Made by a program: the position numbers and the translations under genes
Origin: a virus
Taxonomy: Duplodnaviria; Caudoviricetes
IMG/VR virus record: IMGVR_UViG_3300001528_000360
Location: 32,001-96,000 of that record
Strand: one strand, 5' to 3'
DNA length: 64,000 bases
The notes under the pieces: model-generated
The model's database searches: none
What the model saw: only the letters and a program-made list of their open reading frames with translations
What the model was told of the DNA's origin: nothing
Shown here: in pieces, positions 1 to 64,000 of the stretch
Numbering within the stretch: position 1 is the stretch's first letter
Layout of the letters: each line of letters starts with the position of its first letter

Positions 1-468
1 TATGTAGATGCTGTCAGAGAATCAGGAATTAAGGACATTATTAAGTTAAAAAAGAAAGAATTTAAAGAATCTGAGATCCATGCCTATACTTCCCTTATTG
101 ACTGGAAGTATTTGTATGATGAGTATATCAAACTATTTCCTAATAGTGATCCTAATAGTAGATTTGATTTATTTGAGTTGATTGTAAGAAAAGTTCTTGT
201 TCCTTTCCATCGAGATGCTAAACGAGCAACTCAGGAAATTGATGCTGAACTTAGAAATATCTTTAAAATTATTGGAAATTCAGTTATTAAAGCTGTAGAT
301 GTAGTAAAGGGATTTATTTATACCAACAATGTTGGATATTCATATCCTGAAATGATAAAGTTTGCAACTATTCATGAAGGATTTGAGGAATTTGAAGTAT
401 TAGTAAATCCTACTCCTACTTTAGCAAATGGACTTAAGAATGATAAGTTTGAAACTTTCTTTGAATAA
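1..468 (+). CDS. Hypothetical protein, 3' part (5' end outside the window)
   Basis: Frame is open from base 1 and continuous with ORF 112..468; followed by a hairpin terminator. Confidence 0.65.
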   Translation, partial: YVDAVRESGIKDIIKLKKKEFKESEIHAYTSLIDWKYLYDEYIKLFPNSDPNSRFDLFELIVRKVLVPFHRDAKRATQEIDAELRNIFKIIGNSVIKAVDVVKGFIYTNNVGYSYPEMIKFATIHEGFEEFEVLVNPTPTLANGLKNDKFETFFE

Positions 469-476
469 AAAAAATA

Positions 477-512
477 AGAACTGTATGAGATTAATTTCTC
501 ATACAGTTCTTT
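477..512. terminator. Bidirectional intrinsic terminator
   Basis: Inverted repeat aagaactgtatgaga / tctcatacagttctt between convergent genes. Confidence 0.75.
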
Positions 513-517
513 ATTAC

Positions 518-1189
518 TTATTTGATGAAAGTTGCTACTGGAATACAACTATTATAATCATCATAACGAGATATTTCCATAATAGTTCCTTCAACTTTTT
601 CATCATCTAATGCATATGATGAATATGCATAATATATATCATGATTCAATACTACAGGTTTATTCATTAAATCAATAAAGAAATCATTATATACTTGAAT
701 ATTCAATATACCTATATAATCACTAATAAAGTGATTATATTCTTTTTCAAAATATGTAGTTTTTATTTTTTCGCCATTTTCAAATAATTTGTAATTACCA
801 TATAACAAACCATAATCAAAGCAATAATTATAAACACCATCATTACATATTTTATTATCTGCAGATTCCCCTAAACTAAATACTTCAGTATAAATTTGAT
901 CTAATGATGGTGATAGAAATATAGTTCGATGATATGTATTTTTTACTAATTTATTTTTTGCATCAATTATAGAATCAGCATTATCAACTATAATTTTATT
1001 ATCGCACATATCTGGATTATATATAGATAATCTAACAAATCCTCGTTTATCTGTATATTTAGTTCCAATCTTATTCAGCATTTCCTGAAAATTTTCTGTT
1101 ACTGTTCGTAAAGGACTAATTTCATCATCTTCAATAACAATATAATTTTCTGGTAAATATAATTTATCTAAATACTTAGGTAATATCAC
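518..1189 (-). CDS. Hypothetical protein, paralog of 1693..2370
   Basis: Shares YL(D/N)KLYLPE.YI, SLDQIY, YC.DYGLLY and IPVATF(I/L)K with the neighbouring ORF. Confidence 0.8.
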   Translation of the reverse strand: MILPKYLDKLYLPENYIVIEDDEISPLRTVTENFQEMLNKIGTKYTDKRGFVRLSIYNPDMCDNKIIVDNADSIIDAKNKLVKNTYHRTIFLSPSLDQIYTEVFSLGESADNKICNDGVYNYCFDYGLLYGNYKLFENGEKIKTTYFEKEYNHFISDYIGILNIQVYNDFFIDLMNKPVVLNHDIYYAYSSYALDDEKVEGTIMEISRYDDYNSCIPVATFIK

Positions 1190-1608
1190 TTTTTCATCAT
1201 CCTACCTTTTATAATATACTTTTTCTTTTCTTCATCTGATAGATTATCAAACTCTTTAATTTTATCTTGTAATTTCTTTAATTTAGTGGTAGATCCATCA
1301 CTAATTGAATACTTATATATGTCCTTTCCGCAAAATCCAGATAACCCATAAATATAATTATTAAGATCTGAAAAATGTGATAAGGTTTTCATATTAGTAC
1401 ATTTAACTTTACTATATATTACAGATCCGTCTGATGATATTGGATATGAAACATCAGTATTTTTATAGTGTACTTTTATTCTCGGACCATGTTTAGACTG
1501 TTCATGTGATTTAGGCATAATATTCATTTTATCAATTATTCCACTATCACTTATAAATGTATCTTCTTTAACGGGAATTAAAGAATCTAAAAGATCATCA
1601 TCTATCAT
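1186..1608 (-). CDS. Hypothetical protein (HGPRIKV motif); the true start may be 1661, across a (TA)8 tract
   Basis: 140-aa ORF overlapping the next start; the RBS-associated ATG at 1661 is out of frame by one TA unit. Confidence 0.65.
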   Translation of the reverse strand: MIDDDLLDSLIPVKEDTFISDSGIIDKMNIMPKSHEQSKHGPRIKVHYKNTDVSYPISSDGSVIYSKVKCTNMKTLSHFSDLNNYIYGLSGFCGKDIYKYSISDGSTTKLKKLQDKIKEFDNLSDEEKKKYIIKGRMMKK

Positions 1609-1634
1609 ATTTAATTCATCAATGCTAAAATCAT

Positions 1635-1650
1635 TATATATATATATATA
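1635..1650. repeat. (TA)8 microsatellite
   Basis: tatatatatatatata read directly. Confidence 0.9.
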
Positions 1651-1692
1651 TTATTTTCCATAATAATTTCTCCTTATAATTTTAATAATTTA

Positions 1693-2370
1693 TTATATCT
1701 TAGACTTTAAAAATGTTGCTACCGGGATAAACCAATTACCATTATATAAGTCACTATTTAAAATGATTTTTTCTGTTCTTATGCTATCTAAACTAGTAGT
1801 ATTGTAGCAAAATCTGATATCTTCATTTAAATTTACACTAGAATCATGATCTTTTATAAAATCCTGATTATGAAGTGATACATTTAAACAACCTATATAA
1901 TTATCAATGTTATCATTCCAGACATATCTAAGATAATTTGTTCGAACATGTTCATTTTCATGATATAACTCATGTTTACTATACAGTAATCCATAGTCAT
2001 AACAATATTTACGAATATTTGGAGAGTTATAGTCATTGATATTGTCCTGATTCGTCCATAGACAGAAAGATTCTCCATAAATTTGATCTAACGAAAATGA
2101 CATAAATACATATCTATGATAAGCATGTTTAGCTAATTCATCCTTAGATTCTTTAATAGAAGATTTACTATTAATTACTAAATTATCAGCAGAATTGTTA
2201 TAAATGGATAATACTAAAATTCCATCTCTATGCTTAATTGGTATTTTAGGAATCATTGACAATAATTTAGTAATATCTGTACTTGCATTCAAGCAACCTC
2301 CATCAACAGTATTTAGTACTATTATATATTTTTCAGGCAAATATAATTTATTTAAATATTTAGTTTTCAT
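1693..2370 (-). CDS. Hypothetical protein, paralog of 518..1189
   Basis: Start moved to MKTKYL (2370) because of the AAGGGG RBS, the early-promoter motif at 2409-2418 and alignment to the paralog. Confidence 0.75.
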   Translation of the reverse strand: MKTKYLNKLYLPEKYIIVLNTVDGGCLNASTDITKLLSMIPKIPIKHRDGILVLSIYNNSADNLVINSKSSIKESKDELAKHAYHRYVFMSFSLDQIYGESFCLWTNQDNINDYNSPNIRKYCYDYGLLYSKHELYHENEHVRTNYLRYVWNDNIDNYIGCLNVSLHNQDFIKDHDSSVNLNEDIRFCYNTTSLDSIRTEKIILNSDLYNGNWFIPVATFLKSKI

Positions 2371-2482
2371 ATATAAATATCCCCTTTTAAATATCATTAT
2401 ATACATTAATAATATATATTTAATTTTAGTTTTGAAAAAATAAATAGAGAAGTATGGTTTTCCATACTTCTCTATTTTTATA

Positions 2483-3550
2483 TTAAATATAATCAATTGC
2501 TTTTAATTTATTTGGAGACCATTCAAAGAGCATAAATCTTTTATTAGCTCCAACAAAGCCTTCTTCTTCAGACCAATTATCTGTAGGAACGCCTGAAGAA
2601 AGTCTACGAACCATTACACCATAGAGGTCTCCCTCTTTTTCATGATGAAGATGACCACAATGAACTTCTCTAACCTTTGCATTTGCAAATTCTATAGGAA
2701 ATTCTATTGTAAATTGTCCTCTCATATCATTAGGACTATTCTTAATATTACTACCATGAGTTATTCCAATAAAGCATCCTTCCCAGGAAATGCATTTTCT
2801 AGGTTTTAAAGAATCATCAATATTTAATTTAGGAAATGCAATATTTAACATTTGAACAAATGCCCAGCTCATGCTTTCGTCATGGTTTCCTTTAGAATAG
2901 TATAAATTAACTTTATCTGAATATTTAAAGGACATTTTAATTATATTAAACCAGAATGTTTTAGCGAGATTCCAAGCTTCTCCGAGATCAATTTTTTCAA
3001 TCGGCCTACCAGAAGAAGTCCTTCCTCTAAAGTCATCATTATGGAATAAATCTTGTCCAATAATGATGTTAATTTCTTTCCAATGTTGTTTTGTAATAAT
3101 AGCTAAAATATTCTTTGCCTGCTCAGTATAATTAGAAAATGGAAAATGCATATCAAATAAAGGAATCTCTAGCATATCATGTGAATTATCACACTCACAA
3201 GGTTCAATATCTACAGGTTGAGTGTTTTCACAAATAGTTGCTAAAAGTTTCTCCATTTGAAAATCTGAAACATGTTGTTTTATCCACGCTTGTACAATTT
3301 CTCCATTTTTATCTACTTGGACAGTTGCATCATGAGGAACAAAGTTGGGGTATGTGCCAGCGTATAAAGTAGAATTATCAGCCCAAGTTTTCTTTTTCCA
3401 TCTATGAAGACTCTTTCTAAAAGTTTCCATAGATGTCTCAGGGAATAATGCTCCATAATATTCTGTATAGATTTCTTTATATGTCTTACCCATATTCAGC
3501 ATATCAATGCATTTTCTCTTAATCTTAACATCTATTATAGAAGCAGCCAC
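2483..3550 (-). CDS. Calcineurin-like metallophosphoesterase with N-terminal HTH-like region
   Basis: Motifs DMH, GQDLFHND, GNHD, THG, GHLHH. Confidence 0.8.
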   Translation of the reverse strand: MAASIIDVKIKRKCIDMLNMGKTYKEIYTEYYGALFPETSMETFRKSLHRWKKKTWADNSTLYAGTYPNFVPHDATVQVDKNGEIVQAWIKQHVSDFQMEKLLATICENTQPVDIEPCECDNSHDMLEIPLFDMHFPFSNYTEQAKNILAIITKQHWKEINIIIGQDLFHNDDFRGRTSSGRPIEKIDLGEAWNLAKTFWFNIIKMSFKYSDKVNLYYSKGNHDESMSWAFVQMLNIAFPKLNIDDSLKPRKCISWEGCFIGITHGSNIKNSPNDMRGQFTIEFPIEFANAKVREVHCGHLHHEKEGDLYGVMVRRLSSGVPTDNWSEEEGFVGANKRFMLFEWSPNKLKAIDYI

Positions 3551-3698
3551 TAGTTAATACCTCCAGTCATTTTAGACTTTACATCTATGTTCAAATTTAA
3601 CTCATACCCTCATTTTAAATCTTTTTATATAACGGTTTTCTAATACAAAATATGTACAATTATATAAGACTAAAACGTGTGAAAATTCTAGGAAAGGG

Positions 3699-4544
3699 AT
3701 GATTTTTATGCGACTTAATAAAGAAGAAGTTATTGCGTATTGTATTATGGAAGAATCTTTAGAGCCTGTACAAGCTGATAATGTACAGGTGTTTGATAAA
3801 AATAGTATGTTTTATCTTCGTTTTAATGCTACATTACAAGATTTTAATGTGAAAAATCGTAATGGTCGTATTTATATGGGATCTGCTATGATTCCTTCAT
3901 TGACTGCTGATCATATTATGGAACTTCAGAGAAATGGTTCTTGGTTTGGTGAATGTGGTCATCCGATGTCTGATGATATTAAGCGTATCTTAACGATTGA
4001 TCCTAAGCTTATTTCTCATCGTATTGTTAAGCATGAGGTCAATAACTATAGATGCACTGGTACTATCGAAACTCTGGATACTGAGTTTGGTCGTCAGATG
4101 ACTAAGAGCATTCTTCAGGGTATGAATCCTGCATTTAGTTTAAGAGCTTTAGCTCCTCTGGTTAAAAAGCCTGATGGTACTGCTGTTGTTCAGTCTAAAT
4201 GTCATGCCGTTTGTTATGACTGGGTTATTCTTCCTAGTCATAGAGTAGCTTACAGAGATCAGTCTTCTCCTATTGAGAAGGTTGTTAAAAAACTTGTTGA
4301 AAATGGTAATGTTGTTAATGAAGGTTCTGTTGTTCCTGTAAATGAGAGTGCTATTAAGGACTTTATTTCTATGGAGTCTCAGAATGTTAAGTTAGTATCT
4401 AATCTTTGTGAAGTTGCTCTTGGTGATATGACTTTATCTAAGGATATGCGTCATGTTATTCTTAAAGAGGGTAATGATAGTTTTGTTGTTAAACTTGAAG
4501 ATAAGATCAAATATGATATCAATAATTATATGAGACAGCTCTAA
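3699..4544 (+). CDS. Prohead (capsid maturation) protease, T4 gp21 / phiKZ gp175-like
   Basis: NRNGRIY, GECGHP (His), FSLRA (Ser), YDWVILPSH (Asp); upstream of the capsid gene. Confidence 0.85.
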   Translation: MIFMRLNKEEVIAYCIMEESLEPVQADNVQVFDKNSMFYLRFNATLQDFNVKNRNGRIYMGSAMIPSLTADHIMELQRNGSWFGECGHPMSDDIKRILTIDPKLISHRIVKHEVNNYRCTGTIETLDTEFGRQMTKSILQGMNPAFSLRALAPLVKKPDGTAVVQSKCHAVCYDWVILPSHRVAYRDQSSPIEKVVKKLVENGNVVNEGSVVPVNESAIKDFISMESQNVKLVSNLCEVALGDMTLSKDMRHVILKEGNDSFVVKLEDKIKYDINNYMRQL

Positions 4545-4567
4545 TTTTTTAAGGAGGCTATTACATT

Positions 4568-5017
4568 ATGGATAATAAAATGTTATTTTCCTTAATGGAA
4601 GATGCTCAATTTGTTGATATCATGAATATTGATATTGTACAAGAAGGCTATTGGAAACAATTAGGCTGGGGTATGAAAAACATTTTAGGTAATTTAAAAG
4701 ATGGTGGGAGTCCATTATATACTGGTAATTTTTCAGGTTTACAGTCTAGACTATTGGGCTTTGTTAAGAGTTGTAAGAGTGTAAATGATTGTAATTATCT
4801 TTTAAATGATGCCCGAAGCGCTAAAACTATGATTAATAAATTAAAGGATAATCTTACTAAGTATATTAATAAAGATCCAAATGCTAAAATCAATAAAAAA
4901 GATATGGAAAAACGAGTAAAGATGGGTTTGACTCCTGCTAAGATTGACTCATATTTAAAATGGATTGATAATACATATATTCCGGCTATTAAGAAAAAGA
5001 AAGCTGAACTTAAATAA
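4568..5017 (+). CDS. Hypothetical protein, probably virion head
   Basis: AGGAGG RBS; located in the head module. Confidence 0.7.
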   Translation: MDNKMLFSLMEDAQFVDIMNIDIVQEGYWKQLGWGMKNILGNLKDGGSPLYTGNFSGLQSRLLGFVKSCKSVNDCNYLLNDARSAKTMINKLKDNLTKYINKDPNAKINKKDMEKRVKMGLTPAKIDSYLKWIDNTYIPAIKKKKAELK

Positions 5018-5088
5018 TTATTATAAGTGAATGGTGATTAGTTTCACCATTCACTTTTTTATTTAATAATTTGATTTAATGCTTAGAA

Positions 5089-5100
5089 AACAATAATGTA
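5089..5100 (+). promoter_or_regulatory. Putative late promoter AACA-N6-TA (representative). Also at 7566, 11212, 18175, 20054, 20877, 48632, 56202, 57440 on +, and 3580-3591, 25004-25015, 32837-32848, 35819-35830, 39747-39758 on -
   Basis: Same motif and spacing in intergenic DNA upstream of structural/late genes; matches the AR9 late-promoter consensus. Confidence 0.7.
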
Positions 5101-5138
5101 AGGTTCAAAAGAAATTTCTCTGAAAGGAGTGATTATAT

Positions 5139-6749
5139 ATGTATTTGACAATTGATACTAAGAAAGTTTTAGATAGTAAAAAACCTAAAGTTGATGCTCT
5201 GACAGAATCATTTCATGTTGCTAAAGAGAATCAAACTCCTACAAATGTGATTAATTTCTTATCTTTATATAGAAATACTTCTAAAGATACTATTTTAGAG
5301 AATCTTTCTTCTCTTTGTGATATTGATTCAGATATGACTTTCTCATATTTTGAAAATGTATTAAACATTGCAGAATTGTCTGAAAGTACTTTAAATGAGT
5401 ATAAATCTCATATTCAGTCTTTAATGGAATCTTGTGAAGAAGATCTCTATAAAGATAAATTAACTAATGCTAATAGTAAAATTGATTCTGTCATTGAAAA
5501 TATGAATGATATGAATAACATTCATGATGAAATGATGATGAATCTTGCTGTTAGCAGAATTAGAAAATCTTGCATGTTTGAATCTTATTTAGCAGATGAT
5601 TTAGAGGTTTTAATTTATAATATTAATAGTTCTCCAGAGGTTATTTATGATTATGAACAGATTATCAGAAAAATTAAAACTGATAAGTCAGGAATGTATC
5701 AATCAAGTTATGGTATGCTTCTTATTAAGAATACTGAAATGATTCGTAATTTACAGATTGTTGTTACTGGTGACGTTCTTGAACTGTTAACTAGTATGCC
5801 TAATGTAATTGCTGATAAAATCATTTCTTCTAATATGTCACCTAGTGTTATCAGGAACTTTATTAAGATCTATGATAAACAGATTGTTACTCTGTATTCT
5901 GATTTAAAACGTAATGAACCTAAACAGTATATTTTATATTCAACTTATGTAAGAAATCTTTCTGAAGCTAAGCAAAAAATTCTTGATTCTTTAAAGACTC
6001 CTTTAAAAGAAAATATTGCAGAAATGTCTCCTGATATTATTCTTTATGATGAAGGAGTTATTGAAGATTTTATTGCTGAGATGGAAGATTCTCTTGCAGA
6101 TATTATTTTTGATCCAGGCAAAGAATTAAATGAAACTAAGCTTGAAAATTTTGCTAAATTATATCGTACATATGAAGCTACTAGTAAGCTTCAGAAAGGT
6201 ATGATTTCTGCAGGACATAAAGCTGGAAATACTGCACAGAAAGCTGTTTCTAAGATGAAGTCTAATATGACTGATGCTAAGAGAGCTACTCTTCCTGTTA
6301 AGAAGGCTTTAGATCCTTTTTTTAATTTATTTAGTGATACCATCAATAAATTAAAAGATATGGATAAAAAGGAAAGAACCGAACGTATTATTACAGGAAA
6401 TTATCGTGCTAAATTAGTTAATTTTATTAAACGCGGTATTGTAGGTATTGCTGCTATTGGTGCTGCTGGTGCTGGCGCAAAGGTTGCTGCTGGTATTGTA
6501 TTTTCACCTAAGATTGTTGGATTAATTCTTGCCGCTATTACTATTCTTGTCGGTACAGCCATTGACAAGAAAATTGATAAGAAACATCGTCAGGCTATTC
6601 TTGTTGATCTTAAAAATGAACTTACTCTTGTTGAAGAAAAGATCGAAGATGCTAAGGGTGATGGTGCTCGTGATAAGAAGTATCAATTAATGCGTATTCA
6701 GCAGAAATTGAAGAAAGATATTGAAAGAATTGAATATAATCTGGATTAA
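5139..6749 (+). CDS. Putative internal head / virion protein
   Basis: 536 aa; late promoter at 5089; C-terminal Ala/Gly-rich hydrophobic segment and coiled coil. Confidence 0.65.
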   Translation: MYLTIDTKKVLDSKKPKVDALTESFHVAKENQTPTNVINFLSLYRNTSKDTILENLSSLCDIDSDMTFSYFENVLNIAELSESTLNEYKSHIQSLMESCEEDLYKDKLTNANSKIDSVIENMNDMNNIHDEMMMNLAVSRIRKSCMFESYLADDLEVLIYNINSSPEVIYDYEQIIRKIKTDKSGMYQSSYGMLLIKNTEMIRNLQIVVTGDVLELLTSMPNVIADKIISSNMSPSVIRNFIKIYDKQIVTLYSDLKRNEPKQYILYSTYVRNLSEAKQKILDSLKTPLKENIAEMSPDIILYDEGVIEDFIAEMEDSLADIIFDPGKELNETKLENFAKLYRTYEATSKLQKGMISAGHKAGNTAQKAVSKMKSNMTDAKRATLPVKKALDPFFNLFSDTINKLKDMDKKERTERIITGNYRAKLVNFIKRGIVGIAAIGAAGAGAKVAAGIVFSPKIVGLILAAITILVGTAIDKKIDKKHRQAILVDLKNELTLVEEKIEDAKGDGARDKKYQLMRIQQKLKKDIERIEYNLD

Positions 6750-6764
6750 AGGAGATGAATAATT

Positions 6765-7514
6765 ATGGATATATTTGATATTTTAAAAGAAGCAAAGAAT
6801 CCATCTCCTGCTAAAAAAGTTATTAGAGTTAGTACTAATGATAATACTGACTATACTGAGGAATTAGATGATGCTTCTCCTCAGGCAGATGAGAATATTG
6901 ATGCTACTAGTCAAGAAGATTCAGTTGATTATACTTCTGATATTGAAGAGGTAGAGCCTGGATCTAATGAAGAAACTAATACAGATGAATCTGAAGATGA
7001 TGCTTCTGATAATGACGATGAATCGAATGATTATACTGATAATTTAGATCAGGATGAAGATAATCCTGATCAAGATACTGATGAAACTACTGATGATGGT
7101 GCTCCTGAATCAACAGATTATACTGAAGATGCTGGTGATACCGGAGATGAAACTCAGGATGATGGAATGGGTGATGATACCCAGGATGATCAATCTCAGG
7201 AAGAAGCTAATCCTGAGCAAGAATTAGAGAATAAACAAAACATGGAATTATTAAATCGAACTGTCGAATTATATAATTCCGTATGTGGTATTTGTAATAA
7301 ACTTGATGCTATTACTCATATGAATATTTTAGCAAATAAAGTTAATATTCAAGTAAAACGTAACTTTAATAATCTTTGTAGTTATATCTATAAATTTATT
7401 ACAGGACCGTTTTTGACAAATTCTTATGTTAAGAATCTCTATATTTATAATTTTATCATTCAGACCTATAGAATTAATCTAGAGATGCTTAAGAAAATAA
7501 ATACATTAGAGTGA
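6765..7514 (+). CDS. Acidic head-associated protein (scaffold-like)
   Basis: Long D/E-rich tract with repeated DYT; immediately upstream of the capsid gene. Confidence 0.6.
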   Translation: MDIFDILKEAKNPSPAKKVIRVSTNDNTDYTEELDDASPQADENIDATSQEDSVDYTSDIEEVEPGSNEETNTDESEDDASDNDDESNDYTDNLDQDEDNPDQDTDETTDDGAPESTDYTEDAGDTGDETQDDGMGDDTQDDQSQEEANPEQELENKQNMELLNRTVELYNSVCGICNKLDAITHMNILANKVNIQVKRNFNNLCSYIYKFITGPFLTNSYVKNLYIYNFIIQTYRINLEMLKKINTLE

Positions 7515-7708
7515 TTTTATCTGTACATTACTATAAAAGGTAGGCAGAATCATTCTATTAAACTAAACATTAATTTAAAATAAGCAAAACCTTATATTAA
7601 GTTGTCTTATTTATTTCCATGGCGAATTTGTCTCTTAAAAGTGACAAATAATTTTATTTTAAGAAGTACAAATATATAATTTAATTAAGAAAGGATGTGC
7701 TCTTTATT

Positions 7709-9661
7709 ATGTACGAGTATTTAGATACTGAAAACACTAGCAAAGTTATTGGTTCTTTTTCTCATGATAAAAATGCCGAGTTTAAGGATAGCGTGAAGCA
7801 CCTGTTTGAGAGCTTCCAGAGCTCTTATCAGATGGATGCTATTTCTGATATCTCGAAGATTCTGCGCGTCGACACTCTTAAGGAGGCTTATAAGAATGAG
7901 CTTCTTTCTGACGTTGCCGAGAGCCAGCTTAATGATGAATATTATGCTATGATGCCTGAGAAGCTTGAGCAGCTGTTTGAGAACTCTTCTCTGGAGATGC
8001 TCCAGGAGTCCGGTGTTGCCGCTCTTGCTCCTATCGTTGGTATTACTCTGCCTATCTTGAAGAAGTCCTACATTGAGGGTCATTCTAAGGATATCGTTAT
8101 GACTGAGGTTCCTAGCAAGCCCATTATCAAGGCTGCTTATGAGCGTCGTTTCCTGAAGGATGCCCAGGGTAACAAGCATTACATCCCTGACATTTTCTAT
8201 GATGATTCTTATAAGACCATCATGGCTATGGGTCGTGGTAAGGCTGTGTCTTCCAAATGGTATCCCGAGGGTTCTGAGAAGGTTCCTTTCCAGGATCTTG
8301 ACATTCTTGGCGAATCCGGTGGTTCTATTGCCCGTCGTGATTCTCTTGCTCTCGACTTCTGCATTAAGGCTGTTCAGATTGATGTTAACGGCACTCTTGT
8401 GAATGTTCCTGTTAACATTACTCCGAATCTTGCTGCTAATAGCTCCTTCACTGCTGAGGTTAAGGCCTCTAAGGATGGTACTACTGTTAAGGATCTGGTC
8501 ATTGGTCAGGTTGACTTCTATAATGGTACTGTTTCCGTTGGTTGCACTGGTGGTAAGGTTGCTAAGGTTCAGTTTGGCGGTCATCTGTCTAACGAGAACA
8601 ACAATGAGACCATTGAGCTCGATCGTGAGCGTGAGCTGATGGAGTGGAAGATTCCTGATGGTGTTCGCATCAACACGGGTCTCACTCTTGAAAAGATTAA
8701 GGATTACAAGGCTCTGTTTGATTTCGATATTACTACCGAGATCATTGCTGATATGTCTACCGTTCTCTCCCAGACTGAGGATAGCGATATTCTTGGCTTC
8801 CTGAACGATAGCTATGATACTTGGAAGACTCGCACTGAGCTGCCGTTTGGTTACAGTGATGGCTTCACTGCTGAGGGTTACTTCTCCTGCGAGCCTCCTG
8901 CCAATAAGTTCGTCACTCGTTCTCAGTGGATTGATAGCGAGCTTAAGTATGACCTCAACCGCTTCATTGATGAGCTGAAGGTCAAGCTCCGCAATCAGGA
9001 TCTGATGTTTGTGGTGTATGGTCATCCCAATGTCATCACTCTCATTCAGGATAACGTCCGCTGGGTCATCGACGAGGATACCAAGATTGGTGGCATCCAG
9101 CTCGATTATCGTTTTGGTGTTATGACTGCTAACAAGAATCGTATCCACGTTATCAGCACTATGAAGTGCCCGAAGAGCCGTGGTCTGCGTGTTGTTGCTT
9201 ATCCTCTCACTAAGGAAATCATTACGTTCAAGCACTATAAGTATAGTCTGAACATTGAGAACGCTTATCGTAACGCTCTCACTCCGCTTACTCCGAACGT
9301 CATGGGTACGTCTCGTTACATTACTACCGAGGTTCTGCCTGTTCAGGGTGAGTTCCATGTTATGGATAACCAGTTTGCTCTTAAGGATCCGACTGCTCCC
9401 GCTACTGCACAGGTTGCTACTCCTGTGATTAGCCTGGCTTCCGGTACTTATTCCGCTGCTCAGACTGTTACCGTTGATTGCGCTACTCCTGGCGTGAACA
9501 TCTATTATACCGTTGATGGTTCTGATCCTGTTGTCGGTACTTCTCCTCTGATGAATGCTTCCATTAGCATTGCTGCTACCTCCACTCTGAAGGTTATCGC
9601 TGCTAAGGCTGGTATGATCCAGAGCAATATCGTTACCGCTGAGTACACCATCAATCCGTAA
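7709..9661 (+). CDS. Major capsid protein precursor with C-terminal chitobiase/Fn3-like (CHB_HEX_C-type) domain
   Basis: Strong high-expression codon bias; position after the protease; late promoter at 7566; C-terminus VATPVIS..GTY..IYYTVDGSDP..TLKVIA. Confidence 0.8.
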   Translation: MYEYLDTENTSKVIGSFSHDKNAEFKDSVKHLFESFQSSYQMDAISDISKILRVDTLKEAYKNELLSDVAESQLNDEYYAMMPEKLEQLFENSSLEMLQESGVAALAPIVGITLPILKKSYIEGHSKDIVMTEVPSKPIIKAAYERRFLKDAQGNKHYIPDIFYDDSYKTIMAMGRGKAVSSKWYPEGSEKVPFQDLDILGESGGSIARRDSLALDFCIKAVQIDVNGTLVNVPVNITPNLAANSSFTAEVKASKDGTTVKDLVIGQVDFYNGTVSVGCTGGKVAKVQFGGHLSNENNNETIELDRERELMEWKIPDGVRINTGLTLEKIKDYKALFDFDITTEIIADMSTVLSQTEDSDILGFLNDSYDTWKTRTELPFGYSDGFTAEGYFSCEPPANKFVTRSQWIDSELKYDLNRFIDELKVKLRNQDLMFVVYGHPNVITLIQDNVRWVIDEDTKIGGIQLDYRFGVMTANKNRIHVISTMKCPKSRGLRVVAYPLTKEIITFKHYKYSLNIENAYRNALTPLTPNVMGTSRYITTEVLPVQGEFHVMDNQFALKDPTAPATAQVATPVISLASGTYSAAQTVTVDCATPGVNIYYTVDGSDPVVGTSPLMNASISIAATSTLKVIAAKAGMIQSNIVTAEYTINP

Positions 9662-9695
9662 TTGATTACAATTACTAATTAATAATTAACTTTAT

Positions 9696-9730
9696 GCCCT
9701 AGTATCAGAAATGATACTAGGGCTTTTATT
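9696..9730 (+). terminator. Intrinsic terminator after the capsid gene
   Basis: gccctagtatca / tgatactagggc followed by a T-tract. Confidence 0.8.
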
Positions 9731-9820
9731 TATAGTTTTCGTAAGTTTTCTCTAAAACACATTGAACTTTTATATAAGAAGTATTTCAAATGCATAATAT
9801 ATAAGGAAAGGTGTGTTATT

Positions 9821-11113
9821 ATGGAAGTTAAAAAGTCTGAAGACCTTTTATATATTGACAAGTGTTTTATGTCTATTAAAAATAAAGTCGCTGTTGCTGA
9901 AAATCTGAATAAGATTAGTTTAGCATTAAAGCGTATTTTTGATGTTAATTTCACTCTTAAAGTTGTTGATAATACCTCAAATACTTTCTTTGGTATGAAT
10001 ATCTATCCTACGGTTTCTACTATGGATATTATGGTTGATTCTATTATTAATAAGAAATCTTCCTTAAATGATATTCTTGCTATTTGGGAAAAGAATGAAG
10101 ATTGGTATGTTGAAATTGATAGTCTTCTTTTATATGATATTGGTTTAAATGCTAATCCTCCTGAGATTACTTCTGTTCTTCTTCATGAGATTGGTCATGT
10201 CGTTTATGCCAATACAATCCCCCAGAGATTACATAAGTTAATTCGTTTTAAAATTATGAAGTTAAATTATCAGATGAAACAGTTAATTTCTACTGAGAAG
10301 ATTCGTAAATTATTTAATATTGCTATCATTGAATCTTGTTCTTCTAAGAATTATGATTATATTGATAATGATGTTGAAAAAGTTGCTGATAGATTTGTTC
10401 TTCAGTATGGTTATGGTGAGGAATTAAATTCCTTTATTAATAAACTGATCAAGACTCAGGGTAATTCTATGGTCAATCGTAGTGATAGTGATATGGATAG
10501 AGACATTACTACTGTTGTGAATTGGACAGTTTTAAATATTAAGGAATTAGAGTTTAGAAAGAAATCTTTACGTCGGTCATTAAAGGTTGAGATCTTGAAA
10601 AATCCGAGTGAACTTTCTAAGAAAGTTATTCAGGATATTTATAATTCGTTCTTTGGTGAAGTTACTGACAAGTACAGATTACTGCTGTCTGAACAGGCTG
10701 GTTTATCAGAAGATACTTATAATGAGCTTCGTACTGACCAACTACTCGATGAGTTTGTTGCTAGAGTATTGACAGAAGCTTCTAATAATATTTTTGATAA
10801 GAAGGGTAAGTTAAAGAAGATTACTCAGAATGATATTGATATTCTTACTGTTGAAGCAGAAAGAATTGATACTATTGATGATAAGATTTATCTTTTAGAT
10901 AAATTATATTCTCAGATGGAATTAATTAATATGGGTCTTGATTATATTGAAAGTAATGAAAAGGGAATGAAAGAAAAAGTTCTTCAGTCTAAGAGTACAT
11001 TACTTAGTATGAAAGATCAGTTAAATGATCTTAGATCTCAAATTCTTGCTACTAAGATTATTGATCGCCAGATGGGTATTTGGCTTAAAATGCCCAAGGG
11101 ATATGAAGGGTAA
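9821..11113 (+). CDS. Virion-associated protein with HExxH zincin-like motif
   Basis: LLHEIGH; lies between capsid and terminase genes. Confidence 0.65.
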   Translation: MEVKKSEDLLYIDKCFMSIKNKVAVAENLNKISLALKRIFDVNFTLKVVDNTSNTFFGMNIYPTVSTMDIMVDSIINKKSSLNDILAIWEKNEDWYVEIDSLLLYDIGLNANPPEITSVLLHEIGHVVYANTIPQRLHKLIRFKIMKLNYQMKQLISTEKIRKLFNIAIIESCSSKNYDYIDNDVEKVADRFVLQYGYGEELNSFINKLIKTQGNSMVNRSDSDMDRDITTVVNWTVLNIKELEFRKKSLRRSLKVEILKNPSELSKKVIQDIYNSFFGEVTDKYRLLLSEQAGLSEDTYNELRTDQLLDEFVARVLTEASNNIFDKKGKLKKITQNDIDILTVEAERIDTIDDKIYLLDKLYSQMELINMGLDYIESNEKGMKEKVLQSKSTLLSMKDQLNDLRSQILATKIIDRQMGIWLKMPKGYEG

Positions 11114-11259
11114 GTGACTGAGAAATCTCGACTACAGAGGATTTTTATAAAAAATAAATATATTGGACTATACAGGGTTTTCCTGTATAGTCCTTATTTT
11201 ATTATCATTTTAACAAAATTATAATCATAATATAAAAGAGGAAGGAGGAATTTCTCCTT

Positions 11260-14245
11260 ATGGGAAAATCATTTATTTATGATGTAAATACAGCAAATAT
11301 TTCTTTTGTACAAACTGCAGTAGACTTAAAGAAATTAGGGATTAAAAATAATATGTTCTTTTTAAAATTGTATGATCCATCATTAAAAGGAGTAGATCCG
11401 CATTCTCCTTTCCTTACTAATGATCAGATCATTAGAATTATTAATGAGTGTATTATTAATCCCTGGTATTATTTAAGAGAAGTTGCAAGAATTCCTGACC
11501 AGGGTAATGTAAAAGGTGTTCCTTATCTTTTAAATAGAGCTAACTTAGCAGCAACATGGTGTTTTCTAAATGGTATTGATCATTATGAAGTTATTCCTAG
11601 ACAGATTGGTAAAACTGAATCCACCATTGCTATAATCACATGGGCTTTCTTATTTGGAACAACGAACTCAGAAATGATGTTCTTAAATATTACAGCCGAT
11701 CGTGCCTATGCTAACCTAGCTAAAGTAAAAGATCAGAGAGCATTATTACCCCCATATTTACAGTTTAAAGTTGCATTTGATGATGAAGGAAAAGAAATTA
11801 AAGCTACAGATAATACAAAATCTTTAAAGAATGCAACTAATGGAAATTCAATTGTAACAAAACCTTCTGCTCGTGGTATTGAATCTGCTGAAAGAATTGG
11901 TCGTGGTTCTTCTCAGGTTATTCAGTATTATGATGAGTTTGAGTTTATTTCTTATATCAAAACTATTATGGAAGCCGCGGGTCAATTGGCTCTCATGTTT
12001 TTACAACATGATAACTCCTTTAATTGCTGGAAACTCTCGTTAGGTTATCAGTACTTATAGTAACATAAGTGACAATCTGATAAATAGAGACAATCAGCAG
12101 CCAAGCCTTATATGTCTTTATATAAGGAAGGTTCAACGACTATCGAAAAGGTACTATAAGAGAAATACTTATAGGAGTAACTGAGTAGAGTACACTTAAA
12201 TGTGGAAATGGGGAGCATTTTATATATGGTAATAGTATATAAGATGAAGATATAGTCTATATTCTATAGAGATATAGAATAATAAAATGCCGGCTTATAA
12301 TACTGCTGCAGAGAATGCTAAAAGAAATAATGCTATACATTGTCGTTAAAGTAAGCGACATATACATAGTAATATGTATTGGAAACTCTCTTAATTGCTG
12401 GAAAGTCTTTTTATAAGATAATCAGCAGCCAAGGCTCGAAAGAGTAAGGTTCAACGACTATTAAGTACACTCAAGTGGGTGGAAATGGAGAGCTCCTTAT
12501 TATTTAAGGATGAAGATATAGTCTGGTCTCTATAGTGATATAGAGCAGTTCTTAAATGAACGATATAAGATTAACGATCTTATATGAACGAGAAATACGA
12601 TCTTTACAAGCACGCCAGGTGACTTAGATTCACAGCCTGGTGAAGATGCATTACAAATTGTTGAAAAAACTTGCAAGTGGTCAGAAAGTCTTTACGATAA
12701 ACCTATTGAAGATGTTCTTGACTATATTGCAATGAACTCTGAAAATAATATAGTATATATTGAATATCAATATCAGCAACTTGGTAAAGATGAAACTTGG
12801 TTTAATAAAGTTTGTGCATTATTGAATAATAATAAGCTTAAAATTCAACGAGAAATATTCTTAAGACGTATGCATGGTAGCTCTCAGTCTCCTTATGATC
12901 CTGAAGATCTTGATGCTATTCAGGATAAAAAAGGAACGATTAAAGAAGAGCTATTTATTAATAGAATTTTTAAGCTTGATATTTATGAAACTCTTGTAAA
13001 AAATAGAATTTACTTTATTGGTGTTGACGTTTCAAATGGTTATGGTTTGGATAATTCAGCAGTTACAATTTTTGATCCTTATGCACTTAAAGTTGTTGCA
13101 GAATTTAAATCTCCGCATATTGGTGTAAAGGACTTAATCAAGTTCTTATATATCCTAGTTAGAAAATATCTACCTAATTCTATCTTAGCAATTGAGCGAA
13201 ATGCAAATGGTGAAGCAGTGCTTGATCATTTAAGAGATAGTGAAATTAGAGGAAACTTATACTTTGATAATTCTAAAGAAATTAATGTTGATGATAAGTT
13301 AGACGGACAAGGTTTTATTCGTAAGGAAGCCGCACGTAGACAATTATATGGTAAACAAATGCCTTATAATATAGTAATATATTATACAGATTTCTTTAAT
13401 TGCTGGAAAGTCTTTTATAAGATAATCAGCAGCCAAGACTCTTATATAAGAGTAAGGTTCAACGACTAGTCTTTATGACGTACACTCAAGTGAGTGGAAA
13501 TAAGAAATATCCTATATAGGATAAAGATATAGTCTCATCTCTATAGTGATATAGAGCAGTTCATAAAAGAACGATATAAGAGTAACGATCTTATATGAAG
13601 ATATTGATTTGGACAGGCGGTAAATCTCGTGAGATTATGTTCTCTCTGTTGGATGAATATGTAAAAGAACACAAAGATGCTTTTGTTGGTCATTATGTTA
13701 TTGATGACTTGATGAAACTTGTTCGTGTTAATTCTAAGATACAAGCTGTAACAGGACAGCATGATGATAATATTATGTCGTTCTTAATGTGCTTGTATTT
13801 ATATTATTATGGTAATAATCTTGCTCGTTATGGTTTTACTAGAGGATCTCTTCCTGATGAAGAAGATCAGAATAAAGGAATGGATTATGGTGAAATCGTT
13901 AATGCTTTATCTGATACTGATAAAGAATTCTTTGGAATTGATAGTAATACACCGATTGATCAACCATTAAACATTGATATGATGTCAATGATAAATAATG
14001 GAAGAGGATTGATTTCTAAAGAGGAATTAAGAAGTGGAATTAATGATAATTCTATGAAAAAAATAAGACAACCTACAATGGATGCTTATTCAGCAAAGGT
14101 TTATAATGAAATGATGCAAGCTCAGAGAGAATCTGAAGCATTTAATAATAGAGTCGGATTCACTAATGGATATAGAAATATGGATGAAAGTGGAGAAGAT
14201 GACTATAGTTATAATTTAGATGTTTTTGATGAGCTAAATAGTTAA
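11260..14245 (+). CDS. Terminase large subunit, phiKZ-like; join(11260..11982,12290..12346,12600..13352,13607..14245), ~723 aa
   Basis: PRQIGKT Walker A, YYDEFEF Walker B, FIGVDVS nuclease motif, HDD. Splicing gives EAAG|PAY..HCR|IFTSTPGD and LYG|IWTGG, all in frame. Confidence 0.9.
11983..12289 (+). mobile_element. Group I intron 1 of terminase (307 nt, no ORF)
   Basis: P aattgctggaaa, Q aatcagcagcc, R gttcaacgacta, S aagatatagtc; exon ends in U and intron ends in G. Confidence 0.9.
12347..12599 (+). mobile_element. Group I intron 2 of terminase (253 nt)
   Basis: P/Q/R/S elements; P1 UGUCGU pairs with GCGACA; terminal G at 12599. Confidence 0.9.
13353..13606 (+). mobile_element. Group I intron 3 of terminase (254 nt)
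   Basis: P/Q/R/S elements; P10 CAAAU pairs with AUUUG; terminal G at 13606. Confidence 0.9.
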
Positions 14246-14249
14246 AAAA

Positions 14250-14280
14250 AGAGACTAGGGATAAAACCCTAGTCTCTTTC
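14250..14280. terminator. Bidirectional terminator
   Basis: agagactaggg / ccctagtctct hairpin flanked by A- and T-rich tracts. Confidence 0.75.
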
Positions 14281-14290
14281 TTATTTTTAT

Positions 14291-15535
14291 TTATGCAACG
14301 TGATCAATGGTATGCTCATAGTCCCTCATATAGATATAATAGGAACCATCATCTCGAAGTTCAATGACAAAATTATCTTCTGCCTGAGCATAATAATTAT
14401 CCTGTACAAACAGAGAAAACACTGCATAATTTCCATATATATGATAATCACCATGATAATAATTACCCTCATAATAAAACTCATTATCCGGAAGAGTAGT
14501 GAAACTATAAGTTGCAAGATAATCATCAGTAGGGACTGTATTGAAGTTACCCTCAAACTTAGAAGGATCAGTATCAGGAGTATTATTTGCCATATAAGTA
14601 TTCAAATACTTACAATACTTATTGATTTCATTAAAGTATGTAGAACTCAGCTTATTATAAATACGCTGATATTCATTGAGATTATTCTCATACTCAATGA
14701 CTTCATCACTGGTCAAAAGATCATATGCATCATAGCTCTGCTTGAATCCAGTATAAATGTTTTCAAATGCTCTAACTCCTTTTTCTCTAAGATAAGAATT
14801 GGAGTCAAGATATCCTTCCTGAACAATACTAGATGTATAGATTACAATTTCTTCAAATCCATTAATGGTGTCAATTTCAGCAAGATATGCATCAATAAAT
14901 CCACCTTCAGTAGTATTATGAATACGGGATTTGATATAAGGAGCTTCTACCATTTCATCACTTACAGAGATAATTCCATCAATACTATTGGACAGTTCAT
15001 AATAACGATCCAAGTCAGTATAATAAGTGTAGAGAGATTTAATGATATTGTAAGCTTTAACGGATTCATACTCAGCAGGGATATTAGCAAGAAGCTTATC
15101 CAGATATTCATACTTAGTGAGGATGTTTACAATATCATCAGAACTCCTGATATTTAAAACTTCATACTGATCCAGAGCAAGCTCTTTTACTACAGTCTTA
15201 TTAACTGCATCATAATAGTATTCCTTTACATCATTAGGAACCTTTTTAAAGAGCTTAGTCATCTGCTTGATATCATACTCTTCACAAGCAGTATCAATTT
15301 TCTCTTTGATCTTAGAATAATCCTTTTCATCAATAATGATGATTTCTTCTTCAGTATCTTCAATGATTGTTTCAGGTTCTTTATTTTCAGAATGACTAAC
15401 GACAGTATTGTTTGTATTATTAGATGCTTCGGTTGATTCGCCAGAATCAAAGAAACTGACAATGATACCTAAAAGCATCATGCCTCCCATAATGCAAAGG
15501 AAAATCTTCAAAAGTTTAGAGCCCTTCTTATTCAT
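14291..15535 (-). CDS. Membrane-anchored hypothetical protein
   Basis: Basic N-terminus followed by one TM helix; RBS AAGGA; 414 aa. Confidence 0.75.
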   Translation of the reverse strand: MNKKGSKLLKIFLCIMGGMMLLGIIVSFFDSGESTEASNNTNNTVVSHSENKEPETIIEDTEEEIIIIDEKDYSKIKEKIDTACEEYDIKQMTKLFKKVPNDVKEYYYDAVNKTVVKELALDQYEVLNIRSSDDIVNILTKYEYLDKLLANIPAEYESVKAYNIIKSLYTYYTDLDRYYELSNSIDGIISVSDEMVEAPYIKSRIHNTTEGGFIDAYLAEIDTINGFEEIVIYTSSIVQEGYLDSNSYLREKGVRAFENIYTGFKQSYDAYDLLTSDEVIEYENNLNEYQRIYNKLSSTYFNEINKYCKYLNTYMANNTPDTDPSKFEGNFNTVPTDDYLATYSFTTLPDNEFYYEGNYYHGDYHIYGNYAVFSLFVQDNYYAQAEDNFVIELRDDGSYYIYMRDYEHTIDHVA

Positions 15536-15610
15536 AATTGCAAATTCCTTTCTTTAAATTCAAAAAATTTTAAGGGGTAGGATGATCATTCATCCTACCC
15601 CTTATGTGTA

Positions 15611-16129
15611 TTACATCTTTACAGTATCTTCAGTCATATGTGCCTTAAATACATCATAAAACTCAAAGTATTTAAAATTTGTAATGCGATCACAAGTAAT
15701 TGCAAGCTGTTCACACATCTTAACAGCACTGTCCTTAATATTAATAATAAGATTATCCAGTGCACTCTGATATGCAATGTTATACTGATTATAGAGACGA
15801 CGACGAGCAATCTGCTTTCCACGTTCAACAGAAAACTCATTAGGATCATTAGGATCATACTTTGCAGTTGCTGTGAGTGTATCAGGAAGCATATACTTAC
15901 TACACGTTGTCATCGGGGACTCGATGATGGATGTAGTATCCGGGTTAAACTCACCATCCTCATCACGAAGCATCTCGACCATAACATCCTTGTCACTCAA
16001 GATCAAATTAAACTTCCGAAAACTCTTGAGCATTGTTTCAATTGCATCATACTTTACTCCGGAGACAGAAGCAGTTACAACCTTAGTCTCCTCATTCACC
16101 TGGTACTGAATCATGTTAGCAGTAAACAT
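15611..16129 (-). CDS. Hypothetical phage protein
   Basis: RBS AAGGAG; 172-aa ORF. Confidence 0.7.
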   Translation of the reverse strand: MFTANMIQYQVNEETKVVTASVSGVKYDAIETMLKSFRKFNLILSDKDVMVEMLRDEDGEFNPDTTSIIESPMTTCSKYMLPDTLTATAKYDPNDPNEFSVERGKQIARRRLYNQYNIAYQSALDNLIINIKDSAVKMCEQLAITCDRITNFKYFEFYDVFKAHMTEDTVKM

Positions 16130-16182
16130 AACAATTATACTCCTTTATTTTTTTAGAAAATTTGATATTTATTATAAGGGAA

Positions 16183-16932
16183 TTAACCCTCATAATTTAA
16201 GTTAGTTGGCTTCTTCTGCCAAAAATGATATTTCCTTAGATCTGGTGTACATTTTGATGAATATGGATAGATCCAACGGATATAGATATTATAGAAACTT
16301 AGAGGAATTTTGAAACAATGACCAATGTCTTTTCCATAAAGAAAATGTCCATTTTCATCTCTTTCATAATCCATGATTTCAAGATATCTATCTTTTCTCA
16401 TATTTTTTACCCCATATCCAAAACAGATATGAGAAATTACAATATGATGATTCTTTGTATTGATCTTCTTTACCCAACGCTGCCAATCATATAAACCACC
16501 ACGAGCTTTACGTCTTTTTTCAGCTTCAATAGCAAGACGTTCCAACTCTTCTAATTGATAGATATGCAAACTTTTTTTCGGATCATTATCAATCTCATCT
16601 TTAGGCCAATACATGCAATGAGGTTTATAATCAGAACATGTTGGACATTTCAGATTGGGATCATAACGTTCATCATCACCTGAGAAAATTACAGTTCCGC
16701 ACTTTTTACACCGATACACAACATCAAGAGATATATGCTCACTGTAAACAACCTCAAAATCACAATTAAGCTTTTCTCTCATGAAAGATACATATGTATC
16801 AATATCACATAAAACTTCACCAGTTTCAGCAGAGATGATATTCTGTTCATCTTCACTTAAACCAAGTTCTAGTTTATCGCCTCTTTCTTTTGCAAGATTA
16901 AAGGCTTTGATAACATCATATCTACTGACCAT
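16183..16932 (-). CDS. Hypothetical Zn-ribbon protein
   Basis: CKKC..CPTC. Confidence 0.7.
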   Translation of the reverse strand: MVSRYDVIKAFNLAKERGDKLELGLSEDEQNIISAETGEVLCDIDTYVSFMREKLNCDFEVVYSEHISLDVVYRCKKCGTVIFSGDDERYDPNLKCPTCSDYKPHCMYWPKDEIDNDPKKSLHIYQLEELERLAIEAEKRRKARGGLYDWQRWVKKINTKNHHIVISHICFGYGVKNMRKDRYLEIMDYERDENGHFLYGKDIGHCFKIPLSFYNIYIRWIYPYSSKCTPDLRKYHFWQKKPTNLNYEG

Positions 16933-16934
16933 GT

Positions 16935-18064
16935 TTATCCTTTCTGATTAATAAAATCATTCAATTGATCACGCAAATATTTAGCCTGATCTTTTGTTAA
17001 TTCGATATTTCTACTCTGTTTGTTTAATCTACTCGGTTTATTTGATCCCTCATATGTAATTAACTCTATCCGAAATTTGTTGTTATTCTCATATGTACAG
17101 AGATCAGTACGAGAATTTTTCTCAATGATATGCTGATGTTTTGTCATGTTATTTTTTCTCCTTATCTTTATTCAGTTTTTCAAGTTCATCAGCAATTCGT
17201 TTTAATTGCTTAGGAACATCAATAAAGAAACTGATAAATTCTACTATGAAATACATCACGAAGGCAATAATAATGCCAACTAAGATTGAAGCCCAAACAC
17301 TATTCATTGTAAATCCTTTCTTACTCCAGAACTGCAAAATCCTGTTTCTCCAGGATCTCTTTTGTTGATCACACAATAATGACACTTAATATCCTCATCA
17401 CTATCTCTATCATATTGATCATATTCTATATAACTATCACAATCTTTACAATGTACAACATCATCATTTTGATCGTCATTGTATGGAGAAATAGTTGTTC
17501 TACCTATGATAAACCCGAAGATGATAGAGATAAAGGAAATTACAAAATAAATGATGAAATCTTTCATAGTTATTAACCTTTCATTTTATATGTAGTATCA
17601 AGTGGATCACTATCAATGGAAATGCATTTATCCGAATGATCAAAATGAAGATATCCTTCATTTACACCATTAAAATAAATTGTATAGTCCTTATACTCAG
17701 GATTAGATAAAATTGTTGCAAGTTGACCTGCAGTCATTTCTTTGGAGATATGAATTCGACTTCGTTTTTCAGGCATTGATAATTCCTCCTTTTAGTTATC
17801 GGATAAGAAACTCATAAGTTCACGGGTACTGAATACCCATGCATCATTCTTTTCTTTGTCATACCCAGCAAATTCAATGCCTCCACGGGTTTCAGAATAA
17901 TGCTTTTGATTTTCAGTCAACAGACCAAGATATTCAAGACAAACAGCAAGTTTGCCTGACATCGTTAGATATCTACCCCAATCTTCTACCTTCTCCCTTT
18001 CAATATTATTGTCTTTGCAAAAATGATCAACAATGAAATTTGCATACTGCTTTTTGGTCATCAT
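16935..18064 (-). CDS. Run of small accessory ORFs (16935..17147, ~17149..17385, 17304..17567, 17573..17776, 17792..18064)
   Basis: Tightly packed, most with RBSs, downstream of the early-promoter motif at 18119-18128; two have TM segments. Confidence 0.6.
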
Positions 18065-18236
18065 GATGTTTATCCTCCATATGTTATTAAAAATTTATTC
18101 TTTTGCTTTGTTACTATAATAATATATATCTAAAATCTTTAATAAAACGATTTTTATATTTTAATTATTGTATTAACATTTTTGTAATTTAATAGGAAAT
18201 TTTTGGGAGAGATTTAAATAGAAAAATAATGGAAGG

Positions 18237-19013
18237 TTGTGTTGTTATATGTCCTTGTTTTATGATAAAAATGAATATGAACTTGCTGGATCATCAGATA
18301 CAGAATCTTTATTGGCTGAAGTGCCATTTGATTTAATTAAGGAAAGTATTCTTGCACAAATTGATGATCCTGTTAATTCTTCTACAAACTATGTGGATGT
18401 TATTATTGATAAATGTGATCTTTATCGAGAAGAGTATAAAGATAATCCTGAACTTATTAATGAATTAAATGAAAAATTAACGGATTTCTTTGTATTCATT
18501 ATGGAAAATATTAATAATAAATTTGATTTAGGATTAGATGTAAATGATATTGCATCTTATTCTAATGCAATTGAAATTGGTGAAGCACTTTATAAATATT
18601 TTATTTTGAGATATACTAAGAATATTACACGATTTTTTACAAAGTATATCTTTAATAATAAGAAAGTTATTTGTGATTATTATACAGACTCTACAGTACA
18701 GAAGAAAGATGTATCAACTTTAGCATATAAGAAAAAGATTAAGAATTCGGAAGATCTTTGTATTATTACAAATCTTCCTTCTATTATCAAGTACATCATT
18801 AGTTTAGATATTTCTTCTATTGACTTTTTAGAGTTTAGTGCTGGATCTGATAATTATGACGCTAATATTGTTAAAGGACTTATTGGATCTGGTAGATTAA
18901 TTGGTGATTTCTTTGATTCTTATATTAAGCTTTGTGTTGATTCTCATGATTATATTCTTGATGATCTCCAAACTGATATTAGATTAAAGATCATGAAAAA
19001 GATTGAAAAGTAA
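18237..19013 (+). CDS. Hypothetical late protein
   Basis: 258-aa ORF after the late promoter at 18175. Confidence 0.7.
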   Translation: MCCYMSLFYDKNEYELAGSSDTESLLAEVPFDLIKESILAQIDDPVNSSTNYVDVIIDKCDLYREEYKDNPELINELNEKLTDFFVFIMENINNKFDLGLDVNDIASYSNAIEIGEALYKYFILRYTKNITRFFTKYIFNNKKVICDYYTDSTVQKKDVSTLAYKKKIKNSEDLCIITNLPSIIKYIISLDISSIDFLEFSAGSDNYDANIVKGLIGSGRLIGDFFDSYIKLCVDSHDYILDDLQTDIRLKIMKKIEK

Positions 19014-19048
19014 ATAAAAAAAATATTTTATTTGGAGGAGAAACAAAA

Positions 19049-20047
19049 ATGAATCCTGAAACTGAAAATTCTGTAATTGAGCTTGAGAAGACCCCTGAGT
19101 ACACTGAAGTTGCAGAAAATATTGATGACACTGATTTTATTAATGATGAAAATGTAAATGCATTTAAGCTCCTTAATCTTAAGTCTAAGATGAAGGATAT
19201 TGAGTCAGTTATGACTAGTATTAATAACAGTCAGAAGAATCTTCTTGGTGATAATGAAGAGTTTGATCCTATTGATGAAGCTCTTAATAATGTTACTGAA
19301 GAAGAGCTTAATGAAATGACTCCTGAGCAGATTGATGAGTTCCTTATTGATGAAGAGGGTGATCCTGTTGAATTTGCCATTGACTTTGATGGTGATGAAG
19401 ATAAGATGAATGAATTTAAGAAGGAATTTATTATTCTTAGAAAGCAGGCTCTTACATCTTTTGAAAAGTTTGATGAAGAACTTGCTAAAATTAATGAGGA
19501 AATTGCTGCATCTCAGGAAGAGTTTGATAAATTTGTCAATATGTACGGTAATGTCACTAATCTCATTCGTCATAGAATTGAAGAGAGATTAGAGACTGCT
19601 GAGACTGATGAGAAGAAGGAACTTTTCACAAAGATTCTTACTTCTTTTAATAATGGTATGAATCTTGATAATATTAAGGCTTATTGCAAGTCTCCTAGAG
19701 GAAAGAATATCCTTGGTGATTTCTATAATGAAAAGAGATCTCATTACATTTATAGAAGTTATTTGAAGGTTGCTAAGTCTCTTGATATTAAGACTGATCT
19801 TACATCCTTTGTTGATCTTGAAAAGAAGTTCATTCCTGAGTATACAAAGAGACCTAATCTTTTTGTCTATACTATTATTCATTATATTGCATCTATGCAT
19901 AATAAGAATTATACTAAGGCTGACGGACTTTTCATTACACAGTTTACAGTTAATCTGAAAAATCTGTTTTATGATAAGTTTGATACTCCTGAGGATAAGG
20001 AAACCTTCATTAATAATATTATTGAAGTATTTAAGATTATAGGTTAA
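19049..20047 (+). CDS. Hypothetical acidic coiled-coil protein
   Basis: GGAGGAG RBS; 332 aa. Confidence 0.75.
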   Translation: MNPETENSVIELEKTPEYTEVAENIDDTDFINDENVNAFKLLNLKSKMKDIESVMTSINNSQKNLLGDNEEFDPIDEALNNVTEEELNEMTPEQIDEFLIDEEGDPVEFAIDFDGDEDKMNEFKKEFIILRKQALTSFEKFDEELAKINEEIAASQEEFDKFVNMYGNVTNLIRHRIEERLETAETDEKKELFTKILTSFNNGMNLDNIKAYCKSPRGKNILGDFYNEKRSHYIYRSYLKVAKSLDIKTDLTSFVDLEKKFIPEYTKRPNLFVYTIIHYIASMHNKNYTKADGLFITQFTVNLKNLFYDKFDTPEDKETFINNIIEVFKIIG

Positions 20048-20128
20048 AATCAAAACAAAACGATAAGGAGTAGTACGTTATGTGCTGTCTCCTTATCGTT
20101 TATTCTTTTTTATCATAGGGGGTTTTAT

Positions 20129-20863
20129 ATGGTAAATATGTTTTTTAAGGATGATGGTAATAACATTGTTTTTACTGGTCATCATATGAAAGTTTATGTC
20201 CCCGAATCCTATTTTGGAATTAAACTGGCTGAAATTGAAGGATCTTTATTAAAAGTTTTTGGATTATTAGAATATAAAGTGTATGATGAAAAAGATAGAA
20301 TGATACGCCAGTCTACGATGAATCTACCCACTATGATTGTATTACATTTTAATGACATTGAAACTACAAAAGAAACTTTATATGCGGTAGAAGGTGCTGA
20401 ACCTGAAGTATATCGTACACTGACATATTATAAGAATGATATCATTATGTCTAATGTTATACAGAAAGATTCTTCTAATGTAGAATTATTTGTCAATTTA
20501 ATGACAGCAGGTAGAATTAAAAATGTACCATATAATAAGATTTTAAATATATGGCAAAGAAATCTTGAATTGAATGGTATTGATTTAGGTGTACCCTCTT
20601 CAATTCTTGAGGTTATTATTTCAGAAATTTATCGTAATCCTAAAAATCCTAATGAAAAATTTTGTAAGTTTATTACAAAGAATCCTAAGGAATCTCAGTA
20701 TTATTACAGAGCTTCCAATATTAGAGAAATTTGTTCTAGGAACTCTACATTCTCTGCACTTACATTTGAAGATTTCGACTCCATGTTAACAGCATCTTTA
20801 AATATGAATAAATATAATAAGAAACAAGTGGAGTCTCCTATTGAAAAAGTTATCAAGATGTAG
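20129..20863 (+). CDS. Putative C-terminal fragment of an RNA polymerase beta'-like subunit (virion RNAP)
   Basis: ILEVIISEIYR and NSTFSALTFEDFDSMLTASL resemble beta' C-terminal blocks (HIEVIVRQMLR, SFISAASFQETTRVLTEAA); late promoter at 20054. Confidence 0.5.
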   Translation: MVNMFFKDDGNNIVFTGHHMKVYVPESYFGIKLAEIEGSLLKVFGLLEYKVYDEKDRMIRQSTMNLPTMIVLHFNDIETTKETLYAVEGAEPEVYRTLTYYKNDIIMSNVIQKDSSNVELFVNLMTAGRIKNVPYNKILNIWQRNLELNGIDLGVPSSILEVIISEIYRNPKNPNEKFCKFITKNPKESQYYYRASNIREICSRNSTFSALTFEDFDSMLTASLNMNKYNKKQVESPIEKVIKM

Positions 20864-20915
20864 GGAATGCATTTAAAACATTATTATAAAATATATCCAA
20901 AGGAGGTCGGTTTTT

Positions 20916-22835
20916 ATGCCTAGAACTGGTCAGATTATTCCCAGTTATTTAGTTCCTCATGTTATGACCGTTATTAATGATAATTCAACGTTTACCGAAA
21001 CTACTGCCGTTCAGTCTGAAGACGGTGTTCGCCTTTTATGCGTGTTTGCATCTTCCAAGGGCGAAGATGGTGTTGTTAAAGCTATCACTAGCGCTGCTGA
21101 TTATATTGAAGAGTATGGTACGCCCAACTTTAATCTTTATGGTCAGCCCTGCTTTATGCCTTATGCGGCTCTTAGCTCTGGCAATGCCAAGTGCTATTGC
21201 ATGAGAGTTATGCCTGATGATGCTGCTTATGCAAATATTATTGTGTCTGCCTATGCTAAGGTTGACGCTAATACCAATTCTCTTACGGTGAAGTTTGTTG
21301 CCAATCCTGTTGGTTCCATTCCTCACATGCCTGCTGATACTGATCCGCTTATTGATAAGGCGGCTATGTATCTTAAGCTTCAGAGTGTTGCTAAGCTTGG
21401 TGCTGAGACTACGGATGATGGCTTTAATGTTTATCCTCTGTTCGCTGTCAATTCTAAGGGTCGTGGTGCTTATGGTAATGGTTATCGTATTCGTTTAGTA
21501 TCTGATGCTTTACTGAATGCTGATAATGAATACATGAACTACATTTTTGAAGTTCTTGATAGTACCACTGGTACTATTGTCAAGAAGGAGCAGCATCGTG
21601 GTGGATTTAATCCTGATGCTGTTGTTGACAATGTCTCTCTGTTAATTGATGATGTTTCTTCTGATCCTGATAAAGGTAGTGAGAAGATTGATATCGTCAG
21701 CTATGCTGAGGGCTTCCAGGCTCTGTATGATGCATATTCTACTCTTGTTGAGACTGCTGGTAATACTGTTGTTGAGTATAATCAGTGTGATTTCTTCACT
21801 GGTCTTGCTAAGGATGGTACTGCATTAACTAATTATACTATTGATACTGCGGCTACTGATCATGTTGCTCTTGATGCTACTCTTGGTGTTGCTCTTGCTT
21901 CTGGTACTGATGCAGAGTTTGCTGCTGATTATGTCTCTACTAATGTTGGTGGTGTTTCTACTCCTACTCGTGAAGAGGCTATGGATGATCTTTACATCAA
22001 GGCTTTCAGTGGTGAGATTGATCCTGCTGTTAAGAGCAAGAGATGCACTCCTTGTGAGTTAATTCTCGACGCAAATTACTCTGAGAATGTTAAGCTTAAG
22101 CTTGCTGAGCTTGCTCTCTATCGTTATGATGCTCGTTGCGTGATTGATGCCGGTATTCTTTCTACTGTGACTGCTGCTACCGCTTGGGTGCAGAAGCCTC
22201 AGATCAAGGCTATTGCTGATTTCATCATCAGTAAGGAGTGCCAGCACTATAAGATCCGTGATCCGTTTACTGGTCGTGCAATTCCTGTTACTGCTACTTA
22301 TTTCATTGCTGAGAATCTTCCTACTCATTATAAGACTTTCGGTAATCATATTCCGTTTGTTGGTGAGGGTTATGCTCAGCTGTCTGGTCATATCCGTGGC
22401 TCTCTTAAGCCTATGATTGATGCTGATAACCTTGATATTAAGGAAGTTCTGTATACTAATCGTTGCAACTTCTTTGAGTGCATTTCTGAGGACAATAATG
22501 TCCGTGCGGTTCAGGGTACTTCCCAGATTGTTTGGTCTGATCTCTCCGAAGAGAATAATGTTGCTGTTGTTCTTGAGATGAAGAGAATGCTGGAAGAGTT
22601 TGTTGGTGCTCGTCTCTATAACTTTGCTGAGGCTGAAGATCGTGTTCGTTTCACCGAAGATGCTACCCGTATGTTCTCTGATTACAGAGGCACCAAGGTT
22701 CGTAGCTATGAGGTGTATTTCGATATGAACTCCTTCGAGGAAGAGAGAAGCATTCTCCACTGCTATCTGGCAGTTGTATTTAGAACTATGGCTAAGCGTG
22801 GTATCATTGAAATTGATATCAACAAGCGTGTTTAA
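20916..22835 (+). CDS. Contractile tail sheath protein
   Basis: 639 aa, high codon bias; EEYGTPNF..YGQP, KGRGAYGNGYRIRL, sheath-like C-terminus; followed by a tube-sized gene. Confidence 0.85.
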   Translation: MPRTGQIIPSYLVPHVMTVINDNSTFTETTAVQSEDGVRLLCVFASSKGEDGVVKAITSAADYIEEYGTPNFNLYGQPCFMPYAALSSGNAKCYCMRVMPDDAAYANIIVSAYAKVDANTNSLTVKFVANPVGSIPHMPADTDPLIDKAAMYLKLQSVAKLGAETTDDGFNVYPLFAVNSKGRGAYGNGYRIRLVSDALLNADNEYMNYIFEVLDSTTGTIVKKEQHRGGFNPDAVVDNVSLLIDDVSSDPDKGSEKIDIVSYAEGFQALYDAYSTLVETAGNTVVEYNQCDFFTGLAKDGTALTNYTIDTAATDHVALDATLGVALASGTDAEFAADYVSTNVGGVSTPTREEAMDDLYIKAFSGEIDPAVKSKRCTPCELILDANYSENVKLKLAELALYRYDARCVIDAGILSTVTAATAWVQKPQIKAIADFIISKECQHYKIRDPFTGRAIPVTATYFIAENLPTHYKTFGNHIPFVGEGYAQLSGHIRGSLKPMIDADNLDIKEVLYTNRCNFFECISEDNNVRAVQGTSQIVWSDLSEENNVAVVLEMKRMLEEFVGARLYNFAEAEDRVRFTEDATRMFSDYRGTKVRSYEVYFDMNSFEEERSILHCYLAVVFRTMAKRGIIEIDINKRV

Positions 22836-22860
22836 TAAGGAAGAAAGGAGAGTGTAAATA

Positions 22861-23709
22861 ATGGCTGCTAATAATGTTACTACTCAGACTTTACAGTCTA
22901 ATATTAAGAAATATAATAGTGATTTTATTACTAATTACTCGCTGTTTTTAGGTGGCTTGAATGCTACGCAGAAGTCCCTTGAACAGTATGATCCCCTTAA
23001 GACAGGTTATTCTCGAATTTTCTTCATTAAGATGCCTGTTTTTATGGAAAAGATTATGCCTGCTGAAACCAAGAGATTTAGACATCTCATGGAGTATGGC
23101 TTTACTCGTATTGATGGTCTTGGCAATACCACTCTTGAAACTGAACAGGTTATGGGTGGTTATGCCGGTCGTCAGTTTGATGTTGGTACCGTGGCTAAGG
23201 ATGATACGAATACCGTTACCCTGTCTATGTATGAATTCGCCGGTTCTCCGGTGAGAGAGTATCTGGATATGTGGATGTCTGGTATTTCTGATCCTTATAC
23301 TGGCTTAGGTCATTATCATGGTGCTATGGATGTTGACCCGTCCATTAAGTATTCTCAGGCTAACCATGTTGCTGAAGCTATCTATGTGGCTACTGATCCT
23401 ACTGGTCGTTCCAGCGGTATTGAGTATGCCTGCCTGCTTTCTAACATGGTTCCTAAGACTGTTAAGTATGATCAGTTCAACTATGAATCTGGTCAGCATC
23501 AGTTAGTTACGGTTGATTGTGACTTTACTGCTGTTAAGTATCAGTCTCCTCAGATCAATGCCATTGCTAAGGCTCTGATTGATAAGTTCCAGGTTATGCG
23601 TGATTATCTTGACTTTGATAGCAAGTATACTCAGGCTGATGTGGATGCTAAGATCAAGAATAGAATGGTGAATTGGCCTGACAAATATAATCAGAATACC
23701 GTAGATTAA
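22861..23709 (+). CDS. Tail tube protein
   Basis: 282 aa directly after the sheath, high codon bias; EFAGSPVR..WMSGISDP. Confidence 0.75.
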   Translation: MAANNVTTQTLQSNIKKYNSDFITNYSLFLGGLNATQKSLEQYDPLKTGYSRIFFIKMPVFMEKIMPAETKRFRHLMEYGFTRIDGLGNTTLETEQVMGGYAGRQFDVGTVAKDDTNTVTLSMYEFAGSPVREYLDMWMSGISDPYTGLGHYHGAMDVDPSIKYSQANHVAEAIYVATDPTGRSSGIEYACLLSNMVPKTVKYDQFNYESGQHQLVTVDCDFTAVKYQSPQINAIAKALIDKFQVMRDYLDFDSKYTQADVDAKIKNRMVNWPDKYNQNTVD

Positions 23710-23748
23710 CGAGTTTTTCTGATTACAGAAGAAAAAAATAATTATTAT

Positions 23749-23784
23749 TCCCCATACAGGATAATTCCTGTATGGGGATTTTTA
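23749..23784. terminator. Terminator after the tail operon
   Basis: tccccatacagga / tcctgtatgggga followed by a T-tract. Confidence 0.8.
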
Positions 23785-23792
23785 TTCAATTT

Positions 23793-24814
23793 TCAATCAA
23801 GATCTGCAGGATCTGCCCAAAAACCATATGGACACATGATATGTGTACATTCAATTTTGTCATCTTTAGGAATACCCATTTTGCATATATCTGTACATAC
23901 AAAATGAATTTCCTCAATTGAAAGATTGCCTTTCTTATACTCTTCTCGAATATTAATATTTGTTAAATCTTTCATTTTACTGAGCCTTCAGCAACTTATT
24001 CAACTGACGCTTAGCCTTCTTGATGAGCTTATCATTAATAACTTCACCCTTAGAAGTAAGCTTTGCAATACGATACTCGAAATGTTCCTTAGTTCTAAAA
24101 TTCATGATATATACCTCCTGAAATTTTTTATATAATTAACAAATATTTGTTAATTAATCATTTTTATCAGACTGATTTTCAAAAATATTCATAATATCAT
24201 CATAAACATTTTTTACAGTCTCTCCAACAATTTCCATGCGTTCATATGTAACATTCTGTGCAATAATCATTTTTTCAATTGTTTCTTTACTAGGGATAAA
24301 GATACTAAATAAAAAAGAAGTACATAATATAATTACAGATGTTTTAATTACTTTAATATATCCTTTTCTATTTAAGTTCTCATTATTTCCACAGCCAATA
24401 ATTATCCAACCGACAAATAAACCTATAGTACCTATACAAAATATAGGTATAATTAATGATAAAATATTTTTTATATTATTGCAAATATCAATTACATAAA
24501 AGATCCAAGGATTAATAATAGGAGTCATGAATATTTATTTCCTTTCTTTAATATAAATCTTCAGAATATAATTCTGTTTCATTTCTATCTTGTTTCATAT
24601 GTATTGCAGTTGCTGATAATTGACCACATTTTAGAGCATGCTCAAAAGCATCAATTCTATTGAGAAATACACATTCATTTGTAAGAAAACCTTGTTCAAT
24701 TCTGGTTAATCCAATATCAGGATTTAAAGATCTTACAGCAGCAAGACCATGTCCATGACGAATACAGCCAATTACTATTTCTTTATCTATACGAATAGCT
24801 GCACAAATAATCAT
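23793..24814 (-). CDS. Small accessory ORFs (23793..23975, 23977..24105, 24154..24528 membrane protein, 24548..24814)
   Basis: Consecutive ORFs, most with RBSs; 24154..24528 has TM helices. Confidence 0.6.
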
Positions 24815-24911
24815 ATAAGTAATTCCTTTCTTAAAAAATAAAAGTTATAGAGAGTATAACCAATTAAGGTTATACTCTCTATATAAATTCTCGATGTAAT
24901 CGAGAACTCCT

Positions 24912-24998
24912 TGGTAGGGGATATCAGATTTGAACTGATACGGTATTTCTACCGCGGGATTTTAAGTCCCGTGTGGCTGCCTGTTACACCAATCCCCC
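24912..24998 (-). tRNA. tRNA-Leu, anticodon UAA
   Basis: Acceptor stem GGGGGAT/ATCCCCT, anticodon arm CGGGA-CTTAAAA-TCCCG, long variable arm, T-loop TTCAAAT, encoded CCA. Confidence 0.93.
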
Positions 24999-25134
24999 AT
25001 ATCTAATAATATGTTAATAGTAAAATAATTTTTTATTATTTTACTATTTAATAATATATATCTATAAATAATTTTGATTTTATGAAAGTAAAAACCAGGA
25101 TAAGGATATTACTCCTTATCCTGGTCATAATATT

Positions 25135-26625
25135 TTATTTTACAGTAATCTTAGGTTTATTCTCATCAGTAAATGGCATATCATTAGCACCGCTATACAG
25201 ATAATATAACTGTAATTTATCAAAGTGTTTATTACCCTTTAATTCAATATTTACATTACTCATATTTGTAGTTTGTTTTCCATAAGGCTGGACTAATAAT
25301 AAACCTGCATACTCCGGAGTATTCGTACTGGTTTTATAATATGTATTATTTTCAATAATAATATTACATTTAGCATCACCTTTTGTACCAATACGAACAG
25401 CATTACAAGAATATTCAAAGATGTTATCATGGATATAAATATTAGCATTATCCTCAACATCGTAAATACAAATGATATTATTCTTACATACACTCTCTTC
25501 AAAATAGTTATTAGCAATCTCAGATCCATCTGCAAGCTTCTGATTATTCTCAAAGAGATTATAGTATGCAGAATCATTTTCAATGGTATTTTTACCAAAG
25601 TAGCAATTCTTTATTACAAGTTTAATAGGTTCAGTACCATTAATTAAACATCCATATGACTTCTTCTGATAAGGAGTTAAATCTTTAATGATACAATTTT
25701 CTAATGTTAATTCTTTTGAATCTTTTACAAGCTTAATATATGCATCAGTAGTAAGAGTAATACCCTTCATTTTAACAGATGCATCTTCAGCGATATTAAG
25801 ATTACCACTAAAGACAGTACCTGTATCTTTACCTTTAAACTTAGCTGAATTAACTTTTACATCAGGATTAGCACCGATAATGGAGACATCTTTTGTAATA
25901 CTTAAATCACTAGTAATATTACCGGAAGATAAATTTACAATACCGTCTTCATTTGTAGTTAATGCAGTATTCACATCATCTACATTCATTTCTGTAGATG
26001 TAATCTCTTTATTAACATTCTTTACTAATTTAATATCAATTTCTTTTACAATACCATCTTCAATAAACACAATTTTATTCGGATATAATGCTGAATTACA
26101 AGTGATTGCAGCTACTTTAACTTCTGATGTTTTATCAACACCATGTTCAAGATCAAGATAAGTAAATTCTTGATAAATGCTACCCTCATGAATATCAAAT
26201 ACATTAGTAGTTGTATCTGAGAGTTCAACCTCAAAATGAACACCATACTTTAATTTATAAGACATTCTCTTAACTTCATCACCATTAGGGATAAATTCAA
26301 TAATTTCATTTGCAGGAACATTTACTACTTTAGAATTATACTCTTTAGAGCAATCAATATTGATAGAAGATGCAGTAACATCTTCAGAAAAATAGCTCTT
26401 AGCATTATCAACTGAATTATAACGATGCTCAATTGTTTTCTTCTTATAATTGATTTTTGCTAATCTACCGGTAATAGTTTCAATGTCATTATTCAAAACA
26501 TATCGAAGATTCTCAATAAGATCTCCTTCTTTGAAGATATTATTTGAAACTTTCCCATTAGCATAATTTGTACTAATTACAAAATCAACAATAGGGGTTA
26601 AACGTGTCTCAATAATTCTTACCAT
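25135..26625 (-). CDS. Protein with C-terminal right-handed beta-helix (pectin-lyase-like) domain
   Basis: Repeated I.N..F / IENNTY / IHDNIF beta-helix rungs. Confidence 0.65.
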   Translation of the reverse strand: MVRIIETRLTPIVDFVISTNYANGKVSNNIFKEGDLIENLRYVLNNDIETITGRLAKINYKKKTIEHRYNSVDNAKSYFSEDVTASSINIDCSKEYNSKVVNVPANEIIEFIPNGDEVKRMSYKLKYGVHFEVELSDTTTNVFDIHEGSIYQEFTYLDLEHGVDKTSEVKVAAITCNSALYPNKIVFIEDGIVKEIDIKLVKNVNKEITSTEMNVDDVNTALTTNEDGIVNLSSGNITSDLSITKDVSIIGANPDVKVNSAKFKGKDTGTVFSGNLNIAEDASVKMKGITLTTDAYIKLVKDSKELTLENCIIKDLTPYQKKSYGCLINGTEPIKLVIKNCYFGKNTIENDSAYYNLFENNQKLADGSEIANNYFEESVCKNNIICIYDVEDNANIYIHDNIFEYSCNAVRIGTKGDAKCNIIIENNTYYKTSTNTPEYAGLLLVQPYGKQTTNMSNVNIELKGNKHFDKLQLYYLYSGANDMPFTDENKPKITVK

Positions 26626-26706
26626 GTGTTCATCATCCTTTCTATTGTTTTATTATCTATATGTACTATAAAAAAATAAAGGGGAGAAATATTTCTCCCC
26701 TTTATA

Positions 26707-27210
26707 TCACCAGATAAATTCAGGATGCTCTTTCATAAAAGGCATAATAATCTCATCAATAGCACGTTGAGCAATTTCAGAAGAATCGAACCAAGTGCAT
26801 CCATACTTAGTCCACCTGTAGTCTAAAATTTGAAATTTATGATTAACTGTTGGATCATGAATAATATAATAATGATATTCACAGGAATCCCAATTCATTG
26901 TACCGCCATTAATCATTCTAAAACGCCAAAGAAGACGATCAAGAATTTCATGAAGAGCTCTCTGTTTCATTAGTTCTTTATTGGTACAATAATTACCAAC
27001 ATTATAGCATTCTTTTTCTTCTCTACATGATGAATGTGCACGTGTTACAACTTCACCATTTGATACAATGGAATAATATATCTTATTATCTGGTGAATAT
27101 TCAAATGGGTTAGGTTTAGTTTCAACAGTTACCTTTTTATAAATTTCATTATATTGAATATCCGTTAATTCAATTTTTTGTCCGTCATCGAAAGTAATAA
27201 AATGATTCAT
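26707..27210 (-). CDS. Hypothetical phage protein
   Basis: GGAGGAG RBS; 167 aa. Confidence 0.7.
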   Translation of the reverse strand: MNHFITFDDGQKIELTDIQYNEIYKKVTVETKPNPFEYSPDNKIYYSIVSNGEVVTRAHSSCREEKECYNVGNYCTNKELMKQRALHEILDRLLWRFRMINGGTMNWDSCEYHYYIIHDPTVNHKFQILDYRWTKYGCTWFDSSEIAQRAIDEIIMPFMKEHPEFIW

Positions 27211-27656
27211 TTATTCTCCTCCAATTTATTTGTTTCATCTGGTTCATATGTAAATGCATAAAATGGAAGTTGTATTGCACCTGTAGGTGTCAGAGAGGTA
27301 AATTGCATAATATATGGACGTAAATATCCAAGAAGTAATGCAGGACCATTTAACTGGAAGAAACAATCTAAAGTCTTCTTGTCACAATCATCCTCCCAAG
27401 TGAAATCTGCTCCAACTTCAGCACATAGATGATAAGGATAGAAATCAGACACCCCTCCAATATCAACACCAAACATCAGAAATGCAGTATTTGGTTTATC
27501 TTCATAATATTTAGGTTTAGTTAACATAAATTTTACGTGTAATTCTTTACCATACTTTTCAAAGATATTTTTATTAAAAATCTCATTAATTTTGAAATCC
27601 ATTCGATAAATTTTAGGATCCTTATAAAAGAATTTACTATTTGTAATCTGTAACAT
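27207..27656 (-). CDS. SecB-like chaperone
   Basis: 149 aa; LCAEVGADFTW then LNGPALLLGYLRPYIMQFTS...IQLP, matching the SecB C-terminal helix pattern. Confidence 0.6.
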   Translation of the reverse strand: MLQITNSKFFYKDPKIYRMDFKINEIFNKNIFEKYGKELHVKFMLTKPKYYEDKPNTAFLMFGVDIGGVSDFYPYHLCAEVGADFTWEDDCDKKTLDCFFQLNGPALLLGYLRPYIMQFTSLTPTGAIQLPFYAFTYEPDETNKLEENK

Positions 27657-27674
27657 AATGTAATTCTCCTTAAA

Positions 27675-28076
27675 TTATTTTCGTATACGAAGCATTTTTA
27701 ACATCATTTCATTTGTAACTGGATCATAATTATTTTCAATAATTTTGAAACCGCAGTTAGTATAAATTTTAAGAGCAGGAATATTAGATGGACTGCAATA
27801 TAACCATAAGAATGGCTTTTTACTCCTTTTAATGATTAAATCCATCATCTTTTTTCAATATCCTTTATTACGAAACTGCTCAAAAATTGTTACACCATAT
27901 ACATACGTACCATTAGAATATGTTTCATACCCTTTTGGTAAATATATATGATCATAATCAAATCCGATATAAGCTACACCAATTTTAGTATCATCTTTGA
28001 AAAATTCATAATATCTTTCAGTGCCTTGTTTTTCTAATAATAGAATTTCCATTATAATTTTCCTTATTATTTCCAA
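27675..28076 (-). pseudogene. GNAT acetyltransferase with an in-frame TGA
   Basis: FRNKGY*KKMM (motif A, TGA at 27855-27857); frame continues as LWLYCSPSNIPALKIYTNCGF to TAA at 27675. Confidence 0.75.
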
Positions 28077-29473
28077 TCATCTTTATAATTGGAGTTAGGA
28101 AATAGTGTAGTACACTGTTCTTTAAGTTCTTCTTTTACAGAAGATAACATATCCATGATCTTATCACAACGTTCAATAAGAAGTCGTTCAGCAGCTGTGT
28201 CAACACTTGCATTGTAGACTTCAATAAGCCTATCAATAAAATTCTGAAAATTAAGTTCAACACCATCAATGGTAAGAATAATGTCATGCTCTTCACCATG
28301 AGAGTAATCTAATTTACCAGCAATGTTATCAATATCTTTTCCAATAGCTTCACAGAGAGCCCACATAACAACCTCATTATTTCTGATATTAATTTTCATT
28401 TTTTAAAAATCACCATATTCCTTTCATCTTTTATTATTTAAATTAAAAAATTTCCATGGTCTATAGTTTCTTTTTTCTGTATTCTTTTTAACTCTTACAC
28501 AGAGTTCATTGTCATAGAAACCGAAAGAAACAACTTCCATGTTAAACAACTCATCATAATCCTTTACAAGATATAATTTCGGTATACAATCTATAATATC
28601 TACAGTTTTTGCACTGACAATTCTAAAAAGATCGTCATCAGTGATGGTGGTATCTCCATTTAAATTATCAAAAAGATTCAAGAAATCATGTAATTTCATT
28701 ATGTATTTCCTTCCTGATTCAATAAGTAATTTTCTGCTTTAGTACGTATGATATTGCCATGGTTAATATTATAGTCATAGAGTTCTTTTTGATATGCTTC
28801 CCAGACTTCTTTATCCTCTTCTGGAACTTTCCAATATTCTCCTCTTGGACATCTTCCACACCACATGCAACTATATCCATCACATACCTGTGAAAATTGA
28901 GGCATTGGAGAAGGAGGATATAATTTACTCCATTTTTCTTTTAATGGATTCTCAGGATAATCAACCATAGATGTGCCATCATTATTTAAAATTTCATTTA
29001 TTACATACATAATTATTATCTCCTTTTCTTACTTGTTATACACGCTCAGCTTTGAACGTTTCAACATAGATGCCATAATCAGCAGTTTTTTCTTCAAACT
29101 GTCTTGCTTCTTCAAGAGTATTAAACGATCTAACTTCACTAACGAAATCAGGTTCACCTTCCTGAGCTTCTCCAGCTACCCAAACAATAGAAAGATACAT
29201 AAAATATTTCCTTTCTTAATTTCTTATTTCATTTAACCAGTCATATACAGCTTTAATTTCATCTTCAGTTTCAACTCGAAAAGTTTTTCCTTCAGAGAAT
29301 CCAGGACAATCTCTAAAAGTAATTTGCCAGATATCTCCAAATCTGGTATCTAAACAAAAATCTACATACTTAGGACACTTATGCTTTTTTTCACATCCAT
29401 TTTCATATAGATTTTGCCAACTATTATTTTCCATGATATGCTTTAGTAATTCGATCAACTGTTCATAATTCAT
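28067..29473 (-). CDS. Small accessory ORFs (28067..28399, 28424..28699, 28699..29010, 29216..29473)
   Basis: Packed ORFs downstream of the early-promoter motif at 29518-29527. Confidence 0.6.
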
Positions 29474-29608
29474 AATTTATTATTCCTTTCATAATAAATA
29501 TTATATTTATTTATATAATAATATATATTTATAATTTTGATTAATACTATTAAAAAAAATATACAAGTAATGAAGAGATTATCTTCATTACTTGTATATT
29601 ATAATTAT

Positions 29609-30139
29609 TTACTTTTTATCGGTAGATCCAAATCCACCATCTCGTTTTTCTGTACAATCATCACTGTACGTAATACCAAAAGGAATAAAAATACCTTGAG
29701 CAAAACTTTCACCAGCATTAATACTGATAATCTTATTACCTGTATTAACCAACTTCAAAAAAATATGACCTTCATTACTACTATTATAATAATCAGCATC
29801 AATTACTCCCATAGTATTTGCTAATTTAACATGATACTTAAATCCAAGACCACTTCTAGGTAAGCAACCTAAGAACCAACCATCAGCAATCTTAACTCTA
29901 ATTCCTGTAGGAATCTTTAAAGAATCGCCAGGATAAATAGTAATAGCCATCGGAGCTTTAAAATCATATCCAGCAGATCCTGCAGTTGCTCTCTTAGGAA
30001 GTTGAATATTATCATAAATATTTTTAATTTCTTCATCACCATATTGAGCAATCATATCAGGACCAATATGAATTTCTCGATCAAAATCATTTAAAAACTG
30101 CTCATAACTAACTTTTTTAAATTCTCCTACTCTACTCAT
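29609..30139 (-). CDS. dut: Trimeric dUTPase
   Basis: All five motifs: AGYDF, PRSGLG, GVIDADY, AQGIF, RDGGFGST. Confidence 0.93.
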   Translation of the reverse strand: MSRVGEFKKVSYEQFLNDFDREIHIGPDMIAQYGDEEIKNIYDNIQLPKRATAGSAGYDFKAPMAITIYPGDSLKIPTGIRVKIADGWFLGCLPRSGLGFKYHVKLANTMGVIDADYYNSSNEGHIFLKLVNTGNKIISINAGESFAQGIFIPFGITYSDDCTEKRDGGFGSTDKK

Positions 30140-30154
30140 AAATCTTTCTCCTTT

Positions 30155-30655
30155 TTAATGTAAAATAACTTTTTTCTCTTTTAATGATTTCTGTACGTCG
30201 ATAACTCTCTGATTTGTAGAACCACACCAAGGATAATTTACATCCTTTAATGATTCAACGAATAGTCCATCGACCAAAACATCTGATAACTTAACAGCTT
30301 CGATATCTTTAACTTCGTCCCAATTATATCCTGTATAAATCCAGATAGTTTTATTCTGAGATTTAATAATATCAGATAAATTCTTAATAATATTTGTAAT
30401 ATTATCTCTATTTGCAGGATGTAAAGGATCACCACCAGAAAAAGTAATTCCAGAAATATAAGGCTTTGATAATTCTTCTCGAAGTTCATTCATAGCAGAT
30501 TCATCAAATTCAATTCCAGAATTAACATCATGTGTCTGAGGATTCTGACAATTAGGACAATTATGATTACATCCAGAAACAAATAAAACTACACGGAGTC
30601 CATCTCCATTTAACATATCATCAGATTGAATATTATGATAATTCATAGTTTTCAA
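30155..30655 (-). CDS. nrdG: Anaerobic ribonucleotide reductase activating protein
   Basis: NGDGLRVVLFVSGCNHNCPNCQN radical-SAM motif, GGDPL, WCGSTNQR. Confidence 0.95.
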   Translation of the reverse strand: MKTMNYHNIQSDDMLNGDGLRVVLFVSGCNHNCPNCQNPQTHDVNSGIEFDESAMNELREELSKPYISGITFSGGDPLHPANRDNITNIIKNLSDIIKSQNKTIWIYTGYNWDEVKDIEAVKLSDVLVDGLFVESLKDVNYPWCGSTNQRVIDVQKSLKEKKVILH

Positions 30656-30662
30656 CCTCCTT

Positions 30663-32816
30663 TTACATACTTACTCTATCTTTAATCTCAGCATTCTTAG
30701 CATCATTATATCTTGTCTTACCATGAACTCGTGTGTAGCCGAGATATCCGTTCATCCTATCGATTTTAGTGATCAGATCACTTCCACACTTAGGACAAAT
30801 ATCCATATCAAGCTCTTCATGTCCACAATTTTCACAATATGCTAAACTAAGATTAATACCTTCATAAAAACCCTTATCCATTGCTCTACGAACAAGAGTT
30901 TTAATAGCTTCTTTATTATAAGATACTGGATATCTGCAATACTGAATCTTACCACCATTGAACAGATTCCAGAATCTTTCCTCATAATCCTGTTTCTGAA
31001 TAGGAGTAATATTCTCCCAAACACCACAATGGAAACTATTACTAACATATGGTCTATCAGAAACTTTATTAACAATACCATACTTTTTTCTAAATTGCTC
31101 AACCTGTAATCCAGCAAGAGATTCTGCCGGTGTTCCGTACACTGCGAAGAGTATATGGTCTTCTTGTTTAAATTCATTAATCTTTTTATTAATATACTCC
31201 ATAACTTCAAGAGCAAAACTACCATCTTCAATAATAGATTTACCATTATAAAGTTCCTGAAGTTCATTAAGAGCAGTAATTCCAAAACTCATGGTCATAG
31301 GAGCAAGTAAAGGACGAATCTTATCATCAGGTTTCAAATGACCACCATAGAAACCACCCTCGCAGAATCCAAGAGGATTCGTAGAAGCTTTCTTTTCTCC
31401 AAGGAAATCATAAGTCTTTTTATGTAATTTTCTAATAAGTTCAAGATAATAATCAAGAACTTCATAGAAATCTTTACTTTCTTGTCTAGCCTTAGCTAAA
31501 ATCATCGGTAAGTGTAAAGAAATAGCACCAAGGTTGAAGCGTCCTTCAAATACAGGAACATCATTTTCATCAGCAGGTTTCATTCCACCACGTTCATACC
31601 AAGGACTAAGGGAAGCTCTGCATCCCATTAGACTAATAACCTTACCATACTTCTTATAAATAGAGGGAATATAACCATTTCCTGTAAGACTAAGAAAATC
31701 AGGATACATCGCTTTACTACTACAATCAATACCAAGATCAAATAAGTACTCATAAGGAGCACCTTTACCATGTAAAGATTCATCATATAAGAATGTAAGT
31801 TTAGGGAACAATACGGGCTTCTTATGACCAGGAGCACCCTGTCCACCTTTTCTTACTTTGAGAATAGATTCAGTAGCCATAATACCAAATCTAGATGTAT
31901 CAATACCAAAACTAGTAGCAATAAAAGGATAGTCTCCTCTACTACTACCAACAGTATTAAATCGATATTCCCAACATTGGAAACCTTGATCAAAATCTCT
32001 TCTAACCTTTTTCTCAGCATATTTATCAGCTAATTCAACTTTACTTTCATAATCATCACAAACATCTTTAATGATATCCATATACTCATTAAAATATTTA
32101 TAATAACTTTTTTCAGCATAAGGAGCAAGAACAGAATCAATACGACTCAGGGTAAACCCGCCATATTGACATGCTGCAGCACTCATCGTAATATCACTAA
32201 TAACATCAAATGCAACATCTAATGTTTTAGGTTCCGTATACCATACGTTACCCATTTCAAAACCGCCTTTAATAACATTAGCTATGTCAAAAAGACAACA
32301 ATTGATCGCGTCGAGACGTGCAGATCTATCGTGAATATAAATATATCCATCCTTCATAGCAGAAAGTTCTTCAGTATTTAAGAAGAATTTTTTGTATAAA
32401 GCACTATTTAATTCATTATAAATAAGACTTCTCTGTGTAGGTACAAGAGCAGAATCCGTGTTAGCATTATCTCTATCACCAATATATCTGATAGATTGAG
32501 ATTTTTTATAGACTTTGTCCAACATATGAACAAAGTCCTGTTTATAATTCCTATAATCACGATAACTCTTCGCAATTTTAGGATTAAGTGAATCCAAAGC
32601 AGATTCAACCAAATTATGCATTTCAGCAATTGTTACATACTCTTTATTAGGAAGATTATCAATAACGTGTGTACATACAAAATCATAATCTTTATTGGTT
32701 AAAGTAATCATTACACGTTCAGCAGATTTTGTAATAGCATTTTTAATCTTTTCTACATTAAAATCTTGCTCAGTTCCATCTTTCTTTAAAACTTTAATCA
32801 TTTTAAAATCCTCCAA
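30663..32816 (-). CDS. nrdD: Anaerobic (class III) ribonucleoside-triphosphate reductase
   Basis: N-terminal ATP cone, YIHD, MGCR, TPAESL, CENC..CPKC, RMNGYLG glycyl-radical motif. Confidence 0.95.
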   Translation of the reverse strand: MEDFKMIKVLKKDGTEQDFNVEKIKNAITKSAERVMITLTNKDYDFVCTHVIDNLPNKEYVTIAEMHNLVESALDSLNPKIAKSYRDYRNYKQDFVHMLDKVYKKSQSIRYIGDRDNANTDSALVPTQRSLIYNELNSALYKKFFLNTEELSAMKDGYIYIHDRSARLDAINCCLFDIANVIKGGFEMGNVWYTEPKTLDVAFDVISDITMSAAACQYGGFTLSRIDSVLAPYAEKSYYKYFNEYMDIIKDVCDDYESKVELADKYAEKKVRRDFDQGFQCWEYRFNTVGSSRGDYPFIATSFGIDTSRFGIMATESILKVRKGGQGAPGHKKPVLFPKLTFLYDESLHGKGAPYEYLFDLGIDCSSKAMYPDFLSLTGNGYIPSIYKKYGKVISLMGCRASLSPWYERGGMKPADENDVPVFEGRFNLGAISLHLPMILAKARQESKDFYEVLDYYLELIRKLHKKTYDFLGEKKASTNPLGFCEGGFYGGHLKPDDKIRPLLAPMTMSFGITALNELQELYNGKSIIEDGSFALEVMEYINKKINEFKQEDHILFAVYGTPAESLAGLQVEQFRKKYGIVNKVSDRPYVSNSFHCGVWENITPIQKQDYEERFWNLFNGGKIQYCRYPVSYNKEAIKTLVRRAMDKGFYEGINLSLAYCENCGHEELDMDICPKCGSDLITKIDRMNGYLGYTRVHGKTRYNDAKNAEIKDRVSM

Positions 32817-32922
32817 ATTCTAAAAAATTTTTTGGTTAAGATATTGTTTTTTAGGTTCTTAAAGATAACAAAAATATGTCAGATGTAAGGAAAAACCTTA
32901 CATCTGACAAAAAAAATATAAA

Positions 32923-35771
32923 TTAATAGCTTTCTGAATTTTCATCATTACTCTTAGTCTTTTCTTCAGCTTTTTCTTGAATAAGTTCAATTTTAGCATC
33001 TTTAACAGCTTCTTCAGCCTTAGCCCAATCAAGCATAGGTAAGTACTGTTTAGCCAATGTTTTAAAGACTTTATCTTTGATCTTATTAGAATCTTGTGTC
33101 TGATCAGCATTTTCACCAGTAATGATTTTAATCATATAACTAACAACCTGATCTGTATTATTAAGAACATCGCCCATATTCATAGTGTTAAGAGTCTTAG
33201 GCGGATTAAATGTAAATACAAATTTTTCTATAACCTCTTCAGGAATAGAAATATTAGAATGTTTTAAAATTAATTTATATAGATCAGTTATAGAGGGATT
33301 AAGATCCATCTGATATGAAATGACACGTCCAACAAACTTACTATTAGCCATAGTAAGAGTTTTAGCAAAGTCAACTTCATTAATATAATTCATAATAACC
33401 GATGGGACCAAATATCTTCATATAGGGTCGTTACTCCTATACCGTCCTAAAGAATAGGACTGCTCTAGCTTTCACTAGAAGTTGAGACTATATCTTCATC
33501 CTTAATAATAAGGAGCCTTCCATTTCCACTCACTTGAGTGTACTCTACTCACTTAATGAATCTCTATTGTATAAAGATCATTGTTTTCGATAGTCGTTGA
33601 ACCTTTCTTATATAAAGACATATAAGGCTTGGATGCTGATTGTCTACAAAAAATGTAGAGTTCCCAGCATTTAAGAAGGGTTTTAAATACACATTACTGT
33701 GTATTCTGGCATATTTTTACCAGTTCCAGAAATCATGTTATTACGAAGCATTTCCATGAGGTCAGTATTAAGAGGAATATCCTGTCCTTGCAGAATATCA
33801 AATTCAATACCACGCTCGCCACTACGTCCAACCAAAAATGTTCATATGAGTTCGTTAATCTCACACCGTTCAATAAAGAACTGCTCTATATTTCTATAGA
33901 GACCAGACTATATCTTCATCCTTTATTAAGGAGCTCTCCATTTCCATCCACTTGGATGTACTAATAGTCGTTGAACCTTACTCATTAAGAGTCTTGGCTG
34001 CTGATTATCTATTAAAGACTTTCCAGCAATTAAGAGAGTGCTTTTGTATATATCACTATATACAATCCCCATTGGACAGTTTAGGGATAAATATTTCCTT
34101 ATAAGCACCAATCTTTGAAATGATTGAGTTATAGTTTAAAAGGTCCATAAAGTTGATTTGCCTACCTTTCACGGAACGCGCAACTTCTTGAACCTTGTTT
34201 GTAATGTTAGCGTCCATACCAGAATTCTTTACATAGTAAATTCTCTGGTCATTTGATCTACTAACAATAGATACAAGTTTGAAAATAAGTAATGCTAAAT
34301 AAAGTTTAGCATAGAATAATGCCTTAGAAAGAACAGACTGACCATTACCCTCTGCATCTTCATTGACTTTAAATTCAATGATATAATCTGCAGGAATAAA
34401 CTGGAACTTAATCTGCTTTTCATAAAGATTATTATACAATAAAGCATTGAAAATTAAATCTTTAAATTTAGCATTATCATCAAGGAATTTCTTATCAAAA
34501 GATTTAATAATTTTATCAGTAACTTTTCCAAGGAACATAGTTTCTACATCCTCAGTATTTTGATACTGTTGACCAGAAGTCATATTAGTTACTTTGATCG
34601 TTGTAGAGAACGGGGACTTATTCACTTGGAAATCTGTGTCATGAATATAATAATAACCGATAGTAGTATCAAGAATCTTAACAGGAATAATTTTCTTAGG
34701 CTCAATATATTTGATATAGCAATCAGTTATATCATCAAACTTATTCTTACCCTTAGATTTTCCTTCCTTAATATCTAATGTACCATCCGTAGAAGGACCA
34801 TATTTCTTAATGGTTTCATCTCTCTTCTTACGGAAAGCATCATTATCAATTAATTCGTCAAGATTAACTCCTTCAATTAAAGGAATAGATACTACATCAT
34901 TAATAACTGAAATATTAGAAGTATACTCCTTAGTAATTTCAGCTAATTTACTAGGATTAATATCTTTTTCAATAGTTTTACCTTCTTTAGTGGAAGATTC
35001 TAAAGAAATTTTCATATTCTTATCATTAAACTCTTTATTTAATTCTTTAACAAAATCTTCATCAATACTTTCACTAATAGGACTTGTAGTAAATCTATTT
35101 TTAATTTTTCTGTCATATTGCTCTTGGAATAATTTGGAATACGGACAGCAATATACATAATATGTACCATAACGAAGTACATTCGGAATGATCATATTTT
35201 TAATTTTAATTAAGAGTTTTAATCTATTTTCAATTTCCCTAACAGTAGCAATATAATTTTCAGTATCTTGATCATTAGACATATTTTCAAAATTAAGTGT
35301 TCTTGATACTGTAGTGGAAATATCATCAGATGTTACGATAGCATCTCTTGTAGTCATGATTGCTTCTTCAAGTTCAAATAACTGAGAAGAAATCATTTCT
35401 AAGTCTTCATATAATAAACTCTTATTCTGATATCTTTGCTGGAAAAATTCAAATAAACCAGCAGTATCATTTTCAAAGATATCATTTAATGTTTTAGCAT
35501 TAGTAGTATCTTTATTATCGAAGTCATTGAATAACTTAACAAGAAATGTTGACATATCATCTGAAGTAATACTCTTTGTATTAGTTAATTCAGCATTGAT
35601 AATTTTATCAACATTTTGATTTAATCTCTGAAGTTCTACACTATGTTGATCACTAATACCAGTAATTGTAGTAGAAAGCTTTGTAATAGATTGATTAAAA
35701 GCATCATTCAATTCTATTAAATCTTTCTTAGTTTTTTCAATATTATTAGCTTTCTCTTTACTTGTTGCCAT
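32923..35771 (-). CDS. Portal protein; complement(join(32923..33408,33719..33832,34083..35771)), ~762 aa
   Basis: YGTYYV, GQSVL..ALFYAKLY, R..QRIYYV. Splicing restores IFIP|VGRSGERGIEFDILQG and SGTG|VPS; late promoter at 35819-35830. Confidence 0.75.
33409..33718 (-). mobile_element. Group I intron 2 of portal (310 nt)
   Basis: P/Q/R/S on the minus strand; P1 CUGGU pairs with GCCAG; terminal G. Confidence 0.88.
33833..34082 (-). mobile_element. Group I intron 1 of portal (250 nt)
   Basis: P1 AUCCCU/GGGGAU, P10 GUCCAAU/GUUGGAC, P/Q/R/S elements. Confidence 0.9.
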
Positions 35772-35894
35772 ATATGTATCACAACCTTTCATAGTTGGAC
35801 TTTATACATTTTAAGTCTTATTAAAATGTTTCGTAGCTTATTTTAAACAAAAAAATAGAGACTATAGGTTTTCCCTATAGTCTCTCTTTATTAT

Positions 35895-36560
35895 TTACAT
35901 ATATAAGCAAGTATACTTATGATAACTAATACAAGAACCTCGTTCAATCTTAACACCAAGATGGAAAAGCTTCTTGTCATCAGGATTATCAAAGAAGAAT
36001 AAGTACATTACATGGGACTTCTTTAATCCAGGAGCAATCTCCTTAGTAATCCTAGTTCTATACTTATCTTCAGCAATATTAATAAACTCATTGCCAACAA
36101 GCTTTTCAACAGAGTCCTTTGTCAGCATCATAGAATTTTCCATATAGGAACCATTCATATCAGAATTAATAAATGCCTTAGCATTATTCAATTCTTCAAT
36201 AGTATTAATTCCGGAATGGAATTCACCAATGAGAATATCTTCTTCAAGATTTTCTCCACTAAGATATACTTTATGATCTTCATCTACTTTAATATACTGA
36301 AGATTCTTCTTATTCTTACTTACTGCAGTAAAAATATTCTGAGGAATCAACTTCAATAATGTCTCAGCATTATTATCAATAACAGGGAAATCAAAATACC
36401 AAATAAACTCAGTAATTCCAAAATGCTTTCCCTTATTAAGCTTACTATCACCAAAGATATAACCATCCTTAGTAAGATAATACTCATTATAAATATTTTT
36501 CAGTTCTTGGTTTAAATCATGTAGTTTATTAATTTCTCCCTTTTTAAGTTCGTACTTCAT
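35895..36560 (-). CDS. Hypothetical protein following PolB-N
   Basis: AAGGAG RBS; 221 aa. Confidence 0.75.
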   Translation of the reverse strand: MKYELKKGEINKLHDLNQELKNIYNEYYLTKDGYIFGDSKLNKGKHFGITEFIWYFDFPVIDNNAETLLKLIPQNIFTAVSKNKKNLQYIKVDEDHKVYLSGENLEEDILIGEFHSGINTIEELNNAKAFINSDMNGSYMENSMMLTKDSVEKLVGNEFINIAEDKYRTRITKEIAPGLKKSHVMYLFFFDNPDDKKLFHLGVKIERGSCISYHKYTCLYM

Positions 36561-36572
36561 AACATTTTCTCC

Positions 36573-39135
36573 TTAATCCTTATTTATATTAATATTGACC
36601 TGGTCAATAAAATATTTAATAAAATTAGAAATAGAATGTCTTCTACGAGGTTTAATTTTAAATCTCTCCTTCATCAACTCATTTACTTCATTAACATCAG
36701 GAAGATTAAACCATTTAGTACCCATAGATAAAATATCTCCGGTAAGATAATTATCTAAGAAATCTTTTCCTGAATCATAACCAATATTAAATTCTTTATC
36801 TTCTTCTTCAGCATCTTCATCATAGACAATATCTACAATTTCATCACTAACAAAGAAATGATCATATCTATCTTCAGTAAATTCTGGAATAATTATTTTA
36901 GAAATCATTGTATGTCGTTCAATATTAAATGCAATAATAATATGTGGGTACATCGCACTAAAATCCATATCAATAACATTACTAAATGCATACATTGAAC
37001 GTTTTCCAAATAATTTAATTCCAGTATGTGAATTCAAAAGTGGGTTACCAACTCATTGATGTTCAGATAGATCCGTTACTTCTATCCCGTCTATTAAGAC
37101 TGCTTTATATCTCTATAAAGATCAGACTATATCTTCATCTTTATTTAAGATGCTCTCCATTTCTACTCACTTGAGTATACAAATTAGTCGTTGAACCTTA
37201 CTCTTTCGAGTCTTGGCTGCTGATTATCTCAAAGAGACTTTCCAGCAATTAAGAGAGTTTTTAATATCATATTACTATAATATGCACCTGTTATTTAAGC
37301 GCTCCAGTAAACCCTTCACTTTTAGTAGTACTAAAGATATTTACATTATTACCTAAAATATTTCCTTGCAAAAAGTATTCATAATAAGCACGTGATTTTA
37401 ACATCATTTAATGTTCATATAAGATCGTTAATCTCATACCGTTCATTTAAGAACTGCTCTATATTAACTATAGAGATCAGACTATATCATCATCTTATTT
37501 AAGATGCTCTCTATTTCCATTCACTTGAATGTACTAATAGTCGTTGAACCTTCCTTATTATAAGGCTTGGCTGCTGATTATCTTATAAGAGACTTTCCAG
37601 CAATTAAGAGAGTTTTTAATATCATATATCACTATATGTATGGTCAGTTATTTTAACCGTCTGTTTGAACACTTTATCTACATCACAAATATTTGCAGAT
37701 GATCTAAGATAAAGATTATCAATATCATGTGCTTTTCTTTCTATGCCCATTTGAAGAAGAACGTCTTTTATATTATATTTCACAAACTTACGATAATTAA
37801 CATATGGTAAAGTTTTGATATTTGCTTCATCTGAGTAATCGAGTTTCTTGTCACCCAGCTCAGCTTCACCAATGGCATTTAAGCTATTAGATCGTAATTC
37901 ACTTTGACCTTTACGAGTTGCTGCATAAAGGATCATTTGGTCTATATATTTAGTATATGAAGATACTTTAAAGAAACTTCCTTTATTTGCAATTTGGAAA
38001 TTTCTTTCATCTTCATGTAATTTACACATTTTATATTTGAAATCTTTATGACAAATAATTTCAAAAGGATCTAAATCCAAAACATTCATTCTGTTAAGAA
38101 TATATGGAAGGTCGACATTATGTTCATATAAGATCGTTACTCTTATATCGTTCATTTAAGAACTGCTCTATATCACTATAAAGATCAGACTATATCTTCA
38201 ACTTATTTAAGTTGCTCTCCATTTCCATTCACTTGAATGTACAATTAGTCGTTGAACCTTACTCTTTAAGAGTCTTGGCTGCTGATTATCTTATAAAGAC
38301 TTTCCAGCAATTAAGAGAGTTTTATGTGAGCTCATTTTAACCCACAGCCATTCCATATCAAGCAATAATCACGTTTGAGAGTATTAATTAATTTAAACAT
38401 ATCTGTTATAAGTTTTCTTTCATCATCATACATATAAATATAATATGAAAGAACACCATATGACTCATCAAATGCTTCATGCAACTCATTTGTAAAATTA
38501 TCAATATCATTTACAAACTCATTAATCAAAGGATTATCAGGATTATTTAATAAGAAAGTGTATACTGAGTTTGTAATATCATCTACAATTGTTACTGCAT
38601 TAATTGGACAAGAGCCATCTCGTACAAATCCTACAGCATCAATTGTATCAACCTCTATATCTAGATATGTCTTTGTAAGAGGTTTTAATTTTTCATTTTC
38701 ATATTCTAACATCCATTGAGTTCTATAAAATACATCAATAGGAATATCAGAACCAAAGACATATGGATAAGAATGAATCTTGTTAATATCAGAATATCTT
38801 CCACTTTCGATTAATCGCTTTAATTCATTTACATACTCAGGACCAGCCTGTTCTGCAATATACCAAGGAAGTTTCTTATATTCACAAGTATGTTTATCAC
38901 ACTTATCAATTTCCATGAAATTTTTATTATATTTAAAATTTCGATACTCATCTTTCACAAAATAAATATCAATAGTAGGATTTTCAATACTCTTAACATG
39001 TTTCTCCTCACTATCAATATCTTTGTATATAACATCTAAACAATCAATTCTATCATTTTCTTTTCTAGGGGGATGATAAAGAATATCAAGTAACATGATA
39101 TTTTCTTTATCAATATTTTCTTTCAAAAATTTCAT
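36573..39135 (-). CDS. Split family-B DNA polymerase, N-terminal subunit (3'-5' exonuclease plus motif A); complement(join(36573..37053,37298..37404,37655..38115,38340..39135)), ~614 aa
   Basis: ExoI YLDIEVD, ExoII WNGCGFDLPY rebuilt across intron 1, ExoIII YNIKD, GALVGNP across intron 3, motif A DMDFSAMYP. Confidence 0.88.
37054..37297 (-). mobile_element. Group I intron 3 of PolB-N (244 nt)
   Basis: P/Q/R/S; P1 GCGCU/GGUGC; terminal G. Confidence 0.88.
37405..37654 (-). mobile_element. Group I intron 2 of PolB-N (250 nt)
   Basis: P/Q/R/S; splicing gives KQTV|MLKSRAY in frame. Confidence 0.85.
38116..38339 (-). mobile_element. Group I intron 1 of PolB-N (224 nt)
   Basis: P1 UGUGGGU/GCUCACA; P/Q/R/S; splits the Phe codon of ExoII. 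Confidence 0.9.
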
Positions 39136-39253
39136 TGCAAATTCCTCCTCTTTAAGAATTGTTAATCTGCATATACAACTATAATATATATTTCAAAATG
39201 ATGTTAAAAAATATCACTAGATGGAATTTAACCATCTAGTGATATTTATTTAA

Positions 39254-39724
39254 TTACTTATCGGACTTATTGAACTCATCCTTGGAACGCTCAGCAGCCT
39301 TCTTAATAAGAGTAGCACTGGACTTATTAGCAGAAGCAGAAACAGCTTTCTTAGCACGACGAGCGGCCTCAGCACCATACTTCTTATAAAGATAATCCTC
39401 AAGATAACGCTCCATCTTCCAAACAGTCAGAAGCTTCTTAAACTTAGGATCATTCTTCTCCTTGGCAATGGTGAAAGTAGCCATCTTGGTAGCACGAGAA
39501 AGCTTAGCCTTCTTATCGAGACGAACAATCGTCTTCTCCATAAGAATATTATTGCTAACAGCATCGTCAACCTCAGTCTTATTCTCAAGGAACATAGACT
39601 TTTCCTCGGGAGTGAACTCATCATTGATAAAGGCTTCCATGATGTACTGAGTAGCCTCAGTGCTGATCACGTCCTCGGTAACATTCTCAATATCGCCCTT
39701 TTTGTTAAATAACATATGGGACAC
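39254..39724 (-). CDS. Small late (probably virion) protein
   Basis: High codon bias; late promoter at 39747-39758; own terminator at ~39214-39244. Confidence 0.7.
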   Translation of the reverse strand: MSHMLFNKKGDIENVTEDVISTEATQYIMEAFINDEFTPEEKSMFLENKTEVDDAVSNNILMEKTIVRLDKKAKLSRATKMATFTIAKEKNDPKFKKLLTVWKMERYLEDYLYKKYGAEAARRAKKAVSASANKSSATLIKKAAERSKDEFNKSDK

Positions 39725-39864
39725 ATCCTTTCTTATAAAAGTATTTTATAGAATTGTTTTATTTATAAATAAAATTGTATTAGAGAATGATTTATCGTAT
39801 TGAAAAGATATCTTTGATTTAACATATACAGTAAAAACTAATTATACTCAAAAATCTTTTGAAG

Positions 39865-39874
39865 TATATATTAT
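39865..39874 (+). promoter_or_regulatory. Putative early promoter TATATATTAT (representative). Also at 44109, 51215 on +, and 2409-2418, 18119-18128, 25051-25060, 29518-29527, 39181-39190, 60553-60562, 62914-62923 on -
   Basis: 10-mer at operon starts of replication and accessory genes, correctly oriented; resembles the phiKZ early motif TATATTAC. Confidence 0.65.
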
Positions 39875-39889
39875 ATTATTGTATAGAAA

Positions 39890-42088
39890 ATGAAAGACGG
39901 TGATTATATGATTAATTCAGATAGTTACATCTTTTTAAAAAGATGGAAGAAAGAAAATCGTAAAATTCTTCAAAGGTTATATCCTGAAATTTCTAAGAAA
40001 GATATTAATTCTTTCTTAGATGATATTATTAATGAAAGAATCAAGAATCCAAAGGTGATTCTTGATAATAATTATATTGGAAAACAGATTAATACGAATC
40101 TGTTAGATACAACAAATTGGATTCATAATACAGATCCAATATGTGCTGGTCATGGTGTTTTATTTAAGAACCAGCATCAGGTTATAAATCCATTGGCTAT
40201 AATGATTCAAAAATTCTTAACTTCTCGTAAGAAGTTTAAAGGACAGCTTAAATTTATTAAAGATAAGACATCATATGAATATCAAACATTCGATAGAAAA
40301 CAGTTATCAGAAAAGATTTGTGCTAACTCAATATATGGTACGTTTGGTAATGTGGTTTCGTTTCTGTTTAATATGTATACAGCTCCCTCTGTAACTGGTT
40401 CTGGTCAGTCATTAATCAGTACAACAGAACAGGCATTTGAATCATTCTTAGCAAATAACTCTTTATTTAATAATATTAATGAGTGTTTTACATTTATGAA
40501 TAATGTATTGAATGAAGAGTATACCGTTGATTCTACATTCTTAAAAGATGTAGAAATTGAGAAAGTATTTACTAGATTAGTAAATACTTTTTATAATTAT
40601 CAAGATTCTTATACTGATATTTTAACATCATTCTTAGAAACTCTTAGTCAAGATGAACTTAATAAGATTTATTATAAGAATAATATTTATGAGTTCTCTA
40701 TGCATCAAGAGATTCTAAGTTTATTAACTAATATTGTTAGAAATACAGAGGAATTTAAAGATCCGAATAAAGTTCCTGAATCTAGTAAAGAGTATCTAGA
40801 GGAACTTTGGAAATATTATAGTCAGTTTGTATTATATAATCATTCTCCGATTAATCGTATTCAGAGATTAAAGAACGATAGACGTAAAGTAGTTCTTACA
40901 ATTGATACAGACTCAAACTTCTTAAATCTCAATCCTTGGGTTGAGTTTATGTTTAATAATATTATTAATAATGATTATACTTGTGAAGGACGAGACGAAG
41001 ATTCTCTTAAATTTATTGCAGTTAATACTATGGCATTTTGTATTACTAATATGATGAAAGAAGTTCTTTGGAGATATACAAAAGATGCAAATATTCCAGA
41101 GGATTATAGATCTTTCATTAATATTAAGAATGAGTTCCTTATGTCAAGAGTTGTATTAGCTAGTAAAAAGAAAAGATATTTCAGCTCCATTCGTTTAAGA
41201 GAGGGAGATGAAATCTGGCCGGAGAAATTAGATATCAAGGGTTTGAATATAGGCTCATGGTTCCTTAATTGCTGGAAAATCTATATAGATAATCAGCAGC
41301 CAAGACTCTTATATAAGAGTAAGGTTCAACGACTAGTCACAATGACGTACATTCAAGTGAATGGAAATGGGAAACCATCAATTATATATTGATGAAGATA
41401 TAGTCTCATCTCTATGGAGACATAGAGCAGTTCTTAAAAAAGAACGGCGAGAAAGTAACGAATTCTCGTGAAGAATTTGCATGATTTCATGAAATCTACG
41501 GCCACAAAAGAAACTCAAGACAAGTATAAGGATATTATTAAGAAAAGAATTATTAATACAAAAGATATTGATGTAGTAAAAATCTTAAATGATATTGAAG
41601 ATTTTGAAAATGAGATATTACAATCACTTCATAATGGTGAAAAAAAATATTTAATTCCTAACTCTGTAAAAGAGTTAGAAGCATATAGTGAACCGTTAAG
41701 AATGCAAGGTGTACGTGCAGTTATTGCATGGAATTATATATATCCTGATATGGAGATTCAACTTCCTACTAAAGTTGATTTGGTAAAAGTTAATTTAACA
41801 GAAGAAAAGAATTTAATGAAATTGAAAAATGATTATCCTGATGTATATAAAATAGTTAATGAAAAGATTTTAAATAATCCAGATAAGAGAATTTCTGATA
41901 AAGGTTTAGCAATTATTGCAATTCCTAGAAATATTGATAAGATTCCTGAATGGATTATACCATTTATTGATTATGATACAATTGCATATAACGTATTAAA
42001 TAAATTTTATCCTGTATTAGAATCTTTAGGCTTAGATACTATTAAGACCTCTAAGAAAGAGTATTTCAGTAACATTTTAAGTATTTAA
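39890..42088 (+). CDS. Split family-B DNA polymerase, C-terminal subunit (motifs B, C, thumb); join(39890..41242,41480..42088)
   Basis: KICANSIYG (motif B), TIDTDS (motif C), KKRY, DIKG|HDFMKS across the intron. Confidence 0.9.
41243..41479 (+). mobile_element. Group I intron of PolB-C (237 nt)
   Basis: P/Q/R/S elements; U|..G boundaries restore the frame. Confidence 0.88.
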
Positions 42089-42092
42089 AAAT

Positions 42093-42752
42093 ATGGAGGA
42101 GAAAATTATGGCAATTATTCAGGTAAATTTGGAAGTTAATGATGAGCAGTTTAAGCAGTTAGTTGTTGGAAATATTAATGATCTTCCTAAAGATAAGATG
42201 GAAGAACTCTTATTGAAAGCTGTTGAAGCCGCTTTACTGTATGATAGACAAACATCATACAGTAATGGTAATATTCTTGTCAAAAAAGAAGATCCAAATA
42301 ATCCATATTATTCAAATCTTGTTCCTACTGAACTTATGAAACAGGTAATGAAAAATATTGACACTGAAAAATATTTTGGTCCCATTGCTGAAGAAATTGC
42401 TACTTATATGAGAGATAACTATAAAGATATTATTCAAAATTATATGATTGAATCTATTACTAATTTATTATTTACTGATAATAATAAATACGATATTCAA
42501 AGAGCAATCCAAAATGCTATTAGTAATATGAATAGATATAAATGAGGTGAATTTATGGCTCAATGGTGTGATAAATGTATCAATTGTAATAAACATGGTG
42601 CATTAGTTAATTACGGTATCGTATTTGCATGTGATGAACCTGAATGTAATTATGAGCCTATTCCTACTAGCTATACAACAACTTCTACATCAACAAATTG
42701 TGATGGAGCAGCAGTTCTTACAACAGCAAGTACATTACCAAATGTTAAATAA
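42093..42752 (+). CDS. Two hypothetical proteins (42093..42545; 42555..42752, Cys-rich)
   Basis: ORF track and RBSs. Confidence 0.6.
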
Positions 42753-42769
42753 TTATAGGAGAAATTTAA

Positions 42770-43390
42770 ATGAGTAAGACATTTAAAATTGATAAAGATC
42801 CTTGTGATCTTGGTTATAATATTTATGAAAAAAGTAGTATTACTTTAAATCCTGGTGTTACCATTCTTGTTGGCTGTAATGGTAGTGGAAAAACCACATT
42901 GATTAAAATGATCAAGGAGCAATTAAGAAAAGATAATATTGAATATGTTTCATTTGATAATCTTACAGAGGGTGGATCTAATGCAAAAAGTGAAAGAGTA
43001 TTTCATGGAGATTTACAGACTCTTGCATCATTAGTATGCTCATCTGAAGGTGAAGCTATCATTACTAATATTGGAACATGTGCAAGAAAGATTGGAAATT
43101 TTGTAAGAAATCACAGAGATCTTAATGAGTATTGGTTCTTCTTTGATGCCATTGATTCTGGTACAAGTATTGATAATATCATTGATATCAAGAAATATCT
43201 ATTTGATACTATTTTAGAAGATACTAAAGGTAAAGATACATATATTATTGTATCTGCTAATAGTTATGAGATGGCATCTGGAGAACTTTGTTTGGATGTT
43301 ATTTCTTGCAGTAATAAAACTTTTAGATCTTATAATGAGTATAAGGACTTTATTTTAGAAACTAAAGAAAAGAAGAATAATAGAGGTTAG
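42770..43390 (+). CDS. ABC/AAA-type P-loop ATPase
   Basis: GCNGSGKTT, SSEGE signature, FFFDAIDSG. Confidence 0.8.
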   Translation: MSKTFKIDKDPCDLGYNIYEKSSITLNPGVTILVGCNGSGKTTLIKMIKEQLRKDNIEYVSFDNLTEGGSNAKSERVFHGDLQTLASLVCSSEGEAIITNIGTCARKIGNFVRNHRDLNEYWFFFDAIDSGTSIDNIIDIKKYLFDTILEDTKGKDTYIIVSANSYEMASGELCLDVISCSNKTFRSYNEYKDFILETKEKKNNRG

Positions 43391-43394
43391 TACT

Positions 43395-43883
43395 ATGGAA
43401 ATTGAAAGAAAATGGTTAATCCAAAAACTTCCTAATAAAGATCATTTTGCTAAAGAAGAGAGATACCAAGGGTATCTCTCTTTAATTCCAGAAGTTCGTA
43501 TTAGTAGAACTATTAGTATGAATATTTTTATTGATAAACTCACTGTAAAAGGAGAAGGAACTCTTAGTCGTGAAGAAATTGAAACGTATATACCTAATAA
43601 ATTCTTTGATGAAATAAGTGAATTTATTGAAAGAACTAATAATACAAAATTAATTCATAAAGACAGATACTTATACACGCATGGTCCATATACCATTGAA
43701 TGCAATATTGTAGGTAAAGGAACTAATTATGAATTTATGTATGCAGAAGTAGAATTTAAGTCTGAAGATGATGCAGAAAATTTTGTATTTCCTTTCCCTG
43801 AATGTGATCCTGTTGATATTACAGGATATTCAAATTATAAAATGAGGAACTATTGGAAAAAGTATCATTTAAAAGAAGATTGA
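43395..43883 (+). CDS. CYTH-domain (triphosphate tunnel) protein
   Basis: MEIERKWL, QGYL, REEIE, YAEVEF. Confidence 0.85.
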   Translation: MEIERKWLIQKLPNKDHFAKEERYQGYLSLIPEVRISRTISMNIFIDKLTVKGEGTLSREEIETYIPNKFFDEISEFIERTNNTKLIHKDRYLYTHGPYTIECNIVGKGTNYEFMYAEVEFKSEDDAENFVFPFPECDPVDITGYSNYKMRNYWKKYHLKED

Positions 43884-44142
43884 AAGTGAAAGGTAATTGA
43901 CTAATATGCTCGATTGGCTTTGGATCTGGATAGGCAATTGGCCTATGTGGTTAAAACTATTAAGCACATTAATAATTTTAACAGTGTCTATGGGTAATGT
44001 ATTTCAGCATATATCTGAAAAGAATTTTTATGATGCTGCATTTTAAGTAATTATAGCTATTATTTTTATGGCAATATTTTTAACAAAATTTTTATTCCCT
44101 ATTTTAGGTATATATTATTAAGATATAGAGGAGGATACTAAT

Positions 44143-44382
44143 ATGTCAACTAGAATTACTAAAACCACTATTGAAGAATATAATGATAATGGTAAACTCG
44201 TAAAAAGAACCATTAGTGAAGTAACAGAAGAAATTAATGATAATTTAGGATTGAACCCTGTTGATCCTATTGTTACATATAAGAGTGATTTAGGCTCTAC
44301 AGGAAACGGGTATACTATTGATCCTAGTAGTGAGTGTACTGGTATTTTAAATAATCCTTTTGGAACTACAGAGATTAATTAA
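44143..44382 (+). CDS. Hypothetical protein
   Basis: GAGGAGG RBS; early-promoter motif at 44109. Confidence 0.65.
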   Translation: MSTRITKTTIEEYNDNGKLVKRTISEVTEEINDNLGLNPVDPIVTYKSDLGSTGNGYTIDPSSECTGILNNPFGTTEIN

Positions 44383-44394
44383 AATAGGTGATTT

Positions 44395-44874
44395 TTGATG
44401 GCAGATAAATATATTGTATATACAGATGGAGGATGCGATTCTAATCCTGGAGGAAGAGGTGGATATGCTGCAATAATTTTAAAAGATACAATTCCAATGT
44501 TTGTAACAGGGTATGAAAATAATACTACTAATCAACGTATGGAATTGAAAGCAGCAATCATCGGATTAAAGTTCATTGGTCGTCCATCTGAAATCAAGTT
44601 ATTTTCAGATTCCGCTTATGTATGTAATTGTTTTCAAAGTAAGTGGTATGAAGCTTGGGAAAAAAATGGTTGGAAGAATGCAAAGAAGGAACCTGTAGCA
44701 AACAAAGAATTGTGGGAAATTCTAATTAAGTTAGTAAAGTTTCATGAGTCTGTTGAATTTATTAAAGTAAAGGGTCATGCAAATGATCTTTTAAATAATA
44801 AATGCGATGAGAATGCTACAGATATTGTTAGATTTAAGCGAGAGCTAGATAAGATTATCAGTGAACAAGAATAA
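44395..44874 (+). CDS. rnhA: Ribonuclease HI
   Basis: YTDGG..NPG.GG, TTNQRMEL, SDSAYV, VKGH..NKCD. Confidence 0.93.
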   Translation: MMADKYIVYTDGGCDSNPGGRGGYAAIILKDTIPMFVTGYENNTTNQRMELKAAIIGLKFIGRPSEIKLFSDSAYVCNCFQSKWYEAWEKNGWKNAKKEPVANKELWEILIKLVKFHESVEFIKVKGHANDLLNNKCDENATDIVRFKRELDKIISEQE

Positions 44875-44888
44875 TTAAGGGAGATAGT

Positions 44889-46387
44889 ATGAATACATAT
44901 AATGTTAAATGTACTGAAGCATATGACGGAAAGAAATTTTATGGTAATAATTCTGAAAGTGTATGTGAAAAATATGAAAATATCCGAAGAGATATTTTGA
45001 AAAAGAATATTTTAGGAAAAGCAATTATTATATTTACTCGTGATAGAGAAAGTGATTTTTATGTATATTATTTAAATCATGATGAAGAAACTATTAAATC
45101 ATTAAATGAATGGGCAAAACTAAATAACTATAAGACTACTGATAATGGCTGGAAAGATGATAAATTTATAACATTTGATGATACAAAAGAAAAAGAATGG
45201 ATCCATATTGCTTCAATTGATAATGGCTGGAGATATTGTTTTGGGTTAAGTCCTGAAGCTGTTATTGAAAATGCTACTAAATTTCTTAATAAAATTAATA
45301 ATATAAAAATTGATAAATTAGATAATATAAGAAGTAATAATGATGGATTAAAGTTCTCTGATAAACCTTATGAATTCTTTTATAATGAAAATTAGGAGGA
45401 AAATATGTTTAAAGTTATTTGTATTGATAGGACTTCAGAGTTTTATAATAAAGTATTTGAAGTTTATGACGTTGTCCCTATTGATTACACTCACAATCCT
45501 TATTTTTTAATTTATCAAAGAGAGTGGTGTTTTAAGAATGCTAAATACTTTAAGCCATATAAAGAGCCTGTAGGTAAGGTAGCTTCAACTGTCATTGATC
45601 AAGATGAACAAATGACAGATCAAGAGCTCACTAAAGCATCTAAAAAATATTACCCGATAACAGGAAATGATAACAACTCTGCTATTTATAAAATGAATGA
45701 TAATCTTCCAACACTTGAAGTTTATCGTGCTTCACATGTTAATACATTTAATGTATCTACTGAGTCAGGTCCTTTGTTTAAATGCCCTAAATGCGGTGCA
45801 GGAATGTATAAAGATTTAACTAAGGTTCTAGCATCATATCCTCCAAAATATGAATATAGCTGTAAAAATTGTAATCATATTGAGTATCTTGAGTTTTAAG
45901 AGGATTTGTTATGAAAAATGAAAATTTAACTGTTAAAGAAATTAATGAAAAAATTACTGAACTTAAAACAATATTATACTCTGCTAAACAACGAGAAATT
46001 AAAGAGCTAAAAGAAAAAGCAAAGAAAAATATTGGTCGTTGTTTTATTACAAATGGAAACTATGCAAAAATCATTGATATTCCTAAAGAAGAATATACAA
46101 GACTAGATATTAATTTCAATCAGTATCAATATCCAGCACTAATTATTGGACATGATCCTAGAAAGAAAAGCTATGATTATGTAAAATTTGAAACTGTCCA
46201 AGATATCTTTCCATTTAGAGATGTTATACCTTTTTATTATGGTACTTTCTTTTATGATGAAAATAATAAAAATCATCCTTTATACAAATACACAGAAATC
46301 ACACCTGAAGAATTTAACAATGAATTTGATAGAGTTTTAAAGGAATTTGAACTTAGTATTATTAATATTAATAGAAAGGATATGTAA
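44889..46387 (+). CDS. Three hypothetical proteins (44889..45395; 45405..45899 with C-terminal Zn ribbon; 45911..46387)
   Basis: ORFs with RBSs; CPKC..CKNC in the second. Confidence 0.65.
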
Positions 46388-46389
46388 GA

Positions 46390-46961
46390 ATGATTAATAA
46401 GTATAGGAAGAAGCCCGTAACTATTGAGGCTGTAAAATTTACAAGAAATAATTTTGATGAAATTCTAGAATTTACTCAAGGTAAAGCTAAACAATTTACA
46501 ATTGAGCGTAGAATTGATGGTAAATGTTTCTGTGTTATTCCTACTTTAGAAGGAGATCATGTTGCTACTGAAGGTGATTTTATTATCAAAGGTGTAAATG
46601 GTGAATTTTATCCTTGTAAACCTGATATCTTTGATAAAACTTATGAACTTGAGGTATAAGTATTATGATTAAAACATATGCAAAGAGACCTCCAACTATT
46701 CAGGCTATTCAATATACTGGAGATAATATTGATGAAATTAATGAATTTCTTGAGATCAATAGTAAATGTGAATACATTAGTAAAGTAATTAATGGTAGAA
46801 AAGTTAATTATGCTGTATTTAAAAATATTTACGGATGTTGTATTGATGGAAATGTTGATATTGGAGACTATGTTATTAAAAATAATTCTGGTATAATTTA
46901 CTCTTGTAAACCTGATGTTTTTGAAAAAACATATTACGAAATTGAAACTAGTAATAAATAA
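46390..46961 (+). CDS. Tandem paralogous small phage proteins (46390..46659, 46665..46961)
   Basis: Both have Y.K.P.TI.A, GD..IK and CKPD.F.KTY. Confidence 0.75.
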
Positions 46962-47016
46962 TTTTGGTTTAAACTTTATATTAAATACTTTTTTAAAATT
47001 AGGAGGAGCATAAGCT

Positions 47017-47826
47017 ATGGCTAATTTATTTGGAACGAAACAGAATAACGATAATAATGGAGATAATCGCAAGAGTGTAAATACTAGAATTTATCAGTTT
47101 AAGAATAAGGATGGATTTGAGCCGTCTGCACTTCAGGTTACTGGTTGGGATGAAATGCTTTCTTTAAGAATTAATCCTGCTCTTGAACCTAGTAAGCAGA
47201 CTAAGGATCAGGTCTTCGATTACGAGAGATTTGTTGCGACATCTTTGAATATGGAAAAAGCAATGCTTCTTCTGTACAAGATTAACAATGATATTATCCC
47301 TGCAATTGAAAAGAATGAAGAGAAGAATGTCGGTATTAGTGTTGGTGGCGATAGTCTGGTAACTGTTGGTACTGGTAAGAAAATTACTGGTTCCATTAGA
47401 CCTTATATTGCCATCCATAAGGGACTGAATCCTGAAACTAAGAAAGCCGAACAGTCTATTTATTATGAATTTAAGAGTTCTATGACTATTGATGACTATG
47501 ATGAGAAGACTGGTGAGTATACAGTTCATGAAGGTTATGACGCTGAGTTTAAGCTTTTCATTGAACTTCTTAAGTCTTTCATCTTTACATCTAATTTTGC
47601 CGGTCATAGTGTAAGATATAATTCACGTTTTGTGAATGATAAGATTATTAATACAACTACTGCTATTGCTAATAAGGTTGGTGCTAATACCGGCTTTAGT
47701 GGCGGCGGTTTTAGAAATAATGTATTTGGGTCCCAGAATTCTAGCAGTAATAAGACGAGTTCTTATAACTCTGATTCTGCTAAGATTGAAGAGATTGGTG
47801 ACCTTAACGATCTCATGAATGAGTAA
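47017..47826 (+). CDS. Putative single-stranded DNA-binding protein
   Basis: High codon bias, beta-rich core, Gly/Ser/Asn linker and acidic tail (IEEIGDLNDLMNE); function inferred only. Confidence 0.4.
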   Translation: MANLFGTKQNNDNNGDNRKSVNTRIYQFKNKDGFEPSALQVTGWDEMLSLRINPALEPSKQTKDQVFDYERFVATSLNMEKAMLLLYKINNDIIPAIEKNEEKNVGISVGGDSLVTVGTGKKITGSIRPYIAIHKGLNPETKKAEQSIYYEFKSSMTIDDYDEKTGEYTVHEGYDAEFKLFIELLKSFIFTSNFAGHSVRYNSRFVNDKIINTTTAIANKVGANTGFSGGGFRNNVFGSQNSSSNKTSSYNSDSAKIEEIGDLNDLMNE

Positions 47827-47904
47827 TATTTATAGTGGTAATAGATAACTTCTATTACCACTATATTTTTTTGTATAAGTTTTTTATAAAGGAAGTGAAT
47901 TCAT

Positions 47905-48621
47905 ATGCCTATGAATCAATTCGCCTCTCAAAAAGAGGTATTATTTATTACATATGAAGATGTTATTAAAACTACTAAATTATATATATTAAAGAAATTA
48001 TTAGAAGAGGAATATAAATCTTGTTATAAAGATTTTATTGATTATTCTAAAATTGAAGGAAAAAATGATAATGACCTTATGGGAGTTATCACAGCTTCTA
48101 CAGATATAAACATTTTGAAATACTTATCTATATCAGAATTTGATTATGATGTAACTTATACAGATTTATTATTAACATATCCTGAGTGTATAGAAAAATC
48201 TAAGCTATTAACATTCGGAGAATCAATTCATGTGTTAATGAAACAGAGCTTTTTAAATCATATTTATATTTATAGTAAGTTTTATGATGAAAATATTGAG
48301 AAAGATATTATGAATAATTATGGTACAACAATGATTTCTTATGTTACAGGAGATTTTAAAGAAGCAGTTTCTTCTGTTCCTAGTGAAAATAGAATTACCT
48401 CATTTATTTTAAATGATATTAATTATGTACAGATTTTACTCGATTTAGATAAAGTAGCTTATACTAATTTGCTAATTGCAAATTATGGATATAATTATAA
48501 GTTGAATAAAGATGGAATTCCTATCTTAAAACTTGATAAGATAGATGATTTAGGAAAAGACCGAATTTTTAAATTAGGAATGTTTACTCCTGATAATTCA
48601 GCAACATATAATACGAAATAA
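47905..48621 (+). CDS. Hypothetical protein
   Basis: 238-aa ORF with RBS. Confidence 0.7.
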   Translation: MPMNQFASQKEVLFITYEDVIKTTKLYILKKLLEEEYKSCYKDFIDYSKIEGKNDNDLMGVITASTDINILKYLSISEFDYDVTYTDLLLTYPECIEKSKLLTFGESIHVLMKQSFLNHIYIYSKFYDENIEKDIMNNYGTTMISYVTGDFKEAVSSVPSENRITSFILNDINYVQILLDLDKVAYTNLLIANYGYNYKLNKDGIPILKLDKIDDLGKDRIFKLGMFTPDNSATYNTK

Positions 48622-48683
48622 TTCACTTTTTAACATTGTATTAAGTGATGTCCCTATATAAAATTGAGAGGAGAAATATAAAA

Positions 48684-50348
48684 ATGTCTAATATTTCTTG
48701 GAATGTAATTTCTGAAACTGAATTTAAAACAAAGATCAATTCTGTATTTGATCAGGTTAGTAAAGCCTTGACTAAGACTCTAGGACCTTATGGTTCTACT
48801 ACTATTATTGAAAAGTATGGTGAATGTCATATTACAAAAGATGGATGGCAGGTATTGAAGAATATTAGATTTGAAGATACTGTCAGTAATAACATTCTGA
48901 TGCTTCTTCTTAGAATCAGTGCTCAGGTTGTTATTAAAGTTGGTGATGGTTCTACCACTTCTATTGTTGCTGCTGATTCTATTCTTAAGGAATTAAAGGC
49001 ACATGAAAGTATCATTAATAAGATGAGACCTAAGGAGTTCATGGCAACTCTTCAGAATTGTGTAAATTATCTTGTTGATGAGATTTACAATAATGCTAAG
49101 AAGGTTAATCGTGATACCTTTGAAGATATTTATAAGCTTGCTTATATTTCTACAAATGGTGACGATCAAATTTCTAAGATTATTCAGGATATCTATATTA
49201 AGACAAACAATCCTTCTATTGAGTATATTAAGTCTAAGACGGATCAGACTACATATGAGGTTCTTGATGGATATCGTGGTAATATTACATATATTGATAA
49301 TATTTTCACTACGAATGACGATGGTACCTGTGTCATTAATAATCCGTATGTGATTATGTTTGATCATAAGATTGATATTGAGCATTCTCTTAAGCTTATT
49401 TCTGAGGTTGCTACTAAGGCTGCTGAAGATAATAGACGAGTAGTTGTTGTTGCTCCGAATTATGATAAGTTCTTACTTGATTACATCCGTAAGAATATTG
49501 TTATTGAGTATAAGAGCAGAGGTACTTCTACTATTGTTTATACTCGTGCATCTCTTGTGAATAATGTTTCTCATGAGCTGTATAACGACTTTGCTATTAT
49601 GAGCGGTGCTCAGGTTATTAGTGAACAGTTCATTGATGAACTTGATGAACATCCTGAAACTGTCTTTGATTATGTCGGTGAAGTTGAGAATATGGTTATC
49701 TCTGAAAAGACTACTTTCATCAAAGGTTTCTATAAGCGTAATGATAACCTTTATAAGAAAGCTCTTGAGGATGCAACTGCTAAGTATAATAAGCTTCTTG
49801 ATGAGAATCAGAAGAAGGGTATTGTTGATATTAAGTTGAATGAAGTTAAGCAGAGAGTTACTAAGCTTCAGGGTATGATGGGTATTATTAGTGTTGGTGG
49901 TAATTCTGAGTTAGAGAAAACTGCTAATTACGATCTTGTCGAAGATGCTGTTAAGGCTTGTGAGTCTGCTTATACTCATGGATATAATATTGGTGGATCT
50001 CTTACCATTCCTTATATTATCAATGTATTGAGAAAGAAGGAAGGTGATATTGATCCTAATACAGATGAAATGTTCTCTATTATTTATAGAGCATTTATTA
50101 ATGTATTTAAGACAATTCTTAAGAATAAGTATCCCGATGGTGACGATACATTCTTCAATGACATTATTACCAGATGTATTGAAAGTGATGAACCTATTTG
50201 TTATGATCTGATTACAGATTCTTATTCTAAGGATATCATTAATTCGTGTGAAACAGATATTGAGATTTTGAAGGCTACTGCCTCTATTATCTCTCTTTTG
50301 ACCTCTAGTAATCAGTATATTTCCATTATGACTGAGAACGGTAAGTAA
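48684..50348 (+). CDS. GroEL-like phage chaperonin
   Basis: TLGPYG, ITKDG, VGDGSTTS, ISVGGNSELE, VEDA; late promoter at 48632. Confidence 0.9.
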   Translation: MSNISWNVISETEFKTKINSVFDQVSKALTKTLGPYGSTTIIEKYGECHITKDGWQVLKNIRFEDTVSNNILMLLLRISAQVVIKVGDGSTTSIVAADSILKELKAHESIINKMRPKEFMATLQNCVNYLVDEIYNNAKKVNRDTFEDIYKLAYISTNGDDQISKIIQDIYIKTNNPSIEYIKSKTDQTTYEVLDGYRGNITYIDNIFTTNDDGTCVINNPYVIMFDHKIDIEHSLKLISEVATKAAEDNRRVVVVAPNYDKFLLDYIRKNIVIEYKSRGTSTIVYTRASLVNNVSHELYNDFAIMSGAQVISEQFIDELDEHPETVFDYVGEVENMVISEKTTFIKGFYKRNDNLYKKALEDATAKYNKLLDENQKKGIVDIKLNEVKQRVTKLQGMMGIISVGGNSELEKTANYDLVEDAVKACESAYTHGYNIGGSLTIPYIINVLRKKEGDIDPNTDEMFSIIYRAFINVFKTILKNKYPDGDDTFFNDIITRCIESDEPICYDLITDSYSKDIINSCETDIEILKATASIISLLTSSNQYISIMTENGK

Positions 50349-50420
50349 GTAATAGAAAAATACACAGGAGTTGAAAAACTCCTGTGTATTAACTATACCT
50401 TATAAAGAAAGGAGGACACT

Positions 50421-51206
50421 ATGTTTATTCCACAAACATTATCAGAGTATATTGATAACCCTATGGGTAAAGGTTCTACTGCAATTGCAAATAGAAATCT
50501 TATTAAATCTGATTTAGATAGCAGATATAATAAGCTTCTGGAAAAGCATAAAGATTTTAAACATACTATGTATTATGATGTAAATACATTTTATGCTCAT
50601 ATTTTAATTCCTAGTGAATCTGAAAGAAATAACACATATGATGTAGTTATTCAATTTGTACCTTTAGAAAAAGAAGTAATTCAAGATGTTAATCTTAATA
50701 GATATTGCATTAAGGTATTTAGTAATTGTCCTAGTTTTACTTATACTTATGCATATGTCTATAATGACTATGATATGATGATTGATTTTTTAAGAAATAA
50801 ATATCGTAATCAGGTTTTACAAGATAATCCTATTGTCAAGAATCCTGGTGAAATTATTAACTTTGAGAAATCAATTTATTTTGCAGCTAAGTATATTCAA
50901 TCAAATAAAACTTTGATGAATAAATTTACGTTAGCATCTATTGCTAAACGTATGAATAAAGTAGAATTTGCAAAAACGATTAGAAATACAGATACTATTG
51001 AATTAGAAATTAAAAAAGAAAATAATCGTTTGAAGAATGAAAAAGAAGAGAATTTAAAAAAGCTTAGAGCAAAACTTGAAAAACCTAACAATGGAAGACC
51101 TGTTCATAAAATAGCAGGAACTAAAAAAGAAAAAGAAAATAAGAATCACTATATTACTCCTCATCCAAAGATTAAGGGGAAACCTAAGATTAAAAGAACA
51201 AAATAA
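50421..51206 (+). CDS. Hypothetical protein with basic C-terminal tail
   Basis: AGGAGG RBS; 261 aa. Confidence 0.7.
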   Translation: MFIPQTLSEYIDNPMGKGSTAIANRNLIKSDLDSRYNKLLEKHKDFKHTMYYDVNTFYAHILIPSESERNNTYDVVIQFVPLEKEVIQDVNLNRYCIKVFSNCPSFTYTYAYVYNDYDMMIDFLRNKYRNQVLQDNPIVKNPGEIINFEKSIYFAAKYIQSNKTLMNKFTLASIAKRMNKVEFAKTIRNTDTIELEIKKENNRLKNEKEENLKKLRAKLEKPNNGRPVHKIAGTKKEKENKNHYITPHPKIKGKPKIKRTK

Positions 51207-51242
51207 TTTTTAGGTATATATTATATATATGATAAACAAAAA

Positions 51243-54200
51243 ATGAGGAGGGACGTGTTTGTGAGCAACAACAAAGAATTCATCCGTATAGATGAATGGA
51301 GCCCGACAAAACGTGATAACATAATCCTATATGATGGAAAACTTATTGTTATTCCTTTTGATAAGATATTCAATCGCCAGAATAATGAGGCTTTGAATAA
51401 TTTTATTATTAAGAAGGAATCTTATGTAAAAAAGTTAGATCACATCACACACTACATCAATTATTTTATTAAATATTATGATGATGATAACGAGTTACTG
51501 TTATCATATTTAAAGTTAAAATTCTTAATTGACAATAAGTCAAATAATATTCCTATTAGTACTTTCATTAAATTAGTATATAATATTCTTCTTACTGATT
51601 CTATGATTGAAAAAATTAATAAGTTAGTAGAAGATAATTATTATATTGATTTATCTCCTGAAGATACTAATAAGAAGTATAATGAAACACTTGAGTTTAC
51701 AGAAGAACATGCAAAAGTTTTAATGTCAATTTCAATGGCTATGAAACTTATGGTTCCTGTAATGTTTCATTATCTTAATTCTTATGGTCTTATCAAAGAA
51801 AGATCATATATATTCAGATTCTATGAAGGTCTTTTTGATACATTCGGAAATAATATTGATATCTATAATAAGTTATGGGTATCTATCTATGCAAAAGTAA
51901 ATGTCAACTATGTGAGAAATAGCGTTATCTGGGAACAACGCGAGATTAACTAAAAATAGTCTCGATCATATAGCAATATATGATTAGAAACCTCTTTAAT
52001 TGCTGGGAAATCTAAACAAGTAATGTTGTAGACAATCAGCAGCCAAGACTTATTTATATAAGTAAGGTTCAACGACTATCGAAAGCATATCTATAAAAGA
52101 AATTTTATAGAGAAGAAGTGAGTAGAGTACACATATTTATTATATGTGGAAATGGGAGGCTCTTTATATATGGTTATAGTGTATAAAGATGAAGATATAG
52201 TCTATTCCTTATAGAAATATAAGGTATCAAAGATTTGGTGTTAACGCTTTAACTCATATGACTGAATTACTTAAAGATAAAATTATTTCTGAAACTATTT
52301 TCAAATATGAATTCAATAAGAACATTGTGTCGTTAACTAATTAAGCGACATATGTATAGTAATATACATTAGCAACTCTCTTAATTGCTGGGAAATCTAA
52401 ACAAGTAATGTTGTAGATAATCAGCAGCCAAATAATTATACAAATCAAATTTACAAAAAATAAAAAAAAATAATATTGAATGGAGGTGAAAACATGAGTA
52501 AAGAAATATGGACAAAAATATATTATAATAATGAAAAGTTACACTATAGTGTTAGCGATTGTGGACAAATCAGAAATGATAAGACAGGTAATATTTTAGC
52601 ACAATCATCAGATGATAATAATTATAAATTTATAACATTAGAATTAAATGATGGAACTCGTAAAATGTTTAGAGTTCATAGATTAGTTGCTAGTATGTTT
52701 ATGCCTGTTCGTTGTTCTGATGAAATAGAAGTTAATCATAAAGATGGCAATACTTCAAATAATAATATTGAAAATTTAGAATGGTGTACTCATGCTGAAA
52801 ATATGAAACATGCTAATGCTAATAACTTAATTAAGCGTAATACAGGTGACGATCATCCAGGATGTAAATATTCTGATAAATTTATTGATGATGTAGTATC
52901 ATTAATGAGACAAGGTTTAAATAATAGGGAAATTTGTGATAGATTAAATATTAAATCAAATCATAAATTAATAGCATTATTTACTAGTATTAGAAAAGGT
53001 AGAGGAAGATTAAAATCTACTAAAAACTTTGATGATATTCCTTCACATTCATCTAAGAAAAAATGGGATGAAAAATTTGTTAAAGATATATGCAAATTAT
53101 TATCAAAAGGATATTCTACATTAGAAGTTGCAAGTAGATTAGATTTAACTGGTAAATCATCTACTGAAGTTAAAGCATTAATTAGAGACATCAAAAAAGG
53201 TAAACGATTTAAAAGTATTGGAATTACATATGATTTGTATAATTAAAGGTTCAACGACTATCGAAAGGATACTATAAGAGAAATACTTATAGGAGTAACC
53301 GAGTAGAGTACACTTCAAGTGAAGTGGAAATGGAGAGCATCTTATATATGGTAACAGTATATAAGATGAAGATATAGTCTAATCTCTATAGTAATATAGA
53401 GCAGTTCTATTTTTAGAACGATATAAGAGTAACGATCTTATATAAATACTAATGTTAATTATGTTGTTATTGATAAGCAGTTAAGATTCTTTTTGGTTGA
53501 GCCATACAAGCTCAATAGAATCGAGTTATCTGCACATCGAGATGCAAGCGGATTGTCTGGGTAAAGTTTAGCTCAGTATAAACTCTCTTAAATGCTGGAA
53601 AGTCTTTTATAAGATGATCAGCAGCCAAGACTTATTTATATAAGTAAGGTTCAACGACTAGGTGAAAACCGTACATCCAAGTGGATGGAAATGGAGAGCA
53701 TCTTAAATAAGATGAAGATATAGTCTGGTCTCTATAGAAATATAGAGCAGTTCTTAAATGAACGGTATAGAAAGTAACGAGTCTATACGAACATAACATA
53801 GACAAATTAGAAATGAACGCTGCAAAAATCGATGAAAGCACAGTAATTTTATCTAACATCAATATTAAAAAGACACTTAAAAGAATCAAGAATAAAATGC
53901 ATATAGATATTTCTAAAGAGGAAATTGAATATTATAAGCATAATTTGAATATTACTAAATTCCAATCTCAATTAGTATTCTATTATTATGCAAAGTATTT
54001 TAATGGATATAGAGACCTGAATTTGTTAAATAGAACTCAATATCTGAAATTGTTAATCATGTTAAAGAAGAGATTACAGTTTCAATCTTATGTATATCTT
54101 CCGCAGATTATATCCTCTAATGTTGAAAGTAAGCTGAATAGTAGAACGATAAGAAATGATAAGTTCTTAACTAAGATTCAAAGTTCGGCTATTTATCAAC

Positions 54201-54394
54201 ATATTATTCAGGATAAATATTCTGCATTGAATGATATTGGAAAAGAAGATTTAATAATTAATATGCTGTCTACATTGTTGAATACATCATTCACATTTGT
54301 AGATTATGATAATAAAGAAGCATTAGGAAAAACAATAGAAGTAAATCAGGATGTTATTTCTGATGAATTTTTGAATTTCTTAAATCAGTTATAA
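51243..54394 (+). CDS. ~500-aa helical protein, possibly the non-virion RNAP promoter-specificity subunit; join(51243..51946,52233..52333,53455..53562,53799..54394)
   Basis: Removing three introns gives one continuous frame (EI-FGVN, IVS-FNYV, LSG-LDKLEM). The functional call rests only on size, early promoter and context. Confidence 0.55.
51947..52232 (+). mobile_element. Group I intron 1 of the 51243 gene (286 nt)
   Basis: P1 CGAGAU/GUCUCG; P/Q/R/S; terminal G. Confidence 0.88.
52334..53454 (+). mobile_element. Group I intron 2 of the 51243 gene (1121 nt) carrying a homing endonuclease
   Basis: P1 UGUCGU/GCGACA, P10 UAAUUAA/UUAAUUA; ORF inserted between Q and R. Confidence 0.9.
52494..53246 (+). 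CDS. Intron-encoded HNH homing endonuclease (NUMOD4 + HNH, I-HmuI-like)
   Basis: YSVSDCGQIRN, VHRLVA, VNHKDGNTSNNNIENLEWCTHAEN; GGAGGTG RBS. Confidence 0.9.
   Translation: MSKEIWTKIYYNNEKLHYSVSDCGQIRNDKTGNILAQSSDDNNYKFITLELNDGTRKMFRVHRLVASMFMPVRCSDEIEVNHKDGNTSNNNIENLEWCTHAENMKHANANNLIKRNTGDDHPGCKYSDKFIDDVVSLMRQGLNNREICDRLNIKSNHKLIALFTSIRKGRGRLKSTKNFDDIPSHSSKKKWDEKFVKDICKLLSKGYSTLEVASRLDLTGKSSTEVKALIRDIKKGKRFKSIGITYDLYN
53563..53798 (+). mobile_element. Group I intron 3 of the 51243 gene (236 nt; 3' end at 53798 A or 53801 G)
   Basis: P1 CUGGGU/GCUCAG; P/Q/R/S; 3' splice site ambiguous. Confidence 0.85.
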
Positions 54395-54483
54395 AAAATA
54401 TTTTTGCGCAAAAATATTTTACAGTCTCTATAGGGTGAACAACCCTATAGAGATTATTTTTTGTCATAAAGGAGATAATATAT

Positions 54484-64000: not shown

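Follow-up and report, generated by a model that had tools for sequence, protein, structure and literature searches.

Five genes in one stretch of phage DNA, lying between positions 11,260 and 54,394, are interrupted by short and mutually similar insertions. This raises the questions of whether the insertions are introns that splice, how they became so numerous, and what they demand of the virus that carries them. The stretch, hereafter the window, comprises 64,000 nucleotides (positions 32,001 to 96,000 of IMG/VR record IMGVR_UViG_3300001528_000360; Duplodnaviria, Caudoviricetes) and belongs to a contig of 152 kb. The 12 insertions are very probably genuine group I introns of the IA-like, classical phage type, members of one self-splicing family in the pre-mRNAs of five genes of an uncultured, AT-rich, AR9/PBS1-like jumbo phage; this assessment is made jointly with the mechanism, the spread and the consequences proposed below.

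Twelve copies of one intron family

The original prediction, made from recurrent P, Q, R and S core elements, distributed 12 copies over five genes: three in the large terminase (TerL), two in the portal, three in the N-terminal (PolB-N) and one in the C-terminal (PolB-C) gene of DNA polymerase B, and three in gene 51243. The same 12 were recovered by covariance models and by an element scan (Table 1). An Rfam scan of the window returned 10 full copies of RF00028 (75.6-98.9 bits, E 2e-17 to 2e-24; the gathering score is 50 bits), plus a partial match of 39.1 bits at 53339-53399 that corresponds to the 3' half of RNAP-2. PolC-1 was unmatched in this window-level cmscan and was picked up by the whole-contig search, with its core at contig 73181-73427 (window 41181-41427), so that RF00028 matches all 12 copies, one of them as its 3' half. 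In the element scan, the R element AAGGTTCAACGACTA occurred exactly 12 times in the window, with P, Q and S in order around each occurrence. Lengths taken from junction alignments agree with the claim that 11 copies are ORF-less and span 224-310 nt; in P6 of the remaining copy, between its Q and R elements, lies a gene for an HNH endonuclease. The six HNH_3 matches of the contig all fall inside introns, and the HNH_3 domain search found no free-standing gene of this kind in the contig. Altogether, the contig holds 27 copies across 13 genes, each of which is contiguous in the intron-free relative G005.

Table 1. Intron-bearing genes of the window, their introns and the intron-encoded endonuclease (window positions; exons in order of transcription)
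Feature	Position	Strand	Length	RF00028 (bits)	P1 (bp)	Details
Large terminase gene (TerL)	11260-14245	+	723 aa spliced			Exons 11260-11982, 12290-12346, 12600-13352, 13607-14245; phrog_32359, E 6.4e-50
Intron TerL-1	11983-12289	+	307 nt	87.6		Long type, extra stems, without P9.1/P9.2 tail
Intron TerL-2	12347-12599	+	253 nt	89.5	6	Short type
Intron TerL-3	13353-13606	+	254 nt	86.5		Short type
Portal gene	32923-35792	-	769 aa spliced			Exons 35792-34083, 33832-33719, 33408-32923; phrog_3004
Intron Port-1	33833-34082	-	250 nt	98.9	6	P10 8 bp
Intron Port-2	33409-33718	-	310 nt	77.3	5	Long type
PolB N-terminal (exonuclease) gene	36573-39135	-	614 aa spliced			Exons 39135-38340, 38115-37655, 37404-37298, 37053-36573; phrog_3011
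Intron PolN-1	38116-38339	-	224 nt	92	7	Without P2; splits ExoII between NGCG and FD, within a codon
Intron PolN-2	37405-37654	-	250 nt	86.5		
Intron PolN-3	37054-37297	-	244 nt	94.6	5	
PolB C-terminal (polymerase) gene	39890-42088	+	653 aa spliced			Exons 39890-41242, 41480-42088; phrog_2927, E 4.1e-61; Pfam divDNApol, DNA_pol_B
Intron PolC-1	41243-41479	+	237 nt	84.3		Without P2; P, Q, R, S present
Gene 51243, AR9 gp226 homologue (non-virion RNA polymerase subunit)	51243-54394	+	502 aa spliced			Exons 51243-51946, 52233-52333, 53455-53562, 53799-54394; phrog_25005
Intron RNAP-1	51947-52232	+	286 nt	75.6	6	Long type, without P9.1/P9.2 tail
Intron RNAP-2	52334-53454	+	1121 nt		8	HNH ORF in P6 loop; P 52383, Q 52420, R 53246, S 53368; P10 7 bp
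Predicted intron-encoded HNH homing endonuclease	52476-53246	+	256 aa			HNH_3 E 1.5e-12; NUMOD4 E 1.3e-07; phrog_59 E 1.2e-40
Intron RNAP-3	53563-53798	+	236 nt	98.9		Ends in A, not the universal terminal G

Predicted splice junctions and guides

Junctions were located by tblastn with uninterrupted homologues, followed by splicing of the whole genes and alignment of the products. Intron-less homologues from related phage contigs did align across the predicted junctions, which were exact, indel-free and in frame in 12 of 12 cases, so the claim that intron removal restores the reading frames stands. The spliced terminase was colinear with three intron-less counterparts without a gap (tblastn); spliced PolB-N, PolB-C and gene 51243 were likewise gapless against three homologues each, as was the portal against uninterrupted frames of 746 and 769 aa. 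Spliced PolB-N contains ExoI (LDIE), ExoII (NGCGFD), ExoIII (YNIKD) and motif A (DFSAMYP), so that restoration of a catalytic motif, which had also been claimed, is seen at least for the ExoII motif split by PolN-1.

Excision had been predicted to run from a U in the exon to a terminal G in the intron, with one exception. The last base of the upstream exon is T (U) in all 12 cases and the last base of the intron is G in 11, the exception being RNAP-3. In each copy, a guide G is found 3-12 nt inside the intron, followed by 2-7 more exon-complementary bases, and a U.G wobble is predicted in P1. Guides also proved specific to their local exons, as expected: mean P1 pairing was 5.3 bp with the own exon and 3.1 bp with the exons of other introns. 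P1 is short (3-4 contiguous bp) in TerL-1, TerL-3, PolN-2 and PolC-1. The exons upstream of TerL-2 and RNAP-2 share the terminal sequence TGTCGT, and GCGACA is the guide in both introns. Because chance alone was estimated to make a match of this size likely when 351 site pairs are compared, this common target was not counted as evidence for reverse splicing.

From these sequences, we infer that the 12 introns splice at the predicted junctions. Each intron would fold into a P3-P9 core, and its internal guide would pair with the final 3-8 nt of the exon before it, placing a U.G wobble at the splice site. Guanosine would be used for the cut at the 5' splice site, and the exons would then be joined after the terminal G into a continuous reading frame, with several junctions lying inside codons or motifs.

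RNAP-3 departs from this scheme at its 3' end. The conserved sequence GLSG-LDKLEMN is reproduced only by the junction that joins 53562 to 53799. Ending the intron at the G of 53801 yields GLSG-Y-KLEMN, from which a conserved residue is deleted, and ending it at 53789, or moving both sites by 3 nt, results in a stop codon. The orthologous intron at the same site in the relative G003 ends in G. In group I chemistry a terminal A should impair exon ligation, so at least this copy may be spliced inefficiently, may end at the following G (53801) instead, or may represent an assembly or population variant.

Fold conservation and the possibility of decayed copies

Among the aligned copies, the helices, which include P3, P4, P5, P6, P7 and P9, comprise 52 pairs, of which 99.1% of cells are paired, compared with 31-46% in partner-slid controls. 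P1 and P8 were excluded from this count as they were poorly aligned by MAFFT, and P1 was scored directly instead. Compensatory change, with both sides altered, was found in 25 of the 52 pairs, a number reached in none of 500 shuffles, and P4 and P7 are invariant. Moreover, the base that follows P7 (GTCT-N) covaries with the GAA-N' of the 3' tail, forming G-C, C-G or A-T in 23 of 23 tail-bearing contig copies. In all 11 aligned copies, P7 and P3' are separated by a covarying hairpin (helix 7, columns 240-258), and the three long copies have a second insert in the same interval. Subgroup IA is defined by one or more extra hairpins (P7.1/P7.2) that separate P7 from the 3' strand of P3.

Helices kept by compensatory change are not expected of dead copies. 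This weighs against the proposal that the insertions are decayed intron relics, or copies of a dispersed repeat, and have ceased to splice; the five genes would then either yield separate polypeptides that assemble or be pseudogenes of a genome that is defective or wrongly assembled. Some features are in line with such a proposal: RNAP-3 lacks a terminal G, some P1 helices have just 3-4 bp, and PolB is truly encoded in this lineage as two separate genes, N- and C-terminal, which indicates that split proteins are tolerated. However, compensatory changes maintain every helix, and junctions fall within codons (phases 1 and 2) and within the ExoII motif. The micro-exons, 19 to 38 aa long, lack a start of their own, exons remain 50-75% identical to intact homologues with neither frameshift nor stop, and the affected genes are essential (terminase, portal, polymerase, RNA polymerase). 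Non-splicing relics are consequently regarded as highly improbable.

Functions of the interrupted genes

Gene 51243 matches g226 of phage AR9 by tblastn and has the same neighbours (GroEL, a hypothetical gene, g226, primase). Replication and packaging had been predicted to depend on multiple splicing events; since the product of gene 51243 appears to be a non-virion RNA polymerase subunit, transcription would depend on splicing as well. Packaging, replication and middle/late transcription would each need 2-4 correct splicing events. The presumed portal protein was not matched by tblastn against GenBank phages, by PDB sequence search or by Pfam. With an AlphaFold model of an intron-less homologue, of moderate confidence (pLDDT 61), the sole significant Foldseek match was the phiKZ portal (9xpe_M, E 6.7e-09, TM 0.27-0.31), followed below significance by the portals of lambda, N4 and T4.

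Comparison with other phages

Megablast against GenBank phages found no close DNA relative, the sole match being a 52-nt intron core in Bacillus phage Internexus. Classical phage IA2 introns (T4 td, nrdB and nrdD; Twort orf142; the SPO1 DNA polymerase intron) have the same consensus P, Q, R, S core as the copies described here, and blastn aligned T4-like, Staphylococcus and phiKZ-like phages at 72-75% identity over about 80% of an intron. T4, Twort and SPO1 carry one to about five introns per genome, and orf142 of Staphylococcus phage Twort has three in a single gene. In contrast to these phages, the contig carries 27 copies of one family, mostly without endonuclease genes. The closest cultured lineage is that of the Bacillus jumbo phages AR9 and PBS1 (Takahashivirus), where gp226 shows 27% identity and the same neighbours; the proteins are only distant relatives. 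AR9 has 18 matches to RF00028, which form clusters with as many as six members in about 3 kb, and PBS1 has 11 places that resemble a window intron (best identity 74.5%). The density found here is about 2.5 times that of AR9 (27 copies in 152 kb versus 18 in 251 kb).

High intron loads are also known from other lineages. In Jug (jumbo gut) phages of Bacteroides and Phocaeicola, ORF-less group I introns are short (about 206 nt on average) and numerous (on average 18.5 per genome); they interrupt nrdD and polymerase genes and divide terL into two or three parts, and metatranscriptome reads verified the splicing of 37 out of 76 predicted introns (PMC12880540). They differ in lineage from the present phage, which has an AR9-type RNA polymerase, in density (about one intron per 20 kb in genomes of 360-402 kb, versus one per 5.6 kb here), and in nrdD, which is intact here (30663-32816). 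[quoted passage not shown] These phages are assigned to another order; they also contain inteins and use alternative genetic codes, and their introns were recognised by endonuclease domains (PMC7886860). In the present phage, most copies have no ORF, and the five genes showed neither inteins nor recoding. The premise that group I introns are known in phages thus holds; the addition that they usually number a few per genome does not, given 18 matches in AR9, a mean of 18.5 in Jug phages and up to 14 in crAss-like Zeta phages. The phenomenon is already known in jumbo phages and no new kind of element is revealed; the contig is an unusually dense case, exceptional in density alone.

Proposed spread of the introns

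Five related contigs (G001-G005), and the related loci, have no intron at nine of the 12 window sites. The sites of TerL-2 (between residues 260 and 261) and TerL-3 (514 and 515) are empty in 50 of 50 related TerL loci, and that of RNAP-1 in 10 of 10 related loci; PolB-N is uninterrupted in G001, and PolB-C in G001, G002, G003, G004 and G005. The other three sites (TerL-1, PolN-2, RNAP-3) are common with relatives. At the TerL-1 site (residues 241 and 242), many relatives have introns of 0.9-1.1 kb, one of which (1000 nt) contains a NUMOD4/HNH ORF, and G003 has an intron at about the PolN-2 site.

The phylogeny proposed as a check places TerL-1 with same-site introns of three relatives (support 88/90), and the contig copies otherwise group together: copies cluster by genome with 6 label changes, against a shuffled mean of 15.8 and with none of 500 shuffles as low. 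The tree is poorly resolved, with support below 80 at 27 of 44 inner branches. Several sister pairs connect copies in different genes of the contig; TerL-3, for instance, pairs with contig copy 121785 and with PolC-1 (97/91), and TerL-3 is 89% identical to a copy in a different gene of the contig. Proliferation of one ribozyme family within the genome, as originally proposed, is therefore supported by the empty sites and the clustering but is not proven, because gene conversion between copies, rather than transposition, could also cause copies to cluster by genome.

Gene conversion is also central to the idea that the introns are real but were gained site by site, through homing from co-infecting relatives, and came to resemble each other afterwards. 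The three shared sites fit this idea, as do protein-database entries for portal homologues truncated at 560-630 aa, a hint of introns at the Port-1 site elsewhere, the 14 same-family matches in each of the related phages G001 and G003, and the weak resolution of the tree. It is opposed by the nine sites empty in all relatives examined, by the 11 of 12 copies that lack an endonuclease in a contig where no free-standing HNH_3 gene was found, and by the sister pairs that link different genes. Independent homing is on this balance considered unlikely.

Spread within the lineage would instead involve a few old sites, shared with relatives whose introns there carry an HNH homing endonuclease, and the TerL-1 copy has most likely lost its endonuclease gene. 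Most of the short ORF-less copies, at sites empty in relatives, would be recent gains within the lineage, reached by reverse splicing into guide-matching sites or by transposition assisted by endonucleases or recombination. It can be speculated, as a tentative extension, that endonuclease-free group I introns are at present transposing actively to ectopic positions in this lineage; the simplest route would be reverse splicing into transcripts where 4-8 nt match the guide, with later fixation in DNA.

Implications

Standard gene callers were predicted to fragment the intron-bearing genes, and this is borne out by the contig's own portal entry in the protein database (578 aa, versus about 750 aa for intact homologues). 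Five essential genes of the window, and 13 in the contig, are reported by gene callers as separate or truncated proteins. If active transposition is indeed under way, 27 copies in 152 kb and 13 core genes would be the highest phage intron density yet seen, RNAP-3 would be a natural example of a group I intron whose terminal nucleotide is altered or that uses an alternative 3' site, and the phage would provide a natural test system for the long-debated reverse-splicing route. Related jumbo phages range from 0 to at least 27 introns, with this contig as the extreme point, which makes the clade suited to studying the spread of group I introns that lack an endonuclease and the cost to a virus of carrying many of them.

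The contig and the five interrupted genes of the window

The window forms bases 32001-96000 of a viral IMG/VR contig of 152,429 bp (G+C 29.7%), and the CheckV completeness estimate of 62% implies a genome of ~245 kb. No close DNA relative of the contig was found among the GenBank phages searched, but its proteins distantly link the phage to the Bacillus jumbo phages AR9, PBS1 and BpSp. Gene 51243 is 27% identical to AR9 g226 (annotated as a non-virion RNAP subunit), and its gene order is that of AR9 (GroEL, hypothetical gene, g226, primase). About 50 related uncultured contigs, up to 264 kb in size, are present in IMG/VR. The related contig G005 is a complete genome, 218 kb long and bearing terminal repeats.

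The portal assignment within the original prediction has moderate support: when an uninterrupted phrog_3004 homologue was modelled with AlphaFold (pLDDT 61), the phiKZ portal was the model's sole significant Foldseek match (E 6.7e-09), other portals ranking next. The exonuclease and polymerase parts of PolB are separate, divergently transcribed genes, a split independent of the introns because two PolB genes also occur in intron-free relatives.

Features of the window and, in the last two rows, of the whole contig
Feature	Coordinates (strand)	Match or description
Large terminase		phrog_32359, E 6.4e-50
Putative portal gene (virion protein)		phrog_3004
Split family B polymerase, N-terminal gene (exonuclease part)	36573-39135 (-)	phrog_3011
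Split family B polymerase, C-terminal gene (polymerase part)	39890-42088 (+)	phrog_2927
gp226-type RNA polymerase subunit	gene 51243	phrog_25005
Intron added by whole-contig search	41181-41427	RF00028, 84.3 bits
Intron RNAP-2	52334-53454	ORF-bearing
HNH/NUMOD4 endonuclease ORF	52476-53246	256 aa, in P6 loop of RNAP-2
Intron RNAP-3	53563-53798	terminal A
tRNA-Leu (anticodon TAA)	24912-24998 (-)	sole tRNA in window
NrdD (anaerobic ribonucleotide reductase)	30663-32816 (-)	717 aa, uninterrupted; NRDD E 2.7e-110, with ATP-cone
Coding repeat	58051-58371	120 nt, 2.7 copies, 82% matches, within ORF 57481-58467; acidic D/E/P-rich stretch
Intergenic array	59264-59485	36-bp period; each Tandem Repeats Finder row has ~2-3 units, with 71-80% matches
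Tandem duplication	63309-63721	194 bp, 2.1 copies, 86% matches; AT-rich intergenic, near window end
Paired intron cores	G000:C1 113144-114294	two back to back in one inter-exon gap
Paired intron cores	G000:C1 98132-98713	two back to back in one inter-exon gap

Intron number and anatomy

The predicted presence of 12 group I introns is borne out by searches with the Rfam family RF00028 and by a motif scan. RF00028 detected ten full copies in the window (75.6-98.9 bits) and one 3' half, which belongs to RNAP-2, and the R core element AAGGTTCAACGACTA occurs at exactly 12 window sites, with P, Q and S in order at each. A full count needs both RF00028 scans, each incomplete by itself: the window-wide cmscan missed 41181-41427 at both thresholds, while PolN-1 and PolN-2 escaped the contig search. 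Together the introns sum to 3,972 nt, making up 6.2% of the window length and 29% of the five-gene span. The whole contig holds 27 intron cores, all of them in 13 genes, each of which is contiguous in G005. Its six HNH_3 matches all fall within the P6 loops of introns; a free-standing HNH_3 copy was not found in the contig.

Upstream exons end in U at all 12 window introns, and in each a G 3-12 nt downstream is followed by bases complementary to its own upstream exon. Locally matched P1 guides, as originally proposed, are confirmed by contiguous guide pairing averaging 5.3 bp with the own exon vs 3.1 bp with exons of other introns; a clear P10 is present in some copies (Port-1, 8 bp; RNAP-2, 7 bp; TerL-3, 5 bp). 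When aligned, the 11 ORF-less copies support P3, P4, P5, P6, P7, P9, P9.1 and P9.2, as well as a hairpin between P7 and P3', with helix cells paired at 99.1% vs 31-46% with slid partners and both-side changes in 25 of 52 pairs, values reached by none of 500 shuffles. These copies fall into short (224-254 nt) and long (286-310 nt) classes; additional P5 and P7.x stems mark the long class, whose three members include two without the 3' tail. In all 23 tailed contig copies, the base after the P7 3' strand covaries with the fourth base of GAAN in this tail (G-C, C-G or A-T), suggesting a P9.0-like contact.

Predicted splice junctions and the A-ending intron

All five genes are present uninterrupted in the relatives G002, G004 and G005, and when their products were used as tblastn queries on the window, the exons came out colinear, each continuing the residue numbering of the one before. 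Intron removal restores the reading frames, as anticipated: the predicted spliced frames are open (723, 769, 614, 653 and 502 aa), and alignment of their products with homologues placed an indel at none of the 12 junctions, five of which fall inside codons. Four internal exons are very short (19 to 38 aa each). PolN-1 splits the ExoII motif NGCG/FD, TerL-2 lies two residues ahead of the TSTP motif, and TerL-1 lies ~17 residues past the putative Walker B motif YYDE. Outside the window, all 13 refinable junction spans fit the rule of an exon ending in U and an intron ending in G; two spans hold two unseparated introns each. Where two cores share one gap (98132-98713 and 113144-114294), a micro-exon below tblastn size probably lies between them.

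The single expected exception to this rule is RNAP-3, which ends in A. Only the junction 53562/53799 reproduces the conserved GLSG-LDKLEMN; ending the intron at the G at 53801 yields GLSG-Y-KLEMN, which departs from it, and other in-frame G ends result in stop codons. At the same site, G003 has a 1 kb intron with an identical P1 and a terminal G (...GAACATAAACG/TG), so that, by sequence comparison, the terminal A is derived. Given what is established about group I chemistry, it would be expected to impair exon ligation or shift ligation to the next G. Another possibility is that the A at 53798 is an assembly or population variant.

Probable spread of the intron family

RF00028 matches number 23 in this contig (152 kb; 27 cores by motif scan), 14 each in G001 and G003, five in G002, two in G004, none in G005 and 18 in AR9 (251 kb). 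Three of the 12 window sites are common to relatives: PolN-2 and RNAP-3, both also occupied in G003, and TerL-1, where relatives have introns of 0.9-1.1 kb. One of these (locus L002) carries a NUMOD4/HNH ORF, so the 307-nt TerL-1 most likely lost its endonuclease ORF. All relatives examined lack an intron at the remaining nine sites.

The proposed proliferation draws support from these empty sites and from a tree of 48 intron cores, which groups copies by genome (6 label changes, compared with a mean of 15.8 on shuffling). In several of its supported sister groups, copies from different genes of the contig are joined, and TerL-1 groups with same-site introns from other phages. Because resolution of the tree is weak and clustering by genome could also result from gene conversion, spread of the family within the lineage is considered no more than likely. 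Such spread may have proceeded by reverse splicing or by DNA-level transposition.

The core is of the classical phage type, with 72-75% blastn identity to introns of PBS1, T4-like, Staphylococcus and phiKZ-like phages. Heavy intron loads have already been published: in Jug phages, where RNA reads confirmed splicing, genomes of 360-402 kb have a mean of 18.5 introns and terL is cut into two or three pieces (PMC12880540), and crAss Zeta genomes contain as many as 14 (PMC7886860). The gene most often fragmented in Jug phages, nrdD, is intact in this window. Density is higher here, at ~1 intron per 5.6 kb of contig compared with ~1 per 14-20 kb in Jug, crAss Zeta and AR9. Given these published loads and the 18 AR9 matches, the contig is a denser example of a known phenomenon.
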